Shown here piece after piece: positions 1 to 64,000 of a stretch of DNA of 64,000 nucleotides. Every line of letters begins with the position of its first letter. The first letter of the stretch is position 1. Below the pieces are notes generated by a model that saw only the letters and a program-made list of their open reading frames with translations, was not told the DNA's origin and made no database searches. The position numbers and the translations under genes are program-made. The stretch is from an uncultured Sphingobacteriaceae bacterium (GTDB lineage: Bacteria > Bacteroidota > Bacteroidia > Sphingobacteriales > Sphingobacteriaceae), in the NCBI GenBank assembly GCA_964251965.1, contig CAXULQ010000005.1, positions 82,358 through 146,357 on the forward strand, in the 5' to 3' direction.

Positions 1-149
1 TTACAACCAGAGGCATGAAAGAGAAACAAATGAAAAAGATTGTGGAGCTAATTGATGATGTGCTTGTAAACATTAATGATGAAGCTAATATTGACAAAAC
101 ACGAAAAAGCGTCCATAAGTTAACGCAGAAGTTTCCTTTGTATTTGTAA
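1..149 (+). CDS. glyA: serine hydroxymethyltransferase, C-terminal fragment (5-prime end outside window)
   Basis: Open frame from window edge (codons start at nt 3) to TAA 147-149. Translates TTRGMKEKQMKKIVELIDDVLVN..., the TTRG(M/F)KE C-terminal region typical of SHMT. Confidence 0.65.
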   Translation, partial: TTRGMKEKQMKKIVELIDDVLVNINDEANIDKTRKSVHKLTQKFPLYL

Positions 150-198
150 GGTTAAAGCTTGCAAAGCTTGAAGTATTTAAAGTGTAAACAGAATTTAT

Positions 199-244
199 GA
201 TGCTTCTTTTATCAACCTAATTTTAAGTTGATAAAAGGAGCATC
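199..244. terminator. bidirectional hairpin made of two inverted copies of the abundant ATGCTTCTTTTATC motif
   Basis: gatgcttcttttatcaac (199-216) and gttgataaaaggagcatc (227-244) are complementary in 17 of 18 positions with a 10-nt loop. It lies between convergent glyA and the comF-like gene and overlaps the latter's stop. Confidence 0.6.
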
Positions 245-941
245 ACGCTGTATAAGCAATTGCTGCAATACTGATCTTAACGTTTGAAACTTTTTGTAAA
301 ACATTACAGCAAGCTTCTAAAGTTGCGCCTGTGGTGATAATGTCATCAACTAATAAAATGTGTTTTCCATTTAAATGAGCAGGGTTTTTAACTGAGAAAA
401 CGTCCTTCATATTTTCGTAACGGGAAGTTCTGGATTTTTTGGTTTGGCTTTCTGTTCCTGTTGTCCGGATTAAATTATCAACCGAAACTGGAATTGATAG
501 TTTTTCTGCAAGTCCTTCTGCAAAGCTCAAACTTTGGTTATAACCTCTTTTTAACAGTTTCTGCTTGTGCAACGGAACGGGAATGATGGCATCCGCAGAA
601 GAAAAAATCTTGTTTTCCAGCAAACGCTTCCCGGTCAATTTGCCTAAATAAACGCCAACTTCGGGTTTGTTTTTGTATTTAAGCTGATGCATTAAGTTTT
701 GCACGCGGCTGGCTTTGCTAAAATAAAGCATAGCGGCGGCAGCTTCTAAAGGAACGCGGCCCCAAAATTGCTGTGCAACAGCGTTATCAGGCTGAAGGTG
801 AAAATCAGTATAAGGCAAATGGTACAGGCAATCGGCACAAATCAATTCCTCGTTGCGGTACAGGCTTTTGGCGCAAGCCTGGCAAAGTTCCGGGAAAATG
901 AGGGAGACAAAATCAGCAAAATAAGTTTGGCTTAAATTCAT
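243..941 (-). CDS. comF: ComF-family phosphoribosyltransferase-like protein
   Basis: N-terminal CxxC...CxxC zinc-finger-like pairs (CQAC, CADC) and a C-terminal PRT motif LLVDDIITTGATL. Confidence 0.75.
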   Translation of the reverse strand: MNLSQTYFADFVSLIFPELCQACAKSLYRNEELICADCLYHLPYTDFHLQPDNAVAQQFWGRVPLEAAAAMLYFSKASRVQNLMHQLKYKNKPEVGVYLGKLTGKRLLENKIFSSADAIIPVPLHKQKLLKRGYNQSLSFAEGLAEKLSIPVSVDNLIRTTGTESQTKKSRTSRYENMKDVFSVKNPAHLNGKHILLVDDIITTGATLEACCNVLQKVSNVKISIAAIAYTA

Positions 942-950
942 GATTTGCTG

Positions 951-964
951 ATACTTCTTTTATC
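951..964 (+). repeat. abundant-oligomer copy (atacttcttttatc), spacer
   Basis: Lies in the 31-nt spacer between rlmN stop and comF-like start. It is 13/14 to the core consensus and shares the 16-mer cttcttttatcgatat with the copy at 32641. Confidence 0.6.
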
Positions 965-972
965 GATATTTT

Positions 973-2022
973 TTATTGCTGTTTCACCGCTAATTGTCCG
1001 CAGGCAGCATCAATATCTTTGCCGCGGCTTCTGCGGATGTTTACGTTGATGCCTTGTCTCTTTAAGTAAGCAGCAAAGGCATCAGTTTTAGCTTCTTTTG
1101 TGTTCACAAAATCAGCAAAAGAAATTGGGTTGTACTCTATGATGTTTACTTTACATGGCAAATGTTTGCAAAAAGCAGCCAATTCTGCCGCATCTTCCAA
1201 CTCATCGTTAAAGTTATCAAACAAAATGTATTCGTAAGTAACCGGGTTTTTGGTTTTGGAGAAATAATACTTTAAAGCTTCGGCCAAAGCTTTTAGTGAG
1301 TTTTGCTCGTTGATCGGCATAATTTCATTTCGCTTTTTATCATTGGCCGCGTGAAGTGAAAGTGCTAAATTAAACCTTACGTTGTCGTCGCCTAACTTTT
1401 TAATCATTTTGGCAATACCGGCAGTAGAAACCGTAATGCGTTTGGCGGCCATGTTTAAACCATCTTCTGTTGTAATGCGCTCGATAGATTTCATCACGTT
1501 AGCATAATTAAGCAGAGGTTCGCCCATTCCCATATAAACAATGTTGGTTAAAGGCAAGTTGTAATTTGCTTTGGCCTGCTGGTCAAGCAAAACTACCTGG
1601 TCATAAATTTCGTCCGGGTTTAAGTTACGTTTCCGTTCCATGTAACCTGTAGCACAAAATTTACAGGTTAAACTGCAGCCAACTTGCGAGGAAACACAGG
1701 CTGTCATCCGTTCTGGTGCCGGTATTAAAACGCCTTCAATTAAATGATTATCGTATAACTTAAAAGTATTTTTAATAGTTCTGTCGCTACTAAACTGAGA
1801 GTTGTGTACTTTTACCGCATTAATTACAAATAGTTCTTTCAATTTAATGCGCAGATCCTTGGAAAGGTTGCTCATCTGGTCAAAATCAGAAGCAGATTTT
1901 TCCCAGAGCCAAGAATAAACCTGTTTTGCACGGAAGTCTTTTTCTTGTAAATTAGAAAAATAATTTCTAAGTGAATCCAGCGTTAAACTACGGATATCAA
2001 TCTTTTCCTCTGTAAGTATCAC
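973..2022 (-). CDS. rlmN: 23S rRNA/tRNA adenine-C2 methyltransferase (radical SAM) RlmN
   Basis: Radical-SAM CSLTCKFCATG motif, C-terminal GKDIDAACGQL, length 349 aa. GTG start in the track. Confidence 0.9.
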   Translation of the reverse strand: MILTEEKIDIRSLTLDSLRNYFSNLQEKDFRAKQVYSWLWEKSASDFDQMSNLSKDLRIKLKELFVINAVKVHNSQFSSDRTIKNTFKLYDNHLIEGVLIPAPERMTACVSSQVGCSLTCKFCATGYMERKRNLNPDEIYDQVVLLDQQAKANYNLPLTNIVYMGMGEPLLNYANVMKSIERITTEDGLNMAAKRITVSTAGIAKMIKKLGDDNVRFNLALSLHAANDKKRNEIMPINEQNSLKALAEALKYYFSKTKNPVTYEYILFDNFNDELEDAAELAAFCKHLPCKVNIIEYNPISFADFVNTKEAKTDAFAAYLKRQGINVNIRRSRGKDIDAACGQLAVKQQ

Positions 2023-2137
2023 ACTGCAAAAATACTACTATAAAATAAGCACTGGTTAAATTCTATTTTTTTTACAAATTAAACAAGAACCTGATGCTAT
2101 CTATCCTAAAGTTAATTATATGCCGAAAATTTATTAA

Positions 2138-3325
2138 ATGAAAAAGTTCACTGCCGATTATGTTTTTACTGCAAATTCAAGCCCCATTAAAAATGGAAGC
2201 GTTATTGTTGATGATAACGGAAAAATTTTAAAAGTAGAAAGCCCTGATGTTTCTTCTACCAAAGTTGACGATTATGCCAATTTAAAGGTGGAGAAGTTGA
2301 GTGGTGTAATTTGTCCGGGCTTTATTAACGCGCACGCCCATCTGGAGCTTTCCCATTTAAAAGGAAAGATTGCGCAAGGAAAAGGTTTGATCGAATTTAT
2401 AACCTGCGTGCAGCAATTAAGAAATGCGGCAGACAGCGAGGTATTAGAAGCTGCCGCCAAAGCAGACGAGGAAATGGAAAGCAATGGCATTGTTGCCGTT
2501 GGTGATATTAACAACAGCGCGATCACTGCTTCTATAAAGGCAAAAAGTAAACTGTATTACCATAATTTTATAGAAGTATTTGGTTTCGACCCGCAAAACG
2601 CTGAAACTGTTTTTAACAACGCTTTGGCTTTGCAAGAACAATTTAAACCGCTTACCGCTTCCATAACGCCCCACGCTGCTTATTCTGTATCTAAAGAATT
2701 GTTCAAGCTGATCCGTAAAGAATCAGAATCAAAAAACACGATGCTTACCATCCACAATCAGGAATCGGATGAAGAAAACAAATTTTACCGGTACAAGGAA
2801 GGCAGTTTTTTAGCGTTTTACGAACGCTTGGGCATCGATATTTCTTCTTTTAAAGCACAGGCACGCAACTCTATACAATCCATCATTCCGCTTTTTAGCA
2901 ACAAGCAAAATGTAATGTTGGTGCACAACACCTACACTAATATGAAAGACGTGTATTTTACCCGTCGATTTGACCGTAAAATTAGCTGGTGCTTTTGCCC
3001 TAACGCCAACTTATACATCGAAAAAACGTTGCCAAAACTGAGCATATTTACGCATCATGGGTTTAACATTACTTTGGGTACGGATAGCCTTGCCTCTAAC
3101 ACGGAGCTTTGTATTTTAGGAGAAATGAAAGTTTTACAACAGCATTTTCCATATTTAGAATTAGAAACTATGGTAAATTGGGCAACTGTTAACGGCGCAA
3201 AATTTTTAGGTATTGATGATGAAAAAGGAACAATTGAAGCCGGAAAAACTCCGGGCCTAAATTTGATCACCGGATTGGACAACTTAAAAATCACTCCGGA
3301 AGCTAAAGTACGCAAACTAATTTAG
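2138..3325 (+). CDS. amidohydrolase-family metal-dependent hydrolase
   Basis: GFINAHAHLELS metal-binding HxH motif and a later LGTDS motif. Substrate cannot be called from sequence. Confidence 0.7.
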   Translation: MKKFTADYVFTANSSPIKNGSVIVDDNGKILKVESPDVSSTKVDDYANLKVEKLSGVICPGFINAHAHLELSHLKGKIAQGKGLIEFITCVQQLRNAADSEVLEAAAKADEEMESNGIVAVGDINNSAITASIKAKSKLYYHNFIEVFGFDPQNAETVFNNALALQEQFKPLTASITPHAAYSVSKELFKLIRKESESKNTMLTIHNQESDEENKFYRYKEGSFLAFYERLGIDISSFKAQARNSIQSIIPLFSNKQNVMLVHNTYTNMKDVYFTRRFDRKISWCFCPNANLYIEKTLPKLSIFTHHGFNITLGTDSLASNTELCILGEMKVLQQHFPYLELETMVNWATVNGAKFLGIDDEKGTIEAGKTPGLNLITGLDNLKITPEAKVRKLI

Positions 3326-3344
3326 CCGTCGCCGTTTTTTAGGT

Positions 3345-3358
3345 GGTAAAAGAAGTAT
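3345..3358 (-). repeat. abundant-oligomer copy (ggtaaaagaagtat), overlaps acyP start codon
   Basis: ttttttaggtggtaaaagaagtATG is almost identical over about 23 nt to the copies at 59271-59291 (spacer) and 56401-56424 (inside thrA). Confidence 0.6.
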
Positions 3359-3644
3359 GGTCAAAAAGCATCTCAATATAAAAGTTAAAGGCAAAGTTCA
3401 GGGTGTATTTTACAGGGCCACAACCAAAGCCGTTGCCGACCAATTAGGTGTAAAAGGGTTTGTAAAGAACGAAGCCGACGGTTCTGTTTATATTGAAGCC
3501 GAAGGCGAGGCCGTGATGATAGAATCTTTTTTAGAATGGTGCCAGGAAGGCCCGGACCGTGCCCAAATAGACCATATAGAAAGCAACGAAGGCGAAATGA
3601 AAAACTATCGTAATTTTGAAGTTGTAAAAAAGAATTTATCGTGA
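3357..3644 (+). CDS. acyP: acylphosphatase
   Basis: 95 aa with VKGKVQGVFYR and GFVKNEADGSVYIEAEG signatures. Confidence 0.85.
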   Translation: MVKKHLNIKVKGKVQGVFYRATTKAVADQLGVKGFVKNEADGSVYIEAEGEAVMIESFLEWCQEGPDRAQIDHIESNEGEMKNYRNFEVVKKNLS

Positions 3645-3686
3645 TGGCCTGTTAAGGTTTATCCGGCTTTAATCAACTTTAACAAT

Positions 3687-5186
3687 TTGTCAACAGTAAA
3701 AAAATTTGCCGGCCAAACGGTAATCTACGGGTTAAGTACCATTGTTTCCAGGCTGCTTAACTTTATTCTTACTCCTTTATTTGTTTACGTTTATCCAACC
3801 AAAGTATATGGTGTGTTTGGCTATATGTACAGTTTGGCTTCGCTGATCAATCCGGTACTGGCTTTTGGTATGGAAACTACTTTTTTCCGATATTTGAACA
3901 AGCAGGATGCCGACAAGGATAAAGTTTACAGCAATACTTTTTTTACCATTGCATTTATAGCAGCCTTGTTTTTATTGTTTAGCCTGCCGCTTAGTAATTA
4001 CCTGGCTAACTGGATGAGTAGTAAAGATACCAATGCGGCAGATCAGGCACTATTTGTCCGCTTCTTTATTTATATTATTGTGGCCGATGCTTTGGCGGTT
4101 ATTCCTTTTGCCAAAGTTAGGGCAGATGGAAAACCAGCAAGGTTTGGGCTAATCAAACTGGTTAATATTTTCACTTTTGTAGGAGCCAATCTGTTTTTTC
4201 TGTTTGTTGTTCCGATGATTATCAAAAGCAATGGTTATGGTGCACAAGGATTGGCAAACTGGTATAGGCCGGCTTGGATCGGTTACGTATTTATTTCAAA
4301 CCTGATTGCAAGCGTTGTTACTTTGCTGTTTTTACTGCCCGAATTATTGCAGCTAAAATTTAAGTATGATGCTGCGCTTATCAAAAATATGTTGCTTTAT
4401 AGTTTCCCTATTTTGGTGGCCAATATTTCTTTCATCATTAATGAAAACATTGATAAAATATTTCTTAAAAACCTATTGCCGGCTTCACAGCAGCAGGATG
4501 TTGGTATTTATACGGCCTGCTGTAAAATCTCCATTTTTCTAAGCATTGCTGTCCAGGCTTTTCGATTAGGTGCCGAGCCTTTCTTTTTCAGTCATTCTAA
4601 AAACAAAAATTCTGGCGAAACTTATGCTAAAATCATGACTTATTTCGTTATCGCCGTTACCTTGATGTTTATTGCTTTATCGGCCAATATTGAGATTTTA
4701 AAAGGTTTTATAAAAGGAGGGAATGCTGTTCAACGTTCGCTGTACTGGTCTGGCTTAAAAGTGGTTCCAATATTATTGTTTGGTTATGTAAGTTTAGGTA
4801 TTTATATGAATTTATCTGTTTGGTATAAACTTTCTGATCAAACCAAATACGGCTTGTATATTTCCGGCGTCGGTGCTATTTTAACAATCATTCTCAATCT
4901 CATCTTCATCCCAAAATACAGTTACATGGCTTCTGCCTGGATTTCGCTGATTGCTTATGCTACGATGATGGTTTTGTCCTACATTCTTGGCCAAAAAAAT
5001 TATCCGATCCCTTATCAGCTTAAAAAAAACGTGGTTTATCTGCTTGCATCCGTGGTAATCGTATACTTATCTTTCACGGTTTTTCACAGAAGTTTGATTG
5101 TCGGCAACCTGTTTTTAGTTTTATTTGCAGCAGCTGCTTTATATACAGAACGCAAAGAGCTTCTTTTATTAGTTAGAAAAAAATGA
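3687..5186 (+). CDS. MOP-superfamily polysaccharide/oligosaccharide flippase (Wzx/MurJ-like)
   Basis: 499 aa, about 12-14 hydrophobic segments, typical flippase layout. TTG start in track. Overlaps the dut start by 4 nt. Confidence 0.65.
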
Positions 5187-5614
5187 CTATCCAAATTATC
5201 AATAAATCAAATAACAGTCTTCCGGCTTACGAAACCGCACATGCTGCCGGGATGGATTTGAAAGCAAGTTTGGAAGAAGCCGTTGTTTTAAAACCGATGC
5301 AGCGTTTGTTAATCCCGACAGGGATTTATATTGAATTACCAATTGGTTTTGAAGCACAAATTAGGCCGAGAAGTGGTTTGGCGTTTAAACATGGCATTGG
5401 TATTGTTAATTCTCCCGGAACGGTGGATGCGGATTACCGCGGCGAAATTAAGGTGCTGCTGATCAATTTTTCTGATGCCGCTTTCGTTATCAACAATGGC
5501 GACCGGATTGCACAAATGGTGATTGCAAAACACGAAAAAGTGGATTGGGCGGAGGTAGAAATCTTGGGCGAAACATTAAGGGGAACAGGTGGTTACGGGC
5601 ATACAGGCAGGTAA
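5183..5614 (+). CDS. dut: dUTP diphosphatase
   Basis: [23 protein letters not shown] and [10 protein letters not shown] motifs. Confidence 0.92.
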
Positions 5615-5620
5615 TAAAAT

Positions 5621-7363
5621 ATGAAAATCAGCAGTCAATTTTGTGTGATGTTATTGGTGCTGCTTCCGGGCTTTGTTTTCGCGCAGCACAAAAAAAACAC
5701 CGATAAAAACAGCATGGTGATGGTGGTTGGCAAACCGCTAACCAGGGGCGACAGTGTTATAGTAAACGAACTTTTCTATCAGGCTTTGCACGAAAAAACA
5801 ATGGAAAATGCTTCATCTGCTGCCACTCTTTTTTCGCAGGTTTTACAGATTGATCCTGCAAATGATGCCGGTATGTTTGAACTGGCACGTATCCGCAGCA
5901 ATCAAAATAAAGATGCCGATGCCCGGCAACTGTTAGAGAAAGCGGTAACAGTAAACCCGGACAACGAATGGTATTGGCTGGCGCTTGCAGGTAATTACGA
6001 AAAAATCAACGATATACCAAAGCTGGAAAATGTATTTAAAGAACTGATCCGGATTAATCCTGATAGACCGGACTATTACACGGACGAGGCGAGGGCTTTG
6101 GTTGTGAACAAAAAATATGACGAGGCTTTATCTATTTATAATCAACAGGAAAACTTATTTGGAAAAAACGACGAAAGCATTTTAGGCAAACAAAAAATCT
6201 ACCTGAAACAAGGGAAACTGGATTTGGCGACCAAAGATTTGGAACAGATGATCCGGGAAAATCCGCAGGAAATCCGTTCTTATTTACGATTAAGCGAGTT
6301 ATATAATTCTAATAACCAGAACGACAAAGCATTAAAAGTTTTAGAAAGTGCAGGTAAAGTTAACCCGGACAATGCGTTAATTCATTTGGCTTTGGCCGAT
6401 GTTTATCGAGATCAAAAAAATTATCTTGCTTGTTTTAACCAGCTAAAAACAGCATTTGCCTCTACGTCATTAAAAATAGAAGAAAAACTGCGGATCATTT
6501 CTGGCTATTTCCCTAAATTTCCAGACCCGGAAGCAAAATCGAGCGCGCTGGAATTGAGCAGGATTATTTCTGTCGCACATCCGGATGATGCTCGGGCTTT
6601 TACTTTGTACGGCGATATGTTGGCACAAAATGCTTCTTACCAGCAGGCTATCCCGGTTTACCGTAAATCTTTGGCTTTGAACGATCAAACTTATGCCGTT
6701 TGGGAGCAATTAATCAGGCTGGAATTAGGCGAAAACCAATACGACCAGGTTTTAAAAGACGGAGAAGAAGCTCTTTCACTTTTCCCAAATCAAGCTGCCG
6801 CAAATTATTTGGTTGGAGTTGCCTATTCGCAAAAAGGCAAGGTAAAAGAAGCATTGGGTTATTTTAAAAATGCAATCTCTTTAGGTTCGTCCAATAAAGA
6901 ATTGCTGAGCCAGGTTTATGCAGCAATGGGCGATGGTTATCATCAATTGAAGGACGACGCGCAATCTGATGCAGCTTATGATAAATCTTTAACCAACAAT
7001 CCGGACAATGCGTACACTTTAAATAATTACGCCTATTATTTATCGTTAAGAGGAGAAAAATTAGACAAAGCGGTACAAATGTCTCGCCGAAGCAATGAGC
7101 TGCAGCCAGACAACGCTTCTTTTGAGGATACTTTTGCCTGGGTTTTCTTCAAACAAAAAAAATATACCGAAGCCAAAAGCTGGATGGAAAAAGCAATCAA
7201 GCATAATAAAAACAGTGCCGGGCTGGCAGAACATTATGGAGATATTTTGTACTTTTTAAACGATGCAGAAAATGCCGTAAAATATTGGAAAACAGCTAAA
7301 CAGCTCGGCAGTAACTCAACTGTTTTAGACCAAAAAATTAATGAAAAGAAGTATGTGGAATAA
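5621..7363 (+). CDS. tetratricopeptide-repeat protein with signal peptide
   Basis: N-terminal signal sequence followed by many TPR-like 34-aa units (NPDN/AW..LA patterns). Confidence 0.7.
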   Translation: MKISSQFCVMLLVLLPGFVFAQHKKNTDKNSMVMVVGKPLTRGDSVIVNELFYQALHEKTMENASSAATLFSQVLQIDPANDAGMFELARIRSNQNKDADARQLLEKAVTVNPDNEWYWLALAGNYEKINDIPKLENVFKELIRINPDRPDYYTDEARALVVNKKYDEALSIYNQQENLFGKNDESILGKQKIYLKQGKLDLATKDLEQMIRENPQEIRSYLRLSELYNSNNQNDKALKVLESAGKVNPDNALIHLALADVYRDQKNYLACFNQLKTAFASTSLKIEEKLRIISGYFPKFPDPEAKSSALELSRIISVAHPDDARAFTLYGDMLAQNASYQQAIPVYRKSLALNDQTYAVWEQLIRLELGENQYDQVLKDGEEALSLFPNQAAANYLVGVAYSQKGKVKEALGYFKNAISLGSSNKELLSQVYAAMGDGYHQLKDDAQSDAAYDKSLTNNPDNAYTLNNYAYYLSLRGEKLDKAVQMSRRSNELQPDNASFEDTFAWVFFKQKKYTEAKSWMEKAIKHNKNSAGLAEHYGDILYFLNDAENAVKYWKTAKQLGSNSTVLDQKINEKKYVE

Positions 7364-8147
7364 GGTTTTAGCTGTTGGTATGATCCTTTTGCTGTTTGGT
7401 TGTAAAGCTAAAAAACAATTAGTCCGCGTTAATAATCCAATAACTACTACGGATTCTGCAGTTGTTGCAAAGCCCGATAACAACAAAACCGAAAAACTGG
7501 CAGCGATACAAAGCAGGCAAATCAATTTTAATACTTTTTCTGGCAAAGCACGTACACATCTCGAAATTGATGATAAAGGTTATGATGTAACCATAAACAT
7601 CAGGATACAAAAAAACAAACAGATTTGGGTTTCCATTACGGCAATTGCAGGGATTGAAGTGGCCAGGGCAGTAATCACACCAGACAGTATTAAAATAATT
7701 AACAAGTTGCAAAGCGTTTATTTAAAAAAACCTTTTAGTTACGTTTATCAATACACAGGTAAGCAAATCAGCTATAAAACAGTGGAAGCGATTGTTGTTG
7801 GGAATGCGGTTCCGGAGTTTATGAATGCTGATGCTGAGATTTCTGCTAACGGAAACAACACCATTATTTCAGGGATTTTAAATGATCTGTCTTACCAAAC
7901 TACTTTTGGTGCCGATTTAAAAGTTGCCAGTTTGGGATTGAGCAACCAAAGATCTTCGCAAAAACTGAATGTAAACAACAGTAGTTTTATTCAGGCTGAT
8001 AACCGTATTTTGCCTTCTGTTATTGCGATTAGTTCTGCGGCTGGCCAAAACAGTTTTAAGGCTGATTTACATTATATTAAAGCTGAGTTTGACCAATCAC
8101 TTGATACTCCTTTTAACGAACCAAAAAATTATACGCTGATTAATTAA
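7341..8147 (+). CDS. DUF4292-type lipoprotein (LolB-like fold)
   Basis: Lipoprotein signal LLLFGC. The order dut, TPR, this gene, M23 peptidase is a common Bacteroidota arrangement. Overlaps the TPR gene's end by 23 nt. Confidence 0.6.
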   Translation: MKRSMWNKVLAVGMILLLFGCKAKKQLVRVNNPITTTDSAVVAKPDNNKTEKLAAIQSRQINFNTFSGKARTHLEIDDKGYDVTINIRIQKNKQIWVSITAIAGIEVARAVITPDSIKIINKLQSVYLKKPFSYVYQYTGKQISYKTVEAIVVGNAVPEFMNADAEISANGNNTIISGILNDLSYQTTFGADLKVASLGLSNQRSSQKLNVNNSSFIQADNRILPSVIAISSAAGQNSFKADLHYIKAEFDQSLDTPFNEPKNYTLIN

Positions 8148-8166
8148 AATCAGCAGAAAACTAATT

Positions 8167-9432
8167 ATGAAGTTGAAAAAAACTTTGCTGCTTTTGTTTT
8201 TTGTAGTGTTTGCAGGACGGGCATTTGCACAAAGCAGCCTCGAATTAAAACGAAGAAGAGATAAGATTACCAATGAACTGGAGCAGTTGAACGATGAATA
8301 CACAAAAATATCAAGGGACAAAAGGACATCGTTAAAGCAACTGAGTTTGTTAAAGGCACAGATTGATTTACGGGAAGAAAAGATTAAAACAGCCAATTCT
8401 GAAATAAGATTGCTGGACCATCAAATCTCTGACAATAGTAATAACGTACGTAGTTTGCAATCGCAGTTAGATCAGCTTAAAAAGGAATATGCGGCGATGG
8501 TGCTTTTTGCTTTTCGAAACCAAAGTTCATACAATAAACTGATGTTCATTTTTGCGGCAAATGATTTTAACCAGGCTTATAAAAGGCTAAAATACATGCA
8601 GCAATTTGGTGACTACCGCATGCGGCAGGCTGGTTATATCCAAGGGACGCAAAAAGATTTGCATATTAAAATTGTTGAACTTGATCATAACAAAAAGGAA
8701 AAGAACAATATTTTAATTGATCAGGAAAAAGAAAAAGAAAAGTTAGCCAAGGAAAAAGATAACCAGGCACAGGTGGTTAACAACTTAAGCAAGGAAGAAA
8801 AGCGGACGAAGAAAGAAATGGCGCAGCAAAATAAATTGCTGAGACAGATTAAAAATTCAATTAATTCAGCAATTCGCCGTGAAATTGAAGAAGCAAAACG
8901 AAAAGAAGCGGAGGAAGTGCGGATAGCAGCGGCAAAAGCTAAGGCAGAAAACAAACCGGCAGCGGTTGCAAAACCAGCTTCGAAAGGAACGGACGTATTG
9001 TCTGCAACGCCGGAAGCAGCAAAATTGTCTAATGATTTTTTAGGGAACCGCGGACGGTTGCCGTGGCCAGTTGCAAATGGCGCGGTTGTTGGGCGGTTTG
9101 GAATAACATTTATACAAGGCATTAAAACAGACAATACGGGCGTTGATATAAAAACAAATGCAGGTGCATCAGTAAGGTCCGTTTTTGGCGGAGAAGTGAG
9201 CAAGGTGGAAAATGTTGATGGTTCTTACTTAGTTGTGGTTAGGCATGGCGAATACTTTACGGCTTATATGAATTTAAAATCAGCCAGTGTGGCAAAAGGC
9301 CAGAAAGTTAGTTTAAAACAATCAATAGGCACGGCGGGTGTTGATTCGGAAAGCGGAGATACACAAGTGCATTTTGAATTATGGAAAGGTTTTACACCGC
9401 AGAACCCCCAGAATTGGATTACAGAAAATTAG
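8167..9432 (+). CDS. EnvC-like murein hydrolase activator / M23 peptidase with coiled coil
   Basis: Signal peptide, long Lys/Glu/Gln coiled-coil region, and a C-terminal LytM/M23 domain (GVDIKT...VVRHGEYFTAYMNL...HFELW). Confidence 0.8.
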   Translation: MKLKKTLLLLFFVVFAGRAFAQSSLELKRRRDKITNELEQLNDEYTKISRDKRTSLKQLSLLKAQIDLREEKIKTANSEIRLLDHQISDNSNNVRSLQSQLDQLKKEYAAMVLFAFRNQSSYNKLMFIFAANDFNQAYKRLKYMQQFGDYRMRQAGYIQGTQKDLHIKIVELDHNKKEKNNILIDQEKEKEKLAKEKDNQAQVVNNLSKEEKRTKKEMAQQNKLLRQIKNSINSAIRREIEEAKRKEAEEVRIAAAKAKAENKPAAVAKPASKGTDVLSATPEAAKLSNDFLGNRGRLPWPVANGAVVGRFGITFIQGIKTDNTGVDIKTNAGASVRSVFGGEVSKVENVDGSYLVVVRHGEYFTAYMNLKSASVAKGQKVSLKQSIGTAGVDSESGDTQVHFELWKGFTPQNPQNWITEN

Positions 9433-9440
9433 TTGCTGAA

Positions 9441-9468
9441 TTGTTATATTAATTATTGTCTATATTTG
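9441..9468 (+). promoter_or_regulatory. candidate Bacteroidota sigma-A promoter for tatA (TTG-N17-TATATTTG)
   Basis: Exact TAnnTTTG -7 box at 9461-9468, TTG at 9441-9443, 19 nt upstream of the ATG. Confidence 0.35.
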
Positions 9469-9487
9469 TTCATTAAAAATAAAAGTT

Positions 9488-9829
9488 ATGTTAAGTTCAA
9501 TTTATTTGTTTTTAAATATTGGGACTCCGGAACTGATCCTGATTCTTGGAGTAGCCTTGCTTCTTTTTGGAGGTAATAAATTACCAGAACTTGCACGCGG
9601 GTTAGGAAAAGGTATCCGTGAATTTAAAGAAGCCTCTGATGGTGTGAAAAGAGAAATCCATAACCAGATCAATAATTTTGACGAGGTTAAGATCAATCAC
9701 GAACCGCCTGTAAATACAACTTCGGCAGGCGTTCCTGATGTTAGTCCGCTTGATCAGCCTGAAATTACGCCCCATCAAACCTATCCTTCAGAAAACCATC
9801 CGCACACAACTTCTACCGAAATTAAATAA
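9488..9829 (+). CDS. tatA: twin-arginine translocase TatA/E family protein, copy 1
   Basis: TM helix plus amphipathic helix: PELILILGVALLLFGGNKLPELARGLGKGIREFKEAS. Confidence 0.85.
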   Translation: MLSSIYLFLNIGTPELILILGVALLLFGGNKLPELARGLGKGIREFKEASDGVKREIHNQINNFDEVKINHEPPVNTTSAGVPDVSPLDQPEITPHQTYPSENHPHTTSTEIK

Positions 9830-9862
9830 TTAAAAAATATTAACCATTAAATCATAAATATC

Positions 9863-10078
9863 ATGGGTGGATTAGGTGCACCAGAAATCATTTTAATATT
9901 AGCAGTAGTTTTATTGTTGTTCGGCGGAAAAAAAATCCCTGAATTAATGAAAGGTTTAGGGAAAGGCGTAAAGGAGTTTAAAGATGCTTCAAACGAACCA
10001 ACTTCTACAACCACAACTACCAACCCTTCTGCAACTACAACTACTGCGGAACGCAGAGACGAGAAAACCGTTTTGTAG
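9863..10078 (+). CDS. tatA: twin-arginine translocase TatA/E family protein, copy 2
   Basis: [37 protein letters not shown], followed by a Thr-rich tail. Confidence 0.85.
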
Positions 10079-10131
10079 GCTTTTCTTTTCTAACTTGTAA
10101 TTAAATTTAACATAAGCGAAAGCTATGTATT

Positions 10132-10176
10132 AACTTACTGTAAATAAGTTTCGGCTTATTTACAGTAAGTTTTTTT
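10132..10176 (+). terminator. rho-independent terminator after tatA pair
   Basis: Perfect 17-bp stem aacttactgtaaataag / cttatttacagtaagtt, 6-nt loop, then a T-run. Confidence 0.8.
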
Positions 10177-10190
10177 ATATTGGCACCCTT

Positions 10191-11615
10191 ATGAAATTTT
10201 ATTCTTCTTTAAAAGAAGTCCGGGAGGATTTAAATGAAGGGCAAACTTCGGTTGTTTCTTTAGTTGAATATTATCTGGACAGAATAAACCAACATCAGAA
10301 TTTAAACGCTTTTAATGAAGTTTTTGGCGAGGAAGCATTGCGCAATGCTTCTTTTATCGACCAAAAATTAGCAAATAAAACTGCCGGACGATTAGCCGGA
10401 ATGGTAATTTGCATCAAAGACAATATCTGTTATCAAGGCCATCAGGTTACTGCTTCTTCAAAAATATTAGAAGGTTTTGTTTCTGTTTTTTCGGCAACAG
10501 TAATCGAGCGTTTGTTAGCTGAAGATGTAATTATTATTGGCCGTTGCAATTGTGATGAGTTTGCAATGGGCGGCTCTAATGAAACTTCTTATTACGGGCC
10601 TGTTAAAAATTTTAAGGATATAAAAAGAGTATCGGGCGGTTCTTCCGGCGGTGCGGCTGTGGCTGTACAGGCAGACCTTTGTTTGGCTGCTTTAGGGACA
10701 GATACCGGTGGATCAGTAAGGCAGCCAGCCTCATTTTGCGGTGTTATCGGCTTAAAACCAACTTATGGCCGCGTTTCCAGGCATGGAATTATTGCTTATG
10801 CTTCTTCTTTTGATCAGGTTGGGCCAATTACCAGGTCGATAGAAGATGCTGCATTACTTTTGGAAATCATAGCCGGAAAGGATGATTATGATAGTACTTC
10901 CGCGTTAAATCCTGTCCCTCAATATTCTGCTGCCAAAAAAAGTACCGATAAAAAAAGCATTGCTTATATCCAGGAGATATTGGAAAGTGATGGCGTTGAC
11001 CAGGAAATTAAAAACCTGATGCAAATCAAAATTAAGCAATTGCAGGCAGACGGGCATGTAGTAGAACCGGTATCGTTTGCTTATTTGGATTACGTCGTCC
11101 CAACTTATTATATATTAACTACTGCGGAAGCATCTTCTAACCTTTCCAGATATGATGGTGTGCATTATGGTTACAGAAGCGCCAATGCAACCGATGCGGA
11201 AACCACTTATACCAAAACCCGTACAGAAGGTTTTGGCGAAGAAGTAAAACGCCGCATTATGCTAGGTACTTTTGTACTTAGTTCTGGCTATTACGACGCC
11301 TATTATGCAAAAGCGCAAAAAGTACGAAGGTTGATTAAAGATAAAACCAACGAAATATTAAGTAAGTATAATTTTATCCTTACGCCAACAACACCCACGG
11401 CTGCTTTTAACATTGGGGAAATTGTTAAAGATCCGATTGTAATGTACCTGGAGGATATTTTTACAGTACAAGCGGCATTGGCGGGTGTTCCGGCAATTTC
11501 TCTTCCGGTAGGCAACAATGCCCAAAATATGCCGTTAGGATTGCAATTGCTCGCTCCGGCTTTTGCCGAAGAGGATTTGTTAAATTTTTCAGCTTATTTT
11601 TTAAATCTTGCTTAA
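10191..11615 (+). CDS. gatA: Asp/Glu-tRNA amidotransferase subunit A
   Basis: Amidase signature GGSSGGAAVAV, 474 aa. Confidence 0.92.
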   Translation: MKFYSSLKEVREDLNEGQTSVVSLVEYYLDRINQHQNLNAFNEVFGEEALRNASFIDQKLANKTAGRLAGMVICIKDNICYQGHQVTASSKILEGFVSVFSATVIERLLAEDVIIIGRCNCDEFAMGGSNETSYYGPVKNFKDIKRVSGGSSGGAAVAVQADLCLAALGTDTGGSVRQPASFCGVIGLKPTYGRVSRHGIIAYASSFDQVGPITRSIEDAALLLEIIAGKDDYDSTSALNPVPQYSAAKKSTDKKSIAYIQEILESDGVDQEIKNLMQIKIKQLQADGHVVEPVSFAYLDYVVPTYYILTTAEASSNLSRYDGVHYGYRSANATDAETTYTKTRTEGFGEEVKRRIMLGTFVLSSGYYDAYYAKAQKVRRLIKDKTNEILSKYNFILTPTTPTAAFNIGEIVKDPIVMYLEDIFTVQAALAGVPAISLPVGNNAQNMPLGLQLLAPAFAEEDLLNFSAYFLNLA

Positions 11616-11646
11616 GTTGACACTTTTGCAGGGACAACTTTTTAAT

Positions 11647-13086
11647 ATGAAGAAATACTTTCTACTAATTGCCTGTATAATTAGTTCTAATTTGGGGTTT
11701 GCCCAAAATAATAAAGCAGACACCACATCAGGTTCAGGCTTAAAAGCAAAGCAAGTTGTTAATTTATCTTCTTCTGCTAAAACAACAAAAACTATTCCAT
11801 ATGTTTTAAGAACAGATACTTTAGTGCCGGTTCCGGTTGTTGATGAGCTTTTACTGACCTCTTATCAGAACATGGTGTACAAATTCCGGTTAGATTCTAT
11901 ACAAAAGCAAATCCCTTTGGCCTATAACGAGTACGTTCAAAGTTATATTGATATTTACACGGCTCCAAAGAGAAAAGCTTCGATGGCCAAAATTATAGGC
12001 TTGGCCAAATATTACTTCCCAATTTATGAAAAAGCTTTTCGGGAAGCAGGTATGCCCGAAGAACTTAAATTTTTATCCGTAGTAGAATCTGCTTTAGACC
12101 CAAACGCAGTTTCTAGGGTTGGGGCAACCGGTCCTTGGCAGTTTATGTTTGCAACTGCCAGGCTTTACGGTTTAAAAATGGATAATTATGTTGATGAACG
12201 TAAAGACCCAATCCAAGCGAGTTACGCTACCGCCAGATATTTAAAGGACGCTTATAATGATTTTGGTGACTGGCTGCTGGCCATTGCTTCCTATAATTGC
12301 GGCAAGGGAAATGTAATGAGGGCGATGCAAAGATCTGGAGGGAATGATTTTTGGTCAATCCGCAACTACTTGCCGGCAGAAACGCGTGGTTATGTTCCGG
12401 CTTTTATTGCTATAAGTTATGTGATGAACTTTTATAAAAAGCATCAGATTGTACCCGAAGAATGTAATTTTTCTATCAAAACAGACACGGTGCTGGTTAA
12501 TAAATTTGTATCGCTAAACAACATTTCTAAAGCTTTGGATATAGAACTTTCGGAAATGGCTATCCTCAATCCATCTTACAAAAAACGTATTGTTAATGGT
12601 ACTGCCGCCAAACCTAAACGCCTGATTATTCCAACAACTGCTTATGCTGATTTTGGGAATGTTTATGCCGCGCTGAATGATTCGGAAGAAGATACACCGA
12701 CAGCAACATTTGCTATAGATCATGATAATCAATCTAACGAAGTAACAACCCGTTACCACCGCGTTAAAAGGGGAGAAAGTTTATCGGCAATAGCAGACCG
12801 TTTTGGTGTGGAAGTGCAGGATTTAAAAGTATGGAACCATTTACATTCTGGTGCTGTTGTTCCCGGAGAAAAACTGCTTATAAAAACAGCATCAGGAACA
12901 GAAATTGCTTCTCCCGAAAAAAAATCACTAAAAAGTTACTATACTTACAGGGTTAAAAAAGGAGATACCTTAAACCTGATTGCAGATAAATACGAAGGTG
13001 TTACCGTACGAAGTATCAAAAATTTAAATACATTAAGAAGCAACCATTTACGTGCCGGCATGATGCTTAAAATCAACCATAGTTGA
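11647..13086 (+). CDS. membrane-bound lytic transglycosylase (SLT domain) with two LysM domains
   Basis: Signal peptide MKKYFLLIACIISS, SLT motif VESALDPNAVSRVGATGPWQF, and two C-terminal LysM repeats (YHRVKRGESLSAIA, YRVKKGDTLNLIA). I place the start at ATG 11647 rather than the track's 11608. Confidence 0.8.
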   Translation: MKKYFLLIACIISSNLGFAQNNKADTTSGSGLKAKQVVNLSSSAKTTKTIPYVLRTDTLVPVPVVDELLLTSYQNMVYKFRLDSIQKQIPLAYNEYVQSYIDIYTAPKRKASMAKIIGLAKYYFPIYEKAFREAGMPEELKFLSVVESALDPNAVSRVGATGPWQFMFATARLYGLKMDNYVDERKDPIQASYATARYLKDAYNDFGDWLLAIASYNCGKGNVMRAMQRSGGNDFWSIRNYLPAETRGYVPAFIAISYVMNFYKKHQIVPEECNFSIKTDTVLVNKFVSLNNISKALDIELSEMAILNPSYKKRIVNGTAAKPKRLIIPTTAYADFGNVYAALNDSEEDTPTATFAIDHDNQSNEVTTRYHRVKRGESLSAIADRFGVEVQDLKVWNHLHSGAVVPGEKLLIKTASGTEIASPEKKSLKSYYTYRVKKGDTLNLIADKYEGVTVRSIKNLNTLRSNHLRAGMMLKINHS

Positions 13087-13105
13087 TATTAAAAATGGCA
13101 TTTGT

Positions 13106-13140
13106 AAAAAGTCCCGGTACTTCTTTTACCGGGACTTTTT
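13106..13140 (+). terminator. rho-independent terminator after the transglycosylase gene
   Basis: aaaaagtcccggta / taccgggacttttt 14-bp stem. The loop and 3-prime arm contain tacttcttttacc, a copy of the abundant motif. Confidence 0.7.
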
Positions 13141-13169
13141 ACGTATAACATTTTAGAAACCAAAAATTT

Positions 13170-15467
13170 ATGAGTAAAAGAAGTAAGGTAAACAACCGTA
13201 AACAGGATGCACTTGATTATCATTCTTCTGGCCGCCCTGGGAAAATTCAGGTGTTGCCCACCAAGCCAACCCAATCTCAGCGCGACCTTTCTTTGGCATA
13301 CTCGCCAGGCGTTGCAGAACCTTGTTTGCAAATTGCAGAAAACCCGGAAGATATTTATAAATATACGGCCAAAGGTAATTTGGTAGCCGTAATTAGTAAT
13401 GGTACTGCAGTTTTGGGTTTAGGTGATATCGGGCCGGCAGCCGGAAAACCGGTAATGGAAGGCAAAGGCTTGCTGTTTAAGATTTTTGCTGATATAGACG
13501 TTTTTGATTTAGAACTGAACTCGCACAATGCAGATGAATTCGTACAAATTGTAAAAGCCCTGGAACCTACTTTTGGCGGCATTAACCTGGAAGATATTGC
13601 CGCACCGATGTGTTTCGAGATCGAACAGCGTTTAAAAGAGGTGATGAAAATCCCGGTAATGCACGATGACCAGCACGGTACGGCCATTATTTCTGGCGCT
13701 GCTTTGATGAATGCGGTTGAAATACAAGGGAAAAAACTTGATACCATCAAAATAGTGATCAACGGGGCAGGTGCTGCCGCTATTTCCTGCTCTAAACTTT
13801 ATCTGGCGATCGGTGTAAAAAAAGAAAACCTGGTAATGTTTGATAAAGATGGATTGCTGCATCATGGCCGAACTGATCTGGATGATATCCGTCGTCAGTT
13901 TTTTACGGACAGGACAGATGTTAACACATTGGCGGATGCCATGAAAAATGCCGATGTTTTTATCGGCCTATCGGCAGGAAACGTAGTTACACCGGAAATG
14001 CTGTTAATGATGGCTAAAAACCCAATTGTTTTTGCAATGGCCAACCCAGAACCAGAAATTTCATATGAATTAGCCACACAAACCCGAAAGGATTTGATTA
14101 TGGCAACCGGCCGTTCTGATTATCCAAACCAGGTTAACAATGTATTGGGTTTTCCTTATATTTTTCGAGGTGCGTTGGATGTTAGGGCAACCAGCATTAA
14201 CGAAGAAATGAAGCTGGCTGCCGTAAAAGCCATTGCCGAACTGGCTAAAATGCCCGTACCGGAAGAAGTAAATTTAGCGTACAATGCTAGGAATTTTAAG
14301 TTTGGAAAAGATTACATCATTCCAAAACCGGTTGATTCCAGGCTAATTACAACAGTATCGGCAGCGGTAGCAAAAGCGGCAATGGATTCTGGTATTGCGG
14401 GTAAACATATTACAGATTGGGATGCCTACCGCGAAGAACTGATCAGCCGTTTAGGAAAAGAAGATAAATTAATGCGTTCGCTTTCCGGAAAAGCTAAGTC
14501 AGAACCAAAGCGAGTGGTTTTTGCCGAGGCTGATAATTATAAAATCCTGAAGTCTGCGCAGATTGTAAGGGATGAAGGTATTGCTACGCCCATCTTGCTG
14601 GGCAATAAAGAAAAGATCAAAGAAATTATGCTGGCCAACGATTTAGAACTGGACGGTGTAGAAATTATTGATCCGTTGATCGGGACAGAAAATTCTACAA
14701 AATATGCTGACTTCCTGTTCAAAAAACGCCAGCGACGGGGCATTACTTCTTTTGATGCCAAAAAACTGTTGCGCAACCGTAACTACTACGGTGCTTCCAT
14801 GGTTCAGTTTGGTGATGCAGATGCCCTTATCTCTGGTTTGACCAGAAATTACGCTGCAACTGTTAAACCCGCTTTGCAGATCATCGGCACAGAACCCGGC
14901 GTAAAATTAGTTGCCGGCATGTATATGATGATCACTAAAAACGGACCTGTTTTTTTTGGCGATACAACCGTAAATGTAAACCCTGATGCGCAAGAACTGG
15001 TGGATATTACGGTATTAATTGAACGGTCTGTGCGGCAGTTTAATATCAAGCCGCGTGTTGCAATCCTTTCTTATTCCAATTTTGGTTCTAACGAAGGTAT
15101 CGTTCCGGAAAAAACACGCGAAGCAGTAAAACTTTTGCATGAGCAATATCCGGAGATGGTGGTTGACGGCGAATTACAGGCCAATTTTGCCATGAACTCC
15201 ACCTTGCTTAAAGACAATTACAGTTTTTCTACATTAAACGGAGCACCTGCCAATACGCTGATCTTTCCAAACCTCGAATCGGGTAACATCGCTTATAAAT
15301 TATTACAGGAAATTGGTGGTGCCGAAGCTGTAGGTCCAATCTTGCTGGGCATGAACAAACCGGTACACGTATTGCAATTGGGCAGTTCTGTGAGAGAAAT
15401 TGTGAACGTGGTTACCATTGCCGTTGTAGATGCCCAGACAAAAGCAGCAGCACTAAAAAAAGAGTGA
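13170..15467 (+). CDS. maeB: NADP-dependent malic enzyme with C-terminal phosphotransacetylase-like domain
   Basis: 765 aa with an N-terminal malic-enzyme domain ([19 protein letters not shown]) and a PTA-like C-terminal half. Confidence 0.9.
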
Positions 15468-15479
15468 TAAAAACAGCAT
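15466..15479 (-). repeat. abundant-oligomer copy, ACAG variant (gataaaaacagcat), overlaps maeB stop
   Basis: agagTGAtaaaaacagcatttgc, 40 nt upstream of ruvA. Confidence 0.55.
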
Positions 15480-15518
15480 TTGCTTTTTATTGGCAAACGC
15501 CAAAAATATTTCTAACAC

Positions 15519-16103
15519 ATGTACGATTATATAAATGGCAAACTGGTTTTTAAATGTCCGGCTTATGTTGTAATTGATGCTGGGGGAGTGGGTTATCACA
15601 TCAATATTTCCCTTAATACTTATGCTGCGCTTTCGGCAAACGAAAATTGTAAACTCTTCACCTGGCTTTACGTAAAAGAAGACGCACACATGTTGTACGG
15701 TTTTACAGATGAAGGAGAAAGAAGATTGTTTTTGCACCTAATATCCGTATCGGGAATTGGCCCGAATACCGGCCGGATGATACTTTCCTCCATTACCCCG
15801 ACAGAAATACAGACAGCTATAATTAAGGGCGATGTGCCACTGATACAGAGAATTAAGGGAATCGGTCCGAAATCAGCCCAAAGGATAATTTTGGAGCTAC
15901 AGGATAAGTTAAAAAAAGAAGGGCCAGATTCTTTAATCTCAGTTCCGGTAAACCACACTGTTAAAGAGGAAGCTTTATCTGCTTTGGTAATGCTTGGTTT
16001 TGCCAAAAATGCAGCAGAAAAGGTTATTGATCAGATTGTAAAAAAGGATGATGAAGATTTAACGGTAGAAAAATTGATAAAAATTGCATTGAAAAATTTA
16101 TAA
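15519..16103 (+). CDS. ruvA: Holliday junction DNA helicase subunit RuvA
   Basis: MYDYINGKL start and HhH motifs GIGPNTGRMILS and GIGPKSAQRIILEL. Confidence 0.92.
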   Translation: MYDYINGKLVFKCPAYVVIDAGGVGYHINISLNTYAALSANENCKLFTWLYVKEDAHMLYGFTDEGERRLFLHLISVSGIGPNTGRMILSSITPTEIQTAIIKGDVPLIQRIKGIGPKSAQRIILELQDKLKKEGPDSLISVPVNHTVKEEALSALVMLGFAKNAAEKVIDQIVKKDDEDLTVEKLIKIALKNL

Positions 16104-16126
16104 TAACAATTCTTTTTGCTTAAAAG

Positions 16127-19100
16127 GTGAAATTATTTACGAGAACGATGATGTGCGGGGCCTATTGTATTATAGCGTTTTGCTATAGTATAAAAGTTTA
16201 CGCGCAGCAAGCATCAGCGGGTTCTGGTAAAAATGATACGGTTAAAATAAAGTCGCCTATTGTTGATCAGCAATCCAGGAACCAGCAATTAAGGCAAGGT
16301 TTTGTTCTTCCCGATCCTCCCAATCTTGTTAAAACTGTAGAATATGATCCTGCAACAAACAGTTATATTTTATCAGAAAGGGTAGGTAATTTTCTTTATC
16401 GGCCACAACGTTACCTTACCTACAGCGAATATCTCCGTTTAAAACAAAACAACGAGATTAAAGAAAACTGGAAACAGCTTTCGGACAAATACGCAAAAGA
16501 CTCGCAACAGCCTGGGTTTATCCCGCAAATCAAAATCAGGAGCAAAACTTTTGAGCAGATTTTTGGCAGCGATGTTATTGATATTCGCCCGCAAGGATCA
16601 GCAGAAGCAATTTTTGCAGGACAAATCAACAAAAACGAAAACCCGCTTTTTAATACCCGGCAGCGCAACCAGGGCAGTTTTAATTTTGATCAGCGGATAC
16701 AAATGAACGTGACCGGTTCAATTGGCGACAGGTTAAAAATATCAACCAGTTACAATACGGAAGCCCAGTTTCAGTTTGAAAACCAACTTAAACTGGATTA
16801 TACAGGCAAGCCAGATCAAATTATTCAAAAAATAGAGGCCGGAACGGTAAGCATGCCCTTGCCAACTTCCTTAATTAGCGGGAGCCAGGCTTTATTTGGG
16901 GTAAAAACAAAACTTCAGTTTGGTAAGCTTAATGTAACCAGTATATTTTCTCAGCAGCAATCGCAAAGCAGGCAAATTACTATTTCAAACGGTTCTCAGC
17001 AAGGTAATTTTAACCTTTCGCCTGCTGATTACGAAGCTAACCGGCACTATTTCTTGTCGCAATATTTTCGTAATAACTATAATAAAGCGCTTGCTAATAT
17101 ACCGATCATCAGTTCGAACGTCACCATCACCAAAATAGAAGTTTGGGTAACGAATAGAAGTAATACAACCAAAGATTCGAGGGACATATTGGCATTTTTA
17201 GATTTAGGCGAATACAGTCCTTATAATACATCCGTAGTTCGGGGCGGGCCTGGTTTTTCTGCTTTGCCTGCCGGTTTCCAAGGACCTGGTTTTACACAGC
17301 AATCCAACAATCTTCTGCAAAACTTGCCCGCCAATGCCCGTTTAACCAACTCGAACGATGTTGCAAATTATTTTCAATCAAGCGGCAGAACGGATAACTA
17401 CGGCAAACTTACTTATGCCAGAAAGCTGACAAGTACAGAGTTTATTTTGCATCCGCAATTGGGATATATCTCTTTAAATTATCCTTTAAATAATGATGAA
17501 GTGCTGGCCGTAGCTTATCGTTACACCAATAATGGAGTAGAATACCAGGTTGGAGAATTTTCTACCGATATTCCGGTTGACCCAAATATGCCAAAAGTAT
17601 TATACACAAAATTGCTAAAGAACGAGTTGTTGAAAACCAGTTTGCCAACCTGGGATTTGATGATGAAGAATATTTACACTTTGGGCGCATACCAGATTAG
17701 TCCAAATGATTTTAAATTAACCATAGCCCGTTTGGACGATAAATCCAGCATCGAAAAACCGATAATGGGAGAAGGGCAGAAGACCACCGGGAAATTGTGG
17801 ATACAACTAACTGGTTTGGATAATTTAAACCAGCAAAGCGCAAAACAGCCGGACGGTTATTTTGATTTTTTAGAAGGAATTACGATTGATTCTCAAAATG
17901 GCCGCATTACTTTCCCGGTTATTGAACCTTTTGGTGCCGATTTAGCAAAACAATTTAACCCGGTAACAGAACAGGATTTGATCAGCCGATATGTTTACCA
18001 GTCGCTTTATGATTCTACTAAAACAATTGCACAACAGTTTTTTCCACAACTAAACCGATATATTATCCGCGGAACTTATTCTTCTCAGTCCGGATCGGAG
18101 TTTCAATTAAATGCCATTAATATTCCGCAAGGTTCTGTTGTGGTTACGGCTGGTACTTTACGTTTAACAGAAGGTTCTGATTATACCGTGGATTACAATA
18201 TTGGCCGGATCAGGATTATTAATCAAGCGTTGTTAACTTCTGGTCAGCCTATCAACATCAAATTAGAAAGCAACGAATTGTACGGTATCCAGCAAAAGTC
18301 CTTATATGGTTCCAGGTTTGATTATAAGTTAAGCAACAAACTTAATTTAGGCGGAACCATTATGCACTTGACTGAGCAACCGATCACTCAAAAAATAAGT
18401 ATTGGCGATGAGTCGATTTCCAATACCATTTATGGGTTTGATGGTACGTACAGTTCATCCTCAAGGTTGTTGACACGGTTGGTTGATAAATTGCCGTTTA
18501 TCTCTACCAAAGCTCCTTCAACGGTCAGTTTTAGCGGCGAGTTTGCCCAATTGTTGCCTGGCCACCCGGCTGCTTTAAATTTTGCAGGTTCAAATGGTAC
18601 AGCATATCTGGATGATTTTGAAAACAGCAGTTCTTTAATCGATATAAAAAGTGCTGTAAACTGGCAGCTATCAGGCACACCTCAGTTATTTCCGGAATCA
18701 CAATTAAATGATAATTTATCCTACGGTTACAATCGGGCACGTTTAGCTTTTTATAACATCGACCCTATTTTTTACGATCGTGCCAATTCTCAGGCACCGC
18801 CACTCCCGGATTCAAGAAACGAATTGTCGAACCATTTTGTACGAGAGGTTTTAGAACAAGAAGTTTTCCCCTATAAACAAAGCGTTACCGGCCAGCCTTT
18901 AAGTTTGCCAACTTTAGATTTGGCTTTTTATCCAAAAGTGCGTGGCCCATATAACTTTGCAACCTCCGGAATAAACAATGATGGCACACTGCAAAATCCG
19001 CAAAGCAGGTGGGGTGGTATTTTCCGCAAGATGGACAGTAATGATTTTGAATCCTTAAACGTACAATATATCGAGTTTTGGGTTTTAGACCCTTTCATTT

Positions 19101-22100
19101 ACAAACCAACTTCTCCCGGAGGAGATTTGTATTTTAACTTGGGCAGTATTTCTGAAGATATTTTAAAAGACGGGCGCAAAAGTTTAGAAAACGGTTTGCC
19201 TGCCGATGGCGATGTATCCAAAGTAGATACAACTGCCTGGGGCAGAGTACCGAAATTACAGCCTGTGGTACAATCTTTTGACAATGACCCATCAGCCAGG
19301 GCTTTACAAGATGTAGGTTTAGACGGAATGGCCGATGCAGACGAGCGGCAAAAATATGCTCCTTTTATCCAGCAAATTCATAGTGTTTTAAATTCTACAG
19401 CTTATTCTCAAATTAATAACGATCCGTCTTCTGATAATTATTTGTATTTCCGGGGAGGACAGTACGATGAAGCCAATGCCGGAATTTTGCGCCGGTACAG
19501 TCAGTACAATGGTACAGAGGGCAATTCGAAAACAACAGAACAATCAAAAGCACAGCTTGGCCTGGATAATTCTGCTTCTACCTCATTGCCCGACGGAGAA
19601 GACGTAAACCGTGATAATAATATGAGCCAGGCTGATGAATACTTTCAGTACAAGGTTTCAATTCGGCCGCAGGATATGGTTGTTGGCAAAAATTTTATTG
19701 CTGATAAGGTAACTTCTCAGGTTAAATTAACCAACGGTAATACACAAGCGGTTACCTGGTACCAGTTTCGTGTGCCAATTAATGGTTATCAGTCTAAAGT
19801 TGGCAACATTGAGGATTTTAAAGCAATCCGTTTCATCCGGATGTTCATGACCAATTTTGCCGACACTGCCATCTTGCGTTTTGCCAGGCTGCAATTAATT
19901 CGGGGCGAGTGGCGTGCTTTCAATACCGAAAATAGTACAACAAATATCATTGCTGATCCGGCAATTGTAAACCCTTCGCTTGATAATTCTACCATTGATG
20001 TATCTACCGTAAATATAGAGGAGAACGGAAATCGCACACCTATCCCTTATGTTGTTCCGCCAGGTATTACCCGCCAGCGCGATTTTAATAATTATACCAC
20101 CAATACATTGCTAAACGAGCAATCTCTGCAAACAACAGTTAAAAACCTGCGCGACGGCTACTCGAAAGCTACGTTTAAAACGTTTAACAATGATTTGAGG
20201 CAGTACAAGGAGCTGGATATGTTCATTCATGCGGAAGGGGCACAATTACAAAATGGTGATGTAAGTGCTTTCATTCGTTTAGGGGTTGATTACATAGATA
20301 ATTACTACGAATACGAAATACCTTTACAAATAACGCCAGCTACCACGCGAGATCCTGATGCAATTTGGCCTGCCTCTAACAAATTAGCATTACAGCTTTC
20401 TGTACTTACCCGTGCAAAAACAGCACGTAATAATGCCATGTTAAACGGTGCGCCGTGGCCTTTAAATTTACCTTTTACTTTTACAGACGGTGCCAACAAA
20501 GTAACTATAAAAGGGCAGCCAGATTTAAGCCGTTTAAAAACGATTATGCTGGGTGTGCGAAATCCATATAAAGGAAATTCTCCTCCGGGAAAGGATGACG
20601 GACTGGATAAATCTGCTATTGTTTGGTTTGATGAGCTACGGTTAACCAATTTTAAAGAGCAAGGCGGCTGGGCTGCAACGGGCAGGTTTAACGCTAAACT
20701 GGCAGATTTAGGCGATGTAAGTATTGCAGGCAGTAAAAGCACTATTGGTTTTGGTACTTTGGATTCTAGGATTAGTGACCGTAGCCTCAGCGATAATCAA
20801 TCTGTAGATGTATCGGCCAACATGGAACTGGGCAAATTTTTTCCGGCAAAATCTGGTATTAAAATACCGGTTTATGTAAACTATTCTAATCAAAAAATCA
20901 CACCGGAGTACGATCCAGCTTCTCCTGATATCGACTTAAAATCAGAACTGGCGCAGGTATCAAAAGCTAAAAAAGATTCGATCATTAATGTGGTGGAAGA
21001 TTATACCGTTAGAAAAAGCTTCAACCTAACCAATATTCATAAGGCAAAAACAGCACCTAATGCCAAAAGCCATATTTGGGATGTGGAGAACCTGAGTGCC
21101 ACGTATGTTTATACCGAGTATGAGCACCATGATTTTATTACAGAAAATGCTTTTCAAAAAACGTATATAGTTGGCTTAAATTACATTTATAATAACCAGC
21201 CTAAGTTTTACAGTCCTTTTCAAAAGATAATTAAAAGCAACTTATTGAAATTGTTTAAGGATTTTAACTTCAGCATCTTGCCGTCCAGATTAAACTTCAG
21301 CATCAACTTAAACCGCTTTTATTCTGAAAATACTCTTAGGAACAATGACCCGGAAAACTTTATTGCGATACCAACTACGTATAACAAAAACTTTTTAATC
21401 AGCCGTGTTTATGGTATTGGATGGAACCTTTCCAAGTCATTGCAAATGGATTTTGATGCAACCAATTTAGGCGTAATAGATGAACCAGCAGGCCGAATCA
21501 ACGGTTTAAAGCAGGATACTTTATGGAACAATTTAAAAAAACTGGGCCGGACCACTAATTATACGCACACTATCAATTTTAACTATACTACACCAATCAA
21601 CAAAATTCCTGGCTTAGACTGGACAAATATGACGATGCGTTACAGCACGCAGTTTAACTGGAATTCGCAGGCACAATTTTCATTAAATAACCCGGCTTTT
21701 GATGTAGGCAATACCATTCAAAATTCGCGCACCATCCAACTAAATCCTGTTTTAAATTTTATTGGTTTGTATAATAAAATACCGATATTAAAAAAAGCAA
21801 ATGAGGCCGATCAAGGCGGGTTAGGTAATTTACTGCTTCATATTATAACCAGCGTAAAAAACATTAGCGGAACTTACACGCGGACAGAAGGCACGTTTTT
21901 ACCAGGCTATTTGCCTAAAACAAAGTTTTTTGGGGAAGATTTGAATTACAATGCGCCTGGTATCGGATTTCTTTTAGGCAGTCAGGCTGATATCCGCAGC
22001 AGGGCAATTTCTAACGGCTGGATCAGTACGGACACTTTGCAAAATCAACTGTTTACCAAAACATTAAATGAAGATTTACGGCTGAGGGGCGTATTAGAAC

Positions 22101-23182
22101 CAATTCCGGATTTGCGCATAGAACTAAGTGCATTCCGTACCCGCAACTTAAACTATCAAACCAACTTTAAATATTCGCCAATAACCAATGATATCGAAAA
22201 TTTAAGTCCGATTACTTCGGGAGATTACAGTATTTCTTATTTTACTTTGCCTACGGCTTTTTCTAAAACATCAGGTATAAACAACACTTCATCTGTTTTT
22301 CAAAAGTTTTTAGACGATCGTAGCATAGTTTCCCAAAGGCTTGGAAGGCAAAACCCGAACTCAGCCAGAACTGTAACCAATGGTTTTGCTGATGGTTATA
22401 GCGCCAACGACCAGGATGTATTGGTGCCTGCATTTTTAGCTGCCTATTCTGGTAAAAATGCCAGCACTATCGGTACGTCCAGTTTCCCTAATATCCCAAT
22501 TCCCAATTGGCAAATTACTTATAACGGATTAAGCAAAATACCTTTTTTAGCAGATATTTTTGATTCTTTTGATTTTCGGCATGGTTACCGTTCTGCTTAT
22601 AGTGTAAATGGATTTAACACTTTGCTCCGTTATTCCGAAGCCAACGGTGCTGTTAATGTCCGCGATGCCAACAATGATTTTTTACCTTTTTACCAGTATT
22701 CGCAAATCACCATTTTTGAACAGTTTGTGCCTTTACTTGGTTTTGATGCCCGTTTTAAAAACAGCATGACCGGTACTTTTGAATACCGTAAAAGCAGGAC
22801 ACTTAGTTTAAGTTTGCTAAACAGTCAGTTAACGCAGCAAAATGAAAACAATATAGTATTCGGTTTTGGTTATCACACTAATAAATTCCGTTTTCCTTTT
22901 GGGTTGTTCAGTAACCTCCAACTTAAAAACGATATGACCTTTAAACTTGATTTTGCCCTAACGGATAATAAAACAGTGATTTATCGGCCAGACGTACAGG
23001 AAGCAGATATTTCATCAGGTGCAAAAAATATAACAGTGCGGCCTTCTATCAATTATGTCATCAATCAGCGGTTTAATATGCAGTTGTTTTACGATTCTAA
23101 CATCACCAAGCCTTACACATCACAATCTTTTAACACAGCTTTTACCAATTTTGGTGTTAATTTGAAGTTGCTTTTTCAGTAA
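16127..23182 (+). CDS. sprA: type IX secretion system / gliding motility protein SprA
   Basis: 2351 aa with a signal peptide and a huge beta-rich outer-membrane protein ending in an aromatic C-terminus (LKLLFQ). Size and composition match SprA of Bacteroidota. Start uncertain (GTG 16127 or ATG 16148). Confidence 0.85.
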   Translation: MKLFTRTMMCGAYCIIAFCYSIKVYAQQASAGSGKNDTVKIKSPIVDQQSRNQQLRQGFVLPDPPNLVKTVEYDPATNSYILSERVGNFLYRPQRYLTYSEYLRLKQNNEIKENWKQLSDKYAKDSQQPGFIPQIKIRSKTFEQIFGSDVIDIRPQGSAEAIFAGQINKNENPLFNTRQRNQGSFNFDQRIQMNVTGSIGDRLKISTSYNTEAQFQFENQLKLDYTGKPDQIIQKIEAGTVSMPLPTSLISGSQALFGVKTKLQFGKLNVTSIFSQQQSQSRQITISNGSQQGNFNLSPADYEANRHYFLSQYFRNNYNKALANIPIISSNVTITKIEVWVTNRSNTTKDSRDILAFLDLGEYSPYNTSVVRGGPGFSALPAGFQGPGFTQQSNNLLQNLPANARLTNSNDVANYFQSSGRTDNYGKLTYARKLTSTEFILHPQLGYISLNYPLNNDEVLAVAYRYTNNGVEYQVGEFSTDIPVDPNMPKVLYTKLLKNELLKTSLPTWDLMMKNIYTLGAYQISPNDFKLTIARLDDKSSIEKPIMGEGQKTTGKLWIQLTGLDNLNQQSAKQPDGYFDFLEGITIDSQNGRITFPVIEPFGADLAKQFNPVTEQDLISRYVYQSLYDSTKTIAQQFFPQLNRYIIRGTYSSQSGSEFQLNAINIPQGSVVVTAGTLRLTEGSDYTVDYNIGRIRIINQALLTSGQPINIKLESNELYGIQQKSLYGSRFDYKLSNKLNLGGTIMHLTEQPITQKISIGDESISNTIYGFDGTYSSSSRLLTRLVDKLPFISTKAPSTVSFSGEFAQLLPGHPAALNFAGSNGTAYLDDFENSSSLIDIKSAVNWQLSGTPQLFPESQLNDNLSYGYNRARLAFYNIDPIFYDRANSQAPPLPDSRNELSNHFVREVLEQEVFPYKQSVTGQPLSLPTLDLAFYPKVRGPYNFATSGINNDGTLQNPQSRWGGIFRKMDSNDFESLNVQYIEFWVLDPFIYKPTSPGGDLYFNLGSISEDILKDGRKSLENGLPADGDVSKVDTTAWGRVPKLQPVVQSFDNDPSARALQDVGLDGMADADERQKYAPFIQQIHSVLNSTAYSQINNDPSSDNYLYFRGGQYDEANAGILRRYSQYNGTEGNSKTTEQSKAQLGLDNSASTSLPDGEDVNRDNNMSQADEYFQYKVSIRPQDMVVGKNFIADKVTSQVKLTNGNTQAVTWYQFRVPINGYQSKVGNIEDFKAIRFIRMFMTNFADTAILRFARLQLIRGEWRAFNTENSTTNIIADPAIVNPSLDNSTIDVSTVNIEENGNRTPIPYVVPPGITRQRDFNNYTTNTLLNEQSLQTTVKNLRDGYSKATFKTFNNDLRQYKELDMFIHAEGAQLQNGDVSAFIRLGVDYIDNYYEYEIPLQITPATTRDPDAIWPASNKLALQLSVLTRAKTARNNAMLNGAPWPLNLPFTFTDGANKVTIKGQPDLSRLKTIMLGVRNPYKGNSPPGKDDGLDKSAIVWFDELRLTNFKEQGGWAATGRFNAKLADLGDVSIAGSKSTIGFGTLDSRISDRSLSDNQSVDVSANMELGKFFPAKSGIKIPVYVNYSNQKITPEYDPASPDIDLKSELAQVSKAKKDSIINVVEDYTVRKSFNLTNIHKAKTAPNAKSHIWDVENLSATYVYTEYEHHDFITENAFQKTYIVGLNYIYNNQPKFYSPFQKIIKSNLLKLFKDFNFSILPSRLNFSINLNRFYSENTLRNNDPENFIAIPTTYNKNFLISRVYGIGWNLSKSLQMDFDATNLGVIDEPAGRINGLKQDTLWNNLKKLGRTTNYTHTINFNYTTPINKIPGLDWTNMTMRYSTQFNWNSQAQFSLNNPAFDVGNTIQNSRTIQLNPVLNFIGLYNKIPILKKANEADQGGLGNLLLHIITSVKNISGTYTRTEGTFLPGYLPKTKFFGEDLNYNAPGIGFLLGSQADIRSRAISNGWISTDTLQNQLFTKTLNEDLRLRGVLEPIPDLRIELSAFRTRNLNYQTNFKYSPITNDIENLSPITSGDYSISYFTLPTAFSKTSGINNTSSVFQKFLDDRSIVSQRLGRQNPNSARTVTNGFADGYSANDQDVLVPAFLAAYSGKNASTIGTSSFPNIPIPNWQITYNGLSKIPFLADIFDSFDFRHGYRSAYSVNGFNTLLRYSEANGAVNVRDANNDFLPFYQYSQITIFEQFVPLLGFDARFKNSMTGTFEYRKSRTLSLSLLNSQLTQQNENNIVFGFGYHTNKFRFPFGLFSNLQLKNDMTFKLDFALTDNKTVIYRPDVQEADISSGAKNITVRPSINYVINQRFNMQLFYDSNITKPYTSQSFNTAFTNFGVNLKLLFQ

Positions 23183-23193
23183 TACCAGTTTTT

Positions 23194-23245
23194 ATGGTAT
23201 AAAAAAAGCATGCCTGATTATTACCAAACATGCTTCTTTTACCAT
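23194..23245. terminator. bidirectional hairpin from two inverted motif copies
   Basis: atggtataaaaaaagcatg (23194-23212) and catgcttcttttaccat (23229-23245) are imperfectly complementary. Lies between convergent sprA and the OMP gene. Confidence 0.5.
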
Positions 23246-23255
23246 AGAAAATTAC

Positions 23256-23834
23256 TTATTTCAAATCGCCCCTAACTTTGTTTACTGTAGTCCTTCCTGG
23301 CAAATAAACCTGGAAACCAAAATTTAAAGCAAGGGCACTTGAGTAACCATTGTTACCAAAACCGGCCACAGCATTATATTTAAGCAAAGTTTCTAAACCG
23401 ATGCTTGGTGTAATAAAATACGCAAAACCTGGTCCGAAGCCAAAGCCTAAACCGTTAGTATTGCCACCGCTGCCAGAGTAGTTTACTCCTTCAATTCCGA
23501 TGTTCGCTTCACCAAAAATACGGCCGTGTTTAACAATTTCTGTTCCTGCACCGCTGTATTTGCGGGCCAATGCGCCAATGCCATAATTAACGGTAGAACC
23601 TGCGCCAGTGGCAGTTGCAATTCCAAAGTTTACGTATCCACCCAAAGCAGTGTTATCTTGTATAAACCATGCTGCTTTTGGAGAAATCGTACCTGTGAAG
23701 TTACCGCCCTTTTCTAAACTTAAATTTAAATTCGCCAGGTCTCCCCCAATTAAAACATTGCCTTTTTGGATTTGGGCTTTTGCAGTAAATAGCAATCCGA
23801 ATATTGCAAATCCTGCTAATGTAATCTTTTTCAT
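23256..23834 (-). CDS. small outer-membrane beta-barrel protein
   Basis: Signal peptide, alternating Gly/aromatic beta-strand pattern, 192 aa. Confidence 0.65.
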   Translation of the reverse strand: MKKITLAGFAIFGLLFTAKAQIQKGNVLIGGDLANLNLSLEKGGNFTGTISPKAAWFIQDNTALGGYVNFGIATATGAGSTVNYGIGALARKYSGAGTEIVKHGRIFGEANIGIEGVNYSGSGGNTNGLGFGFGPGFAYFITPSIGLETLLKYNAVAGFGNNGYSSALALNFGFQVYLPGRTTVNKVRGDLK

Positions 23835-23971
23835 TGTAGTAGTTTTTATTATAGTTTAACAATGCCGTAATAACAAAACCTTAAAACCTTGGTTTTAACT
23901 TTTATGTAATTATTATGTGATACTTCTGCAATTAAAAGTTTGGCAAGTTCAGTTTCTAATCGTGTTTTTAT

Positions 23972-23979
23972 TAATTTTG
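23972..23979 (+). promoter_or_regulatory. candidate -7 box (TAATTTTG) for gcvH
   Basis: Exact TAnnTTTG 13 nt upstream of ATG 23993. No well-spaced -33 TTTG found. Confidence 0.3.
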
Positions 23980-23992
23980 GGAAAAAAAGAAC

Positions 23993-24373
23993 ATGAAATT
24001 TCCTTCAGAATTAAAATATACCAAAGACCATGAGTGGGTGAGGGTTGATGGCAATACGGCTTATATCGGCATTACAGATTTTGCACAACACGAGCTGGGA
24101 GATATCGTTTATATAGATATTAATACCGTTGGCGAGCAAGTTGCCAAAGAAAGTATATTTGGTACGGTGGAAGCTGTAAAAACAGTTTCTGATTTATTTA
24201 TGCCGGTTAGCGGAGAAGTTTTAGAAGTTAATGCCGAACTGGATGCTAAGCCTGAATTGGTTAATTCTGACCCTTTTGGTGATGGCTGGATGGTAAAAAT
24301 CTTGGTTTCAGATCCGGCAGAATTAGATGAACTTTTATCGGCAGAAAGTTATAAAGCTTTAATAGGCGCTTAA
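23993..24373 (+). CDS. gcvH: glycine cleavage system protein H
   Basis: 126 aa with the lipoyl-lysine motif [10 protein letters not shown]. Confidence 0.92.
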
Positions 24374-24768
24374 TGCAGAAACTATTAAAATACCAGAGCC
24401 TTACCTTAATCTGGGCTTTGTTTATTTTTATTATCTGTTGCGTTTCTTTAGGAAAAGTAGGCGAATCGCATTTGTTTTTTAAAGGCTTTGATAAACTCAC
24501 ACATACAGGTTTATTTTTTGTGCTTACCATTTTTACTTTTTATGGTTTAATCCGTAAACAGCAACACATTAAATTCCCGGCATCTGTATTTATAGCTGTA
24601 TTAATGGTTATGTTTTTGTTCGGCGGCACAATTGAGCTTCTGCAATGGAAAATCTTTACTTACCGCAGTGCAGAGTGGGACGATCTTTTTTGCGATGTGC
24701 TGGGTTCTTTAATGGGTATTTTCAGTATTTTAGTAACTACGTATGCCATACAAGCTCAAAAACAATAA
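24373..24768 (+). CDS. VanZ-family membrane protein
   Basis: 131 aa, four hydrophobic helices, FDKLTHTGLF motif. Start overlaps the gcvH stop. Confidence 0.7.
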   Translation: MQKLLKYQSLTLIWALFIFIICCVSLGKVGESHLFFKGFDKLTHTGLFFVLTIFTFYGLIRKQQHIKFPASVFIAVLMVMFLFGGTIELLQWKIFTYRSAEWDDLFCDVLGSLMGIFSILVTTYAIQAQKQ

Positions 24769-24880
24769 ACAACTATTAGCCGCATCTTTTCTTGCAGTAA
24801 TGTTATTTTCTTCCTGCGGATTGTTCCACAAAAAATGCAATTGCCCGCATTTTCGCTATAATTCCTATCAGCGGCAGTAA
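24743..24880 (+). CDS. possible 45-aa lipoprotein (not in ORF track, below size cutoff)
   Basis: Translates MPYKLKNNKQLLAASFLAVMLFSSCGLFHKKCNCPHFRYNSYQRQ. It has a basic n-region, a hydrophobic core, a lipobox-like FSSC, and a Cys-rich mature tail. Overlaps the vanZ 3-prime end by 26 nt. Confidence 0.3.
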   Translation: MPYKLKNNKQLLAASFLAVMLFSSCGLFHKKCNCPHFRYNSYQRQ

Positions 24881-24922
24881 TCGTTTTTCATCTAAAACTT
24901 TAATAAACATCAATTTTATGTT

Positions 24923-24936
24923 GATAAAAGAAGCAT
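24923..24936 (-). repeat. abundant-oligomer copy (gataaaagaagcat), spacer upstream of feoA
   Basis: Exact 14/14 core; gttgataaaagaagcatc resembles the arm at 227-244. Confidence 0.6.
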
Positions 24937-25021
24937 CAATAATTACAAAAAGATTATTAACTCTTATTTGGATTTAATTTAAATAAGGTTTAGCTTTACG
25001 GTATAATTTGTATTTTTATCC

Positions 25022-25237
25022 ATGAAGCTATCGCAACTAACAATAGGCAAAAAAGGTATCATCAAAGAATTTACCGATTTGGAAATGTCTGTTAAACTGA
25101 TGGAAATGGGTTGTTTGCCGGGCGAGGAAATCAGCATCCAACGCATTGCGCCGCTTGGCGACCCGATTGCCATTAATGTTTCCGGTTACCAGTTAAGTTT
25201 GCGCAAACGCGAAGCATCTACCATTATATTACAATAA
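25022..25237 (+). CDS. feoA: ferrous iron transport protein A
   Basis: 71-aa SH3-like FeoA directly upstream of feoB. Confidence 0.85.
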   Translation: MKLSQLTIGKKGIIKEFTDLEMSVKLMEMGCLPGEEISIQRIAPLGDPIAINVSGYQLSLRKREASTIILQ

Positions 25238-25243
25238 TTTGCG

Positions 25244-27361
25244 TTGAAGGCTGATTTAAAAGTTGCATTAATAGGGAACCCAAATACCGGCAAATCCACG
25301 CTTTTTAATGTTTTAACCGGCCTTAACCAAAAAGTAGGCAACTTCCCCGGTGTTACGGTTGATAAAAAAACCGGTTTTTCTTTGTTAAACGATGGCCGCC
25401 GCGCCCAAATCATCGATCTTCCCGGAACTTACAGTTTATATCCGAAAAGTAAAGACGAGTCTATCGTTTTTTCTGTTCTGGCCGATCATTTCAACCCGCA
25501 CTATCCTGATCTGGTGATCGTTATCCTTGATGCTTCTAATTTAAAACGGAACCTGTTGCTTTACACGCAGGTTGCCGATTTAAAAATCCCGGTTATTTTG
25601 GCTTTGAACATGATGGATTTGGCCTCTAAATCCGGCTTAAACATCAACATTAATTTGCTTTCAAAAAAATTAGGGGTTCCCGTTGTGCCGATTTCTGCCC
25701 GCAAAGCCGAAGGAATTGATGTGCTAAAAGAAGCAATCGGTTATGCCAATAAATTTGCTTTGCAGGAAGATACGATTGATGTGGAACAATTAGCGCCGGA
25801 ACTGATCAGCAGCATCCGCGAAGAAATCAACGTAGAAAATAATTATTACGCTTTGCAACTGGCGCACCAGCACGAATATTTGCCGTTTTTATCGCCGCAG
25901 CAAAACGACCGGATTGAAACTTTGGAGGAGGAGCACAGCTTTCATTCGCAAAAATCTCAGGCTACAGAAACCATTGCGCGTTATAATTTTATAAACGATG
26001 TGCTTTTTGATGTGGTTACCCGAAAAGATCATTTTGCGGAAGAAGAAAGTTACAGCAACAAAATCGACCGGGTTCTCACCCACAAAATCTTCGGTTTCGT
26101 TATTTTCTTCGCCGTCCTGATGTTCATCTTTCAGGCAATTTTCTCCTGGTCGGCTTACCCGATGACGCTGGTTGAAAATCTGTTTACCTGGTTAACTTCC
26201 ACACTTCACGGCATACTTCCGGCCGGCCCGCTAACCAGTTTATTGTTGGATGGTGTAATTGCCGGGTTAAGCGGCGTGCTGGTTTTTATCCCGCAGATCG
26301 CTATTTTGTTTGCTTTTATTTCGATTTTGGAAGATACCGGTTACATGTCCCGCATTACGTTTATGATGGACCGCATTATGCGTAAAGTCGGTTTAAACGG
26401 AAAATCGGTTGTGCCGCTGATTGGCGGTTTTGCCTGCGCCGTGCCTTCCATCATGAGCACACGCACCATCGAAAACTGGAAAGACCGCATGATCACCATC
26501 ATGGTTACGCCGCTGATTACCTGTTCTGCACGTTTGCCGGTTTACACTTTGCTCATTTCGCTCGTTGTTCCTAATCGAAACATTTGGTGGCTTTTTAATT
26601 TACAAGGTTTGGCCATGATGGCGATGTACTTGTTCAGCGTAGTTTCCGCAGTGGTGGTTGCGTTTGTTTTTAAGCTGATTTTAAAAAGCCGCGAACGTGG
26701 TTATTTCATCATGGAACTGCCCGTTTACCGGATGCCGCGCTGGAAAAACGTAGGTTTAACGATGTACGAACGGTCAAAAACTTTTGTGATCCAGGCGGGG
26801 AAAGTTATCATTGCCGTTTCAATAATTTTATGGGTAATGGAATCGTACGGGCCGGGAAAACGGATGGAACAGATCGAGCAGAAATACAGCAATGCTTCTT
26901 TTACGGCACAAAAATCAGCAACGGAATTAGAACGTTTAAAAGCTACCGAAAAAAAAGAAAATTCCTACGCAGGTATTTTAGGCCACGTGATCGAGCCGGC
27001 AATCCGCCCTTTAGGTTTTGATTGGAAAATTGGCATCGCCTTGATAACTTCCATTGCTGCACGCGAGGTTTTTGTGGGAACGATGGCCACCATTTACAGT
27101 GTTGACGGCAATGCCGATAAACTGGATTCGGTTTTAGACAAGATGAAACACGCTAAAAATCCTGAAACCGGTTTGCCGGTTTTTACCTTCGCCGTCGCCA
27201 TGTCGCTCATGATGTTTTACGCCTTTGCCATGCAATGCGCCAGCACGGTTGCCGTGGTTTATCGGGAAACCAAAGAGTGGAAATGGCCGGTTATTCAGTT
27301 TGCTTACATGACGGTTTTGGCTTATGCCGCAAGTTTTATAACTTTCCACTTGTTAAAATAA
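25244..27361 (+). CDS. feoB: ferrous iron transporter FeoB
   Basis: N-terminal GTPase G1 GNPNTGKST, G4 NMMD, and a C-terminal polytopic membrane domain. 705 aa, TTG start in track. Confidence 0.92.
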   Translation: MKADLKVALIGNPNTGKSTLFNVLTGLNQKVGNFPGVTVDKKTGFSLLNDGRRAQIIDLPGTYSLYPKSKDESIVFSVLADHFNPHYPDLVIVILDASNLKRNLLLYTQVADLKIPVILALNMMDLASKSGLNININLLSKKLGVPVVPISARKAEGIDVLKEAIGYANKFALQEDTIDVEQLAPELISSIREEINVENNYYALQLAHQHEYLPFLSPQQNDRIETLEEEHSFHSQKSQATETIARYNFINDVLFDVVTRKDHFAEEESYSNKIDRVLTHKIFGFVIFFAVLMFIFQAIFSWSAYPMTLVENLFTWLTSTLHGILPAGPLTSLLLDGVIAGLSGVLVFIPQIAILFAFISILEDTGYMSRITFMMDRIMRKVGLNGKSVVPLIGGFACAVPSIMSTRTIENWKDRMITIMVTPLITCSARLPVYTLLISLVVPNRNIWWLFNLQGLAMMAMYLFSVVSAVVVAFVFKLILKSRERGYFIMELPVYRMPRWKNVGLTMYERSKTFVIQAGKVIIAVSIILWVMESYGPGKRMEQIEQKYSNASFTAQKSATELERLKATEKKENSYAGILGHVIEPAIRPLGFDWKIGIALITSIAAREVFVGTMATIYSVDGNADKLDSVLDKMKHAKNPETGLPVFTFAVAMSLMMFYAFAMQCASTVAVVYRETKEWKWPVIQFAYMTVLAYAASFITFHLLK

Positions 27362-27376
27362 GCTTTAAATTGCCGC

Positions 27377-27991
27377 GTGGATAAAAAGGAAATCCTGAAG
27401 AATTACATGCCCGAAGCAGCCGCTTCGGTGATTGCCAAATGGATAGATTATTTTCAGTGCGAATTTAAAGTTTCCCGCAACCGCGGAACCAAATTTGGCG
27501 ATTACCGCTCGCCTTTTGGCGGAAAAGGGCACCGCATTTCTGTTAATTTCGACCTCAATTCTTACGCTTTCCTGGTAACTACGGTGCACGAATTTGCGCA
27601 TTTATATACTTGGAACCAGCATCAGCATAAAGCAAAACCACACGGTGCCGAATGGAAAACCAACTTTAAAAGAATGATGAAACCATTTTTTGAGCTGGGG
27701 ATTTTTCCTGCAGATGTAAACCTTGCCATCCGTAATTATCTGGATAATCCCGCAGCTTCCAGCTGTTCTGATCTCACTTTGTTTCGCGCCCTTAAAAAAT
27801 ATGACGTAAAAGAAGCATCTGTTATTTCCGTAGAAAAAATCCCGGCAAACGGTTTGTTTAGATGGAAAGACGGACGCGTTTTCCGCAGAGAAGAACGTTT
27901 GCGAAAGCGTTATCGCTGTGTAGAAGTGAGCACGAATCGGGTTTATTTGTTTAATCCTGTTGCAGAAGTAGAACTACTGGATAATTACTAA
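27377..27991 (+). CDS. SprT-like zinc metalloprotease domain protein
   Basis: HEFAH zinc-binding motif in a roughly 200-aa protein. Confidence 0.6.
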   Translation: MDKKEILKNYMPEAAASVIAKWIDYFQCEFKVSRNRGTKFGDYRSPFGGKGHRISVNFDLNSYAFLVTTVHEFAHLYTWNQHQHKAKPHGAEWKTNFKRMMKPFFELGIFPADVNLAIRNYLDNPAASSCSDLTLFRALKKYDVKEASVISVEKIPANGLFRWKDGRVFRREERLRKRYRCVEVSTNRVYLFNPVAEVELLDNY

Positions 27992-28011
27992 TTAAAAACA
28001 ACATATTTTTA

Positions 28012-28040
28012 TTGTTTTTCAATAAATAAAATTATATTTG
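28012..28040 (+). promoter_or_regulatory. candidate promoter for DUF2975/HTH pair (TTG-N18-TATATTTG)
   Basis: Exact TAnnTTTG at 28033-28040, 18 nt upstream of ATG 28059. Confidence 0.35.
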
Positions 28041-28058
28041 TCATCTAAATAAATCAAT

Positions 28059-28649
28059 ATGACAAGTAATAGTATTAATAATTGGCTAAAAGCTGTAAAA
28101 GTAGTTTTGTGGATATCCTTGATTGGATTCGGATTAACACTAATCAACACAACAGGACTAATTCTCACTTCAAGTGATATGTTTGCCACTGTCAAATTAA
28201 AGAAATCGGAAACAATTATTCTTGACAATGGACAGCTAAAAGCAAATGGAGGTATATTTTCCTTCAAATCTACAAATGTTATCGACCGGCTGATATTTAA
28301 ACATGTATATGGTTATCATGACTTTATACAGTCATTATTCACATTTATAACTTGTTTTATTCTTTTACTAACAGTAAATAAAGTTGATTCAAGTAGTCCG
28401 TTTAATTTGATTATAGCAAAAAGAATTTGCTTGATTGGTGTAATATATATTTTATATGGTTTAATAAGTATTGGTGCGGGGTTTTATATAGTATCAAGAA
28501 TAGAAGCTATAACTAATCAATTGACGGGTAATTATTCTAATTTCAGAGACGATTTATCTAACATTAAAGTTGGCATTTTTATATTGATTTTTTCATTGAT
28601 CTATAGAGTTGGTGTAACTTTCCAGGAAGAAAATCGATTAACTGTTTAA
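28059..28649 (+). CDS. DUF2975-like membrane protein
   Basis: 196 aa, four hydrophobic helices, AT-rich. Immediately followed by a YozG-type HTH gene, a recurrent gene pair. Confidence 0.55.
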   Translation: MTSNSINNWLKAVKVVLWISLIGFGLTLINTTGLILTSSDMFATVKLKKSETIILDNGQLKANGGIFSFKSTNVIDRLIFKHVYGYHDFIQSLFTFITCFILLLTVNKVDSSSPFNLIIAKRICLIGVIYILYGLISIGAGFYIVSRIEAITNQLTGNYSNFRDDLSNIKVGIFILIFSLIYRVGVTFQEENRLTV

Positions 28650-28651
28650 CA

Positions 28652-28858
28652 ATGCCAATTATTATAAATTTAGATGTAATGATGGCAAAGCGTAAGATAT
28701 CGCTTAATGAATTACAGCAAAAGGTAGGCATCACTTTAGCTAACTTATCTATTTTGAAAACTGGAAAAGCTAAGGCGGTTCGTTTTGAAACTTTAGAATC
28801 TATCTGTAAAGCTTTGGATTGTCAGCCCGGAGATATTTTGGAGTATCGTAAACTTTAA
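28652..28858 (+). CDS. XRE/YozG-family helix-turn-helix transcriptional regulator
   Basis: 68 aa: ISLNELQQKVGITLANLSILKTGKAKAVRFETLESICKALDCQPGDILEY. Confidence 0.8.
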   Translation: MPIIINLDVMMAKRKISLNELQQKVGITLANLSILKTGKAKAVRFETLESICKALDCQPGDILEYRKL

Positions 28859-28863
28859 CTTTC

Positions 28864-29409
28864 TTACATATCCAGCAAACTCAAATCAAATTTCGGCGGA
28901 ATGATATAACGCAGCTGCACCAAACCACTGGAGTAAGATTTATGGTTGATCAGCATTAAATCAATTTTATTTTCAGAGGCTGAAAAGAGGGTTTTTCCTC
29001 CGCCCAAAATTAAGGGATGTACAGAAACCAAAAACTCATCCACTAAATTTTCTGCCATAAAAGAAGCAACCAAATCTGCACCGCCAAACAGCCAAATGTT
29101 CCGGCCTTCCTGTTCCCGAAATTGCTGAACAAAAGCTACAAAATCAGCTTTGCGGATGATGTTAACAGCCAAATGCTCATCCTGCAAAAGTGTATCCGAA
29201 AAAACGTAAATAGCATGATTTTCAAAAAAACCAAGTCCTGTTTGTGCAATCAGCTCGTAACTTTTTCTGCCCATAAACAAAGCATCGGTATCTTCGGAAA
29301 ACTCGGTTAAACCGTAATCCTGGTCGTTTAAACACCAGTCAATTTCGCCGTTTAGCCCTTCAATAAAACCATCTAAAGTTGTGGCAATGTTTAATGTGAT
29401 TTTGCGCAT
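28864..29409 (-). CDS. dihydrofolate-reductase-like (RibD C-terminal domain) protein
   Basis: 181 aa with MRKITLNIATTLDGFI, LFGGADL and ILGGGKTLF patterns. Confidence 0.7.
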   Translation of the reverse strand: MRKITLNIATTLDGFIEGLNGEIDWCLNDQDYGLTEFSEDTDALFMGRKSYELIAQTGLGFFENHAIYVFSDTLLQDEHLAVNIIRKADFVAFVQQFREQEGRNIWLFGGADLVASFMAENLVDEFLVSVHPLILGGGKTLFSASENKIDLMLINHKSYSSGLVQLRYIIPPKFDLSLLDM

Positions 29410-29418
29410 AGATTTTTT

Positions 29419-29496
29419 GTTGATAGATTATAGTTAATAGTTTATAGAAGCGGCTATGAACTATTGACTATCAGCCATAAACCATTGACCATCAGC
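29419..29496. repeat. long imperfect hairpin built of 7-nt periodic units
   Basis: The left arm is gttgatagattatagttaatagtttatag, the loop aagcgg, and the right arm ctatgaa ctattga ctatcag ccataaa ccattga ccatcag. The inner 19 nt pair in 16 of 19 positions. Lies between the lutB-like stop and the DHFR-like start. Confidence 0.6.
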
Positions 29497-30874
29497 TTTC
29501 TTCGTTCTTCTCTTTCCATTGCTGACTGAATGATTTCGGGGCAACTTCAGGCATCTCCCTAAAATGTCCCCAAGTATTTTTAAAAAGAAATTTTAGCAGG
29601 AAATTTTTACTTTTTCCGCCCAAATAGTCGGTCAGCTTGCGGCTTAGCATTCCTTTTTTCCACAAAGCCCAGCCCCATTTTTCTTTTATCGGGTTGAGGT
29701 TTTCTTTTACAAAATCGCGTCGGTTTAACAGCAATAATTTGTGCAGATCAATTTTTACCGGACAAACTTCCGAGCATTTTCCGCATAAACTGGAAGCATA
29801 GCTCAAATGCTTAAACTCTTCCATGCCTTTTAAATGCGGCGTAATGATGGAACCGATCGGGCCGCTGTAAGTGGTTTCGTAAGTGTGGCCGCCAATGTTT
29901 TTATAAACTGGACAAGCGTTTAAACAAGCGCCGCAACGAATGCAATACAAAGCCTGCCGCTGGTCTTTTTGTGCCAGTAAATTCGTGCGGCCATTATCCA
30001 GCAAAACCACATACATTTCTTCCGGGCCGTCGGTTTCGTTTGCTTGCCGCGGTCCGCTTAAAATGGTGTTGTAAACCGTTAAATTTTGTCCGGTTCCGTG
30101 TGTGGAAAGCAACGGCCAGAACAAATCCAGGTCGGCAATCGAAGGGATCATTTTCTCAATCCCAACAATGGCGATATGGATTTTAGGGAAAGTAGTGCAA
30201 AGCCGCGTATTGCCTTCATTTTCGGTAACGGCGATACTGCCCGAATCGGCAATTAAAAAGTTGGCTCCGGAAATGCCAACATCAGCGTGCACATATTTTG
30301 CACGAAGCAGTTCGCGCGCTTTCATGGTCAACTGTTCCGGCGTGGCATCTATCGGCGTACCAAAATGTTTATTAAACAATCCGGCAATATCTTCTTTGGA
30401 TAAGTGCATGGCCGGCGTAACAATATGATACGGTTTCTGGCCGAGCAGCTGCACAATGTATTCGCCCAGATCGGTTTCCAGGCTTTCGATGTTGTTTTGA
30501 GTGAGGAATTCATTGAGGTGAATTTCTTCCGTAACCATCGATTTGGATTTGACTACTGTTTTTGCACCTGCTTTTTCAATAATATTCAGGATTTCTTTTT
30601 GCGCTTCTTCCGCATCGTTTGCCCAGATCACTTTGCCGCCGCGCCGCTGAAAATTAGCTTCAAACTCAGGCAAAAGTTTGTCTAAGTTTTCCATCACTTT
30701 CCATTTGATTACATGGGCTTTGCGCTTGGCATTTTCGAGGTTGGTTAAACGGTTAATTCCGCGGGCAACAGCAACATCATATTTACCAATATTATGGTTG
30801 ATGATGCTGCGGTGTTTTAGGTCGAAAGCTTTAACTTCAGCACTCGCAATAAAATCTTCGGCAGTTTTGGTCAT
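29492..30874 (-). CDS. lutB: LutB-type iron-sulfur lactate-utilization protein (LUD domain plus 2x4Fe-4S)
   Basis: CIRCGACLNACP and CGKCSEVCP ferredoxin motifs, 460 aa. No lutA or lutC adjacent. Confidence 0.7.
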   Translation of the reverse strand: MTKTAEDFIASAEVKAFDLKHRSIINHNIGKYDVAVARGINRLTNLENAKRKAHVIKWKVMENLDKLLPEFEANFQRRGGKVIWANDAEEAQKEILNIIEKAGAKTVVKSKSMVTEEIHLNEFLTQNNIESLETDLGEYIVQLLGQKPYHIVTPAMHLSKEDIAGLFNKHFGTPIDATPEQLTMKARELLRAKYVHADVGISGANFLIADSGSIAVTENEGNTRLCTTFPKIHIAIVGIEKMIPSIADLDLFWPLLSTHGTGQNLTVYNTILSGPRQANETDGPEEMYVVLLDNGRTNLLAQKDQRQALYCIRCGACLNACPVYKNIGGHTYETTYSGPIGSIITPHLKGMEEFKHLSYASSLCGKCSEVCPVKIDLHKLLLLNRRDFVKENLNPIKEKWGWALWKKGMLSRKLTDYLGGKSKNFLLKFLFKNTWGHFREMPEVAPKSFSQQWKEKNEES

Positions 30875-30946
30875 GCTGTAAAATTAGGGATTTAGCTTTT
30901 AACGCAAATACTACTGCTTCGTTATAAAGTTTGCTGATTTTTAGGT

Positions 30947-30960
30947 GATAAAAACAGCAT
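30947..30960 (-). repeat. abundant-oligomer copy, ACAG variant, full extended form
   Basis: The minus strand reads gcgatgctgtttttatcacctaaaaatcagc (30963 to 30933), starting 7 nt after the M28 peptidase stop and in phase with it. Confidence 0.6.
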
Positions 30961-30967
30961 CGCTATT

Positions 30968-32545
30968 TTACTGTCCGTTTGGCTTATCCGTTTTAACATC
31001 TACAACAGGCCGTTCATCGCGGTTAGCTAAATTCCAGCCTGTATAAAATACTAATTGCGCCCGTTTCACCAGCATCGGGAAATTGATTTTGCTTACTTCA
31101 TCGCCCGGGCGATGATAATCCGGGTTTTCGCCATCAAAATAAAAAATAATTGGCACGCCGTGTTTTGCAAAATTGTAATGGTCTGAACGGTAGTAAAAAC
31201 GGTTCGGATCATTCGGATCATCGTATTTATAATCCAAATCCAGTTTTGTGTAAGTTGAATTTACTTCCTCGGTAACTTTACGCAAAGTGGTGCTTAACAT
31301 GGCAGAACCAATCACATAAAGGTAATTTGATGAATCAGCTTTGCCAATGTAATCATAACCAGTGCGGCCGATCATATCAATATTTAAATCAGTTATAGTT
31401 TTCTCCAACGGAAAAACCGGATGATCAGTATAATATTCTGATCCCAGCAAACCTTTTTCTTCGCCCACATTTCCTAAAAACAAAATACTGCGGCGTGGAC
31501 CGTGGCCTTCTTTTTTTGCTTGTGTAAACGCACGTGCAATCTCTAAGATTCCGGTTGTACCCGAGCCATCATCATCTGCACCGTTGTTTACTTTATCTGT
31601 TCCGGTTGTTGTTAAGCCGATATGATCGTAATGTGCAGAAAATACCAGGATTTCGTCTTTTAATTTTGGGTCTGAGCCTGGCAAAAAGCCAACCACATCA
31701 ACTGCTTTTGCCGGTTTGCTTTCTGAATGATAACTTAATACGAAATCTGCTTTTAAAATTTTTGCTGGTACGTTTCCTGCTGCAGATGCTTCTTTTAGTA
31801 CATCAAATGTTTGGCCTGAAGCTTTTACCAATTGATCTGCAACAGCTAAATCAACATTTATAACAGGGGCTTGTTGCTGTGTAGGAGCTGCATTTTCTTT
31901 TTTGAGTGCGATACTGCTGCCTGTAAAGCTCGAACCGGAACGTTTAAGCACATCGGTAATTCCGGCGTTAGCAGCCAAAATAACAGCTGGATATTTACTT
32001 TGCAGTTCTCTTACAATTTTAGATCTGGCTGCACTTATGCGATAACTGGTGTTGGTAGTTGTGCCGGTTCCGGGTTTATCTTCGTTTATCCAGACTAAAA
32101 TTTTGCCCGTTATGTCGGCAGTTCCGATTTCTTCCGGAGTTCCATAACCAATAAAAACTACCTCGCTGGCTTTTGTATTTGTATTGGCAAAAGTTCCACG
32201 CATTAAAAAATCTTTACCGTTTTCGAAAGGCTGATTATTTACGCTGAAGGCAGTTACTTTTAAACTCTTTTCTTCCAACGGAACATCTAAAAAATAAGAA
32301 CCATTAACCGGCCCTTGCAAGCCCAGTTTTTTAAATTCCCCTGCAATATAATTGGCGGCTTTTTCTGCACCGGGTTTTCCGGTTTCGCGGCCTTCAAAAG
32401 CATCGGAAGCAATGATGCTGAGGTGTTTTTTGGCATCATCAACCGTAATGTAGCCAGCATATTTTTGCTGGATCGGATCAGGTTTTTGTGCCTGTGCAAC
32501 ACTTAAAACTGCAACCGGAAGTAAGTATAATAAAGTCTTTTTCAT
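30968..32545 (-). CDS. M28-family aminopeptidase with PA domain
   Basis: Signal peptide plus zinc-ligand regions SAHYDHIG, GADDDGSGTTG, GEEKGLLGS and HRPGD. Confidence 0.85.
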   Translation of the reverse strand: MKKTLLYLLPVAVLSVAQAQKPDPIQQKYAGYITVDDAKKHLSIIASDAFEGRETGKPGAEKAANYIAGEFKKLGLQGPVNGSYFLDVPLEEKSLKVTAFSVNNQPFENGKDFLMRGTFANTNTKASEVVFIGYGTPEEIGTADITGKILVWINEDKPGTGTTTNTSYRISAARSKIVRELQSKYPAVILAANAGITDVLKRSGSSFTGSSIALKKENAAPTQQQAPVINVDLAVADQLVKASGQTFDVLKEASAAGNVPAKILKADFVLSYHSESKPAKAVDVVGFLPGSDPKLKDEILVFSAHYDHIGLTTTGTDKVNNGADDDGSGTTGILEIARAFTQAKKEGHGPRRSILFLGNVGEEKGLLGSEYYTDHPVFPLEKTITDLNIDMIGRTGYDYIGKADSSNYLYVIGSAMLSTTLRKVTEEVNSTYTKLDLDYKYDDPNDPNRFYYRSDHYNFAKHGVPIIFYFDGENPDYHRPGDEVSKINFPMLVKRAQLVFYTGWNLANRDERPVVDVKTDKPNGQ

Positions 32546-32557
32546 TTTAAATTGATT

Positions 32558-32980
32558 TTAGCAAGAAATTTTGTTGACGCGGTTTGCATGCCGGCCGCCT
32601 TCAAATTCCGTATTTAAAAAAGTAGTGGTAATTTCCTGTGCTTCTTTTATCGATATAAATCTGGCAGGAAGGCAAAGTATGTTAGCGTTATTGTGTTTTC
32701 GGGCGAGTTCTGCCAGTTCTGTATTCCAGCAAATGGCAGCACGAATTCCCTGATGTTTATTTGCAGTGATTGCGATACCATTTCCGCTGCCACAAATCAA
32801 AATGCCTAAGTCGAATTCTTTATTTTCTACCGCAAAAGCAACCGGATGGGCAAAATCAGGATAATCAACAGAAGCGGTAGAATACGTGCCAAAGTCTTTT
32901 AGTTGATGTTCAGTTAAGAATGAACATAGCACATCTTTCAATTCAAATCCGGCATGGTCTGCACCGATTGCTATTTTCAT
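32558..32980 (-). CDS. rpiB: ribose-5-phosphate isomerase B
   Basis: MKIAIGADHAG, ICGSGNGI, 140 aa. Confidence 0.9.
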   Translation of the reverse strand: MKIAIGADHAGFELKDVLCSFLTEHQLKDFGTYSTASVDYPDFAHPVAFAVENKEFDLGILICGSGNGIAITANKHQGIRAAICWNTELAELARKHNNANILCLPARFISIKEAQEITTTFLNTEFEGGRHANRVNKISC

Positions 32981-32982
32981 GG

Positions 32983-32996
32983 CATAAAAGAAGTAT
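32983..32996 (-). repeat. abundant-oligomer copy (cataaaagaagtat), 2 nt from rpiB start
   Basis: The minus strand reads atacttcttttatgccATG. The 16-mer atacttcttttatgcc recurs at 53057 inside rsgA. Confidence 0.6.
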
Positions 32997-33024
32997 GGTT
33001 ATAAAATCAGCTTGTCCGTAAAAT

Positions 33025-33897
33025 CTATGAGGTCATTAACTCGTCATGCTTTTTGTTACGTCTGCGCTCAACCGCTGCGGCTACAAAAATACTTGCTTCA
33101 TACAATATAAACAGCGGAATACTTACTATGGTCATGGTTAACATATCCGGGGTTGGAGTTACCACAGCCGCTATAATCAAAATAATTACGATTGCATAGC
33201 GACGGCTTTCGCGCATAAACTTTGGTGTCATGATACCGACTGTTGCTAATACATAGATCAACATTGGTAGTTCAAAGACCAATCCGGAGGCAATGGTTAA
33301 AGTAGCTACCGATGATATGTAAGAATCGATATCGAACAGATTTTGAATGCGAGAACTTACCGTGTACGTGGCAAGAAAATGTAAAGACATCGGTGTTATT
33401 ACATAATAGCCAAATAAAACGCCTATAAAAAACAGTATGCTGGTGTAAAAAACAAAGCCGCTGGCAGCTTTACGTTCTTTTTCAAGTAAGGCAGGCCTAA
33501 TAAAACGCCACACCTCCCATAATAAGTATGGAACGCCGAGGGTCAAGCCGATCATTAATGAAGAGTTAATCTGCAGCGTAAACTGACCCGCCATTTCTGT
33601 ATTGATCAGGCTTATATGGAACTCGCTAAAGCAAAAATTGCGGCCAATAGCGTTCCCTACATTACATATGGTGCGATAAGTCCAAAAATTAGGTAAGCTT
33701 GGACCCATAATTACGGTATCAAATATCCAGTCGTAATAGGCAAAGACAAAGCCGGTAATTACGATTATGGCGATAGCTGATCTGATCAAATGCCCTCTTA
33801 AAGCATCCAAATGATCAAAAAAGGACATTTCGGATTCCAGGTTATTGCCTTTTTCTTTTAGTGCTTTAAATATTTTATTGTCTTTAAGATCGCTCAT
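33025..33897 (-). CDS. tatC: twin-arginine translocase subunit TatC
   Basis: 290 aa, six TM segments, FFDHLDALRGHLIRS N-terminal motif. Confidence 0.9.
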   Translation of the reverse strand: MSDLKDNKIFKALKEKGNNLESEMSFFDHLDALRGHLIRSAIAIIVITGFVFAYYDWIFDTVIMGPSLPNFWTYRTICNVGNAIGRNFCFSEFHISLINTEMAGQFTLQINSSLMIGLTLGVPYLLWEVWRFIRPALLEKERKAASGFVFYTSILFFIGVLFGYYVITPMSLHFLATYTVSSRIQNLFDIDSYISSVATLTIASGLVFELPMLIYVLATVGIMTPKFMRESRRYAIVIILIIAAVVTPTPDMLTMTIVSIPLFILYEASIFVAAAVERRRNKKHDELMTS

Positions 33898-33910
33898 GAT
33901 GCAGTAGAAA

Positions 33911-33945
33911 CAAAAATACCATTCTGCTGGGATTTAGAATGGTAC
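33911..33945 (-). terminator. rho-independent terminator after accC
   Basis: The minus strand reads taccattct-N10-agaatggta followed by TTTTTG. Confidence 0.6.
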
Positions 33946-33970
33946 TTACGTTTAAATATATAATCGGTTT

Positions 33971-35314
33971 TTAGTTTTCGGTGTATTCAAAAGTCTCCAT
34001 AAACTTGGTGGTAAAGTTACCAGCGCGAAAGTTTGGATCCTGTAACAATTTCATGTGAAAAGGAATAGTAGTTTTAACACCTTCGATCACAAATTCGCTC
34101 AGCGCGCGCGCCATTGTATTTAACGCTTCTTCGCGGGTTTGGGCCGTACAAATCAATTTTGCAATCATCGAATCGTAATTTGGCGGAATGACATAACCAG
34201 AATAAACGTGTGTATCAACCCGAACGCCGTGGCCACCGGGAGAATGGAAGTTGGTGATTTTCCCAGGAGAAGGCCGAAAGTTATTTAAAGGATCTTCTGC
34301 ATTGATCCGGCATTCAATAGCATGCATTGTCGGTTCGTAGTTTTTGCCGGAGATCGGGATGCCTGCTGCTACTTTTATCTGTTCTTTTATCAAATCGAAA
34401 TTAATCACTTCTTCGGTAACCGGATGTTCAACCTGGATGCGCGTATTCATCTCCATAAAATAGAAATCGTGGTTTTTATCCACCAAAAACTCAATTGTTC
34501 CGGCACCTTCGTATTTTACAGATTTTGCACCTTTTATCGCAGCTTCGCCCATTTTGCGGCGGAGTTTTTCAGTCATAAAAGGCGAAGGTGATTCTTCGAC
34601 CAATTTTTGATGGCGGCGTTGGATTGAACAATCCCGTTCTGATAGATGACAAACTTTACCAAACTGATCGCCAATAACCTGTATTTCGATGTGGCGCGGA
34701 TCTTCCACATATTTCTCCAAATAAATTCCGTCGTTACCAAATGCTGCTCCAGCTTCGGCACGGGCAGAATCCCAGGCCGCTTCAAAAGCATCATCTTTCC
34801 AAACAATACGCATTCCGCGGCCGCCGCCGCCGGCTGTTGCTTTTAAAATAATCGGATAACCAATTTTGTTGGCAACCTGGATACCTTGTTTTACATCTGT
34901 CAGCAAACCTTCGGAACCCGGAATGGTAGGCACGCCCGCTTTTTTCATGGTGTTTTTTGCCGAGGCTTTATCGCCCATGGCATCGATCTGATCAGCTGTG
35001 GCACCGATAAATTTGATGCCATATTCCTCACAAATAGCGGAAAACTTGGCATTTTCCGACAAAAAACCGTAGCCCGGATGGATCGCATCGGCATTGGTCA
35101 GTTCGGCAGCAGAAATAATATTTGGAATGTTGAGGTAAGAATCTTTGCTGGGCGGCGGGCCGATACAAACCGCTTCATCTGCAAAACGGACGTGCAAGCT
35201 ATCGCGATCAGCAGTAGAATATATCGCTACTGTTTTTATGCCCATTTCTTTACACGTGCGGATAATGCGCAAAGCAATTTCGCCACGGTTGGCAATCAAT
35301 ATTTTTTTGAACAT
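33971..35314 (-). CDS. accC: acetyl-CoA carboxylase biotin carboxylase subunit
   Basis: [17 protein letters not shown]-grasp GGGGRGMR, 447 aa. Confidence 0.95.
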
Positions 35315-35365
35315 TACTAAATATCTTTTGAAAAATTAGCGGCTGTAAGAACGAAGTTTTATAGT

Positions 35366-35379
35366 GGTAAAAACAGTAT
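35366..35379 (-). repeat. abundant-oligomer copy, variant (ggtaaaaacagtat), accB-accC spacer
   Basis: 12/14 to the ACAG variant. The minus strand reads atactgtttttaccactataaaac. Confidence 0.45.
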
Positions 35380-35387
35380 GTAACGAA

Positions 35388-35861
35388 TTAGGCCGGATCC
35401 ACCAAAAATAATGGCTGATCGTATTCTACAGGCGAAGCATTATCTACCAGAATTTTAACGATGCGGCCGGATAGTTCTGATTCGATTTCGTTAAAAAGTT
35501 TCATCGCTTCGATGATACAAAGTACATCTCCGGATTTAATTTCATCGCCCACATTTACGAAAAGTGGTTTTTCCGGTGATGCAGAACGATAGAAAGTACC
35601 AATCATGGGAGATTTTATGGTGATGTATTTTGAAGTGTTTTCTGCCGCAGGCGTAGTAACAACTGGCGTAGTTACTGTGATGGTTGGCGTGGCAACCGTA
35701 GTTTCTGCCGTGGCAGCAGCAGGCAATGTTGTGGTAACAACAGCAGTTTGCGGTTGATTGGTTTTGATCGTGATCTTGAAGTCCTGCTGTTCGATAGAAA
35801 CCTCGTTAACTCCTGATTTTGAAACGAATCGGATTAAATCCTGAATCTGTTTAATATCCAT
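35388..35861 (-). CDS. accB: biotin carboxyl carrier protein
   Basis: Biotinyl-lysine motif IEAMKLFNEIE and a Thr/Pro/Ala linker. Confidence 0.92.
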   Translation of the reverse strand: MDIKQIQDLIRFVSKSGVNEVSIEQQDFKITIKTNQPQTAVVTTTLPAAATAETTVATPTITVTTPVVTTPAAENTSKYITIKSPMIGTFYRSASPEKPLFVNVGDEIKSGDVLCIIEAMKLFNEIESELSGRIVKILVDNASPVEYDQPLFLVDPA

Positions 35862-35944
35862 GCTGGTTGTTTCGTTTAATTTAAGTTTGATAATTTGTTT
35901 GGCAGGCTAATTTATCATTAAATAACAAAAAAGCAGGGATAAAA

Positions 35945-36934
35945 TCAGTATGCCCATTTTATGTAAGCTGCTCCCCAGGTAAATCCTCCGCCAAAAGCGG
36001 CTAAAACTAAGTTATCGCCTTTTTTTAATTTGCTTTCCCATTCCCATAAACATAATGGAATTGTGCCGTTTGTGGTATTGCCATAGCGTTCAATGTTAAC
36101 CATTACCTTTTCCGGGCCAACGCCCATCCGGTTTGCGGTAGCATCAATAATGCGTTTGTTTGCCTGATGCGGAACGAGCCAGTCTACCGTTTCTGAAGTT
36201 AGGTTATTGCGTTCCATAATTTCGGCAGCAGCTTCGGCCATGTTGGTTACGGCAAACTTAAATACGGCTTTTCCTTCCTGGTAAATGTAATGCTGGCGTG
36301 CATCTATGGTTTCATGGCTGGTTGGTTTTACAGAACCGCCTGCTTTTTGATGCAAATGACCGATACCAGCGCCATCGCTGCGGAGATTCACATCAATCAA
36401 CCCAAAACCTTCATAATTTGGTTCTAATAAAACAGCACCGCAGCCATCACCAAAAATTATGCAGGTTGTACGGTCCTGGTAATCAACTATCGACGACATT
36501 TTATCTCCGGCTACCACCAAAACCTTTTTATGCTTTCCGGTTTCAATAAATTGAGCACCAACGGTTAAGCCGAATAAAAACCCTGAACATGCAGCTTGCA
36601 AATCAAATCCCCAGGCTTTGGTTGCGCCAACTTTTGCGCTGATGATATTAGCCGTTGCCGGGAAAGGCATATCAGAAGTAGTAGTGCAAAAAATCAGCAA
36701 ATCAATTTCTTCTGCACCAATACCTCGTTTTTCGAGTAATCCCTGAACGGCTGGCACAGCCAAATCAGAAACACCTAAACCTTCGCCTTTTAAAATCCGA
36801 CGTTCGCTGATGCCTGTCCTGCTTAAAATCCACTCGTTATTGGTGTCAACCATGGTTTCCAGTTCCTGATTAGTCAATACATAATCAGGCACATAACCGT
36901 TAACAGCAGTAATTGCAGCGTAAACTTTGTTCAT
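35945..36934 (-). CDS. fabH: 3-oxoacyl-ACP synthase III
   Basis: Active-site AACSGF, C-terminal GGGFTWGA. I place the start at ATG 36934 (MNKVYAAI), just after the plsX stop, rather than the track's 36970. Confidence 0.9.
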   Translation of the reverse strand: MNKVYAAITAVNGYVPDYVLTNQELETMVDTNNEWILSRTGISERRILKGEGLGVSDLAVPAVQGLLEKRGIGAEEIDLLIFCTTTSDMPFPATANIISAKVGATKAWGFDLQAACSGFLFGLTVGAQFIETGKHKKVLVVAGDKMSSIVDYQDRTTCIIFGDGCGAVLLEPNYEGFGLIDVNLRSDGAGIGHLHQKAGGSVKPTSHETIDARQHYIYQEGKAVFKFAVTNMAEAAAEIMERNNLTSETVDWLVPHQANKRIIDATANRMGVGPEKVMVNIERYGNTTNGTIPLCLWEWESKLKKGDNLVLAAFGGGFTWGAAYIKWAY

Positions 36935-36941
36935 ATCGATA

Positions 36942-37880
36942 TTAAAGAAAAGCTTGTTTGATCTTTTCAATCAGACCTGATTCGACTGTATTTTTGGAAA
37001 GCAGTATCATACTTTTTATAGCCTCCGGATTGGAAATTCCGTGGCCGATGATAACAGGCGCGTTAACACCTAAAATCGGACTTCCGCCGTATTGCTCGTA
37101 ATTAAAACGGTCGAAAAACTCATTACGCATTCCTTGATGTAAGGTGATCTCGTAAAAATTTTCTGCCAGTTTTAAAACAACATTTCCGGTAAAGCCATCG
37201 CAAACAAATACATCAGCATGATCTGTAAATAAATCGCGGCCTTCAATATTGCCTACAAAGTTAAATTGCTTGTTTTCGGCCATTAAAGGATAAGTAGCCT
37301 GACAAAGCAAATTGCCTTTTTCTTTTTCTTCACCGATATTAATCAAACCAACTTTAGGATTATTAATATGGTAAAGTGATTCGGCCATCAAACTGCCTAA
37401 AATGCCAAATTGCACCAGCACGTCCGGTTTGCAATCTGCATTGGCGCCAACATCTAAAATAATGCCGCAGCCGCCAATGAGTTTTGGAACGATGCCAGCA
37501 ATAGCCGGACGAATAATTCCCGAAATTGCTTTTACACTAAACATGGCACCAACAAGCATTGCGCCAGTATTGCCTGCAGAAGCAAAAGAATCAATCAAAC
37601 CTTCTTTTAAAAGCTTAAAACCGATACCAATGCTCGACTGTGGTTTTTGAGCGATGGCTTTTGTAGGATGTTCTGCCATGCCGATCACTTCGGTTGTATG
37701 AACGTATTCAAAACAACCTGTATCAAAATTATTATCTGCAATAATTTTTAAGGCAACTTCCTGATCGCCAATTAAAACTAATTTCTGATCAGGCGATAAA
37801 ACATGGTAACTTGCAATTGCGCCTAAAACTGCTGCTTCAGGCGCAAAATCGCCACCCATAATATCCAAGCCAATCTTCAT
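36942..37880 (-). CDS. plsX: phosphate acyltransferase PlsX
   Basis: MKIGLDIMGGDFAP start, 312 aa, position between rpmF and fabH. Confidence 0.92.
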   Translation of the reverse strand: MKIGLDIMGGDFAPEAAVLGAIASYHVLSPDQKLVLIGDQEVALKIIADNNFDTGCFEYVHTTEVIGMAEHPTKAIAQKPQSSIGIGFKLLKEGLIDSFASAGNTGAMLVGAMFSVKAISGIIRPAIAGIVPKLIGGCGIILDVGANADCKPDVLVQFGILGSLMAESLYHINNPKVGLINIGEEKEKGNLLCQATYPLMAENKQFNFVGNIEGRDLFTDHADVFVCDGFTGNVVLKLAENFYEITLHQGMRNEFFDRFNYEQYGGSPILGVNAPVIIGHGISNPEAIKSMILLSKNTVESGLIEKIKQAFL

Positions 37881-37893
37881 TTCAGAAAATTAA

Positions 37894-38085
37894 CTAAGCT
37901 GCCGGTGTGCGTTCGATCAAAAGTTTACCGTTAAAGTAAACATTACCATCAACAGTATAAGCCCTGTGTGGCAAATGTACTGCGCCGGTAGTTTTACAGG
38001 TAGTTAAAGTAGGTGCTTCCGCTTTGTAATGTGTGCGGCGTTTATCTCTTCTGGATTTGGATATTTTTCGTTTTGGATGTGGCAT
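37894..38085 (-). CDS. rpmF: 50S ribosomal protein L32
   Basis: MPHPKRKISKSRRDKRRTH start, 63 aa. Confidence 0.92.
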   Translation of the reverse strand: MPHPKRKISKSRRDKRRTHYKAEAPTLTTCKTTGAVHLPHRAYTVDGNVYFNGKLLIERTPAA

Positions 38086-38104
38086 AACTTCCTAATGTAT
38101 TAAT

Positions 38105-38632
38105 TTATTTAATGTTCTTTAACACGTTCCAGCGTGGGTCTGTGTCGGTATTTTCTTCTTCGCTTCCCGAAAAGTGCTTCAACTTGTCCAGCATTTCCTG
38201 ATCGCAAAACGGCGTGTTCCCTTCGTCTTTACAAACACTAACGAAAGGCATGGCCAGGTTAATGTATTCGTAGATTAAACCAGATAAATTAATTTCAAAA
38301 TCCTGGCGGTTTAAAACCATGATCTCATCATCTGCATCTCCCGATTCTGCTTCGCCTGCAAACTTTACAATTTGGCGTTCCTGCACATCAACCACTTCCG
38401 GAAATTGCGAAAGGCAACGATCACACGAACGATCCGCCAAACCGTTGATCTTGAAATCCAGGATCATCATCGTTTCCTGCTTGTCCAAGTCAACTTTGCA
38501 ATCCAGTTTTCCTTTTTTAACCAATGAATATTCAAACTCATCAAAAAAGGCGTCCGTTATCTCGAAATCAAATTCGTGCTTTCCAAGTTTCAGTCCCTTA
38601 AACGGAATTGAATATGTTTTCAGCGTTTTCAA
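38105..38632 (-). CDS. DUF177 (YceD-like) protein
   Basis: 175 aa with CDRCL...CxxxxxxxxC pattern and the conserved position upstream of rpmF. TTG start. Confidence 0.75.
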   Translation of the reverse strand: MKTLKTYSIPFKGLKLGKHEFDFEITDAFFDEFEYSLVKKGKLDCKVDLDKQETMMILDFKINGLADRSCDRCLSQFPEVVDVQERQIVKFAGEAESGDADDEIMVLNRQDFEINLSGLIYEYINLAMPFVSVCKDEGNTPFCDQEMLDKLKHFSGSEEENTDTDPRWNVLKNIK

Positions 38633-38650
38633 TGAGCGTTAATTAGCCCG

Positions 38651-38678
38651 CAAATTTAGGAAAAATTACACAATCAAA
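38651..38678 (-). promoter_or_regulatory. candidate promoter of the DUF177-rpmF-plsX-fabH operon
   Basis: The minus strand reads TTTG-N16-TAAATTTG, with the -7 box 18 nt upstream of the TTG start. Confidence 0.3.
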
Positions 38679-38707
38679 AATAGTTTTTTTAATAATGAAA
38701 TTAGGGC

Positions 38708-38721
38708 TGTAAAAGAAGCAT
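38708..38721 (-). repeat. abundant-oligomer copy (tgtaaaagaagcat), spacer
   Basis: ggctgtaaaagaagcatcgg; its ggctgtaaaa part is complementary to ttttacagcc at 38804-38813. Confidence 0.55.
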
Positions 38722-38833
38722 CGGAAATCCTAATTCCTTCCGCAAATTCAATCATTTTAACTTTAAAATATATTTACACGATTGCCGTAAAAGCAACTTT
38801 TGTTTTACAGCCTTGCTGCTACCGCAATTTTTT

Positions 38834-39889
38834 TCAATCCCTATCGCGACTAAACTTGCTAAATTTTAGCGGATTTTCTGATAATTCTGCCAATTCTGCG
38901 CGGTTTTTTACCACATGAATCGCCGTAAACATTGCCTCCCGGAAAGAAGTTGGCGAGGCCATATTTTTACCGGCAATGCCATATCCAGTTCCATGATCGG
39001 GTGAAGTGCGCACTATATTTAAACCAGCCGTAAAGTTTACACCCAGATCAAAAACGGTATTTTTAAAAGGGATCAAACCCTGATCGTGGTACATCGCCAG
39101 CACGGCATCAAAGTTTTTATAGGTTCCGTTTCCAAAAAAACCATCAGCAGGAAAAGGGCCGGAAGCTAAAATCCCTTCTGCATTCGCGTGTTCTACAGCC
39201 GGAATAATGGTTAATTGTTCTTCAATTCCAATCAAACCATTGTCGCCAGCATGCGGATTCAAACCTAAAACTGCAATCCTCGGTTTCCTGATCCAAAAAT
39301 CCTGCTTTAAACTCTGGTTCATCAAATTCAGTTTTGATAGGATGTTGGCTACCGTAATTTTCTCGCTGATTTGCGAAACCGGGATATGGCCGGTAACCAC
39401 GCCAACGCGCATTTCATCGCTCACCAAAAACATCAGCGAATCTTTTGCGCCGCAGCGTTCCTGCAAATATTCTGTATGGCCGGGGAAGTTAAAATGTTCG
39501 CTTTGGATGTTGTGTTTATTAATAGGAGCCGTAACCAAAGCATTAATTTTACCTTCAATCAGATCATTTGTGGCGCGTTCCAGCGAAATAAAAGCATATT
39601 TTCCGCCGGTTTCGTTGGCTTCGCCGAAATTGATTTTCACATCTTCTTCCCAGCAATTAATCAGGTTTGCTTTTTTGGGATTTGCCTGATCAGGTTCTGC
39701 AATTACATTAAAACTAAACTCGTTTAAACCCAGATTTTTGCGGTTATACGATGCAATTTTGGTATTGCCGTAAACAATCGGCGTGCAGTAATTCAGCATT
39801 AACGGATCAGCTAAAGTTTTGATAATTACTTCCATGCCAATGCCGTTTACATCGCCAATGCTGATTCCAACTTTTATTTTTTCACTCAT
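38834..39889 (-). CDS. pdxA: 4-hydroxythreonine-4-phosphate dehydrogenase
   Basis: 351 aa with GDVNGIG, PGHTEYL and SPDHGT motifs. Confidence 0.9.
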   Translation of the reverse strand: MSEKIKVGISIGDVNGIGMEVIIKTLADPLMLNYCTPIVYGNTKIASYNRKNLGLNEFSFNVIAEPDQANPKKANLINCWEEDVKINFGEANETGGKYAFISLERATNDLIEGKINALVTAPINKHNIQSEHFNFPGHTEYLQERCGAKDSLMFLVSDEMRVGVVTGHIPVSQISEKITVANILSKLNLMNQSLKQDFWIRKPRIAVLGLNPHAGDNGLIGIEEQLTIIPAVEHANAEGILASGPFPADGFFGNGTYKNFDAVLAMYHDQGLIPFKNTVFDLGVNFTAGLNIVRTSPDHGTGYGIAGKNMASPTSFREAMFTAIHVVKNRAELAELSENPLKFSKFSRDRD

Positions 39890-39982
39890 TTGAGTTCGAT
39901 TAATCTATACAAATAAAACATCTCCGCTTAAAAACCGGATAAAGCACAAATATGACGTATTTTGTATCAACTGAAAGAGCAA

Positions 39983-40753
39983 ATGCAATTAGTAAAAGCC
40001 AAAAAACATTTAGGCCAGCATTTTTTAACTGATAAAAACATTGCTGCCAAAATTGTAAACAGTTTAAATTCGAAAGGAAAAGTGCTGGAAGTTGGTCCAG
40101 GAATGGGCATTTTATCCGATTTTTTATTGGAAAAACCCGAACTGGATGTTCATTTAATTGATATTGATACCGAATCTTACCAGTTTTTACAGAAAAAATA
40201 TCCGCAATTAGGTCAAAAATTAATCAATGCAGATTTTTTGGAGATGGATTTTGATGCTGTTTTTACCGGTACTTTTTCCATCATCGGCAACTTCCCTTAC
40301 AATATTTCTTCGCAGATTTTATTTAAAGTGCTGGATAATCGCCATAAAGTTCCGGAAGTAGTTGGAATGTTCCAGAAAGAAGTTGCCGAACGCTGCGCCG
40401 CCAAACCCGGAAGCAAAACTTACGGTATTTTAAGCGTTTTTTTGCAGGCTTATTACAAAGTAGAATATTTATTCACGGTGAAAGCAGGCGTTTTTAATCC
40501 GCCGCCAAAAGTGCTTTCGGGCGTGATGCGCCTCAGCAGAAATGAAATTAAGGAATTGGGCTGTGATGAAAAACTGTTCTGGCAGGTTGTAAAAGCAGGT
40601 TTCAATCAGCGAAGAAAAACGCTGCGGAATGCACTTTCTTCGCTCATCAATAAAGAAAAAATGACGGAAGAACCGATGCTGGATTTGCGCGCGGAAAGAT
40701 TGAGTGTTGAGGACTTTGTGCGGTTGACGAATATGATTGAGGAGAATAAGTGA
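39983..40753 (+). CDS. rsmA: 16S rRNA (adenine1518/1519-N6)-dimethyltransferase
   Basis: LGQHFL, VLEVGPGMG, GNFPYNISS. I place the start at ATG 39983 rather than TTG 39962. Confidence 0.9.
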   Translation: MQLVKAKKHLGQHFLTDKNIAAKIVNSLNSKGKVLEVGPGMGILSDFLLEKPELDVHLIDIDTESYQFLQKKYPQLGQKLINADFLEMDFDAVFTGTFSIIGNFPYNISSQILFKVLDNRHKVPEVVGMFQKEVAERCAAKPGSKTYGILSVFLQAYYKVEYLFTVKAGVFNPPPKVLSGVMRLSRNEIKELGCDEKLFWQVVKAGFNQRRKTLRNALSSLINKEKMTEEPMLDLRAERLSVEDFVRLTNMIEENK

Positions 40754-40769
40754 TTCATATTAATCACTT
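40748..40769. terminator. short hairpin shared by convergent rsmA and the orphan ORF
   Basis: aagtgatt-catatt-aatcactt, an 8-bp stem covering both stop codons. Confidence 0.35.
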
Positions 40770-41095
40770 ATAAAATTAAGCCATTCTTGTAACAATTCTT
40801 TAAGATCTTGCATTGGGATTATCAGGTTCCCATTTATTATAACGTTGGGATAGCTTAATTCAACAGTTTCAGACTCTATGTTATCAGAAGAAAAAAACTG
40901 CTCATAATATTTACCGCTTATTGCATTATTTATATTGTTGATTAGGCTTTCTGTTTCACTGATATTAAGCCGACAAATTATTGTTAAATGGCTGTGCTGG
41001 TTTATATTATCTTTCCTACATAAATAACCATTATTACCATCTGAGGTAATTGTTTGATAAAAGGTTATACCATATTGCTCTCTTTTTGACATCAT
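40760..41095 (-). CDS. hypothetical protein, AT-rich orphan
   Basis: Clean 111-aa ORF with no signal peptide or motif I recognise. Visibly lower GC than its neighbours. Confidence 0.45.
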   Translation of the reverse strand: MMSKREQYGITFYQTITSDGNNGYLCRKDNINQHSHLTIICRLNISETESLINNINNAISGKYYEQFFSSDNIESETVELSYPNVIINGNLIIPMQDLKELLQEWLNFISD

Positions 41096-41198
41096 ATACT
41101 TTTACAGAATTTGTAATACGAAACCCTTAAATTAAAGATGTAAAGATTCATCTGCTATATTAAGAAAACCTCCTCAGACTTCGTTTTAAATTATCCAG

Positions 41199-41206
41199 TA
41201 TCTTTG
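41199..41206 (+). promoter_or_regulatory. candidate -7 box (TATCTTTG)
   Basis: Exact TAnnTTTG 17 nt upstream of GTG 41224. Confidence 0.3.
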
Positions 41207-41223
41207 CCTAAAATCAAAGTACT

Positions 41224-42174
41224 GTGTCCATTACAACTCCAGATAAAAAAATATTAATAGTTGATGATTTCCACCCAGCCTTCGCCCAAGCTGCCGAAAA
41301 ATTAGGTTATACCTGCACCATCGATGCTTCTTTTACCCGGGAAAAAACGTTAAGCGTAATTGCAGATTACGAAGGTTTGGCGATTAGAACCAAGTTTCAG
41401 GTTGATAAAGAAATGATCGATGCCGCGCCAAAACTCCAATTCATCGCGCGCGCCGGTGCCGGAATGGATAACATCGATGAAATTTATGCCGATAAAAGAA
41501 GCATCGCCTGCATCAACGCACCCGAAGGAAACAGCGATGCCGTTGGCGAACATGCCGTTGGTTTGCTGCTTTCGCTGATGAATAATTTTAGAAAGGCAGA
41601 TATCGAAATCCGCAACGGCAAATGGGACCGCGAAGGTAACCGCGGCTACGAACTAAAAGGTAAAACGGTTGGCATTGTGGGTTACGGGCACATGGGCAAA
41701 AGCTTCGCCCAAAAACTAAGCAGTTTTGGCGTGGAAGTGATTGCTTACGATAAATATAAAACAGGTTTTTCCGATAAGTTTGCACGCGAAGTAAGCATGG
41801 AAGAAATTGTACGATTAAGTAACGTAGTCAGTTTTCATATTCCGCTCACGCCGGAAACGAAAGGAATGGTTGATGATGAATACTTGTTCCATTTCCGCAA
41901 ACCGATATTTCTGTTGAATACAGCTCGCGGAGAAATCGCCAAAGTGCAGGCAATTTTAAACGGGATCAAAAGCGGCAAAATTTTGGGTGCAGGTTTGGAT
42001 GTGTTGGAGACAGAAAAGTTTCCGGCATTAGGCGGACAAAGCTGGTTTGAGGAACTGAAAAACAATGGCCGCGTACAACTTACGCCGCATATTGCCGGCT
42101 GGACGTTTGATTCGTACCGGAAAATAAGCGAAGTATTGGCCGAAAAACTGAAAAATTTGGAGTTTAAGGTTTAA
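41224..42174 (+). CDS. D-isomer-specific 2-hydroxyacid dehydrogenase (phosphoglycerate dehydrogenase-like)
   Basis: NAD-binding GIVGYGHMG, and catalytic-region motifs NTARG and TPHIAG. Confidence 0.8.
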   Translation: MSITTPDKKILIVDDFHPAFAQAAEKLGYTCTIDASFTREKTLSVIADYEGLAIRTKFQVDKEMIDAAPKLQFIARAGAGMDNIDEIYADKRSIACINAPEGNSDAVGEHAVGLLLSLMNNFRKADIEIRNGKWDREGNRGYELKGKTVGIVGYGHMGKSFAQKLSSFGVEVIAYDKYKTGFSDKFAREVSMEEIVRLSNVVSFHIPLTPETKGMVDDEYLFHFRKPIFLLNTARGEIAKVQAILNGIKSGKILGAGLDVLETEKFPALGGQSWFEELKNNGRVQLTPHIAGWTFDSYRKISEVLAEKLKNLEFKV

Positions 42175-42192
42175 AATTTTTATCTTCGTTCT

Positions 42193-42242
42193 AACAAAAA
42201 CAAGACTATGCAGGCAGGCCGGTGTAGTCTTGTTTGTTTTTT
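42193..42242 (+). terminator. rho-independent terminator
   Basis: acaagacta-N16-tagtcttgt stem extended by A/T runs, followed by TTTTTT. Confidence 0.65.
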
Positions 42243-42315
42243 AAAAACGTTGCATCCTTCTGTTTTGGGAGGATGTTTTTAGTTTATAACAACCAGAATT
42301 TAAAGAGATTAGACT

Positions 42316-42789
42316 ATGGCAGAAGTTGCTTACTATACAAAAGAAGGGTTAGAGAAATTGAAGGAAGAACTGCAATTTCTGAAAACGGAAGGCCGCGCAT
42401 CCATTGCCAAAGCCATTGCCGAAGCACGCGATAAAGGCGATCTGTCGGAAAATGCAGAATATGATGCGGCAAAAGAAGCACAGGGTTTGCACGAAGCCAA
42501 AATTTCTAAATTGGGCGAAGTTTTGGCCAGCGCGCGTTTGCTGGACGAATCGAAAATGGATATGACCAAAGTTTTGGCCTTATCTAAAGTCAAAATAAAA
42601 AACTTAAAAAACGGCGCGACGATGCAATACCAGCTGGTTTCCGAAACGGAAGCTGATTTTAAGGCTGGCAAAATTTCGGTTGCTTCGCCGATTGCCAAAG
42701 GTTTGCTGGGCAAAAAAGTAGGCGATAAAACAGAAATCACCGTTCCGGCCGGCAAAATTGAGTTTGAAATTATGGAGATTAGCAGGTGA
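42316..42789 (+). CDS. greA: transcription elongation factor GreA
   Basis: 157 aa with YYTKEGLEKLKEEL and DLSENAEYDAAKE motifs. Confidence 0.92.
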   Translation: MAEVAYYTKEGLEKLKEELQFLKTEGRASIAKAIAEARDKGDLSENAEYDAAKEAQGLHEAKISKLGEVLASARLLDESKMDMTKVLALSKVKIKNLKNGATMQYQLVSETEADFKAGKISVASPIAKGLLGKKVGDKTEITVPAGKIEFEIMEISR

Positions 42790-42794
42790 AATTT

Positions 42795-42917
42795 AGTTGT
42801 AAGTTGTGGGTTATAAGTTGTAAGTTGCCCTTATAGTTCGCATGGCAAGTTGCCCTTATAACTTAACACCCTTAACCGCTATCCAAAACTTACAACGTAT
42901 AACTTAAAACTTACAAC
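42795..42917. repeat. long composite hairpin with 7-nt periodic arms, ends at the HIT gene ATG
   Basis: The left arm is gttgtaa gttgtgg gttataa gttgtaa gttg. An internal direct repeat aagttgcccttata occurs twice. The right arm is aaaactt acaacgt ataactt aaaactt acaac then ATG. gttgtaagtt (42797-42806) is the perfect complement of aacttacaac (42908-42917). Confidence 0.65.
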
Positions 42918-43319
42918 ATGCCTACCATATTTTCAAAAATCGTTTCCGGTGAAATAGAAGCGTATAAAGTTGCAGAAAGCATTGATTTTCTGGCTTTTCT
43001 GGATGTCAGCCCGCTTGCTGCCGGCCACACGCTCGTAATCCCTAAAAAGGAAGTAGATTATTTATTTGCTTTGGATGATGAAACCTATAACGGCTTAATG
43101 ATCTTCACCAAAATTGTGGCCGAAGGCATTAAACGAGTAATCCCATGTATCAAAGTTGGTGTTGCGGTGATCGGATTGGAAGTTCCGCATGTGCATATTC
43201 ATTTAATCCCGATGAACGAGGTGAGCGATATGAATTTCTCCCGCCCAAAACTCAGTTTCAGCAAAGAAGAAATGGAAGCTACGGCGGAGAAAATTAAAGA
43301 AGCTTTGCGGGAAGATTGA
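42918..43319 (+). CDS. HIT-family nucleotide hydrolase
   Basis: Histidine triad HVHIHLIP, 133 aa. Confidence 0.9.
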   Translation: MPTIFSKIVSGEIEAYKVAESIDFLAFLDVSPLAAGHTLVIPKKEVDYLFALDDETYNGLMIFTKIVAEGIKRVIPCIKVGVAVIGLEVPHVHIHLIPMNEVSDMNFSRPKLSFSKEEMEATAEKIKEALRED

Positions 43320-43351
43320 GATTTATGTTGATTTGTTTAAATTTTTTAATT

Positions 43352-43464
43352 AAATGGGTTGAAACCCATTTCTACAACATGGGCCGAGCCTACGGCTCTA
43401 CGAAAGCTGTAGTTGCAGAAGTGTAACTTCGGTACATCTTGTAGCAACGGGTTTAAACCCGTTG
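43352..43464. repeat. 113-bp structured element with 30-bp imperfect terminal inverted repeats (MITE/REP-like or small RNA)
   Basis: aaatgggttgaaacccatttctacaacatg (43352-43381) matches the reverse complement of 43435-43464 (caacgggtttaaacccgttgctacaagatg) in 24 of 30 positions. Each end is itself a hairpin, and two more short hairpins lie inside. Confidence 0.55.
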
Positions 43465-43499
43465 ATTATAGCGACGTAAAATAAGACATTGGGAGAAAT

Positions 43500-43547
43500 A
43501 AAAAAAGTGCTGTAAAAAAAGCATACTTCTTTTACAGCACTTTTTTT
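43500..43547. terminator. perfect bidirectional terminator carrying back-to-back motif halves
   Basis: aaaaaagtgctgtaaaa / ttttacagcactttttt is a 17-bp perfect stem flanked by A-run and T-run. The loop region reads gtaaaaaaagcat+atacttcttttac. Overlaps the last 5 codons of ruvC. Confidence 0.85.
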
Positions 43548-44146
43548 GGTATCGCGGCTGATGCAACCCGTTTTACATTATCCTTCACAAAAGATTCCCA
43601 GCCGGTATAACTCTTTTTAGCACCGCTTTTTGTGCTGATCTTTTGGAAAGAATGGCAAACCGCAACCGCCAAACCATCGGTTGCATCCAAAAAATCGGGC
43701 GTTTCCTCAAATTTTAACAAATTCTGTAGCATGGCGGCAACCTGTTCTTTGCTGGCGTTGCCGTTGCCGGTGATGGATTGCTTGATTTTCCGGGGAGAAT
43801 ATTCTGTAATTTCTACATTTCTGGAAAGTGCCGCCGCCATCGCAACGCCTTGTGCGCGTCCCAGTTTCAGCATCACCTGAATGTTTTTGCCGTAAAAAGG
43901 TGCTTCAATCGCTAAACAATCCGGGTGATAATTATCAATCAAGGCAACCGTCTTTTCAAAAATGCGTTGCAGTTTCAGCATGTGGTCGTCCAGGTGGTCC
44001 ATCTTCACTACGCCCAAACTCAGCAGTTCCAGCTTTTGTCCGTTCTCTTTCACCAAACCGTAACCCATTACTTTCGTCCCGGGGTCGATCCCCAAAATCA
44101 CCCTTTCCTTGGATTTTTCCACCTGCATAGAACAAGTATAGCCCAA
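43532..44146 (-). CDS. ruvC: crossover junction endodeoxyribonuclease RuvC
   Basis: ILGIDPGT and ATDGLAVAVCH motifs. The start may be ATG 44128 instead of 44146. Confidence 0.9.
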   Translation of the reverse strand: MGYTCSMQVEKSKERVILGIDPGTKVMGYGLVKENGQKLELLSLGVVKMDHLDDHMLKLQRIFEKTVALIDNYHPDCLAIEAPFYGKNIQVMLKLGRAQGVAMAAALSRNVEITEYSPRKIKQSITGNGNASKEQVAAMLQNLLKFEETPDFLDATDGLAVAVCHSFQKISTKSGAKKSYTGWESFVKDNVKRVASAAIPKKVL

Positions 44147-44173
44147 ATCCGTAACATTGCAAAAATTTTCGTC

Positions 44174-45145
44174 TTGGCCCGCATTGCCCGTAAAACGCTC
44201 ACCTACCTGTTAAAAATTGGTATTTTATTGCTTACCATCTGGTTTGTTTACCGGCACGTTAACCATAATAAAAACCTGGGGCAATTTGTAAACCGCATCC
44301 AAAAAATCGGGGAAACGCAGGTTTATACGGCTTTAATTTCAGTTACGGTTTTGATGTTTTTAAATTGGGTTTTAGAAGCCGTTAAATGGAAATACCTAAC
44401 CAAGCTGCTCGAAAAAATGAGTTTATGGAAAGCTATCGAAGCTGTTTTTTGCGGGTTAACCATGGCCATCATCACCCCAAACCGCGTCGGCGAGTATGGC
44501 GGCCGCATTTTATACCTTCCCCCGCGAAAACGTATCCACGGTATTTTTGCCATGGCTGTTGGCTCTTTTGGGCAGAATACGGTTACCAATGTGGTTGGCA
44601 CGTTGTCGTTGCTGTACTTTATTTACACTTATCAGCAGCTTAACTTTTGGCTTTCTTTTGGGGCAACTTTGCTCGGTGCTGTTTTTATCACTGTTTTTTT
44701 GCTGTTTTATTTCCGCATCCGCTGGCTGGTTTTTTTGCTGGATAAAGTTCGCTTCCTTCAAAAATACCACCGCTTTTTTAGTATTATGGCGAAGTACAGT
44801 TTTCCGCAGCTTTGTTCGGTTATGCTATTGAGTTTGGCGCGGTTTGCTGTTTTTTCTTCTCAATATTATATTTTGATCCATATTTTATTGCCCGATTTAA
44901 AGCTGGTTCCGGTGATGATGATGGTTTTTAACCTGTTTTTTATCCAATCCGCCATTCCATCTCTGGATTTGCTGGACATTGGCGTACGCAACTTTATCGC
45001 CAATTATCTGTTCGGTTTTATCACCACACAATCGGTTGCCATTATGGCTTGTGTTTCGTGCATTTGGTTAATTAATTTGATTATTCCTGCGGTGATTGGA
45101 TCAGTTTTCGTACTCAAACTTAATTTCTTTGGCAACAATACTTAG
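44174..45145 (+). CDS. UPF0104 / lysylphosphatidylglycerol-synthase-TM-region-like (flippase-like) membrane protein
   Basis: About 8 hydrophobic helices. The track ORF begins at 43925 inside antisense ruvC. I place the start at in-frame TTG 44174 (LARIARKTLTYLLKIG); the start is uncertain. Confidence 0.55.
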   Translation: MARIARKTLTYLLKIGILLLTIWFVYRHVNHNKNLGQFVNRIQKIGETQVYTALISVTVLMFLNWVLEAVKWKYLTKLLEKMSLWKAIEAVFCGLTMAIITPNRVGEYGGRILYLPPRKRIHGIFAMAVGSFGQNTVTNVVGTLSLLYFIYTYQQLNFWLSFGATLLGAVFITVFLLFYFRIRWLVFLLDKVRFLQKYHRFFSIMAKYSFPQLCSVMLLSLARFAVFSSQYYILIHILLPDLKLVPVMMMVFNLFFIQSAIPSLDLLDIGVRNFIANYLFGFITTQSVAIMACVSCIWLINLIIPAVIGSVFVLKLNFFGNNT

Positions 45146-46262
45146 TTCGGCAGCAGTTTTATTTACCGTTTTATACGTCATGCTTTTTGTGTTTTTGATC
45201 AAAGGATGGCTCAGCATCAAACAAAGTTTTGGGGCGATAAAAACAGCATATCAAACCAAAGTAACCGTATTGATTGCGGCGCGGAACGAAGAAACCGGAA
45301 TCCACAAAACCATCGAAGATATTTTGGCGCAGCAATATCCGAAACATTTGCTGGAAGTGATAATTGCAGATGACCATTCGACCGACCGCACGGCCGAGAT
45401 TATTTTAAGTTATGCTGAACGTGGCATCAAATTGCTTCAATTAAAAGAGGAACGCGCTTTAAATTCCTACAAAAAGAAAGCCATAAGCGAAGCGATACGT
45501 TTATCCACCGGCGATTTAATGGTTGCCACCGATGCCGATTGCCGCATGGGCTCGCACTGGCTCGAAGCGGTGGTTGCCCGTTTTGAAGAAAGCGACGTAT
45601 TGATGTTATCCTCGCCGGTTGCTTTTTTTGAAGATAAAAACCTGTTCGAAAGTTTACAGGCACTGGAGTTTTCGGCTTTTATCGGTTTGGGCGCGGCAAC
45701 TATCGGAAACAAAAAAGCCTCCACCTGCAACGGCGCAAATTTAGCCTATAAAAAGAGTGTTTTTAACGAAGTTGGCGGTTTTAAAGGGATTGATGACCTG
45801 GCCTCCGGCGATGACGAACTGCTGCTGCAAAAAATAGCTGCAAAATATCCTGGCAGGATCGGTTTTTTAAAACAACGGGAAGCCATCGTTTACACGCACG
45901 CCAAGCCAACCTGGGAAGAATTTAAGCAGCAACGACGTCGCTGGGCATCTAAATCGGTGAAATATAAGGACAAATCTATCGTGGCATTGTCAGTTGGTTT
46001 CTGGCTCTTCAACCTCCTCGTTCTGGTTAATTTTGTGGCGGGTATTTTCGATCTATACTATTTGAAAATTGCTTTGTTACAACTGTTATTTAAAATAACT
46101 GCCGAAGGAATTTTCCTTTTGCTGGTTGCTGCATTTTTTAAACGGCGTAAATTGCTGTTTTTATTGCCTTTAGGTTCTTTACTACACATTTTTTATGTGG
46201 TTTATATCGGCGTAATCGGCAACAAAGGTGTTTATGAGTGGAAAGGCAGAAAAGTACACTAA
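45096..46262 (+). CDS. family-2 glycosyltransferase with flanking TM helices
   Basis: KVTVLIAARNEE, IIADDHSTD, TDADC and QRRRW motifs. Start uncertain (TTG 45096 overlaps the previous gene by 50 nt; ATG 45180 is the alternative). Confidence 0.8.
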   Translation: MDQFSYSNLISLATILSSAAVLFTVLYVMLFVFLIKGWLSIKQSFGAIKTAYQTKVTVLIAARNEETGIHKTIEDILAQQYPKHLLEVIIADDHSTDRTAEIILSYAERGIKLLQLKEERALNSYKKKAISEAIRLSTGDLMVATDADCRMGSHWLEAVVARFEESDVLMLSSPVAFFEDKNLFESLQALEFSAFIGLGAATIGNKKASTCNGANLAYKKSVFNEVGGFKGIDDLASGDDELLLQKIAAKYPGRIGFLKQREAIVYTHAKPTWEEFKQQRRRWASKSVKYKDKSIVALSVGFWLFNLLVLVNFVAGIFDLYYLKIALLQLLFKITAEGIFLLLVAAFFKRRKLLFLLPLGSLLHIFYVVYIGVIGNKGVYEWKGRKVH

Positions 46263-46338
46263 AGTTTTTCTAAATAAATAACCATTTTTGAAGCACCAAA
46301 GTCTATATTAGCCTTAAAAATTTCCATTTGATTGAACT

Positions 46339-47529
46339 TTGACTATAACAAGCCCATCGGCCTCTAACTGGAAGGTTTTTCTGCAAAATAAATTAGCTGT
46401 AGCTGGCATGTTATTAATTGTTGTTACTTCGTTTATTGCCATTTTGGGTTATTTGATTATGCCTGATGATACACCGCAGGCAAATGATATGCTGGTGCAG
46501 CTAAGTTTAAAAAGTCCCGGCTCTGCTTTTACATTGCTTCGGATTAAAAAGCAGGATTATACAGTTCCTGTCAACTTCCTGCAAAAAATGCTTTTTGGGC
46601 AAACCTCGCCCTGGCGTAATGTCCCGGTCACTTCTTTTCGTTTCAACAAAGATTCAATTTACGTTCGAGAATATATTGGTGATGAAGATGTAGCGGCAGA
46701 AACAGCTTATAACATCTATAAAATCAGTGGTAAAAGAAGCATCAGTTCGTCTTCATCAGCAACCAACCTAAAAAAAGAGGTGCTAAAAGAAGCATCCGCC
46801 CAAGCGGTAAGAAAAGAAATTGCTGAACATCAGCTCATCAAAAAAACATACTGGTTCGGAACAGATATTTACGGCCGCGATATGTTAAGCAGGCTGATTA
46901 TTGGTGCGCGTATTTCGCTATCCGTAGGTTTTGCGGCAGTTATCATCAGTTTGGGCGCTGGCATAACAATTGGTTCTGCGGCAGGTTATTTTGGCGGTAA
47001 AACTGATGATATTTTAAGCTGGCTGATGAACGTTTTATGGGCTTTGCCGGCTTTGCTGCTGGTAATTGCCATTTCTTTTGCTTTGGGTAAAGGTTTGTGG
47101 CAGATATTTGTGGCCATCGGTCTTTCCATGTGGGTAGAAGTTGGCCGATTGGTACGCGGACAGGTAATCGCATTGAAACAAGTAGAGTATGTAGAAGCGG
47201 CACGTGCTTTAGGTTTTAGCAGTTACCGCATCATCCGCCATCATATTTTGCCTAACATAACCGGTCCGGTTTTGGTACTTGCGGCTTCCAATTTTGCTTC
47301 TGCAATTTTGCTGGAGGCCGGTTTAAGCTTTTTGGGTTACGGCGCGCAGCCGCCTACGCCAACTTGGGGAGCCATGATCAAAGAGCATTACGGTTACATC
47401 GTTATAGGTTCTGCCTATCTGGCTATTTTGCCCGGTTTGGCAATTATGCTGATGGTTTACGCATTTAATGTGGTAACTATTGGCTTGCGAGATGCGTTTG
47501 ATGTAAAATCGCAGGATGCACGTATTTAA
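46339..47529 (+). CDS. ABC transporter permease, DppC/OppC type, with long N-terminal extracytoplasmic insert
   Basis: The C-terminal 220 aa have the BPD-transporter fold and an EAA-like motif VEAARALGFSSYRIIRHHILPN. No ATPase or binding-protein gene is adjacent. Confidence 0.75.
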   Translation: MTITSPSASNWKVFLQNKLAVAGMLLIVVTSFIAILGYLIMPDDTPQANDMLVQLSLKSPGSAFTLLRIKKQDYTVPVNFLQKMLFGQTSPWRNVPVTSFRFNKDSIYVREYIGDEDVAAETAYNIYKISGKRSISSSSSATNLKKEVLKEASAQAVRKEIAEHQLIKKTYWFGTDIYGRDMLSRLIIGARISLSVGFAAVIISLGAGITIGSAAGYFGGKTDDILSWLMNVLWALPALLLVIAISFALGKGLWQIFVAIGLSMWVEVGRLVRGQVIALKQVEYVEAARALGFSSYRIIRHHILPNITGPVLVLAASNFASAILLEAGLSFLGYGAQPPTPTWGAMIKEHYGYIVIGSAYLAILPGLAIMLMVYAFNVVTIGLRDAFDVKSQDARI

Positions 47530-47585
47530 CTTTAACGCAGTAAAAATGAATTGGAGAAGAGATATTATCGATACAGAACTATAAC

Positions 47586-48806
47586 ATGAAGTTCGAAGAA
47601 GATGAGCTGATCCGCCTGCTTTTAAAAAGGCAGACAGAGTTGAATGCATTGCTGGAAGTAACACAAGCGATCAATAGGAATGCGCCTACTTTAATTTTGA
47701 CCAATATGTTAAAAGTAATCATGAACGATTATTTGCAAGTTGGCAGGTTTCGCTTTGTGATCGAAATGCAAGGTTATTTTAAATGTATTTCTTTTTACGG
47801 GGGAGAATTTGAAAAGCATCAAGTGATTTACAACGCTTGTAAAGGCTTAGGGAAATTTAAAGGGCCGGTTTCGGTCTCCCAAAATCAAGGTCCGCTCCTT
47901 AGCAATTACGATTACTTTATACCTGTTGCCCAAAAAAACAAAATGATGGCTTTTACGCTGATCGGCGATTTTAAGACCACACCGCAAATGCTGGGGAACG
48001 ACCTTAACTTTATTCAAACAATCACTAACGTTATTATTGTTGCCCTCGAAAACAAGAAACTGTTTAAGAAACGGATACAGGCCGAACGTTTTCAGCGGGA
48101 AATGGAACTGGCGGTTGATGTGCAGCAAATGATGATTCCGGTTACTATTTTTAACGAACCAGGAATTGAAATTAGTGCCCGTTATCTTCCGCATCAAAAT
48201 ATTGGCGGCGATTATTATGATTTTATACGCCTCAACAATAACGAATTTTTGTGGTGCATTGCAGATGTTTCGGGCAAAGGTGTTTCTGCCGCTTTGCTGA
48301 TGGCCAATTTACAGGCCAGTTTACGGGCTTGGGCATCGGTAGAGGAAGATTTGACTACCATTATCGAAAAATTAAACGATATAATTATCAAAACCACCAG
48401 AGGCGAAAAGTTCATCACCATTTTTTTAGGAAAATTTAACCAGCAAACCCGGAAATTAACTTATATCAACGCTGGGCATAATCCGTCTATCGTTTATCAC
48501 AAAGGTTTCACTACCGAATTAAAACAAGGTACAACGATTATTGGCGCGCTGGATAACCTGCCATTTATAAATACCAGTGAAATTTTGCTGGAAGAAGAAT
48601 TTATGGTTTTTAACTACACCGATGGTTTAATTGAGTACGACCAGAACAACCCCCAATGGGACGAAGAAAAACTGCGCGAATACGTACAAGCTAACGGTAA
48701 ACTTAACCCGGAAGAGTTTAACACAAAAATATTGGAACATGTTAGCCGCATAGCAAAAGGCAAACCGATTGACGATGTTACGTTGCTGACCATCGCTTGT
48801 AAATAA
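47586..48806 (+). CDS. PP2C-family (SpoIIE/RsbU-type) serine phosphatase with N-terminal GAF-like domain
   Basis: GGDYYDF, ADVSGKGVSAAL, YTDGLIE and DDVTLL motifs. Confidence 0.8.
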   Translation: MKFEEDELIRLLLKRQTELNALLEVTQAINRNAPTLILTNMLKVIMNDYLQVGRFRFVIEMQGYFKCISFYGGEFEKHQVIYNACKGLGKFKGPVSVSQNQGPLLSNYDYFIPVAQKNKMMAFTLIGDFKTTPQMLGNDLNFIQTITNVIIVALENKKLFKKRIQAERFQREMELAVDVQQMMIPVTIFNEPGIEISARYLPHQNIGGDYYDFIRLNNNEFLWCIADVSGKGVSAALLMANLQASLRAWASVEEDLTTIIEKLNDIIIKTTRGEKFITIFLGKFNQQTRKLTYINAGHNPSIVYHKGFTTELKQGTTIIGALDNLPFINTSEILLEEEFMVFNYTDGLIEYDQNNPQWDEEKLREYVQANGKLNPEEFNTKILEHVSRIAKGKPIDDVTLLTIACK

Positions 48807-48821
48807 TATTAATTTTTAAGC

Positions 48822-48835
48822 GGTAAAAACAGCAT
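48822..48835 (-). repeat. abundant-oligomer copy, ACAG variant (ggtaaaaacagcat), spacer
   Basis: Lies 15 nt after the phosphatase stop and 20 nt before rnhB. The minus strand reads atgctgtttttaccgcttaaaaatt. Confidence 0.55.
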
Positions 48836-48854
48836 TAACCTGGCTGATATTTGA

Positions 48855-49499
48855 ATGTTAATAATGAACGAAAAGCCAGCACTTTTACCGCGCTATCAGC
48901 ATACTTTATTGGAAGCCGGTTGTGATGAAGCAGGCCGTGGTTGTTTGGCCGGACCTGTGTTTGCCGCTGCCGTTATTTTACCGACTGATTTTAATCATCC
49001 TGAATTGAACGATTCCAAGCAATTGGATGAACCAACGCGCAATCAGCTTCGGCAGGAAATCGAAAAGTGTGCTTTGTCTTACGCCGTAGCTTCGGTTGAT
49101 AATTTGGAGATCGATCAAATCAACATCCTGCAAGCTTCTATTTTGGCCATGCACCGCGCTATTGCAATGCTTCTTTTACCGCCTGAATTTTTGATTATCG
49201 ATGGCAATTATTTCAAAAAATACCAGTCGCTTAACCACGCCTGCATTGTAAAAGGCGACGGCAAATATTACAGCATCGCGGCGGCTTCAATCCTGGCAAA
49301 AACTTACCGCGATGATTATATGAAAAAGATCGCCGAAGAACATCCAGAATATCTTTGGCATCAAAACAAAGGTTATCCAACTATTAAGCATCGAAACACG
49401 ATTTTAGAAAAAGGCTTTACGCCTTATCACCGGCTAACTTTTCGGGTTCGCGGTCCGCTTTCAGACGGTTTAAAAAGCACTGCCGTTCCCATCGGTTGA
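48855..49499 (+). CDS. rnhB: ribonuclease HII
   Basis: [19 protein letters not shown] and GYP motifs. Confidence 0.92.
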
Positions 49500-49552
49500 T
49501 TTCATTGTCCTTCTCCTTATTTTACTACTTTTGCCTCCACAAAAACGTCGCC

Positions 49553-50632
49553 ATGAAAACTACTGCCCTTACCAATGTTCATATAAAAACAGGCGCCAAA
49601 ATGGTTCCGTTTGCTGGTTACAATATGCCGGTTACCTACGCTGGAATTAATGCCGAGCACGAAACCGTGCGTAAAGCTGTCGGTGTTTTTGATGTGAGCC
49701 ACATGGGCGAATTTATTTTGAAAGGCGAAAAAGCTTTGGATCTCATCCAAAAAGTAACCACCAACGATGCCTCCAAACTGTACGACGGCAAAGTGCAATA
49801 TTCTTGTTTGCCCAACGAAACCGGAGGCATTGTAGATGATTTATTAGTTTACCGCATGGACGAGAAAACCTACATGCTGGTGGTCAACGCTTCTAATATC
49901 GAGAAAGACTGGAACTGGATTTCCCGTTTTAATGATTTTGGGGTGGAGATGAAAAACATTTCCGACCGTACTTCGCTGCTGGCCGTGCAAGGCCCGAAAG
50001 CTGCCGAAGCCTTGCAAAGCTTAACCGATGTTGACCTCGCTTCTATGGAATATTATACCTTTAAAAGAAGCATTTTCGCCGGGATAAAAAATGTAATTAT
50101 CTCTGCCACAGGTTATACCGGTGCCGGCGGTTTTGAACTTTATTTTGATCACGAAAATTCAGAACATATCTGGAATGCCATTTTTGAAGCCGGCGAACCT
50201 TTCGGTATCAAGCCGATTGGTCTGGCTGCGCGCGATACTTTGCGCCTGGAAATGGGTTTTTGTTTGTACGGAAACGATATCGACGATACCACTTCTCCGC
50301 TGGAGGCCGGTTTGGGCTGGGTAACCAAATTCAGCAAAAACTTCGTCAATTCCGAAGCTTTGAAACAGCAGAAAGAAACTGGCATCAGCAAAAAACTGAT
50401 TGGTTTTGAAATGTTAGAAAGAGGAATTCCGCGCCATGATTATGAAATTGTAGATGAAGCAGGAAACACGATTGGCAAAGTAACTTCCGGTACGCAATCG
50501 CCATCGCTGCAAAAAGCCGTTGGTTTGGGTTATGTTAAAAATGCTTTTGCCAAAGACGGAACCGAAATTTACATCAAAATCCGCGATCAAAAAATCAAAG
50601 CGAAAGCGGTGAAGCCGCCTTTTTACAAATAA
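49553..50632 (+). CDS. gcvT: glycine cleavage system aminomethyltransferase T
   Basis: [19 protein letters not shown], 359 aa from ATG 49553. The track start 49496 overlaps rnhB. Confidence 0.92.
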
Positions 50633-50636
50633 GTTC

Positions 50637-50650
50637 ATGCTTCTTTTATC
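50637..50650 (+). repeat. abundant-oligomer copy (atgcttcttttatc), 5 nt after gcvT stop
   Basis: Exact 14/14 core with extension atgcttcttttatcacctgaaaat, in phase with gcvT. Confidence 0.6.
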
Positions 50651-50680
50651 ACCTGAAAATTGGTGTCCTGATAAATTCCA

Positions 50681-51406
50681 ATGTCTGAAAAACTAACGAT
50701 TGAAACCTGCTTAACGCCTGCATTACTGCCGCTTTACCAAATCGAAAACAGTATCGCCGTAATTATTGATATTTTTCGCGCCACGTCCTCCATTTGTTAC
50801 GGGATTGAAAACGGTGCCGAAGCCATTATCCCGGTTGCGCAGGTAGAAGAATGCGCTGTTTACCGCGAAAAAGGTTTGGATTATTTGCTGGCCGCCGAAC
50901 GTAACGGCGAAGTGGTTGCAGGTTTTGATTTTGGCAATTCACCATTCTCTTACACTTCGGAAAAAGTTGCCGGTAAAACCATTGTTTTAACTACAACCAA
51001 CGGCACACACGCTTTGCATCTTTCCCGCGCAGCTAAAAAAATCGTCATCGGTTCTTTTTTAAACCTTTCTGCTTTGTGTGATTGGCTGAAATCCCGGCAG
51101 GAAAACATTTTACTGGTTTGCGCCGGTTGGAAAAATAACTTTAATTTGGAAGATACTTTGTTTGCCGGTGCAGTTGTAGATCAATTAAAAGCCAGTAATT
51201 ATAAACTGGACGATCCAAGCATCGCCGCCAACGATCTTTTTCAGCTCGGAAAAAACGACCTCAATTTATATCTGCAAAAAACAGCACACAGCGAACGTTT
51301 AAAAAAGTTGGGTATTGAAGAAGATATCCGGTTTTGTTTGCAAACGGATTTAACTACTGCAATTCCGGTTTTGGAAGGGGAGAAGCTGGTGAAGTTGGAA
51401 CGATAG
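50681..51406 (+). CDS. 2-phosphosulfolactate phosphatase (ComB) family protein
   Basis: IIDIFRATSSI and LTTTNGT motifs, 241 aa. Confidence 0.75.
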   Translation: MSEKLTIETCLTPALLPLYQIENSIAVIIDIFRATSSICYGIENGAEAIIPVAQVEECAVYREKGLDYLLAAERNGEVVAGFDFGNSPFSYTSEKVAGKTIVLTTTNGTHALHLSRAAKKIVIGSFLNLSALCDWLKSRQENILLVCAGWKNNFNLEDTLFAGAVVDQLKASNYKLDDPSIAANDLFQLGKNDLNLYLQKTAHSERLKKLGIEEDIRFCLQTDLTTAIPVLEGEKLVKLER

Positions 51407-51448
51407 TTAATTTTTAATTTAGCGTCTGAAAGGAAAGGGATATTTACA

Positions 51449-51748
51449 ATGACTAATTTTTTTAAATACAAAAACTACTTAGCTACAATTGATTTTAGTG
51501 TGGAGGATGATGTTTTTTATGGAAGTGTTGTTGGGATTAAGGATGTGATCGCCTTTGAAGGAACATCTGTTAAAGAAGTTAAACATGCTTTTCATAAAGC
51601 AATTGATGATTATTTGGCTACCTGTTTAGCTTTAAATAAAAAACCTGAAAAACCAAGTGGAGAAACTTTTTATTTATTGAAAAGCCCGGCCACCGCTAAA
51701 CGTTTGTTAAAGGCGTTGGAAGAATACGAGAAATCTTCAAAACATTAA
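51449..51748 (+). CDS. orphan antitoxin: HicB-like N-terminal domain fused to a YefM-like C-terminal tail
   Basis: The N-terminal part YLATIDFSVEDDVFYGSVVGI...FEGTSVKEVKHAFHKAIDDYLATC is HicB-like. The C-terminal ETFYLLKSPATAKRLLKALEE resembles the YLLxSPANAxRL toxin-binding segment of Phd/YefM. No toxin ORF is adjacent. Confidence 0.55.
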   Translation: MTNFFKYKNYLATIDFSVEDDVFYGSVVGIKDVIAFEGTSVKEVKHAFHKAIDDYLATCLALNKKPEKPSGETFYLLKSPATAKRLLKALEEYEKSSKH

Positions 51749-51751
51749 TTT

Positions 51752-52078
51752 TTACTTCAACTTTTCATTATTCCGGTGCCGGTCCGCATCGCGGATACTT
51801 TTTTTAGCCATGTTTTTTTCTAAAGCTTCGGTTAAATCGATGCCGGTTTGGTTGGCCAGGCAGATCAGCACAAATAAAACATCGGCCATTTCATCCGCCA
51901 AAACTACTTCTTCATCGGATTGTTTGAAAGATTGTTCGCCGTATTTCCGGGCCATAATGCGGGCGACTTCGCCCACTTCTTCCATCAAAATTGCGGTGTT
52001 GGTGAGTTCGTTGAAATAGCGGATTCCGGTTGTATTGATCCATTCATCAACCAGTTGCTGTGCTTCTTTTATCGTCAT
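51752..52078 (-). CDS. small MazG-like nucleotide pyrophosphohydrolase
   Basis: 108 aa with EEVGEVARI...ELADVLF EExxE/ExxD motif pairs. Confidence 0.8.
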   Translation of the reverse strand: MTIKEAQQLVDEWINTTGIRYFNELTNTAILMEEVGEVARIMARKYGEQSFKQSDEEVVLADEMADVLFVLICLANQTGIDLTEALEKNMAKKSIRDADRHRNNEKLK

Positions 52079-52082
52079 AAAA

Positions 52083-52541
52083 TTAGTGGTTGTCTTTATC
52101 TTTTGTGTCCATGATGATGGTTACCGGCCCGTCATTCACCAAACTAACCTTCATATCGGCACCAAAAATCCCGGTAGAAATATTTTTCCCAAGCATATTT
52201 TCCAACGTTTTAATCATCATTTCGTACAAAGGGATTGCTTTTTCTGGTTTCGCTGCGCGGATAAACGACGGCCGGTTTCCCTTCTTCGTTTGTGCAAAAA
52301 GCGTGAACTGGGAAATCAGTAAAATGTCGCCGTTTACATTTGCCAAAGCTTTGTTCATCAAACCGTTTTCATCTCCAAAAACGCGCATGTTGATGATTTT
52401 TTGTGCCAGCCAAATTACGTCTTCCTCGGTATCGGCTTCTTCAATTCCCAGCAAAACCATAAAACCGGTTTCGATTTTACCTATTGTCTTGCCATCTATT
52501 TTTACAGATGCTTCGCTAACGCGCTGGATGATTACCCTCAT
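52083..52541 (-). CDS. dtd: D-aminoacyl-tRNA deacylase
   Basis: MRVIIQRV, SQFTL and NDGPVT motifs. Confidence 0.92.
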   Translation of the reverse strand: MRVIIQRVSEASVKIDGKTIGKIETGFMVLLGIEEADTEEDVIWLAQKIINMRVFGDENGLMNKALANVNGDILLISQFTLFAQTKKGNRPSFIRAAKPEKAIPLYEMMIKTLENMLGKNISTGIFGADMKVSLVNDGPVTIIMDTKDKDNH

Positions 52542-52544
52542 TTA

Positions 52545-52636
52545 GAGTTGTAAGTTTTAAGTTGTCGGTTGTAAGTTTTGGGCGGAGAAAAGCATGTGGT
52601 TCAGTACGTATAACTTAAAACTTATCACGTATAACT
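52545..52636. repeat. long hairpin with 7-nt periodic arms, same family as 42795-42917
   Basis: The left arm is gttgtaa gttttaa gttgtcg gttgtaa gttttgg. aagttttaagtt (52552-52563) is the perfect complement of aacttaaaactt (52612-52623). The 19-mer acgtataacttaaaactta (52606-52624) is identical to 42895-42913. Fills the rsgA-dtd spacer. Confidence 0.65.
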
Positions 52637-52640
52637 CCTC

Positions 52641-53561
52641 TCACGCCCGCGTATCATTTCCCTGATAAATACTCAAATAGCTTTCATAGCGCGAAGGTTC
52701 GATTTCACCTGCTTCGAGCGAAGCCAAAACCGCACAGCCGGGTTCGTTAATGTGGCGGCAATTGTGGAAACGGCACTGGTTTAACAACTCGCGCATCTCC
52801 GGGAAAAAGTGGCTCAGTTCCTGTTTTTCAATGTCGATTACACCTAATTCGCGTATGCCGGGCGTATCAATCAGGAAACCGCCAAAAGGCAGCTCAAATA
52901 TTTCAGCAAAGGTGGTAGTGTGTTTTCCGGAATCGCTCCAGTCGGAAATTTCTCCGGTGCGCACTTCAATTCCCGGTAAAATAGCGTTCAGCAAGGTTGA
53001 TTTCCCCACGCCGGAATGGCCGGAAAAAAGTGTGGTTTTATCTTTTAAAACTGCCGATACTTCTTTTATGCCTGTTTTTTTTAAGGCTGAAACTTCGTAG
53101 CAGGCATAACCGATTTTTTCATAAACAGAACGGTAATCTGCCAAAATCTCTAAACCTTCTTCGCTAAATAAATCCAGTTTATTAAAAATAATACCGGCCG
53201 GAATGCCATACGCTTCGGCAGTAACCAGAAACCGGTCTATAAAACCAAGCGAAGTTCGTGGAGAAGCCAGTGTAACCACCAGCAAAGCCAAATCTAAATT
53301 GGCCGCAATAATTTGCGCTTGTTTGCTTAGGTTGATGGATTTACGGATGATGTAATTTTTTCGGTCGTGCAGTTTGTAGATTACGCCGGTTTGCTGCTCG
53401 GGTTCGATCTCGAAATCTACCACATCGCCAACTGCAACCGGGTTGGTTGTGGTTAAGCCTTTTATTCGAAATTTGCCTTTGATGCGGCAATCGTAGCGGT
53501 TTCCTTCCGCATCCTGCACCTGGTACCAGCTTCCGGTAGATTTTGTTATGATACCTTGCAT
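52641..53561 (-). CDS. rsgA: ribosome small-subunit-dependent GTPase A
   Basis: GHSGVGKSTLLN, and zinc knuckle CRFHNCRHINEPGCAV. Confidence 0.92.
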   Translation of the reverse strand: MQGIITKSTGSWYQVQDAEGNRYDCRIKGKFRIKGLTTTNPVAVGDVVDFEIEPEQQTGVIYKLHDRKNYIIRKSINLSKQAQIIAANLDLALLVVTLASPRTSLGFIDRFLVTAEAYGIPAGIIFNKLDLFSEEGLEILADYRSVYEKIGYACYEVSALKKTGIKEVSAVLKDKTTLFSGHSGVGKSTLLNAILPGIEVRTGEISDWSDSGKHTTTFAEIFELPFGGFLIDTPGIRELGVIDIEKQELSHFFPEMRELLNQCRFHNCRHINEPGCAVLASLEAGEIEPSRYESYLSIYQGNDTRA

Positions 53562-53921
53562 TTAATCAAAAGATAAAATAGATTTGATACTATTGCGCAA
53601 ACGATCAATAGTTTCTTCATCGAGGCGACCAATTTTTTCGCGCAGTCTCGATAAATCCAACGCCCTGATTTGATCGGCCAAAATATAAGATTGTTTTTGC
53701 AAACCATTTTCGATATTTGGTTCTACAGCAAGCCGGATTAAAGATATTCCTGCCCTGGGTTGTGAAGAAACAGCACAAGCAATGGTTGAACTGTGGCCTG
53801 CATCGTGTAAAATATCTGATTGCAAAATTACAACCGGACGAATTTTCCCAGGTTCGCTCCCTGATGCCGGCTCCAGGTTGGCAATCCAAATTTCGTACTG
53901 TTTGAGTTGTTGCTTATTCAT
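53562..53921 (-). CDS. mazF: MazF/PemK-family endoribonuclease toxin
   Basis: YEIWIANLEPASGSEPGKIRPVVILQSD..., 119 aa. The stop abuts the rsgA start. Confidence 0.8.
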   Translation of the reverse strand: MNKQQLKQYEIWIANLEPASGSEPGKIRPVVILQSDILHDAGHSSTIACAVSSQPRAGISLIRLAVEPNIENGLQKQSYILADQIRALDLSRLREKIGRLDEETIDRLRNSIKSILSFD

Positions 53922-54171
53922 CTAAATGTTTTTGCATATCAATTAAAGAAGCCGTTTCAAATATCTTTTTTAATTCTTTGTCCGGGTCATGTTCTTTTAA
54001 AATAGCTACTTCGCGCTGCAACTGTTCTTCCAAAGCTTTTCTTTTCAGCTTTTTATTATGGCCTGCCAATGCTTCTTTTATATAGCTATTTCTACTAACA
54101 TTCAATTCCTGCACTTGCTTTTCGGTTTCTTCAAAAAGCTTATCGTCTAACTTAAGCAGTATACTTTTCAT
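53914..54171 (-). CDS. ribbon-helix-helix antitoxin cognate to MazF
   Basis: 85 aa with an N-terminal beta-strand/helix pattern (ILLKLDDKLFEETEK...SRNSYIKEAL). Overlaps mazF by 8 nt. Confidence 0.65.
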   Translation of the reverse strand: MKSILLKLDDKLFEETEKQVQELNVSRNSYIKEALAGHNKKLKRKALEEQLQREVAILKEHDPDKELKKIFETASLIDMQKHLDE

Positions 54172-54173
54172 AG

Positions 54174-54187
54174 ATGCTGTTTTTATA
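54174..54187 (+). repeat. abundant-oligomer copy, ACAG variant (atgctgtttttata), between antitoxin start and its -7 box
   Basis: 12/14 match; begins 2 nt from the antitoxin start codon. Confidence 0.45.
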
Positions 54188-54190
54188 TAT

Positions 54191-54198
54191 CAAATTTA
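54191..54198 (-). promoter_or_regulatory. candidate -7 box (TAAATTTG) for the mazEF-like operon
   Basis: Exact TAnnTTTG on the minus strand, 19 nt upstream of the antitoxin ATG. Confidence 0.35.
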
Positions 54199-54295
54199 GA
54201 TATACTTTTTACATAGCACCGTAAATAATCAAATTTTTTATTGCAAATCAGCAAACAAAACATTTACTTTATGCCGCCCTCAAAAAGGATAATTT

Positions 54296-54364
54296 ATGCT
54301 GAACAATTTATTTATTACGATTACCCAAATTATTACCATCGGCAATTTTGCGGAGGAAGTATAA
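54296..54364 (+). CDS. thrL: thr operon leader peptide (22 aa, Thr/Ile-rich)
   Basis: MLNNLFITITQIITIGNFAEEV has 3 Thr and 5 Ile within 9 consecutive codons. It is followed by mutually exclusive hairpins and thrA. Confidence 0.65.
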   Translation: MLNNLFITITQIITIGNFAEEV

Positions 54365-54412
54365 GTTTGGTAAAAATTTAAAGATAAACCACCAAAAGCC
54401 TTCCTCCGCAAA
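54347..54412 (+). promoter_or_regulatory. antiterminator pairing of the thr attenuator
   Basis: tttgcggaggaag (54347-54359, the last leader codons) is the perfect complement of cttcctccgcaaa (54400-54412). The latter overlaps the 5-prime arm of the terminator. Confidence 0.55.
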
Positions 54413-54427
54413 GAGGAAGGCTTTTTT
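54398..54427 (+). terminator. attenuator terminator upstream of thrA
   Basis: gccttcctc-cgcaaa-gaggaaggc, a 9-bp GC-rich stem plus TTTTTT, 15 nt before the thrA ATG. Confidence 0.8.
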
Positions 54428-54441
54428 GTTAAACCTGTGAT

Positions 54442-56892
54442 ATGAAAGTTTTAAAGTTCGGAGGCACATCCGTAGGTTCTGCCGAAAGCATCCAAACGCT
54501 GCTGCAAATCGTTAAAAAAGAAAGTGCAGTTTCCGGCAATCCGGTTGTAGTTGTTTCTGCGATGAGCGGCGTAACTAACCTGCTTTCTAAAATGGCCGAA
54601 AAAGCTTCCGTTGGAGAAGATTATGCGCTTTATCTGTCGGAATTAGAAACGCGCCATTTTGCAATAATTAAAACTTTGCTGGATGTGCAGCGGCAAAATC
54701 CGGTTTTTACCAAGCTTAAACTCTATTTTAACGAATTGGAAGATTTGCTGCAAGGAGTTTTCAGTTTGAAAGAACTCACGGCGCAAACCCGCGATTTGAT
54801 TTTAAGTTATGGCGAGCGTTGTTCGGCTTTTCTAATCAGCAAAATTGCTGAACAGCACTTTGCAGAAACCTGTTTTGTGGATGCAACCGAACTGGTAAAA
54901 ACCGATAGCAATTTCGGCCAAGCGCGTCTCAACACAGAATTGACCGAGCAACTGATCCAAGTTTTTTACCAGCAAAAACAGCATCAGGTTTTGTTCGTAA
55001 CCGGTTTTATCGGCAGCAACGATAAAAACCGGATTACCACTTTAGGCCGCGGCGGAAGCGATTATACCGCTGCAATTTTTGGTTCGGCATTGAATGTAGA
55101 AGAAATCCAGATCTGGACAGATGTAAACGGTATGATGACTGCCGATCCAAGAATGGTGAAAAAAGCATTCCCGCTGCCCGAACTTTCTTACACCGAAGCG
55201 ATGGAACTTTCTTACTTCGGTGCAAAAGTGATTTATCCGCCAACAATGATTCCGGCGTTTTTAAAACGTATTCCAATCGCCATTAAAAATACGTTTGAAC
55301 CGGAAGCTCCCGGAACCGTTATTCGCCATGATTGCGGCAAATCCAACCTCACGATCAAAGGGATTTCTTCGATTAACGAAATCAGCATCATCAATTTAGA
55401 AGGCAGCGGCATGGTTGGAAAAGCTGGGTTTAGCGGTCGGTTATTTTCGCTTTTGGCGCGGGAGCAGATCAACGTAATTTTGATTACGCAATCTTCTTCC
55501 GAGCACAGCATTACTTTCGCCATTCATCCGGCAGATGCGTTGAAAGCACAGCATTTGATCGAACAGGAATTTGAACTGGAGTTGCACGCCAAGAAATTAG
55601 AGTATCCAGTTTTCGAGCAAAACCTTTCCATTTTGGCTATTGTTGGCGAAAACATGAAGCAAACGCCTGGCATGTCTGGCAAGTTGTTTTATGCTTTGGG
55701 CAGAAACGGTGTAAATGTTCGGGCGATTGCGCAAGGTTCTTCGGAGTACAATATTTCCGTTGTGATTTCCCGTCCCGATCTTAATAAAGCATTAAACGCC
55801 GTTCATGATGCTTTTTTTATCGAACTAAATAAAACCCTGAACGCTTTCTGTTTGGGCACGGGAAATATCGGTAAAACTCTTTTCAACCAACTGCAGTCGC
55901 ACAGCAACTTTTTGCAGGAACATAACGGAATCCAGGTAAAAATTGCCGGCATCAGCAATACGCGAAAAATGGTTTTTGATGATAACGGCTTGTCGCTGAG
56001 CAACTGGCAGGAAACTTTGGATGCTTCCACAGAAGCGGCCGAATTGGAACTTTTTGTGGCGCGAATGCGGGAAATGAACTTGCCGAATGCGGTTTTTATT
56101 GATAACACGGCCAGTCCGAAACCAATTACTTTTTACGAAGAGATTTTTAAGTCGAACATTTCCATCGTAACCTGTAATAAAATCGGCAATTCCGGCAGTT
56201 ACGAACAATATAAAAAGTTTAAGGATGCAGCCCGAAGTTACGGCGTTGATTTTTATTACGAAACCAACGTTGGTGCCGGTTTGCCCATCATCCAGACGTT
56301 AAAAAACTTAATGCTTTCCGGAGATCGGATTTTGAAGATCGAAGCTATTTTATCGGGAACGATTTCTTTTATTTTTAATAATTTTAAAGGTGATGCCAAC
56401 TTTTTTGAGGTGGTAAAAGAAGCACAGGAAAAAGGTTATACCGAACCAGATCCGCGCGATGATTTAAGCGGTATGGATTTTATGCGAAAAATGCTGATTT
56501 TAGCGCGCGATGCCGGTTATCCGTTAGAAGCAAGTGATGTAAAACTGGAAAATATGTTGCCAAAAGCAGCAATCGAAGCCGGAACTGTAACCGAGTTTTA
56601 CGAAGCTTTACAAGCCGAAAACGCCTATTTTAATGCGATAAAAACAGCAGCGGAAAGCAACGGAAAAGTGCTGCGCTACATCGGGAAATTAGAAAACGGA
56701 CAAGTTTCGATCACCTTGCAACAGATTGATGCCGATCATGCTTTCTACTCGCTTTCGGGCAGCGATAACGTAATTTCCTTTACCACAGAACGTTACAAAG
56801 ATCGTCCGTTAGTGGTAAAAGGCCCCGGTGCAGGAGCGGAAGTTACAGCTGCCGGTGTTTTTGCTGATCTCGTGAATGTTGGTGCGCATTAA
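54442..56892 (+). CDS. thrA: bifunctional aspartokinase / homoserine dehydrogenase
   Basis: MKVLKFGGTSVG kinase start, ACT region, and a C-terminal HSD domain (GTGNIG, GAGLPII). 816 aa. Confidence 0.93.
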   Translation: MKVLKFGGTSVGSAESIQTLLQIVKKESAVSGNPVVVVSAMSGVTNLLSKMAEKASVGEDYALYLSELETRHFAIIKTLLDVQRQNPVFTKLKLYFNELEDLLQGVFSLKELTAQTRDLILSYGERCSAFLISKIAEQHFAETCFVDATELVKTDSNFGQARLNTELTEQLIQVFYQQKQHQVLFVTGFIGSNDKNRITTLGRGGSDYTAAIFGSALNVEEIQIWTDVNGMMTADPRMVKKAFPLPELSYTEAMELSYFGAKVIYPPTMIPAFLKRIPIAIKNTFEPEAPGTVIRHDCGKSNLTIKGISSINEISIINLEGSGMVGKAGFSGRLFSLLAREQINVILITQSSSEHSITFAIHPADALKAQHLIEQEFELELHAKKLEYPVFEQNLSILAIVGENMKQTPGMSGKLFYALGRNGVNVRAIAQGSSEYNISVVISRPDLNKALNAVHDAFFIELNKTLNAFCLGTGNIGKTLFNQLQSHSNFLQEHNGIQVKIAGISNTRKMVFDDNGLSLSNWQETLDASTEAAELELFVARMREMNLPNAVFIDNTASPKPITFYEEIFKSNISIVTCNKIGNSGSYEQYKKFKDAARSYGVDFYYETNVGAGLPIIQTLKNLMLSGDRILKIEAILSGTISFIFNNFKGDANFFEVVKEAQEKGYTEPDPRDDLSGMDFMRKMLILARDAGYPLEASDVKLENMLPKAAIEAGTVTEFYEALQAENAYFNAIKTAAESNGKVLRYIGKLENGQVSITLQQIDADHAFYSLSGSDNVISFTTERYKDRPLVVKGPGAGAEVTAAGVFADLVNVGAH

Positions 56893-56945
56893 TTGTTAAA
56901 CTTTAAATCCGGTCTTTCATCTTCGGTCCCCGCTCTCCTAAAAAA

Positions 56946-57881
56946 ATGAAAAATTCTATAAAAGTATTTGCCCCGGCCACCGTTGCCAATGTGGTTTGCG
57001 GTTTTGATGTGCTGGGGTTTGCCGTGAATGCTCCCGGCGATGAAGTGGTTATGCGGCGCGTAGAAAAACCGGGCATCACCATCAAAAAAATTACCGGTGA
57101 TGATGGCCGTTTGCCTTTGGATGCTGCCAAAAATACGGTTAGTGCGAGCGTAAAACATTATCTCGATCATATCGGTCAGCCGGATTTAGGGATCGAAATC
57201 GAACTTTATAAAAAAATGCCGATTGGCAGCGGTTTGGGTTCGAGTTCTGCAAGTACGGTTGCGGGATTATTCGCTATCAATTCACTGTTAGATAATAAAT
57301 TAACACAAATAGAATTGGTTCCATTTGCGATGAAAGGTGAAGAACTGGCTTGCGGTTTTGGACATGCAGATAATGTTGCACCAGCTTTATTGGGCGGATT
57401 TGTGCTGATCAGAAGTTACGATCCGCTGGAAATTATCCGTTTGCCGCATCCGGAAAGCTTGTATTGCGCCATCATTTTCCCGGAAGTGGATGTGCCGACA
57501 AGAGATGCAAGGGAGATGATCCGAAAAAAAGTATTTCTAAAAGATGCCGTAACACAATGGGGTAATATTGCCGGTTTGGTAAGCGGTTTATTTTTGAAAG
57601 ATATTGACCTGATTGGCCGCAGCATGAAAGATATTCTGGTGGAGCCTGTCCGTTCTATTTTAATCCCGGATTTTTATAAAATGCGCGAAATGGCGATGGA
57701 AAGCGGTGCCGTAAGTTTCGGGATTTCCGGTTCCGGGCCATCCGTTTTTGCTTTTACCAAAAGTGAGGCCGATGCTGTTTTTATCACCCAAAAAATTGCA
57801 AAGCATTTGGCCAGCCTCCAAATAAAAAGTCAAACTTATGTTTCACCAATCAATGATAACGGACCGATGATTTTGGATTAG
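56946..57881 (+). CDS. thrB: homoserine kinase
   Basis: GHMP kinase motif PIGSGLGSSSAS, 311 aa. Confidence 0.92.
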   Translation: MKNSIKVFAPATVANVVCGFDVLGFAVNAPGDEVVMRRVEKPGITIKKITGDDGRLPLDAAKNTVSASVKHYLDHIGQPDLGIEIELYKKMPIGSGLGSSSASTVAGLFAINSLLDNKLTQIELVPFAMKGEELACGFGHADNVAPALLGGFVLIRSYDPLEIIRLPHPESLYCAIIFPEVDVPTRDAREMIRKKVFLKDAVTQWGNIAGLVSGLFLKDIDLIGRSMKDILVEPVRSILIPDFYKMREMAMESGAVSFGISGSGPSVFAFTKSEADAVFITQKIAKHLASLQIKSQTYVSPINDNGPMILD

Positions 57882-57902
57882 TTAAGTTTCCGGTTGCCAA
57901 TT

Positions 57903-57944
57903 CCTCGCATCTCAAACCTCGCTTCTCGCACCTAAAACCTCAAC
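57903..57944 (+). repeat. six tandem degenerate heptamers, G-poor, ending at the thrC ATG
   Basis: cctcgca tctcaaa cctcgct tctcgca cctaaaa cctcaac then ATG. No complementary arm nearby. Confidence 0.55.
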
Positions 57945-59267
57945 ATGAAACTCTACAGTACTAACAATAAAACCCACGAAGTATCTTTTCAGGAAGCTGT
58001 TTTTAACAGTTTGCCGCAGGATAACGGTTTGTATATGCCTGTGGAAATACCGCGTTTACCGGATGATTTTCTGGAAAATTTGCATCAGTATCCGTTGCCG
58101 GAAATTGCTTTTCGCGTAGCCGATAATTTGTTGCAAGGTATTATTCCTGCGGAGGATTTGAAAGCGATTATTGATGATGCGATCAACTTCCCGGCACCGG
58201 TTGTTAAGCTGACGGAAGATAAATATGTGCTCGAACTTTTCCACGGACCGTCATTGGCTTTTAAGGATTTTGGGGCGAGATTTATGAGCCGCGTAATGGC
58301 TTATTTTCTCCGCGAAGGCGAAAAGGAGCTGAACGTTTTGGTGGCCACTTCCGGCGATACCGGCGGCGCAGTAGCTTTGGGTTTTCTGGGCGTTCCGAAT
58401 ACGTTGGTTACAATTTTGTACCCGAAAGGAAAAGTAAGTTTGATCCAGGAATTGCAGCTGACCACCAACGGACAAAACATTCGCGCCATCGAAATTGACG
58501 GTACGTTTGATGATTGCCAATCACTTGTAAAACAGGCTTTTGTGGATACAGAACTGAATGAAAAGTTCCGGCTGACATCTGCAAATTCCATCAATATTTC
58601 CCGTTTAATCCCGCAAACTTTTTATTATTTCAATGCGGTTGCACAATTGCAGCATGGAGGCAAAACGGATGTTGTTTTTGCTGTTCCGAGCGGAAATTTT
58701 GGTAATATTGGCGCAGGTTTATTGGCCTGGAAAATGGGTTTGCCGGTAAAACATTTCATCGCCGCAACCAACGCGAATGATACGGTTCCAACTTTTTTAA
58801 ACGGTGGCATTTATCAGCCTAAACCTTCGGTAGCAACCATTTCTAACGCGATGGACGTGGGCAATCCAAGCAATTGGGTACGGATTATGAATTTATTTCA
58901 GGAAGATCAGGCTGAAATTAGCAAACTGGTAAGCGGTTATAGTTTTAATGATGCGCAAACGGAAGATGCTATTCGTCAGGTTTTCTACATGCACAATTAT
59001 GTGGTTTGTCCGCACACGGCTATTGCGTATTTGGCTTTGGAAGTTTGGCAGAAACAACATCCGCAGGAAAATAATACCGGCGTTTTCCTGGCAACTGCAC
59101 ATCCATGTAAATTCCCGGATGTTTTTACAGATGAAATTACTGCCGAAATTGAAATCCCGGAACAAGTTTTAGAATTGATGGATAAACCTAAAAAAGCTGA
59201 TAAACTTGGAATGGGCTATGCTTCTTTTAAGGCATATTTATTGGCGGAGCAAGGGACCTCAATTTAG
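57945..59267 (+). CDS. thrC: threonine synthase
   Basis: PLP-lysine motif SLAFKDFG, 440 aa. Confidence 0.92.
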   Translation: MKLYSTNNKTHEVSFQEAVFNSLPQDNGLYMPVEIPRLPDDFLENLHQYPLPEIAFRVADNLLQGIIPAEDLKAIIDDAINFPAPVVKLTEDKYVLELFHGPSLAFKDFGARFMSRVMAYFLREGEKELNVLVATSGDTGGAVALGFLGVPNTLVTILYPKGKVSLIQELQLTTNGQNIRAIEIDGTFDDCQSLVKQAFVDTELNEKFRLTSANSINISRLIPQTFYYFNAVAQLQHGGKTDVVFAVPSGNFGNIGAGLLAWKMGLPVKHFIAATNANDTVPTFLNGGIYQPKPSVATISNAMDVGNPSNWVRIMNLFQEDQAEISKLVSGYSFNDAQTEDAIRQVFYMHNYVVCPHTAIAYLALEVWQKQHPQENNTGVFLATAHPCKFPDVFTDEITAEIEIPEQVLELMDKPKKADKLGMGYASFKAYLLAEQGTSI

Positions 59268-59277
59268 ATTTTTTGGT

Positions 59278-59291
59278 GGTAAAAGAAGTAT
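59278..59291 (-). repeat. abundant-oligomer copy (ggtaaaagaagtat), 11 nt after thrC stop
   Basis: ttttttggtggtaaaagaagtat is nearly identical to 3335-3358. Confidence 0.6.
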
Positions 59292-59322
59292 ATAAATGAT
59301 GCGCATCAAGAATAATAGTGCG

Positions 59323-59330
59323 TATATTTG
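59323..59330 (+). promoter_or_regulatory. candidate -7 box (TATATTTG) for the vapBC-like pair
   Basis: Exact TAnnTTTG ending 3 nt before ATG 59334, which implies a leaderless or very short-leader mRNA. Confidence 0.3.
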
Positions 59331-59333
59331 GAT

Positions 59334-59579
59334 ATGAAAAGTAAAGTTAACCTTACGATTGAAAAAGATTTGCTTTCAGAAATCAAATCTTATGCCGCAG
59401 AAAAGCAGATAAGCATTTCGGAATTGGTAGAGCATCATTTTAAGCAGCTAACAAAACCTAAGAGGAAATCCAAAATATTTGATATGGTAGAAAATCTTGA
59501 TATTAAAGAAAAATTTGAATCAATCCCTGATTTGAAAAAGGCATATTACGAAGATAATGCTGCAAAGTATGGCTTCTAA
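59334..59579 (+). CDS. small antitoxin-like protein upstream of PIN toxin
   Basis: 81 aa from ATG 59334. Overlaps the PIN gene start (ATGGCTTCTAA overlap). I do not recognise the fold family with confidence. Confidence 0.55.
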   Translation: MKSKVNLTIEKDLLSEIKSYAAEKQISISELVEHHFKQLTKPKRKSKIFDMVENLDIKEKFESIPDLKKAYYEDNAAKYGF

Positions 59580-59991
59580 AATACTATTAGATGCCAACGT
59601 TTTAATTGATTTTTTACTAGAACGAGAAGGTTTTGAAGTATCTAAAAGGCTGTTAAATACAATTCTTTATCATCCCTATAAAGTATTCGTTACACCTGCT
59701 ATTATTCACATTACTTCCCATTGGGTGAAGAAGTCGTTAGGTGTTGAAACTACAAAAATCTTATTGTTAGAGCTTTTAATAGATATAAATACCATTGATT
59801 GCAACCATAAAACGGCTATTTTGGCACTATCTTCAAACATGACTGATGTGGAAGATGCACTGCAATATTATACTGCTTTGCAACACGGTTTGGATTTTGT
59901 TATTACACAAGACAAAAATTTCCAAAAGCAGGCTATTCCATCTCTTCCAATTTATTCTCCACAGGAGTTTTTGACAACTTTTATCGATTAA
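59569..59991 (+). CDS. vapC: PIN-domain ribonuclease toxin (VapC-like)
   Basis: ILLDANVLIDFLL N-terminal acidic motif plus later DVEDALQ and ITQD acidic residues. About 140 aa. Confidence 0.7.
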   Translation: MASKILLDANVLIDFLLEREGFEVSKRLLNTILYHPYKVFVTPAIIHITSHWVKKSLGVETTKILLLELLIDINTIDCNHKTAILALSSNMTDVEDALQYYTALQHGLDFVITQDKNFQKQAIPSLPIYSPQEFLTTFID

Positions 59992-59997
59992 TTATTC

Positions 59998-60603
59998 ATG
60001 ATCAACACCATCATTTTCGATTTAGGCAACGTTTTAATCAACTGGGAACCTAAACTTTTATACAACAAGATTTTCGATTCCGAAGAAAAAACTGATCATT
60101 TTATAGAAAATATTTGCACGCTGGCCTGGAATGAAGAACAAGATGCAGGCCGGACTTTAAAACAAGGAACTGATATTTTAATTGAACAATATCCTCAGTA
60201 TAAAACAGAAATCGAAGCTTATTACGACCGTTGGGAAGAAATGCTGGACGGTGCAATTGAAGGATCAGTAGAAATTTTTAGGCTATTAAAAGCCAGCGGA
60301 AAATATAAAATTTATGCGTTAACCAATTGGTCATCAGAACTTTTTCCTGTCGCCTTGCGCAACTTTGAATTTTTAAACTGGTTTGATGGCATTGTGGTTT
60401 CGGGCAATGAAGGCATCCGCAAACCGCATCCTGATTTTTTCCAGATTCTGTTTGACCGTTATCAAGTGAAACCGGAAGATGCTGTTTTTATCGATGATAA
60501 TTTAAGAAATGTGGAAGCTGCGCGAAAATTAGGAATTCAATCCATCCGTTTCACTTCCGCAGAACAACTGGAAAAAGAGTTACAGGATTTAAACATTTTG
60601 TAA
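59998..60603 (+). CDS. HAD-superfamily hydrolase (subfamily IA)
   Basis: Motif I IIFDLGNVL, motif II ALTNWS, motif IV VFIDDN. Confidence 0.85.
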   Translation: MINTIIFDLGNVLINWEPKLLYNKIFDSEEKTDHFIENICTLAWNEEQDAGRTLKQGTDILIEQYPQYKTEIEAYYDRWEEMLDGAIEGSVEIFRLLKASGKYKIYALTNWSSELFPVALRNFEFLNWFDGIVVSGNEGIRKPHPDFFQILFDRYQVKPEDAVFIDDNLRNVEAARKLGIQSIRFTSAEQLEKELQDLNIL

Positions 60604-60619
60604 AACCTCAAATCCTGCA

Positions 60620-60633
60620 ATGCTTCTTTTATC
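60620..60633 (+). repeat. abundant-oligomer copy (atgcttcttttatc), between convergent HAD and metF genes
   Basis: gcaatgcttcttttatcgacctaaaatc shares its first 22 nt with the copy inside gatA at 10342. Confidence 0.65.
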
Positions 60634-60642
60634 GACCTAAAA

Positions 60643-61596
60643 TCAAAACACTGCTTTTGCAATCCGTTTGGTTGGTTCTGCATTGCCCATCGTGTAAAAA
60701 TGTAACACCGGCGCGCCCATTTCTTTCAGTTCTTTACATTGGTTAATCATCCATTCAATCCCAACTTCTTTTACGTCTTTTTCGGTTTTGCAGGCTTGTA
60801 CCGCATCGCTTAAATCTTCCGGAATATCAATGTGAAATATTTTAGGCAGATTGACAAGCTGTTTGGAAGTTGTCAGCGGCTTTAAACCCGGAATTATGGG
60901 AATGTTAATATCGTTTTCGCGGCAGCATTTTACAAATTCTGCGTATTTGGAATTATCAAAAAACATTTGCGTTACCATAAAATCTGCGCCCAAATCAACC
61001 TTCTTTTTTAGAAACTGGAAATCAGTTTTCATGTTCGGCGATTCAAAATGCTTTTCCGGATAAGCAGCAATGCCAGTGCAAAAATCGGTTTTAAAAGCTT
61101 CGTGGTCTTCGTGCAGGTAAATGCCATTGTTCATGTTTTTTACCTGCTCTAATAACTCGGTTGTGTATGTATGTCCGCCTGGTGTCGGCACAAAACCGGC
61201 ATCGCCTTTTCGGGCATCTCCGCGTAAAACCAACACATTATCAATGCCCAGAAATTGTAAATCGATCAGCGCATATTCGGTTTCTTCTTTGGTAAAACCT
61301 CCACACAATAAATGCGGAACGGCATCTACTTTATAACGGTTCATGATGGCTGCACAAACCGCAACCGTTCCCGGGCGTTTGCGGTAAGTTAGTTTTTCCA
61401 GTAAACCGTTGGCGCGTTCTTTATAATAATGATCTTCACGGAGGGAAGTTACATCAATAAACGGCGGATTAAGTTCCATCAAAGGATCAATCGCATCAAA
61501 AATTCCCTGTATGCCGTGGCCCTTAATTGGAGGCAAAAGTTCGAAAGAGAAAAGAGTTTTACCAGTTGCGTTCTTAATATGATCAGTAATTTTCAT
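60643..61596 (-). CDS. metF: 5,10-methylenetetrahydrofolate reductase
   Basis: 317 aa with FSFELLPP and VLRGD motifs. Lies 17 nt downstream of metH. Confidence 0.9.
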   Translation of the reverse strand: MKITDHIKNATGKTLFSFELLPPIKGHGIQGIFDAIDPLMELNPPFIDVTSLREDHYYKERANGLLEKLTYRKRPGTVAVCAAIMNRYKVDAVPHLLCGGFTKEETEYALIDLQFLGIDNVLVLRGDARKGDAGFVPTPGGHTYTTELLEQVKNMNNGIYLHEDHEAFKTDFCTGIAAYPEKHFESPNMKTDFQFLKKKVDLGADFMVTQMFFDNSKYAEFVKCCRENDINIPIIPGLKPLTTSKQLVNLPKIFHIDIPEDLSDAVQACKTEKDVKEVGIEWMINQCKELKEMGAPVLHFYTMGNAEPTKRIAKAVF

Positions 61597-61613
61597 TTAT
61601 TCAGTTAGTATAA

Positions 61614-64000
61614 TTAGTAAGACAGATTTGGACTTAACCAGCGCTCTACCTCGTCTAAAGGCATCTGCTTCCTTTGGGCATAATCTTCAACTTGATCTTT
61701 GGTTATCTTGCCTAAACCAAAATATTTAGATTGCGGGTGGGCGAAGTAAAAACCACTTACTGAGGAAGCAGGCATCATCGCCAGGCTTTCTGTCAAGTAC
61801 ATGCCTGTATTTTTTTCCGCATCAAGTAATTTGAATAAAGTCCATTTTTCGGTGTGATCCGGACAAGCTGGATAACCTGGCGCCGGACGAATGCCCTGAT
61901 ATTTCTCCTTGATCATGTCTTCGCTGCTCAAATGTTCGTCTTTGGCATAACCCCAATATTCGCGGCGGACTAATTCGTGCATTTTTTCGGCAAAAGCTTC
62001 TGCCAAACGATCTGCTAAAGCTTTGGCCATAATGCTGTTGTAATCGTCGTGGTCTGCCTCAAACTTGGCTACCAATTCATCACAACCTAAACCTGTGGTA
62101 ACAGCAAAACCGCCCCAGTAATCGGCAACGCCCGAAGTTTTTGGGGCGATAAAATCAGCAAGCGCATAATAAGGTTCGCCTTTGGGTTTTTCGGCTTGCT
62201 GGCGAAGTGTGTAAATCGTATCTAAAACTTTGGTACGGCTTTCATCCGTGTATAATTCAATATCATCGCCCACAGAATTGGCTGGCCAGAAACCGATTAC
62301 TGCGTTTGCCTGAAGCTGTTTTTGCGATACAATTTCTTTGAGCAAAACCTGTGCGTCATCAAACAGTTTTTTGGCTTCGGCTCCCACAAAAGTATCGCTG
62401 AATATCTTCGGATAACTGCCGCGCAATTCCCAAGTGTGAAAAAAAGGCGTCCAGTCGATGTACGGAAGCAAATCCTCCAGCGGATAATCTTTAATCGTTT
62501 TCGTGCCGAGGAAAGTTGGTTTTGGGGCGATATCACCGTCAACACTAAGCTGGAATTTTTGTGCCGATGCTTCTTTTACCGGCAAAAATTTCTTATCACT
62601 GCGTTTATTCAAATGTGCTTCGCGTGCTTTGGCATATTCTTCTTTGATGCCGCTGATGTATTCGCCGCGCTTTTCTTTGTTCATCAAACTGCTGCAAACG
62701 GTTACACTTCGCGAAGCATCCAAAACATGTATGGCTGCGCCGGAATAATTGGGGTCGATTTTAACCGCTGCGTGAATCCGCGAAGTTGTTGCGCCTCCTA
62801 CAATCAGCGGAATAGTTAAGCCTTCTCGCTCCATTTCTTTGGCAAAATGCACCATTTCATCCAGCGAAGGTGTAATCAATCCGCTTAAACCGATGATATC
62901 CACTTTTTGCTTTTTAGCTTCTTCCAAAATGCGTTGCGCGGGAACCATTACGCCGAGATCGATCACTTCAAAATTGTTGCAGGCCAAAACCACGCCCACG
63001 ATATTTTTGCCGATGTCGTGCACATCGCCCTTTACGGTAGCCATTAAAACTTTTCCGGCGTTAGCGCGGGAATCTGCTGCATCTCCTCCGGCAGCCAAGT
63101 TTCTTGCTTTTTCCGCTTCAATAAAAGGCAGCAAATAAGCAACCGCTTTTTTCATCACGCGGGCAGATTTTACAACCTGCGGCAAAAACATTTTCCCGGC
63201 ACCAAAAAGATCGCCGACTACGTTCATGCCGTCCATCAGCGGCCCTTCAATCACTTCCAGGGGTTTGTCGGCTTTCTGGCGCGCTTCTTCCACATCAGCA
63301 TCCAGATATTCAATGATGCCTTTTACCAAAGCGTGCGACAACCGTTTTTCAACCGGTTCTTTGCGCCATTCTTCATCGCGCACTACTTCTTTTCCCTTGC
63401 TTTTTATGGTATCGGCGAAAGTAACCAGCCGTTCTGTTGCATCTTCGCGGCGGTTCAGCAACACATCTTCCACCAGTTCCAGCAAATCTTTCGGGATCTG
63501 CTCGTAAACTTCCAGCATCCCGGCGTTTACAATACCCATATCCATTCCGGCTTGTATCGCATGATACAAAAACGCCGAGTGCATCGCTTCGCGTACCACA
63601 TTATTTCCCCGGAAGGAAAACGAAATATTACTCACGCCGCCGCTAACTTTGGCCATCGGCAGGTTTTGCTTGATCCAGCGCGTGGCGTTGATAAAATCTA
63701 CCGCATAATTATTATGCTCTTCCAAACCGGTGGCAACAGTTAAAATGTTAGGGTCGAAAATAATATCCTGCGGAGGAAAACCTAATTCATCAACCAAAAT
63801 ATCGTAGCTTCTTTTACATATCTCAATCCGGCGTTCGTAACTATCCGCCTGGCCGTTTTCATCAAAAGCCATTACCACGGTTGCCGCCCCGTAATTCATG
63901 ATTTTACGGGCGTATTCTTTAAACTTTTCTTCGCCTTCTTTCAGGGAGATGGAATTGACGATGCCTTTTCCCTGCAAACATTTCAATCCGGCTTCAATAA
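61614..64000 (-). CDS. metH: cobalamin-dependent methionine synthase, C-terminal about 795 aa (5-prime end outside window)
   Basis: Pterin-binding region [24 protein letters not shown]12-binding [10 protein letters not shown], and an AdoMet-activation domain. The frame stays open to the window edge. Confidence 0.93.

Follow-up and report, generated by a model that had tools for sequence, protein, structure and literature searches.

To our knowledge, DNA-uptake signals have been known only in relatives of Neisseria and Haemophilus. The receptors known for such signals are type IV minor pilins. The motif described here, from a 64-kb stretch of DNA analysed as a whole (the window), shares the genomic signature of those signals, in that it occurs about once per kb and is kept despite changes to proteins. 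We give a little better than even odds (about 0.55) to reading it as a DNA-uptake-type signal, recognised in double-stranded DNA and specific to one lineage, that evolved independently and would be the first outside the Proteobacteria. Literature searches found no equivalent described in Bacteroidota, as the sequence-only reading that first pointed to the motif had supposed.

The motif family ranks first among strand-merged over-represented k-mers at each k from 8 to 14. The 64 kb contain 32 copies of ATGCT(TC/GT)TTTTA, where either a Markov-5 or a synonymous-codon null predicts about one, and 36 of the 12-mer ATGCTKYTTTTA, where Markov-5 predicts 1.1; of the latter, 24 lie in coding sequences (CDSs), against 1.4 under a per-CDS synonymous-codon shuffle. 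The degenerate 10-mer RCTKYTTTTA has 68 matches where Markov-5 predicts 13.9, and 48 in CDSs where the shuffle predicts 8.9 +/- 2.7. The excess stands under both checks; a codon-bias explanation was rejected. Exact counts agreed closely with those read by eye: 16 copies of GCTTCTTTTA and 11 of its complement (15 and 11 by eye), 5+5 of ACTTCTTTTA/TAAAAGAAGT (10; about 10 by eye), 8+9 of GCTGTTTTTA/TAAAAACAGC (17; about 16), and four of the 15-mer GCAATGCTTCTTTTA, starting at 10342, 26889, 49164 and 60617 exactly as reported. The hyper-abundance is thus real, at 0.42/kb for GCTTCTTTTA against 0.004/kb in 3.25 Mb of orthologous regions from other Bacteroidota; the GC content, estimated at about 40 percent, is 40.3%.

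Scanning with a position weight matrix (PWM; 24.7 bits, with the threshold set so that outgroups yield about one false hit in 64 kb) gave 70 sites. Approximately 12 of the 68 degenerate 10-mer matches do not pass the full PWM. These are probably background, as at 22756, where the encoded peptide FKNS is present in outgroups too. Of the positions listed earlier, 7342 and 33424 correspond to copies with one mismatch or an indel, and the entry 63815 is off by about 8 nt.

The motif consists of an asymmetric core of 12-14 bp, (c)(g)ATGCT-(TC or GT)-TTTTA-y-C, followed at a distance of about one helical turn by a homopolymeric run of A or T, 5-6 bp long (at +17 to +22, W occupies 5.3 of 6 positions versus 3.6 expected), which bears out the extended consensus and A/T tract already proposed. 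Hairpin covariation was looked for in the flanks and none was found. The run, together with flanks lacking such covariation, points to a signal in duplex DNA and not to an RNA or single-strand structure, and a hairpin-RNA explanation was rejected. One-mismatch neighbours are few. The dinucleotide in ATGCT-NN-TTTTA is TC in 20 cases, GT in 12, TT in 4, CC in 2, GA in 1 and GC in none, and this TC/GT covariation is strong (Fisher P = 3e-10). A simple additive one-receptor model does not predict it, so it counts against the uptake reading.

Copies are denser in spacers (5.3/kb) than in CDSs (0.8/kb): the non-coding part, 5.9% of the window, holds 20 of the 68 degenerate 10-mer copies, in agreement with the earlier figure of about 20 in less than 10 percent. 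The comF gene and the sites in spacers and at gene edges are listed with coordinates, strand and setting, the last figure for each site being its PWM score; all are motif sites unless called degenerate.

243-941 (-): comF-family gene with motif copies to either side, the window's sole competence-associated gene
200-211 (+): ATGCTTCTTTTA, intergenic, left arm of inverted pair 3' of comF; 29.0
232-243 (-): ATGCTCCTTTTA, right arm of inverted pair 3' of comF; 27.5
951-962 (+): ATACTTCTTTTA, comF/rlmN spacer; 24.9
2041-2052 (-): degenerate, GTGCTTATTTTA, spacer; 19.8
3347-3358 (-): ATACTTCTTTTA, spacer, motif AT overlapping the following start codon; 27.1
13117-13128 (+): GTACTTCTTTTA, forms the loop and upper stem of hairpin 13103-13143; 23.9
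15468-15479 (-): ATGCTGTTTTTA, immediately 3' of malic enzyme stop codon; 28.3
23200-23211 (-): ATGCTTTTTTTA, left arm of inverted pair between convergent genes; 23.4
23230-23241 (+): ATGCTTCTTTTA, right arm of inverted pair 23189-23250; 22.2
24925-24936 (-): ATGCTTCTTTTA, spacer; 28.8
30949-30960 (-): ATGCTGTTTTTA, spacer, TC form there in relatives; 31.0
32985-32996 (-): ATACTTCTTTTA, tatC/rpiB spacer; 20.8
35368-35379 (-): ATACTGTTTTTA, accB/accC spacer; 21.8
35940-35951 (-): degenerate, ATACTGATTTTA, gene edge; 20.0
38710-38721 (-): ATGCTTCTTTTA, spacer; 31.8
43513-43524 (-): ATGCTTTTTTTA, inverted pair, convergent HIT gene/ruvC; 23.2
43523-43534 (+): ATACTTCTTTTA, inverted pair 43499-43548; 24.2
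48824-48835 (-): ATGCTGTTTTTA, spacer; 27.2
50637-50648 (+): ATGCTTCTTTTA, 6 nt 3' of gcvT stop; 29.9
54174-54185 (+): ATGCTGTTTTTA, spacer; 20.5
59280-59291 (-): ATACTTCTTTTA, spacer 3' of thrC; 24.5
60620-60631 (+): ATGCTTCTTTTA, spacer between convergent genes; 29.8

Four spacer hairpins resemble terminators. Three are inverted motif pairs, at 199-245, 23189-23250 (-19.5 kcal/mol, z -5.4) and 43499-43548 (-27.8 kcal/mol, z -6.4), as the sequence-only reading had described; the fourth, a single-copy hairpin at 13103-13143 (-31 kcal/mol, z -7.2), is additional to these.

Motif polarity is absent and neither strand is favoured. The strands are interleaved (31 runs versus 35 +/- 4 expected), and the orientations are near-equal, as claimed (35+/33- for the 10-mer, 31+/39- for PWM sites). 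A Chi- or KOPS-type site, the former among the alternatives originally raised, was rejected. Sites show no regularity of spacing beyond random (CV 1.02), which was counted against the uptake reading.

The lineage of the window is a narrow clade of soil Mucilaginibacter that includes the cultured M. arboris (GCA_009754915.1). Sampling about 85 kb of chromosome at nine clade loci (L036, L081, L082, L096, L281, L282, L284, L285 and L288; SprA at least 87% and ComF at least 76% identical), we found 0.96-1.34 sites per kb in all nine. By PWM the sister lineage nearest to the clade (L283, ComF 64%) and, of the outgroup Mucilaginibacter loci scanned in this way, the closest (SprA 70-73%) have 0-0.05/kb, and by 10-mer count some 150 further Bacteroidota loci have at most 0.25/kb. 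The motif is therefore sharply lineage-restricted. Its depletion in low-GC accessory insertions is borderline (2 sites in 5.9 kb versus about 6.7 expected, P ~0.04).

Within the clade, where nucleotide identity is about 80%, retention of orthologous sites is 75% (87 of 116), against roughly 10% expected. Third codon positions are 80-94% identical inside the motif versus 55-64% outside it, and non-coding positions 85-100% versus 73-79%. Synonymous positions in the motif are under constraint at the DNA level. Compared with outgroups, sites were made by in-frame substitutions, without indels and with amino acids altered; in GatA, NAKNVD became NASFID and GKKKIA became DKRSIA. An origin from decayed REP/MITE units, another of the alternatives first put forward, was rejected. 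One site reads IKTA or VKEA depending on the species, the DNA being a valid motif throughout. The motif is kept even at the cost of changes in protein sequence. Copies in CDSs are 18 sense and 30 antisense, with no use, among those in the window, of the antisense frame giving TAA. Frames and peptides were as first stated, MLLL in rnhB included. The sites inside CDSs follow in the same format.

3934-3945 (+): ATACTTTTTTTA, CDS 3687-5186; 22.5
4323-4334 (+): TTGCTGTTTTTA, CDS 3687-5186; 22.5
5704-5715 (-): ATGCTGTTTTTA, TPR-protein CDS; 27.1
6444-6455 (-): ATGCTGTTTTTA, TPR-protein CDS, LKTA, outgroups differ, kept at 3 clade loci; 20.1
6843-6854 (-): ATGCTTCTTTTA, TPR-protein CDS, VKEA, outgroups KKAL, kept at 3 clade loci; 20.9
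8104-8115 (+): degenerate, ATACTCCTTTTA, lolB1 CDS; 16.7
10345-10356 (+): ATGCTTCTTTTA, gatA, NASFID versus NAKNVD in outgroups; 32.1
10621-10632 (-): degenerate, ATACTCTTTTTA, gatA; 23.3
10934-10945 (-): degenerate, GTACTTTTTTTG, gatA; 20.5
10949-10960 (-): ATGCTTTTTTTA, gatA, DKKSIA, outgroups GKKKIA, relatives TC form; 28.1
12881-12892 (-): ATGCTGTTTTTA, mltD-like CDS, TC form in two relatives (IKTA/VKEA exchange); 21.7
13175-13186 (-): TTACTTCTTTTA, first codons of malic enzyme CDS; 19.7
14743-14754 (+): degenerate, malic enzyme CDS; 17.8
19356-19367 (+): degenerate, sprA; 17.5
21045-21056 (-): degenerate, sprA; 19.0
21789-21800 (-): weak site, sprA, not kept in relatives; 15.4
25725-25736 (-): TTGCTTCTTTTA, feoB, kept at 4 clade loci; 22.1
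26892-26903 (+): ATGCTTCTTTTA, feoB, NASF, kept at 4 clade loci; 28.9
27807-27818 (-): ATGCTTCTTTTA, SprT-like CDS, kept at 4 clade loci; 24.4
29058-29069 (-): TTGCTTCTTTTA, RibD_C CDS; 26.4
29274-29285 (-): degenerate, RibD_C CDS; 17.9
31786-31797 (+): ATGCTTCTTTTA, M28 peptidase CDS, relatives GT form; 21.5
32638-32649 (+): GTGCTTCTTTTA, rpiB; 28.4
35227-35238 (+): weak site, accC; 14.8
40254-40265 (+): ATGCTGTTTTTA, ksgA-like CDS; 23.3
41324-41335 (+): ATGCTTCTTTTA, 2-hydroxyacid dehydrogenase CDS; 24.8
41493-41504 (-): ATGCTTCTTTTA, 2-hydroxyacid dehydrogenase CDS; 32.9
42470-42481 (-): degenerate, greA; 26.1
44676-44687 (+): GTGCTGTTTTTA, hypothetical CDS; 25.8
45238-45249 (-): ATGCTGTTTTTA, GT2 CDS; 26.9
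46731-46742 (-): ATGCTTCTTTTA, ABC permease CDS; 27.8
46784-46795 (-): ATGCTTCTTTTA, ABC permease CDS; 28.8
49167-49178 (+): ATGCTTCTTTTA, rnhB, frame ATG-CTT-CTT-TTA; 33.0
50062-50073 (-): ATGCTTCTTTTA, gcvT; 21.3
51795-51806 (+): ATACTTTTTTTA, mazG-like CDS; 21.9
52060-52071 (+): GTGCTTCTTTTA, mazG-like CDS; 28.3
53057-53068 (+): ATACTTCTTTTA, rsgA; 26.0
54069-54080 (+): ATGCTTCTTTTA, mazE-like antitoxin CDS; 22.4
54973-54984 (-): degenerate, thrA; 21.9
55808-55819 (+): ATGCTTTTTTTA, thrA; 23.9
56414-56425 (-): GTGCTTCTTTTA, thrA; 25.8
56561-56572 (-): degenerate, thrA; 18.7
56639-56650 (-): CTGCTGTTTTTA, thrA; 27.6
57772-57783 (+): ATGCTGTTTTTA, thrB; 32.1
59218-59229 (+): ATGCTTCTTTTA, thrC; 25.2
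60479-60490 (+): ATGCTGTTTTTA, HAD hydrolase CDS; 26.4
62150-62161 (-): degenerate, TTGCTGATTTTA, metH; 21.8
62567-62578 (+): ATGCTTCTTTTA, metH, highest score of all copies; 33.7

The proposal of a DUS/USS-type signal had cited a set of genomic hallmarks, each of which was found here (about one copy per kb, strand neutrality, tolerated CDS frames, spacer enrichment and inverted pairs); the uptake function itself stands at the odds given at the outset. To these hallmarks our analysis adds lineage restriction, orthologous retention, synonymous-site constraint, substitutional origin and the borderline accessory depletion. A site for a nucleoid protein or another DNA-binding protein would also fit, since all of the hallmarks are compatible with any abundant, sequence-specific duplex-DNA-binding function that constrains coding sequence.

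Under the uptake reading, cells of the M. arboris clade would be naturally competent, and a putative surface or periplasmic DNA receptor would favour motif-bearing fragments, with the A/T tract perhaps aiding the bending or kinking of DNA in passage. Type IV pili are, as far as we know, no feature of the phylum Bacteroidota, and since the receptors elsewhere are pilins, a different receptor must be assumed, a point that also weighs against the uptake reading. Favoured fragments would be taken up and recombined more often, such that mutations toward the motif would spread and those losing it would be replaced, a molecular drive possibly strengthened by selection for conspecific DNA. Such a drive would accumulate about one copy per kb wherever constraint on the sequence permits: spacers would fill with the motif, paired copies serving also as bidirectional terminators, and genes would be entered in stop-avoiding frames at poorly constrained amino-acid positions. 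As context, R. columbina shows a preference for DNA of its own (PMC7965970).

The comF product matches TIGR00201 ComF at 2e-28, below the curated cutoff, and its homologs bear the name ComF family protein. The gene is widely distributed and present in sister lineages without the motif, which was counted against the uptake reading. M. arboris and a 3.7-Mb MAG likewise carry an inverted motif pair 3' of comF.

The hyper-abundance of the oligomer in the window is confirmed and strengthened. The sequence-only reading had counted copies by eye, and its numbers proved essentially exact on recount: there are 16 copies of GCTTCTTTTA and 11 of its complement, five each of the variants ACTTCTTTTA/TAAAAGAAGT (5+5), eight and nine of GCTGTTTTTA/TAAAAACAGC (8+9), and four of the 15-mer GCAATGCTTCTTTTA, at the positions claimed for it. 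In an unbiased, strand-merged k-mer census of the window, whose GC content is 40.3%, the motif family took the top rank at every k from 8 to 14. Among sequences of the form ATGCT-NN-TTTTA, the two variable positions are TC in 20 cases, GT in 12, TT in four, CC in two, GA in one and GC in none, and other single-mismatch neighbours of the motif are almost absent from the window. Alignment of all copies gave the core (c)(g)ATGCT[T/G][C/T]TTTTA[y]C[r]c, followed by about four unconstrained bases and then, at +17 to +22, by a tract that is a homopolymeric run of either A or T (5.3 of its 6 positions are A or T, compared with 3.6 expected) and whose positions share high mutual information; the whole footprint is about 28 bp. 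A position weight matrix (PWM), built iteratively from the copies, carries 24.7 bits and finds 70 sites in the window at a threshold where the genomes of relatives without the motif yield about one hit per 64 kb. Twelve of the 68 hits to the degenerate 10-mer RCTKYTTTTA fall below the full PWM, and these are probably the background copies that null models predict.

The claimed excess held against both codon-aware and Markov nulls. When synonymous codons were shuffled within each CDS, preserving protein and codon usage, 8.9 ± 2.7 copies of the 10-mer were expected in coding sequence against 48 observed, and 1.4 copies of the 12-mer ATGCT(TC or GT)TTTTA against 24; shuffling codon order lowered these expectations to 4.5 and 0.2. 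A fifth-order Markov model of the whole window predicted 13.9 10-mers against 68 observed, and 1.1 12-mers against 36. The best empirical null is the same genes of other species: across about 150 Bacteroidota, the 3.25 Mb surrounding sprA contain GCTTCTTTTA at 0.004/kb, compared with 0.42/kb in the window. An artefact of codon usage or amino-acid composition, or chance, could account for the roughly 9-14 copies of the degenerate 10-mer that composition alone predicts, and for the 12 exact 10-mer hits that miss the full PWM, some of which outgroups share (FKNS in SprA, at 22756, is one). Nevertheless, the counts exceed the nulls 5- to 30-fold, orthologous genes of sister species lack the motif at equal GC content, and copies are also found in spacers, on both strands and in several frames. 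The contrasting pattern expected of a codon-driven word is seen in TTTGCTGG/CCAGCAAA, another word that is commoner in the window than in outgroups (28 copies vs about 4 expected, for example at 17837, 31761, 42537 and 54675), all of whose copies lie inside CDSs and none in spacers, with flanks that have no consensus. By eye TTTGCTGG reads TTG-CTG-G, encoding Leu-Leu-Asp/Glu/Gly, and it likely represents a shift in codon usage of the clade, the narrow Mucilaginibacter group to which the window belongs, rather than a second DNA signal. A codon or composition artefact was ruled out as the main explanation of the motif, and we assign it a negligible probability.

Coding sequence makes up 94% of the window and almost all of it is housekeeping: comF, rlmN, dut, gatA, ruvA, sprA, gcvH, feoB, tatC, accBC, fabH, plsX, pdxA, greA, ruvC, rnhB, gcvT, thrABC, metF and metH, together with mazEF and vapBC modules. 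CDSs hold 48 copies of the 10-mer (0.80/kb), and the 5.9% of the window that is non-coding holds 20 (5.3/kb); by PWM, 48 of the 70 sites (69%) are within housekeeping CDSs. The strand neutrality described in the sequence-only reading is borne out, with 35 copies on the plus and 33 on the minus strand by 10-mer and 31 and 39 by PWM, the strands being interleaved without a switch point; CDS copies comprise 18 in sense and 30 in antisense orientation. A Chi-like site had been offered as an alternative, and like the motif, Chi and the KOPS/AIMS octamers are over-represented oligomers across the core genome; a polar recombination or segregation signal would also be at home among core genes such as ruvA, ruvC and rnhB. 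Signals of this type are, however, strongly co-oriented with replication, as well as shorter and several-fold rarer, whereas the motif is non-polar across the 64 kb, and its density of about one per kb and its roughly 25 bits over some 28 bp far exceed the density and length of Chi or KOPS octamers. Given the lack of polarity, the Chi-like alternative is rejected and we consider a signal of this class very improbable.

Within CDSs, the copies fall in the favoured frames that had been read from the sequence (ASF/AVF, LLL, xKEA/xKTA and KRS/KNS), and two frames are never used, the antisense frame reading TAA and the sense frame reading Cys-Phe-Phe-Tyr. Positions along genes are uniform (KS P = 0.99), on which grounds a preference for gene ends was dismissed, as was regular spacing on a coefficient of variation of 1.02, the value for random placement. 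Sites are not concentrated at promoters and occur in either orientation. The longest stretch without an exact copy, 6.3 kb at 15480-21788 covering ruvA and most of sprA, holds only weak PWM sites (19356 and 21045); compared with random placement this gap is borderline (P = 0.054), and it may reflect strong constraint on the SprA protein.

As the sequence-only reading had noted, inverted motif pairs occur as spacer hairpins in the window, three in number and terminator-like by sequence. A further spacer hairpin holds a single copy.

Spacer hairpins containing motif copies (window coordinates; folding energy and z)
23189-23250: inverted motif pair between convergent genes; -19.5 kcal/mol, z -5.4
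43499-43548: inverted motif pair between convergent genes; -27.8 kcal/mol, z -6.4
13103-13143: one motif copy, in the loop; -31 kcal/mol, z -7.2
199-245: inverted motif pair just downstream of comF; read from the sequence rather than folded

The pair downstream of comF is also present at the equivalent place in two other species. A scan for sigma-70 promoter and terminator consensus sequences added nothing on the motif. Just upstream of gatA, at 10132-10171, a perfect hairpin with an 18-bp stem is followed by a T-run, a strong intrinsic-terminator-like structure that is unrelated to the motif.

Strong enrichment in short spacers, and stable hairpins at four spacer copies or pairs, are features that decayed REP- or MITE-like mobile units, or terminator modules spread by insertion, could produce. 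Most copies are single, however, and lie in housekeeping CDSs. The flanks look complementary (CGAT...ATCG), which raised the idea of a hairpin or RNA element, but at nine of 11 positions tested their pairing stays within what base composition would give, and the excess at the other two (P = 0.019 and 0.0005) was attributed to the few terminator hairpins; Rfam returned no hits, and the idea was dropped. Since flank pairing is mostly at the level of composition, the motif looks like a duplex-DNA signal rather than a hairpin. Insertion is also at odds with the CDS sites that can be aligned to outgroup Mucilaginibacter proteins: seven of these 12 are colinear without any indel, and at the other five, indels occur in individual outgroup sequences, in variable stretches, with no unit shared by the clade. 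The residues replaced by motif-bearing codons are the variable ones. In GatA, for example, outgroup NAKNVD corresponds to NASFID in the clade and GKKKIA to DKRSIA, and in a TPR protein KDFKKALG corresponds to GMVKEALS. Substitutional origin and location in CDSs refute the REP/MITE alternative of the sequence-only reading for the CDS copies, and we rate spread by insertion as extremely improbable overall.

Another way to view the sites is through their persistence. Nucleotide identity among clade members is about 80%, and of 116 alignable window sites 87 (75%) are still motif in other clade species, compared with about 10% expected from the average per-site identity. Conservation is raised at every codon position within the motif; third codon positions are 80-94% identical inside 12-mers vs 55-64% elsewhere in those genes, and non-coding positions are 85-100% identical within motifs vs 73-79% elsewhere. 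At site 12881 the encoded peptide is IKTA or VKEA depending on the clade species, and the DNA is a valid motif throughout. These alignments indicate that the constraint acts on DNA, not protein, and that the copies are not insertions.

Orthologous sites also switch between the two core forms, TC and GT (12881, 30949 and 31788), and TT is found at 10949, an apparent intermediate between them. Across the 68 10-mers the variable core positions co-vary strongly (TC 37, GT 22, TT 8, GC 1; Fisher P = 3e-10), a pattern not predicted by simple additive recognition and for which two receptors or readout of DNA shape are possible reasons. The motif might instead be a functionless by-product of a mutational, repair or gene-conversion bias, such as very-short-patch-like repair or selfish conversion, of the sort that has been proposed for highly iterated palindromes. 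Such a bias fits a lineage-specific word made by point substitutions in coding and non-coding DNA alike, and the TC/TT/GT series resembles a mutational path. To pass from one accepted form to the other, however, two neighbouring positions must change, and the intermediates are rare (TT) or nearly absent (GC, in none of the 12-mers and in one of the 68 10-mers), which favours filtering by recognition over the spectrum of mutations. Further against it, sites have been kept across about 20% divergence with every codon position more conserved, and we know of no repair bias with 25-bit specificity that includes a phased A/T tract. We consider this explanation improbable.

By the affinity of its SprA, the window belongs to Sphingobacteriaceae, next to Mucilaginibacter. 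Loci whose SprA is 87-89% identical (L036, L081, L082 and L096) carry 0.9-1.2 sites/kb, and loci at 73% SprA identity or less carry 0-0.25/kb. ComF homologs form a discrete cluster at 76-100% identity, followed by a gap down to 64%, and among the members of this cluster are Mucilaginibacter arboris (GCA_009754915.1), a species in culture, and a MAG contig of 3.70 Mb. The loci of M. arboris (L281) and of the 76% member (L282) have 1.0-1.2 sites/kb, rising to 1.4/kb in the 10 kb beyond the window's left edge, compared with at most one site in 20.7 kb at the nearest sister locus (L283, ComF 64%). Loci found with a MazF probe are orthologs of the right half of the window, and were used for the conservation and accessory-insertion tests; three further clade loci from this half have 1.28-1.34 sites/kb. 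Over nine clade loci the density is 0.96-1.34/kb. Given this clean split in density among relatives, the motif is a property of a narrow clade, at genus level or below, throughout the approximately 85 kb of chromosome sampled, from which any genome-wide total of sites is an extrapolation.

The only competence-associated gene in the available sequence is the ComF-family gene, and comF is also present in sister lineages without the motif. The Pfam double zinc ribbon PF18912 is a precomputed hit in many outgroup ComF proteins and in none of the 76-100% clade members, which is maybe a threshold effect. Synteny with other Mucilaginibacter breaks directly downstream of sprA (window 23183-33000, compared with, for example, 17050-27050 of the outgroup locus L040), where outgroups have miaB and a sigma-54-type regulator and the motif clade has gcvH, a vanZ-like gene, feoB and others. 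Outgroup MiaB, used as a probe for distant regions of the clade, gave at least 120 matches, all those listed being nearer the outgroup, and is too conserved for this purpose.

Low-GC accessory insertions amounting to 5.9 kb (an IVP gene, a YoeB-Phd module, a 409-aa gene, vapBC, DUF6364 and a 2.45-kb M. arboris insert) hold two sites vs about 6.7 expected (P ~0.04, from a small sample), a shortage that is suggestive only. The mazEF module keeps the same syntenic position clade-wide and bears motif copies, while the variable inserts are almost without them. A scan of a viral collection for GATGCTTCTTTTAYC gave at least 120 single chance matches, with no motif-dense viral contig among the matches listed, and is uninformative on phages of the clade. 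As an observation in its own right, toxin-antitoxin modules and other genes of low GC (0.30-0.35) sit in differing spacers from one clade genome to another, in a housekeeping region that is otherwise colinear.

Coordinates of low-GC inserts
Window, 53562-54171: mazEF-like
Window, 59328-59991: vapBC-like
L284 (clade locus), 2191-2694: insert
L284, 12175-12760: insert
L288 (clade locus), 2710-4002: insert
L281 (M. arboris), 14313-16762: insert

The uptake signals described so far come from no more than two families of Proteobacteria, each of them mainly host-associated (bioRxiv 10.1101/2025.10.24.684340). The motif matches the combined signature of these Pasteurellaceae and Neisseriaceae signals (bioRxiv 10.1101/2025.10.24.684340): copies number about one per kb and favour neither strand, the core is accompanied by an A/T tract in helical phase, spacers are enriched and contain inverted pairs that resemble terminators, frames with stops are avoided and weakly constrained residues are used, and positions are conserved within the clade, outside which the motif is sharply absent. 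On the strength of this signature, the best explanation is an uptake-type signal maintained by biased uptake and recombination, to which we give a probability of roughly 0.55. Biased uptake would then drive the accumulation of sites, and no benefit from any individual site would be needed. The uptake proposal of the sequence-only reading thus stands on its genomic hallmarks as the best-supported hypothesis, the depletion from accessory DNA being borderline.

In architecture the motif appears especially close to the Hin-type USS of Pasteurellaceae, a 9-bp core AAGTGCGGT with helically phased AT-rich flanks. Both occur at about one copy per kb on both strands, have a short conserved core with an A/T-rich tract about one helical turn away, place genic copies in favoured frames at poorly conserved positions, are enriched in spacers where inverted pairs form terminators (predicted ones here), and keep their positions among related species (for the USS, bioRxiv 10.1101/2025.10.24.684340 and the wider USS literature). 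The motif differs in being unrelated in sequence, in belonging to Bacteroidota rather than Gammaproteobacteria, in having one evident A/T tract where the USS has two, and in having two co-varying core forms, TC and GT, side by side in every clade genome; uptake dependence, competence and a pilin receptor are attributes of the USS. The DUS of Neisseriaceae, the 12-mer AT-GCCGTCTGAA and its dialects with the receptor ComP, is likewise a 12-nt word of similar density and lineage-specific 'dialect' character, found in core housekeeping and genome-maintenance genes and as inverted pairs in terminators between convergent genes. It lacks the phased A/T tract, however, shares only the ATGC start with the motif (taken as coincidence), and is spread over a family much broader than the motif clade. 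To our knowledge, neither ComP nor type IV pilus machinery is known in Bacteroidota, nor any type IV pilus in the motif clade. The DUS is also depleted in foreign DNA, a property for which the result in the window's clade is borderline; DUS depletion serves to find integrative elements (PMC7371117). A further hyper-abundant word, HIP1 of cyanobacteria (GCGATCGC), is similarly imposed on protein-coding sequence and found in coding and non-coding DNA (PMC4390886), but it is an 8-bp palindrome tied to orphan methyltransferases, whereas the motif is asymmetric, with an A/T tract in its flank and an information content of about 25 bits.

The main rival to uptake is another function for a clade-specific duplex-DNA-binding protein, abundant in the cell, whose sites are kept by selection for binding; examples would be a protein that organises or bends the chromosome, a cofactor of replication or repair, or a mark of 'self' read by a defence or recombination system. 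An asymmetric core with an A/T tract one helical turn away, spanning about 28 bp, is typical of binding-and-bending proteins, DNA-level conservation and strand neutrality fit such a protein equally well, and the sharp clade boundary could mean the gain of one protein. However, thousands of individually dispensable 25-bit sites would each need selection able to change residues of housekeeping enzymes, which is hard to envisage, and the sites are uniform along genes, in either orientation, with no focus on promoters. We know of no precedent for such density and information content outside uptake signals. We regard a binding function of this kind as possible, on the unlikely side.

The consensus ATGCT(TC/GT)TTTTA-yC-N4-W6 is unrelated to AAGTGCGGT or GCCGTCTGAA, so that the motif, if an uptake signal, would have an independent origin and would not be a dialect of either. 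We see about even chances that it is the first uptake signal outside Proteobacteria, having arisen independently in a young soil Mucilaginibacter clade, with a new kind of receptor and two interchangeable core forms; TC and GT may in that case reflect two receptors or shape readout. Within Bacteroidota, transformation of Riemerella requires ComEC, DprA, ComF and RecA as well as proteins of unknown type (PMC8459023), and R. columbina favours its own DNA, with only A-rich low-complexity words found (PMC7965970). Our literature search returned nothing relevant on a Bacteroidota uptake sequence, on Mucilaginibacter competence or on the motif itself.

Uptake signals are the main evidence on whether transformation evolved for recombination or nutrition, and on molecular drive. 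If the uptake reading is true, evolution would have arrived at sequence-biased transformation repeatedly, and it could not be seen as peculiar to two host-associated families. A third independent case would come from soil Bacteroidota that are free-living, and its origin would be very recent and have sharp limits; motif-free sister species would serve as natural controls, and there is a cultured type strain. It would allow direct study of the origin of a signal, the gain of its receptor and the dynamics of its accumulation, and would be a practical aid in manipulating Mucilaginibacter genetically and in recognising foreign DNA in these genomes. The hypothesis can be put to a direct test, with a species in culture, M. 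arboris, and sister species that lack the motif. Should uptake not be its function, a word of this information content (25 bits), written into housekeeping proteins about once in every kb, would still call for an explanation, and some genome-wide DNA-protein system not yet described would be indicated.

Finally, a MAG labelled Janthinobacterium lividum, a betaproteobacterium, holds contigs of the motif-clade Mucilaginibacter (locus L036, JBPBQN010000094.1, and protein entry P0022). With its SprA 87% identical, a T9SS gene and the motif at about one per kb, this looks like mis-binning or contamination.

Follow-up and report, generated by a model that had tools for sequence, protein, structure and literature searches.

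Sequence-specific DNA uptake (DUS/USS) is known in two families only, the Neisseriaceae and the Pasteurellaceae, both of them proteobacterial. The uptake signal sequence (USS) of Haemophilus influenzae has a 9-bp core, AAGTGCGGT, with flanking A/T tracts that give an extended consensus of ~30 bp. Pasteurellaceae USS occur at ~1 copy per kb on both strands and are common to related species; they include inverted pairs in terminators and many genic copies (PMC1852404, PMC2817400), and for copies in coding sequence Findlay and Redfield (2009) reported a rise in certain tripeptides, which are about doubled, a bias in reading frame and a preference for poorly conserved residues (PMC2817400). The Neisseriaceae rely on GCCGTCTGAA and its dialects, with ComP as the receptor; a large share of these DUS is intergenic, inverted repeats occur at gene ends, and only close relatives share them. 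Inverted pairs at gene 3' ends have likewise been described for DUES. Uptake sequences have never been reported in Bacteroidota before; natural transformation does occur there, via ComEC, DprA and ComF and without pili, and four novel transformation genes are described from Riemerella (PMC8459023). Among other repeated motifs, cyanobacterial HIP1 (GCGATCGC) is a phylum-wide 8-bp palindrome, hyper-abundant in coding and non-coding DNA under selection that is independent of codon usage (PMC5861425). REP/REPIN sequences are extragenic hairpins. Rickettsia palindromic elements are a case in which proteins tolerate a DNA-level repeat, at the price of 30-50 inserted residues, and Chi and KOPS/AIMS are 5-8-nt motifs strongly skewed to one replichore strand.

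The motif described here comes from a window of 64 kb (the whole stretch of DNA that was analysed), whose organism is a member of the Mucilaginibacter arboris clade. It resembles the H. influenzae USS in having a strict core followed by an A/T tract, and Pasteurellaceae USS more generally in density, in its presence on both strands and in related species, in its inverted pairs and in the coding signatures just listed, while its sequence is unrelated, its host belongs to Bacteroidota rather than Proteobacteria, and its core is 12 nt long with two dinucleotide forms. With Neisseriaceae DUS it shares a dialect-like behaviour, the TC:GT ratio differing among clade members; like them, it is often intergenic, forms inverted repeats at the ends of genes and is confined to close relatives. 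Most of the window's terminator-like hairpins lack the motif, however, and no ComP-type pilin is expected here. Unlike the systems of both families, it is known from sequence alone. Hyper-abundance in coding and non-coding DNA recalls HIP1, but the present motif is non-palindromic, 12 nt long and accompanied by an A/T tract, and is limited to a single small clade. As with REP/REPIN and MITE repeats, inverted motif pairs in relatives lie within a repeated intergenic unit, but the coding copies involve no insertion and, in contrast to Rickettsia palindromic elements, add no residues. Finally, it is longer than Chi and KOPS/AIMS and equally frequent on both strands.

The motif in the window and in the clade

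The earlier note had aligned four 31-nt segments, in gatA, feoB, thrB and the spacer downstream of the M28 peptidase gene (Table 1). They read exactly as quoted there, and direct comparison returns the same identities, 26/31 for gatA/feoB and 23/31 for spacer/feoB; the further copies that it cited are likewise present (41324, 55808, 59218, 60479, 40254, 44676, 29068 on the minus strand and 46731/46784 on the minus strand). All four 31-nt segments are strong matches to a DNA motif that occurs genome-wide in the M. arboris clade and is specific to it; its 12-nt core, ATGCT(TC/GT)TTTTA, is followed by yC and, at +18 to +24, by an A/T tract. Pfam agrees with the gene names used (GatA-type amidase, FeoB, GHMP homoserine kinase, ThrA, ThrC, OppC-like permease, M28 peptidase, GcvT and HAD). 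The window also holds a ComF-family gene (243-941; score below the NCBIfam cutoff); genes of this family are widespread and are no proof of competence.

Table 1. Motif copies in the window, by position, with the residues encoded where a copy lies in a gene
Feature	Position	Strand	Details
Inverted pair, 3' end of comF-like gene	199..244	200-211 +, 233-244 -	hairpin; RNA fold -27.4 kcal/mol, z -9.1
Intergenic ATACT variant	951..962	+	variant copy
Similar G>A variants	3347-3358, 32985-32996, 35368-35379	-	
TPR protein gene, antisense core	5704..5715	-	DKNSM
TPR protein gene, second antisense core	6444-6455		LKTAF
TPR protein gene, third antisense core	6843-6854		VKEAL
gatA, full-length	10342..10372	+	core 10345-10356, TC form; NASFIDQKLA
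gatA, antisense TT-form core	10949..10960	-	DKKSI
LysM/SLT transglycosylase gene, antisense core	12881..12892	-	IKTAS
Intergenic, abuts malic enzyme stop codon, upstream of ruvA	15468..15479	-	core; up to three motif copies in this spacer in relatives
sprA, antisense core	22756..22767	-	FKNSM
Inverted pair, convergent sprA/hypothetical gene	23200..23241	23200-23211 - (TT form), 23230-23241 +	fold -13.2 kcal/mol, z -3.7
Intergenic, upstream of feoA	24925..24936	-	core
feoB, full-length	26889..26919	+	core 26892-26903, TC form; NASFTAQKSA; invariant in 10/10 clade genomes
SprT-like gene, antisense core	27807..27818	-	VKEAS; invariant in 10/10 genomes
RibD_C-like gene, sense variant core TTGCTTCTTTTA	29058..29069	-	VASFM
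Intergenic full-length, just downstream of M28 peptidase gene	30933..30963	-	core 30949-30960, GT form; orthologous sites in relatives GT form, TC form or G>A variants
M28 peptidase gene, antisense core	31786..31797	+	LKEAS; relatives GT or TT form (LKTAS, LKKAS)
rpiB, antisense variant core (GTGCT...)	32638..32649	+	IKEAQ; outgroup IEEAE
Intergenic	38710..38721	-	core
rsmA, sense core	40254..40265	+	DAVFT
2-hydroxyacid dehydrogenase gene, sense core	41324..41335	+	DASFT
2-hydroxyacid dehydrogenase gene, antisense core	41493-41504		DKRSI
Overlapping head-to-head pair	43501..43546	43513-43524 -, 43523-43534 +	perfect 20-bp palindrome, A and T runs flanking; fold -23.3 kcal/mol, z -7.9; passes terminator scan
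406-aa ORF, sense variant core GTGCTGTTTTTA	44676..44687	+	GAVFI
GT2 glycosyltransferase gene, antisense core	45238..45249	-	IKTAY
OppC-like permease gene, two antisense copies	46731-46742, 46784-46795	-	periplasmic loop; GKRSI, LKEAS
Intergenic, after SpoIIE-type phosphatase gene	48824..48835	-	core
RNase HII gene, sense core	49167..49178	+	MLLL; sole sense core in frame 0
gcvT, antisense core	50062..50073	-	FKRSI
Intergenic, 5 nt past gcvT stop codon (ATC ACC TGA)	50637..50648	+	core
Small antitoxin-like ORF, antisense core	54069..54080	+	IKEAL
Intergenic, near antitoxin-like ORF copy	54174-54185		core
thrA, sense TT-form core	55808..55819	+	DAFFI
thrA, antisense variant	56414-56425		VKEAQ
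thrB, full-length	57769..57799	+	core 57772-57783, GT form; DAVFITQKIA; clade alternates DAVF/DASF
thrC, last codons, sense core	59218-59229		YASFK
Inverted ATACT-variant copy in spacer after thrC	59280-59291		inverted relative to the thrC core at 59218-59229
HAD hydrolase gene, sense core	60479..60490	+	DAVFI
Intergenic, after HAD gene, convergent gene pair	60620..60631	+	core
metH, antisense core	62567..62578	+	VKEAS

The enrichment is far beyond chance: ATGCTKYTTTTA occurs 36 times in the window against 0.24 copies expected from dinucleotide shuffles (~150-fold), and an 18-mer with up to 3 mismatches is found 13 times against 0.04 by chance. With tolerated variants included there are 56 copies in the 64 kb, 28 on each strand, of which 37 lie inside genes and 19 are intergenic or at a gene edge. 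Exact TC- or GT-form cores number 32, with 22 inside genes and 10 in non-coding sequence, although the non-coding share of the window is just 5.8%. Specificity is sharp, since one-mismatch core variants are almost confined to positions 0, 2, 5 and 6 (counting the first A as 0), and the variants tolerated are mostly transitions. There are two discrete core forms, TC and GT, and the GC form is absent; a T-tract stands in for the A-tract in roughly one-fifth to one-third of copies. As a single unit the motif is not palindromic. Strand polarity of the Chi or KOPS/AIMS type is not seen with this 12-nt core, the two strands standing at 28:28 over the 64 kb of one window, and regular spacing was rejected, as the coefficient of variation of 0.81 falls within the Poisson range. 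We also rejected a hairpin within each single copy as a general feature: pairing of the T-run with the A-tract is possible in some copies only, the stem cannot be lengthened in the TC form, and the self-hairpin of the spacer copy at 30933..30963 is weak (-7.9 kcal/mol).

Within the clade the motif recurs about once per 1.1-2 kb, on both strands alike, and it is common to arboris-clade species, while their next relatives within Mucilaginibacter essentially lack it. In 264 kb of clade DNA (the window, nine clade loci and M. arboris) we counted 88 TC-form and 37 GT-form cores, as against 1 TC-form and 3 GT-form cores (4 in total) in 1.29 Mb from 71 loci or species of other Mucilaginibacter. Expressed per 10 kb, core density is 2.7-8.6 in the nine clade loci and M. 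arboris and 0-0.5 in the 71 other loci. The motif is found in cultured M. arboris as well as in ~0.75 Mb of metagenome contigs that cover many genomic regions; a larger clade sample of 1.02 Mb holds 592 cores, from which any whole-genome number is an extrapolation.

Three pairs of inverted copies at gene 3' ends fold strongly (Table 1), and one of them, the palindrome at 43501..43546, looks like a bidirectional terminator; the fold of the thrC/spacer pair (59218..59291) is no better than shuffles. Of the strong terminator-like hairpins in the window, a single one uses the motif. It had been claimed that spacer copies end in ACC TAA or ACC TGA, which holds for two copies and fails for the remaining ones, and that three of four spacer copies are in phase with the upstream stop codon, which is correct on reading the sequence but not significant. 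Neither Rfam at gathering thresholds nor a tRNA scan gave any match in the window, so the motif is not a known RNA family. The promoter consensus of Bacteroidota is of the -33/-7 type; a promoter reading was rejected, since the motif is unlike that consensus and sigma-70-like matches are not enriched. A phage scan against IMG/VR, whose coverage of this clade's phages is uncertain, produced three single matches at chance level.

Copies within genes arose by point substitution

Alignment of orthologues at seven coding sites, those in gatA, feoB, thrB and the permease among them, shows that the residues encoded by the motif were substituted in this clade alone, at positions that vary; indels are absent and protein length is unchanged. 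At the corresponding sites the outgroup has QPQYT in FeoB, TA(h/k)(l/n)ITQK in ThrB, APKES or APKED in the SprT-like protein and IEEAE in RpiB; in GatA the clade reads NASFIDQKL where the outgroup reads NA(k/h/q)(n/d)(I/V)D.(K/R). The residues of the 3' half are partly ancestral protein sequence, namely ITQK in ThrB and ID.K in GatA. Coding copies arose by point substitution, at residues that are poorly conserved, variable or already partly similar, and in acceptable frames. The note's observation that the gatA, feoB and thrB copies are read in one frame is correct (NASFIDQKLA, NASFTAQKSA and DAVFITQKIA), and the frame is shared because the frames used avoid stop codons and Cys. Its statement that the spacer TAA is replaced by CAA applies to these three copies and breaks down for the other sense copies, which have GAA, GAT, ACT and others. 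Nor is there a clade-specific insert in the permease: the segment is a hypervariable loop that all Mucilaginibacter homologues possess. Both motif copies in it are conserved across the clade, and in the outgroup the loop is hypervariable. An in-frame selfish insertion of the Rickettsia palindromic element type was accordingly rejected, no peptide having been added and the permease loop being present in all homologues.

Once in coding sequence, the motif is kept constant at the nucleotide level across species. Cores are identical across 10 species although nucleotide identity there is ~77-87%, and the same codons are used throughout the clade, 14 of 16 synonymous codons within cores being frozen against a background of 19.9%. 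Where the core form does change, TC and GT swap at the same site among species, which produces Ser/Val or Glu/Thr changes. The proteome carries the trace of this: the tripeptides ASF, AVF, KEA and KTA are raised 1.7-2.5-fold in the clade, and GCTTCTTTT accounts for 68% of ASF tripeptides in the clade and for 2% in the outgroup.

Could the similarity follow from conserved peptides combined with biased codon use, or from chance where the sequence is T-rich? TTT, AAA and GAA are indeed preferred codons, and part of the 3' half is ancestral, as noted for ThrB and GatA. But orthologues from outside the clade lack the peptides, GCT and TCT account for just 28% and 24% of the codons in their respective families and yet occur in 68% of ASF tripeptides, and codon usage predicts AAT GCT TCT TTT at a frequency of ~3%. 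Moreover, a third of the copies are non-coding, antisense copies encode unrelated peptides, and shuffled sequence yields 0.24 copies. The orthologue, codon and shuffle tests together refute this explanation, to which we attach next to no probability. The earlier note had proposed that proteins accommodate a DNA-level signal, an idea that would fail if NASF-type peptides were conserved with different codons in distant orthologues; outside the clade these segments are unconserved, and the DNA-level reading is supported. What does not stand is the picture of an inserted element, given that the copies are point substitutions with no change in length.

What might read the motif

Abundance, lineage restriction and nucleotide conservation would fit any sequence-specific reader, and one candidate is a clade-specific chromosomal DNA-binding protein (acting in nucleoid structure, segregation, repair or self-marking), whose dense binding sites would be selected site by site and have nothing to do with uptake. 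The A/T tract adjoining the core suggests a bendable protein-binding site, and HIP1 is 15-300-fold over-represented with no known uptake role (PMC5861425). However, no known chromosomal system has a 12-nt non-palindromic site at ~1/kb with no polarity, Chi and KOPS being 5-8 nt long and polar against 28:28 here, and the proteome signatures are exactly those of uptake sequences (PMC2817400). Selection at each site would, moreover, need to prevail over amino-acid changes thousands of times, and spacing close to Poisson fits poorly with that; we consider this explanation unlikely, though it deserves serious weight. A mutational origin with no reader, in which a clade-specific mutation or mismatch-repair bias (compare very-short-patch repair) turns near-matches into the motif, would account for copies arising where sequence already resembled it (ITQK in ThrB, IEEA in RpiB) and for the prevalence of transitions among tolerated variants. 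Known biases of this kind act in 4-5-nt contexts with modest enrichment, not ~150-fold on a 12-mer with an A/T tract, and they leave the two discrete forms (TC and GT, but not GC) and the inverted pairs at gene ends unexplained; it seems to us very improbable.

A mobile origin has its evidence in the relatives. There, pairs of a plus copy followed by a minus copy peak at a spacing of 80-84 nt, many of them lie in a repeated unit (~170-210 nt) whose centre is conserved and whose outer inverted repeats read AGAGCCTGTTTAAA, and intergenic copies prevail in the contigs concerned. The motif might then be the terminal or internal repeat of a MITE- or REPIN-like element, read by a transposase or recombinase, with solo copies as remnants. 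Against this, the copies in the window are not extragenic only but mostly inside genes (22/32 exact, 37/56 relaxed), substitution with no indel made all seven coding sites examined, and as many as 10 species keep copies at orthologous sites. Although it carries 56 motif copies, the window lacks the outer repeat of the MITE; the single motif is no palindrome and has no terminal inverted repeats, no target duplications were seen, and the motif pair sits in the interior of the MITE as cargo rather than at its terminus. As a general account mobility is improbable, while part of the copy number in some relatives could still reflect transposition rather than drive, because many copies there sit in the MITE-like unit and are mostly intergenic.

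A possible role in uptake, and its implications

The motif may well be a DNA uptake (self-recognition) sequence, a mechanism for which our confidence is evenly balanced. Its pattern is the one expected of such a sequence: a density of ~1/kb, above chance, on both strands, with intergenic enrichment and restriction to a clade, and coding copies that substitutions have produced where the frame is permissive and conservation poor, with inflated tripeptides. On the other side, most predicted terminators in the window lack the motif, a far lower share holding it than in Neisseria, and the core is longer than those of known DUES (12 nt rather than 9-10 nt) and has two alternative forms. In the proposed mechanism, a component of the natural-transformation machinery, which in Bacteroidota is pilus-independent, would bind motif-bearing DNA preferentially. 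Mutations creating or improving a copy would then be over-transmitted (molecular drive), because uptake and recombination would favour conspecific fragments bearing the motif, and copies would build up wherever protein function or gene expression permits. Inverted pairs could in places have been co-opted as terminators, and in relatives a MITE-like repeat carries such a pair. The receptor would differ in kind from the known ones because transformation in Bacteroidota proceeds without type IV pili (PMC8459023). Literature searches found no report of DNA uptake or transformation in Mucilaginibacter or elsewhere in the Sphingobacteriaceae, and a search for the motif strings gave unrelated primer matches only. 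More tentatively still, this could be the first DNA uptake sequence outside Proteobacteria, one with a 12-bp core and an A/T tract, served by pilus-independent Bacteroidota machinery and young enough to be missing from sister Mucilaginibacter.

How uptake specificity originates is debated, as is the question of whether selection favours it or uptake bias yields it as a side effect. Here we have a young motif in a single clade, absent from sister species of the genus, in a phylum whose uptake machinery differs from the known ones. If the uptake reading is true, the sister Mucilaginibacter would be natural controls in the search for the receptor, and since the clade includes a cultured member, M. 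arboris (type strain; assembly GCA_009754915.1), the hypothesis is directly testable. Even if the function is not uptake, a 12-mer that re-codes proteins at ~1 site per kb implies a strong sequence-specific process. The motif may also be of practical use, in better genetic transformation of these bacteria and in spotting contigs of this clade in metagenomes.

Abundance and distribution of the motif

The commonest 12-mers in the window are ATGCTTCTTTTA, with 20 copies, and ATGCTGTTTTTA, with 12, and ATGCTKYTTTTA has 36 copies where shuffles that preserve dinucleotides predict 0.24. Classed by the dinucleotide after ATGCT, these 36 cores comprise 20 of the TC form, 12 GT, 4 TT and no GC. Alignment of the copies gives the consensus r-ATGCT(TC/GT)TTTTA-yC-nnnn-W-AAAA-W-T. 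With positions counted from 0 at the first A, the 12 nt of the core are strict, C is well kept at +13, and only A or T stands at +18 to +24, a tract that is A-rich in the majority of copies and T-rich in some. One-mismatch variants are almost confined to positions 0 (A to G or T), 2 (G to A), 5 (T to C) and 6 (C to T), with virtually no change at 3-4 or 7-11 in this spectrum. Admitting a few tolerated variants, we count 56 copies, or one per 1.1 kb, divided 28 to 28 between the strands at a spacing indistinguishable from random. Roughly a third of them fall in a spacer or at the edge of a gene, against the 5.8% of the window that is non-coding, and 15 of the 44 spacers hold a copy, which may point either way with respect to the genes on its flanks.

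The earlier note had described full-length 31-nt copies in gatA, feoB, thrB and a spacer. Its quoted sequences match the window exactly, and direct comparison reproduces the identities of 26/31 (gatA/feoB) and 23/31 (spacer/feoB); given the strict core and flanks of the alignment, these 31-mers are high-scoring instances of that extended consensus. Every further copy that it listed was found, and Pfam bears out its gene names (GatA-type amidase, FeoB, GHMP homoserine kinase, ThrA, ThrC, OppC-like permease, M28 peptidase, GcvT, HAD).

FeoB is 90-94% identical within a tight, mostly uncultured Mucilaginibacter clade and 75-78% identical to the rest of the genus, and these relatives identify the source organism as a Mucilaginibacter of that clade. 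Exact cores number 2.7-8.6 per 10 kb in nine clade loci versus 0-0.5 in 71 other Mucilaginibacter loci; pooled over 264 kb, the clade has 88 TC and 37 GT cores, versus 1 and 3 over 1.29 Mb of outgroup DNA. The cultured type strain of M. arboris is a clade member, with 10 exact cores in 20 kb. In a metagenome scan many contigs from different genomic regions carried 3-11 cores per 10 kb, and a viral-contig scan returned three single matches only.

The TC:GT ratio varies among lineages (17:2 and 15:2 in the relatives' loci L002 and L051, about 1:1 in L005-L007, 20:12 in the window), a difference that resembles drift between dialects. Three of the syntenic loci (L003, L005, L006) come from metagenome-assembled genomes labelled 'Janthinobacterium lividum'; they carry the motif and are fully syntenic with the window, with FeoB, ThrB and GatA 84-95% identical to its Mucilaginibacter proteins, and the labels look wrong. 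Motif-free Mucilaginibacter species carry repeated 10-mers of their own at 4-7 copies per 22 kb (GTCATTGCGA/CTCGCAATGA in L064, L067, L073 and L074; ATCTGCACAT in L038, L063 and L070), which may be unrelated repeat families.

Coding copies

The orthologue alignment that the earlier note had proposed has now been run, and it favours a DNA-level reading, the motif-coded residues being clade-specific and their nucleotides constant within the clade. At the FeoB site, KY(S/N)NASF(T/I) in 10/10 clade genomes stands against KY.QPQYT, at the same place and length, in 71/71 other Mucilaginibacter. ThrB has EADA(V/S)FITQK in the clade versus DE.TA(h/k)(l/n)ITQK in other Sphingobacteriaceae, GatA has NASFIDQK versus NA(k/h/q)(n/d)(I/V)D.(K/R), and from outgroup to clade APKES becomes VKEAS in an SprT-like protein and IEEAE becomes IKEAQ in RpiB. 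No indel was found at any coding site compared with outgroup orthologues, which goes against insertion as the source of these copies; they were made by two to four substitutions, at variable or already half-matching positions. Nor does the 'insert' claimed for the OppC-like permease stand as a clade-specific insertion, since the periplasmic loop in which both copies lie is present and hypervariable across all homologues.

In 10/10 clade genomes, which overall are 77-87% identical, the core in feoB has one and the same sequence, as has that in the sprT-like gene. Where the amino acid is invariant, the codon is also invariant in 14/16 cases inside cores versus a background of 19.9%, and codon usage does not explain this because GCT makes up only 28% of Ala codons and TCT only 24% of Ser codons. 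For ASF, GCTTCTTTT is the coding sequence in 68% of cases in the clade versus 2% in the outgroup; for KEA, the figures for AAAGAAGCA are 70% versus 8%. Among orthologues, a site may have TC in one genome and GT in another, TT occasionally serving as the intermediate, and such exchange forces Ser/Val or Glu/Thr changes. The tripeptides ASF, AVF, KEA and KTA, which the motif encodes, are 1.7-2.5 times commoner in clade proteins.

As previously claimed, the gatA, feoB and thrB copies share one frame (NASFIDQKLA, NASFTAQKSA, DAVFITQKIA). Sense copies prefer xAT GCT TCT TTT, the other frames giving MLLL or Cys-containing peptides, and antisense copies stay out of the frame in which TAA would be read; frame use is thus a matter of coding constraints. 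The replacement of TAA by CAA reflects the same avoidance of in-frame stops: the spacer-consensus TAAAA would be a stop in that frame, and the coding copies accordingly have CAA, GAA or other codons.

Hairpins, repeat units and neighbouring genes

Three inverted motif pairs form strong hairpins at gene 3' ends, and that at 43498-43550 is a perfect palindrome between A and T runs that passes a terminator scan. The remaining strong terminator-like hairpins of the window lack the motif, so that the organism also has ordinary intrinsic-terminator hairpins.

Features in the window and in relatives' contigs (L handles)
Feature	Location	Free energy (kcal/mol)	z	Stem (bp)
Inverted-pair hairpin	195-250	-27.4	-9.1	
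Inverted-pair hairpin	43498-43550	-23.3	-7.9	
Inverted-pair hairpin	23195-23246	-13.2	-3.7	
Terminator-like palindrome without motif	10132-10171			18
Terminator-like palindrome without motif	42252-42276			11
Terminator-like palindrome without motif	54394-54425			14
MITE-like element	L100:480-760, 3210-3480			
MITE-like element	L169:1170-1440			
MITE-like element	L180:2360-2640			
MITE-like element	L002:3640-3900			
MITE-like element	L051:4690-4950			
ComF-family gene	243-941 (-)			
Segment skipped in alignments	27992-28863			
Hypothetical gene	28059-28649			
Cro/C1-type HTH gene	28652-28858			
PemK-type toxin gene with small overlapping upstream ORF	53562-54171 (-)			
Motif within the small ORF	54069			
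Motif immediately beside the small ORF	54174			

Relatives show pairs of a plus and then a minus motif at a preferred spacing of 80-84 nt, many within a recurrent unit, about 170-210 nt long, with outer inverted repeats of its own (AGAGCCTGTTTAAA...). In this MITE-like element the outer inverted repeats read AGAGCCTGTTTAAAwTT and enclose two inverted copies of the motif; its 40-nt centre is conserved, and a 22-nt insert, CAATCCTGAGCATATCGAAGGA, is optional. The motif pair looks like cargo of the element. A second repeat family in relatives ends ...GAATTTACAGGCATAAAAGAAGCATTATAAATT. Neither family was found in the window, and the motif is therefore independent of the MITE-like unit.

The strongest of the inverted motif hairpins marks the 3' end of a ComF-family gene (phosphoribosyltransferase plus zinc-ribbon), whose best NCBIfam matches, ComF and 'DNA utilization protein GntX', both fall under curated cutoffs. 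ComF-family genes are common. The segment holding the hypothetical and HTH genes is skipped in BLAST alignments to eight of nine clade loci, L002 alone aligning across it and L006 stopping just short; it looks like an accessory insertion, and contains no motif copy. The small ORF upstream of the PemK-type toxin gene is likely an antitoxin.

A possible DNA uptake sequence

The motif is clade-specific, strand-symmetric and present about once per kb, and constraint or drive acts on it at the nucleotide level. Its copies build up through substitution and proteins tolerate them; in spacers they are both enriched and paired. All the signatures observed have already been described for the uptake sequences of Pasteurellaceae (USS) and Neisseriaceae (DUS): density, strand symmetry, a strict core with A/T flanks, dialect-like drift, inverted pairs at gene ends, frame bias, roughly doubled tripeptides and placement at poorly conserved residues (PMC2817400; PMC1852404; bioRxiv 10.1101/2025.10.24.684340). 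We put the chances that the motif is itself a DNA uptake sequence at about even. In that case biased uptake followed by homologous recombination would over-transmit motif-creating mutations genome-wide, coding sequence included, and to our knowledge this is the sole established process that does so anywhere in the genome.

Chance is refuted as the source of the motif, as is peptide conservation combined with codon bias, the latter by the orthologue and codon comparisons. That the copies form an array of sites for a chromosomal DNA-binding protein is possible but doubtful, such an array being without precedent for a motif so long, so dense and so symmetric. Descent from a mobile element would account for part of the relatives' intergenic copies but fails for the coding copies, which are orthologously conserved and free of indels, and overall we think it distinctly unlikely; a repair or mutation bias, which would have to yield a 12-mer at about 150-fold enrichment, is very improbable.

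Recent literature confines the known uptake sequences to Neisseriaceae and Pasteurellaceae (bioRxiv 10.1101/2025.10.24.684340). Natural transformation is found in Bacteroidota, where it requires ComEC, DprA, ComF and several novel proteins, and no pilus (PMC8459023). Our candidate behaves in genomes as an uptake sequence does and differs from the known ones in its unrelated sequence and new phylum; in the searchable literature its strings match unrelated primers only. With the on/off contrast at the level of the clade, and with a cultured member at hand, the proposal that these Mucilaginibacter use the motif as an uptake sequence would be directly testable.
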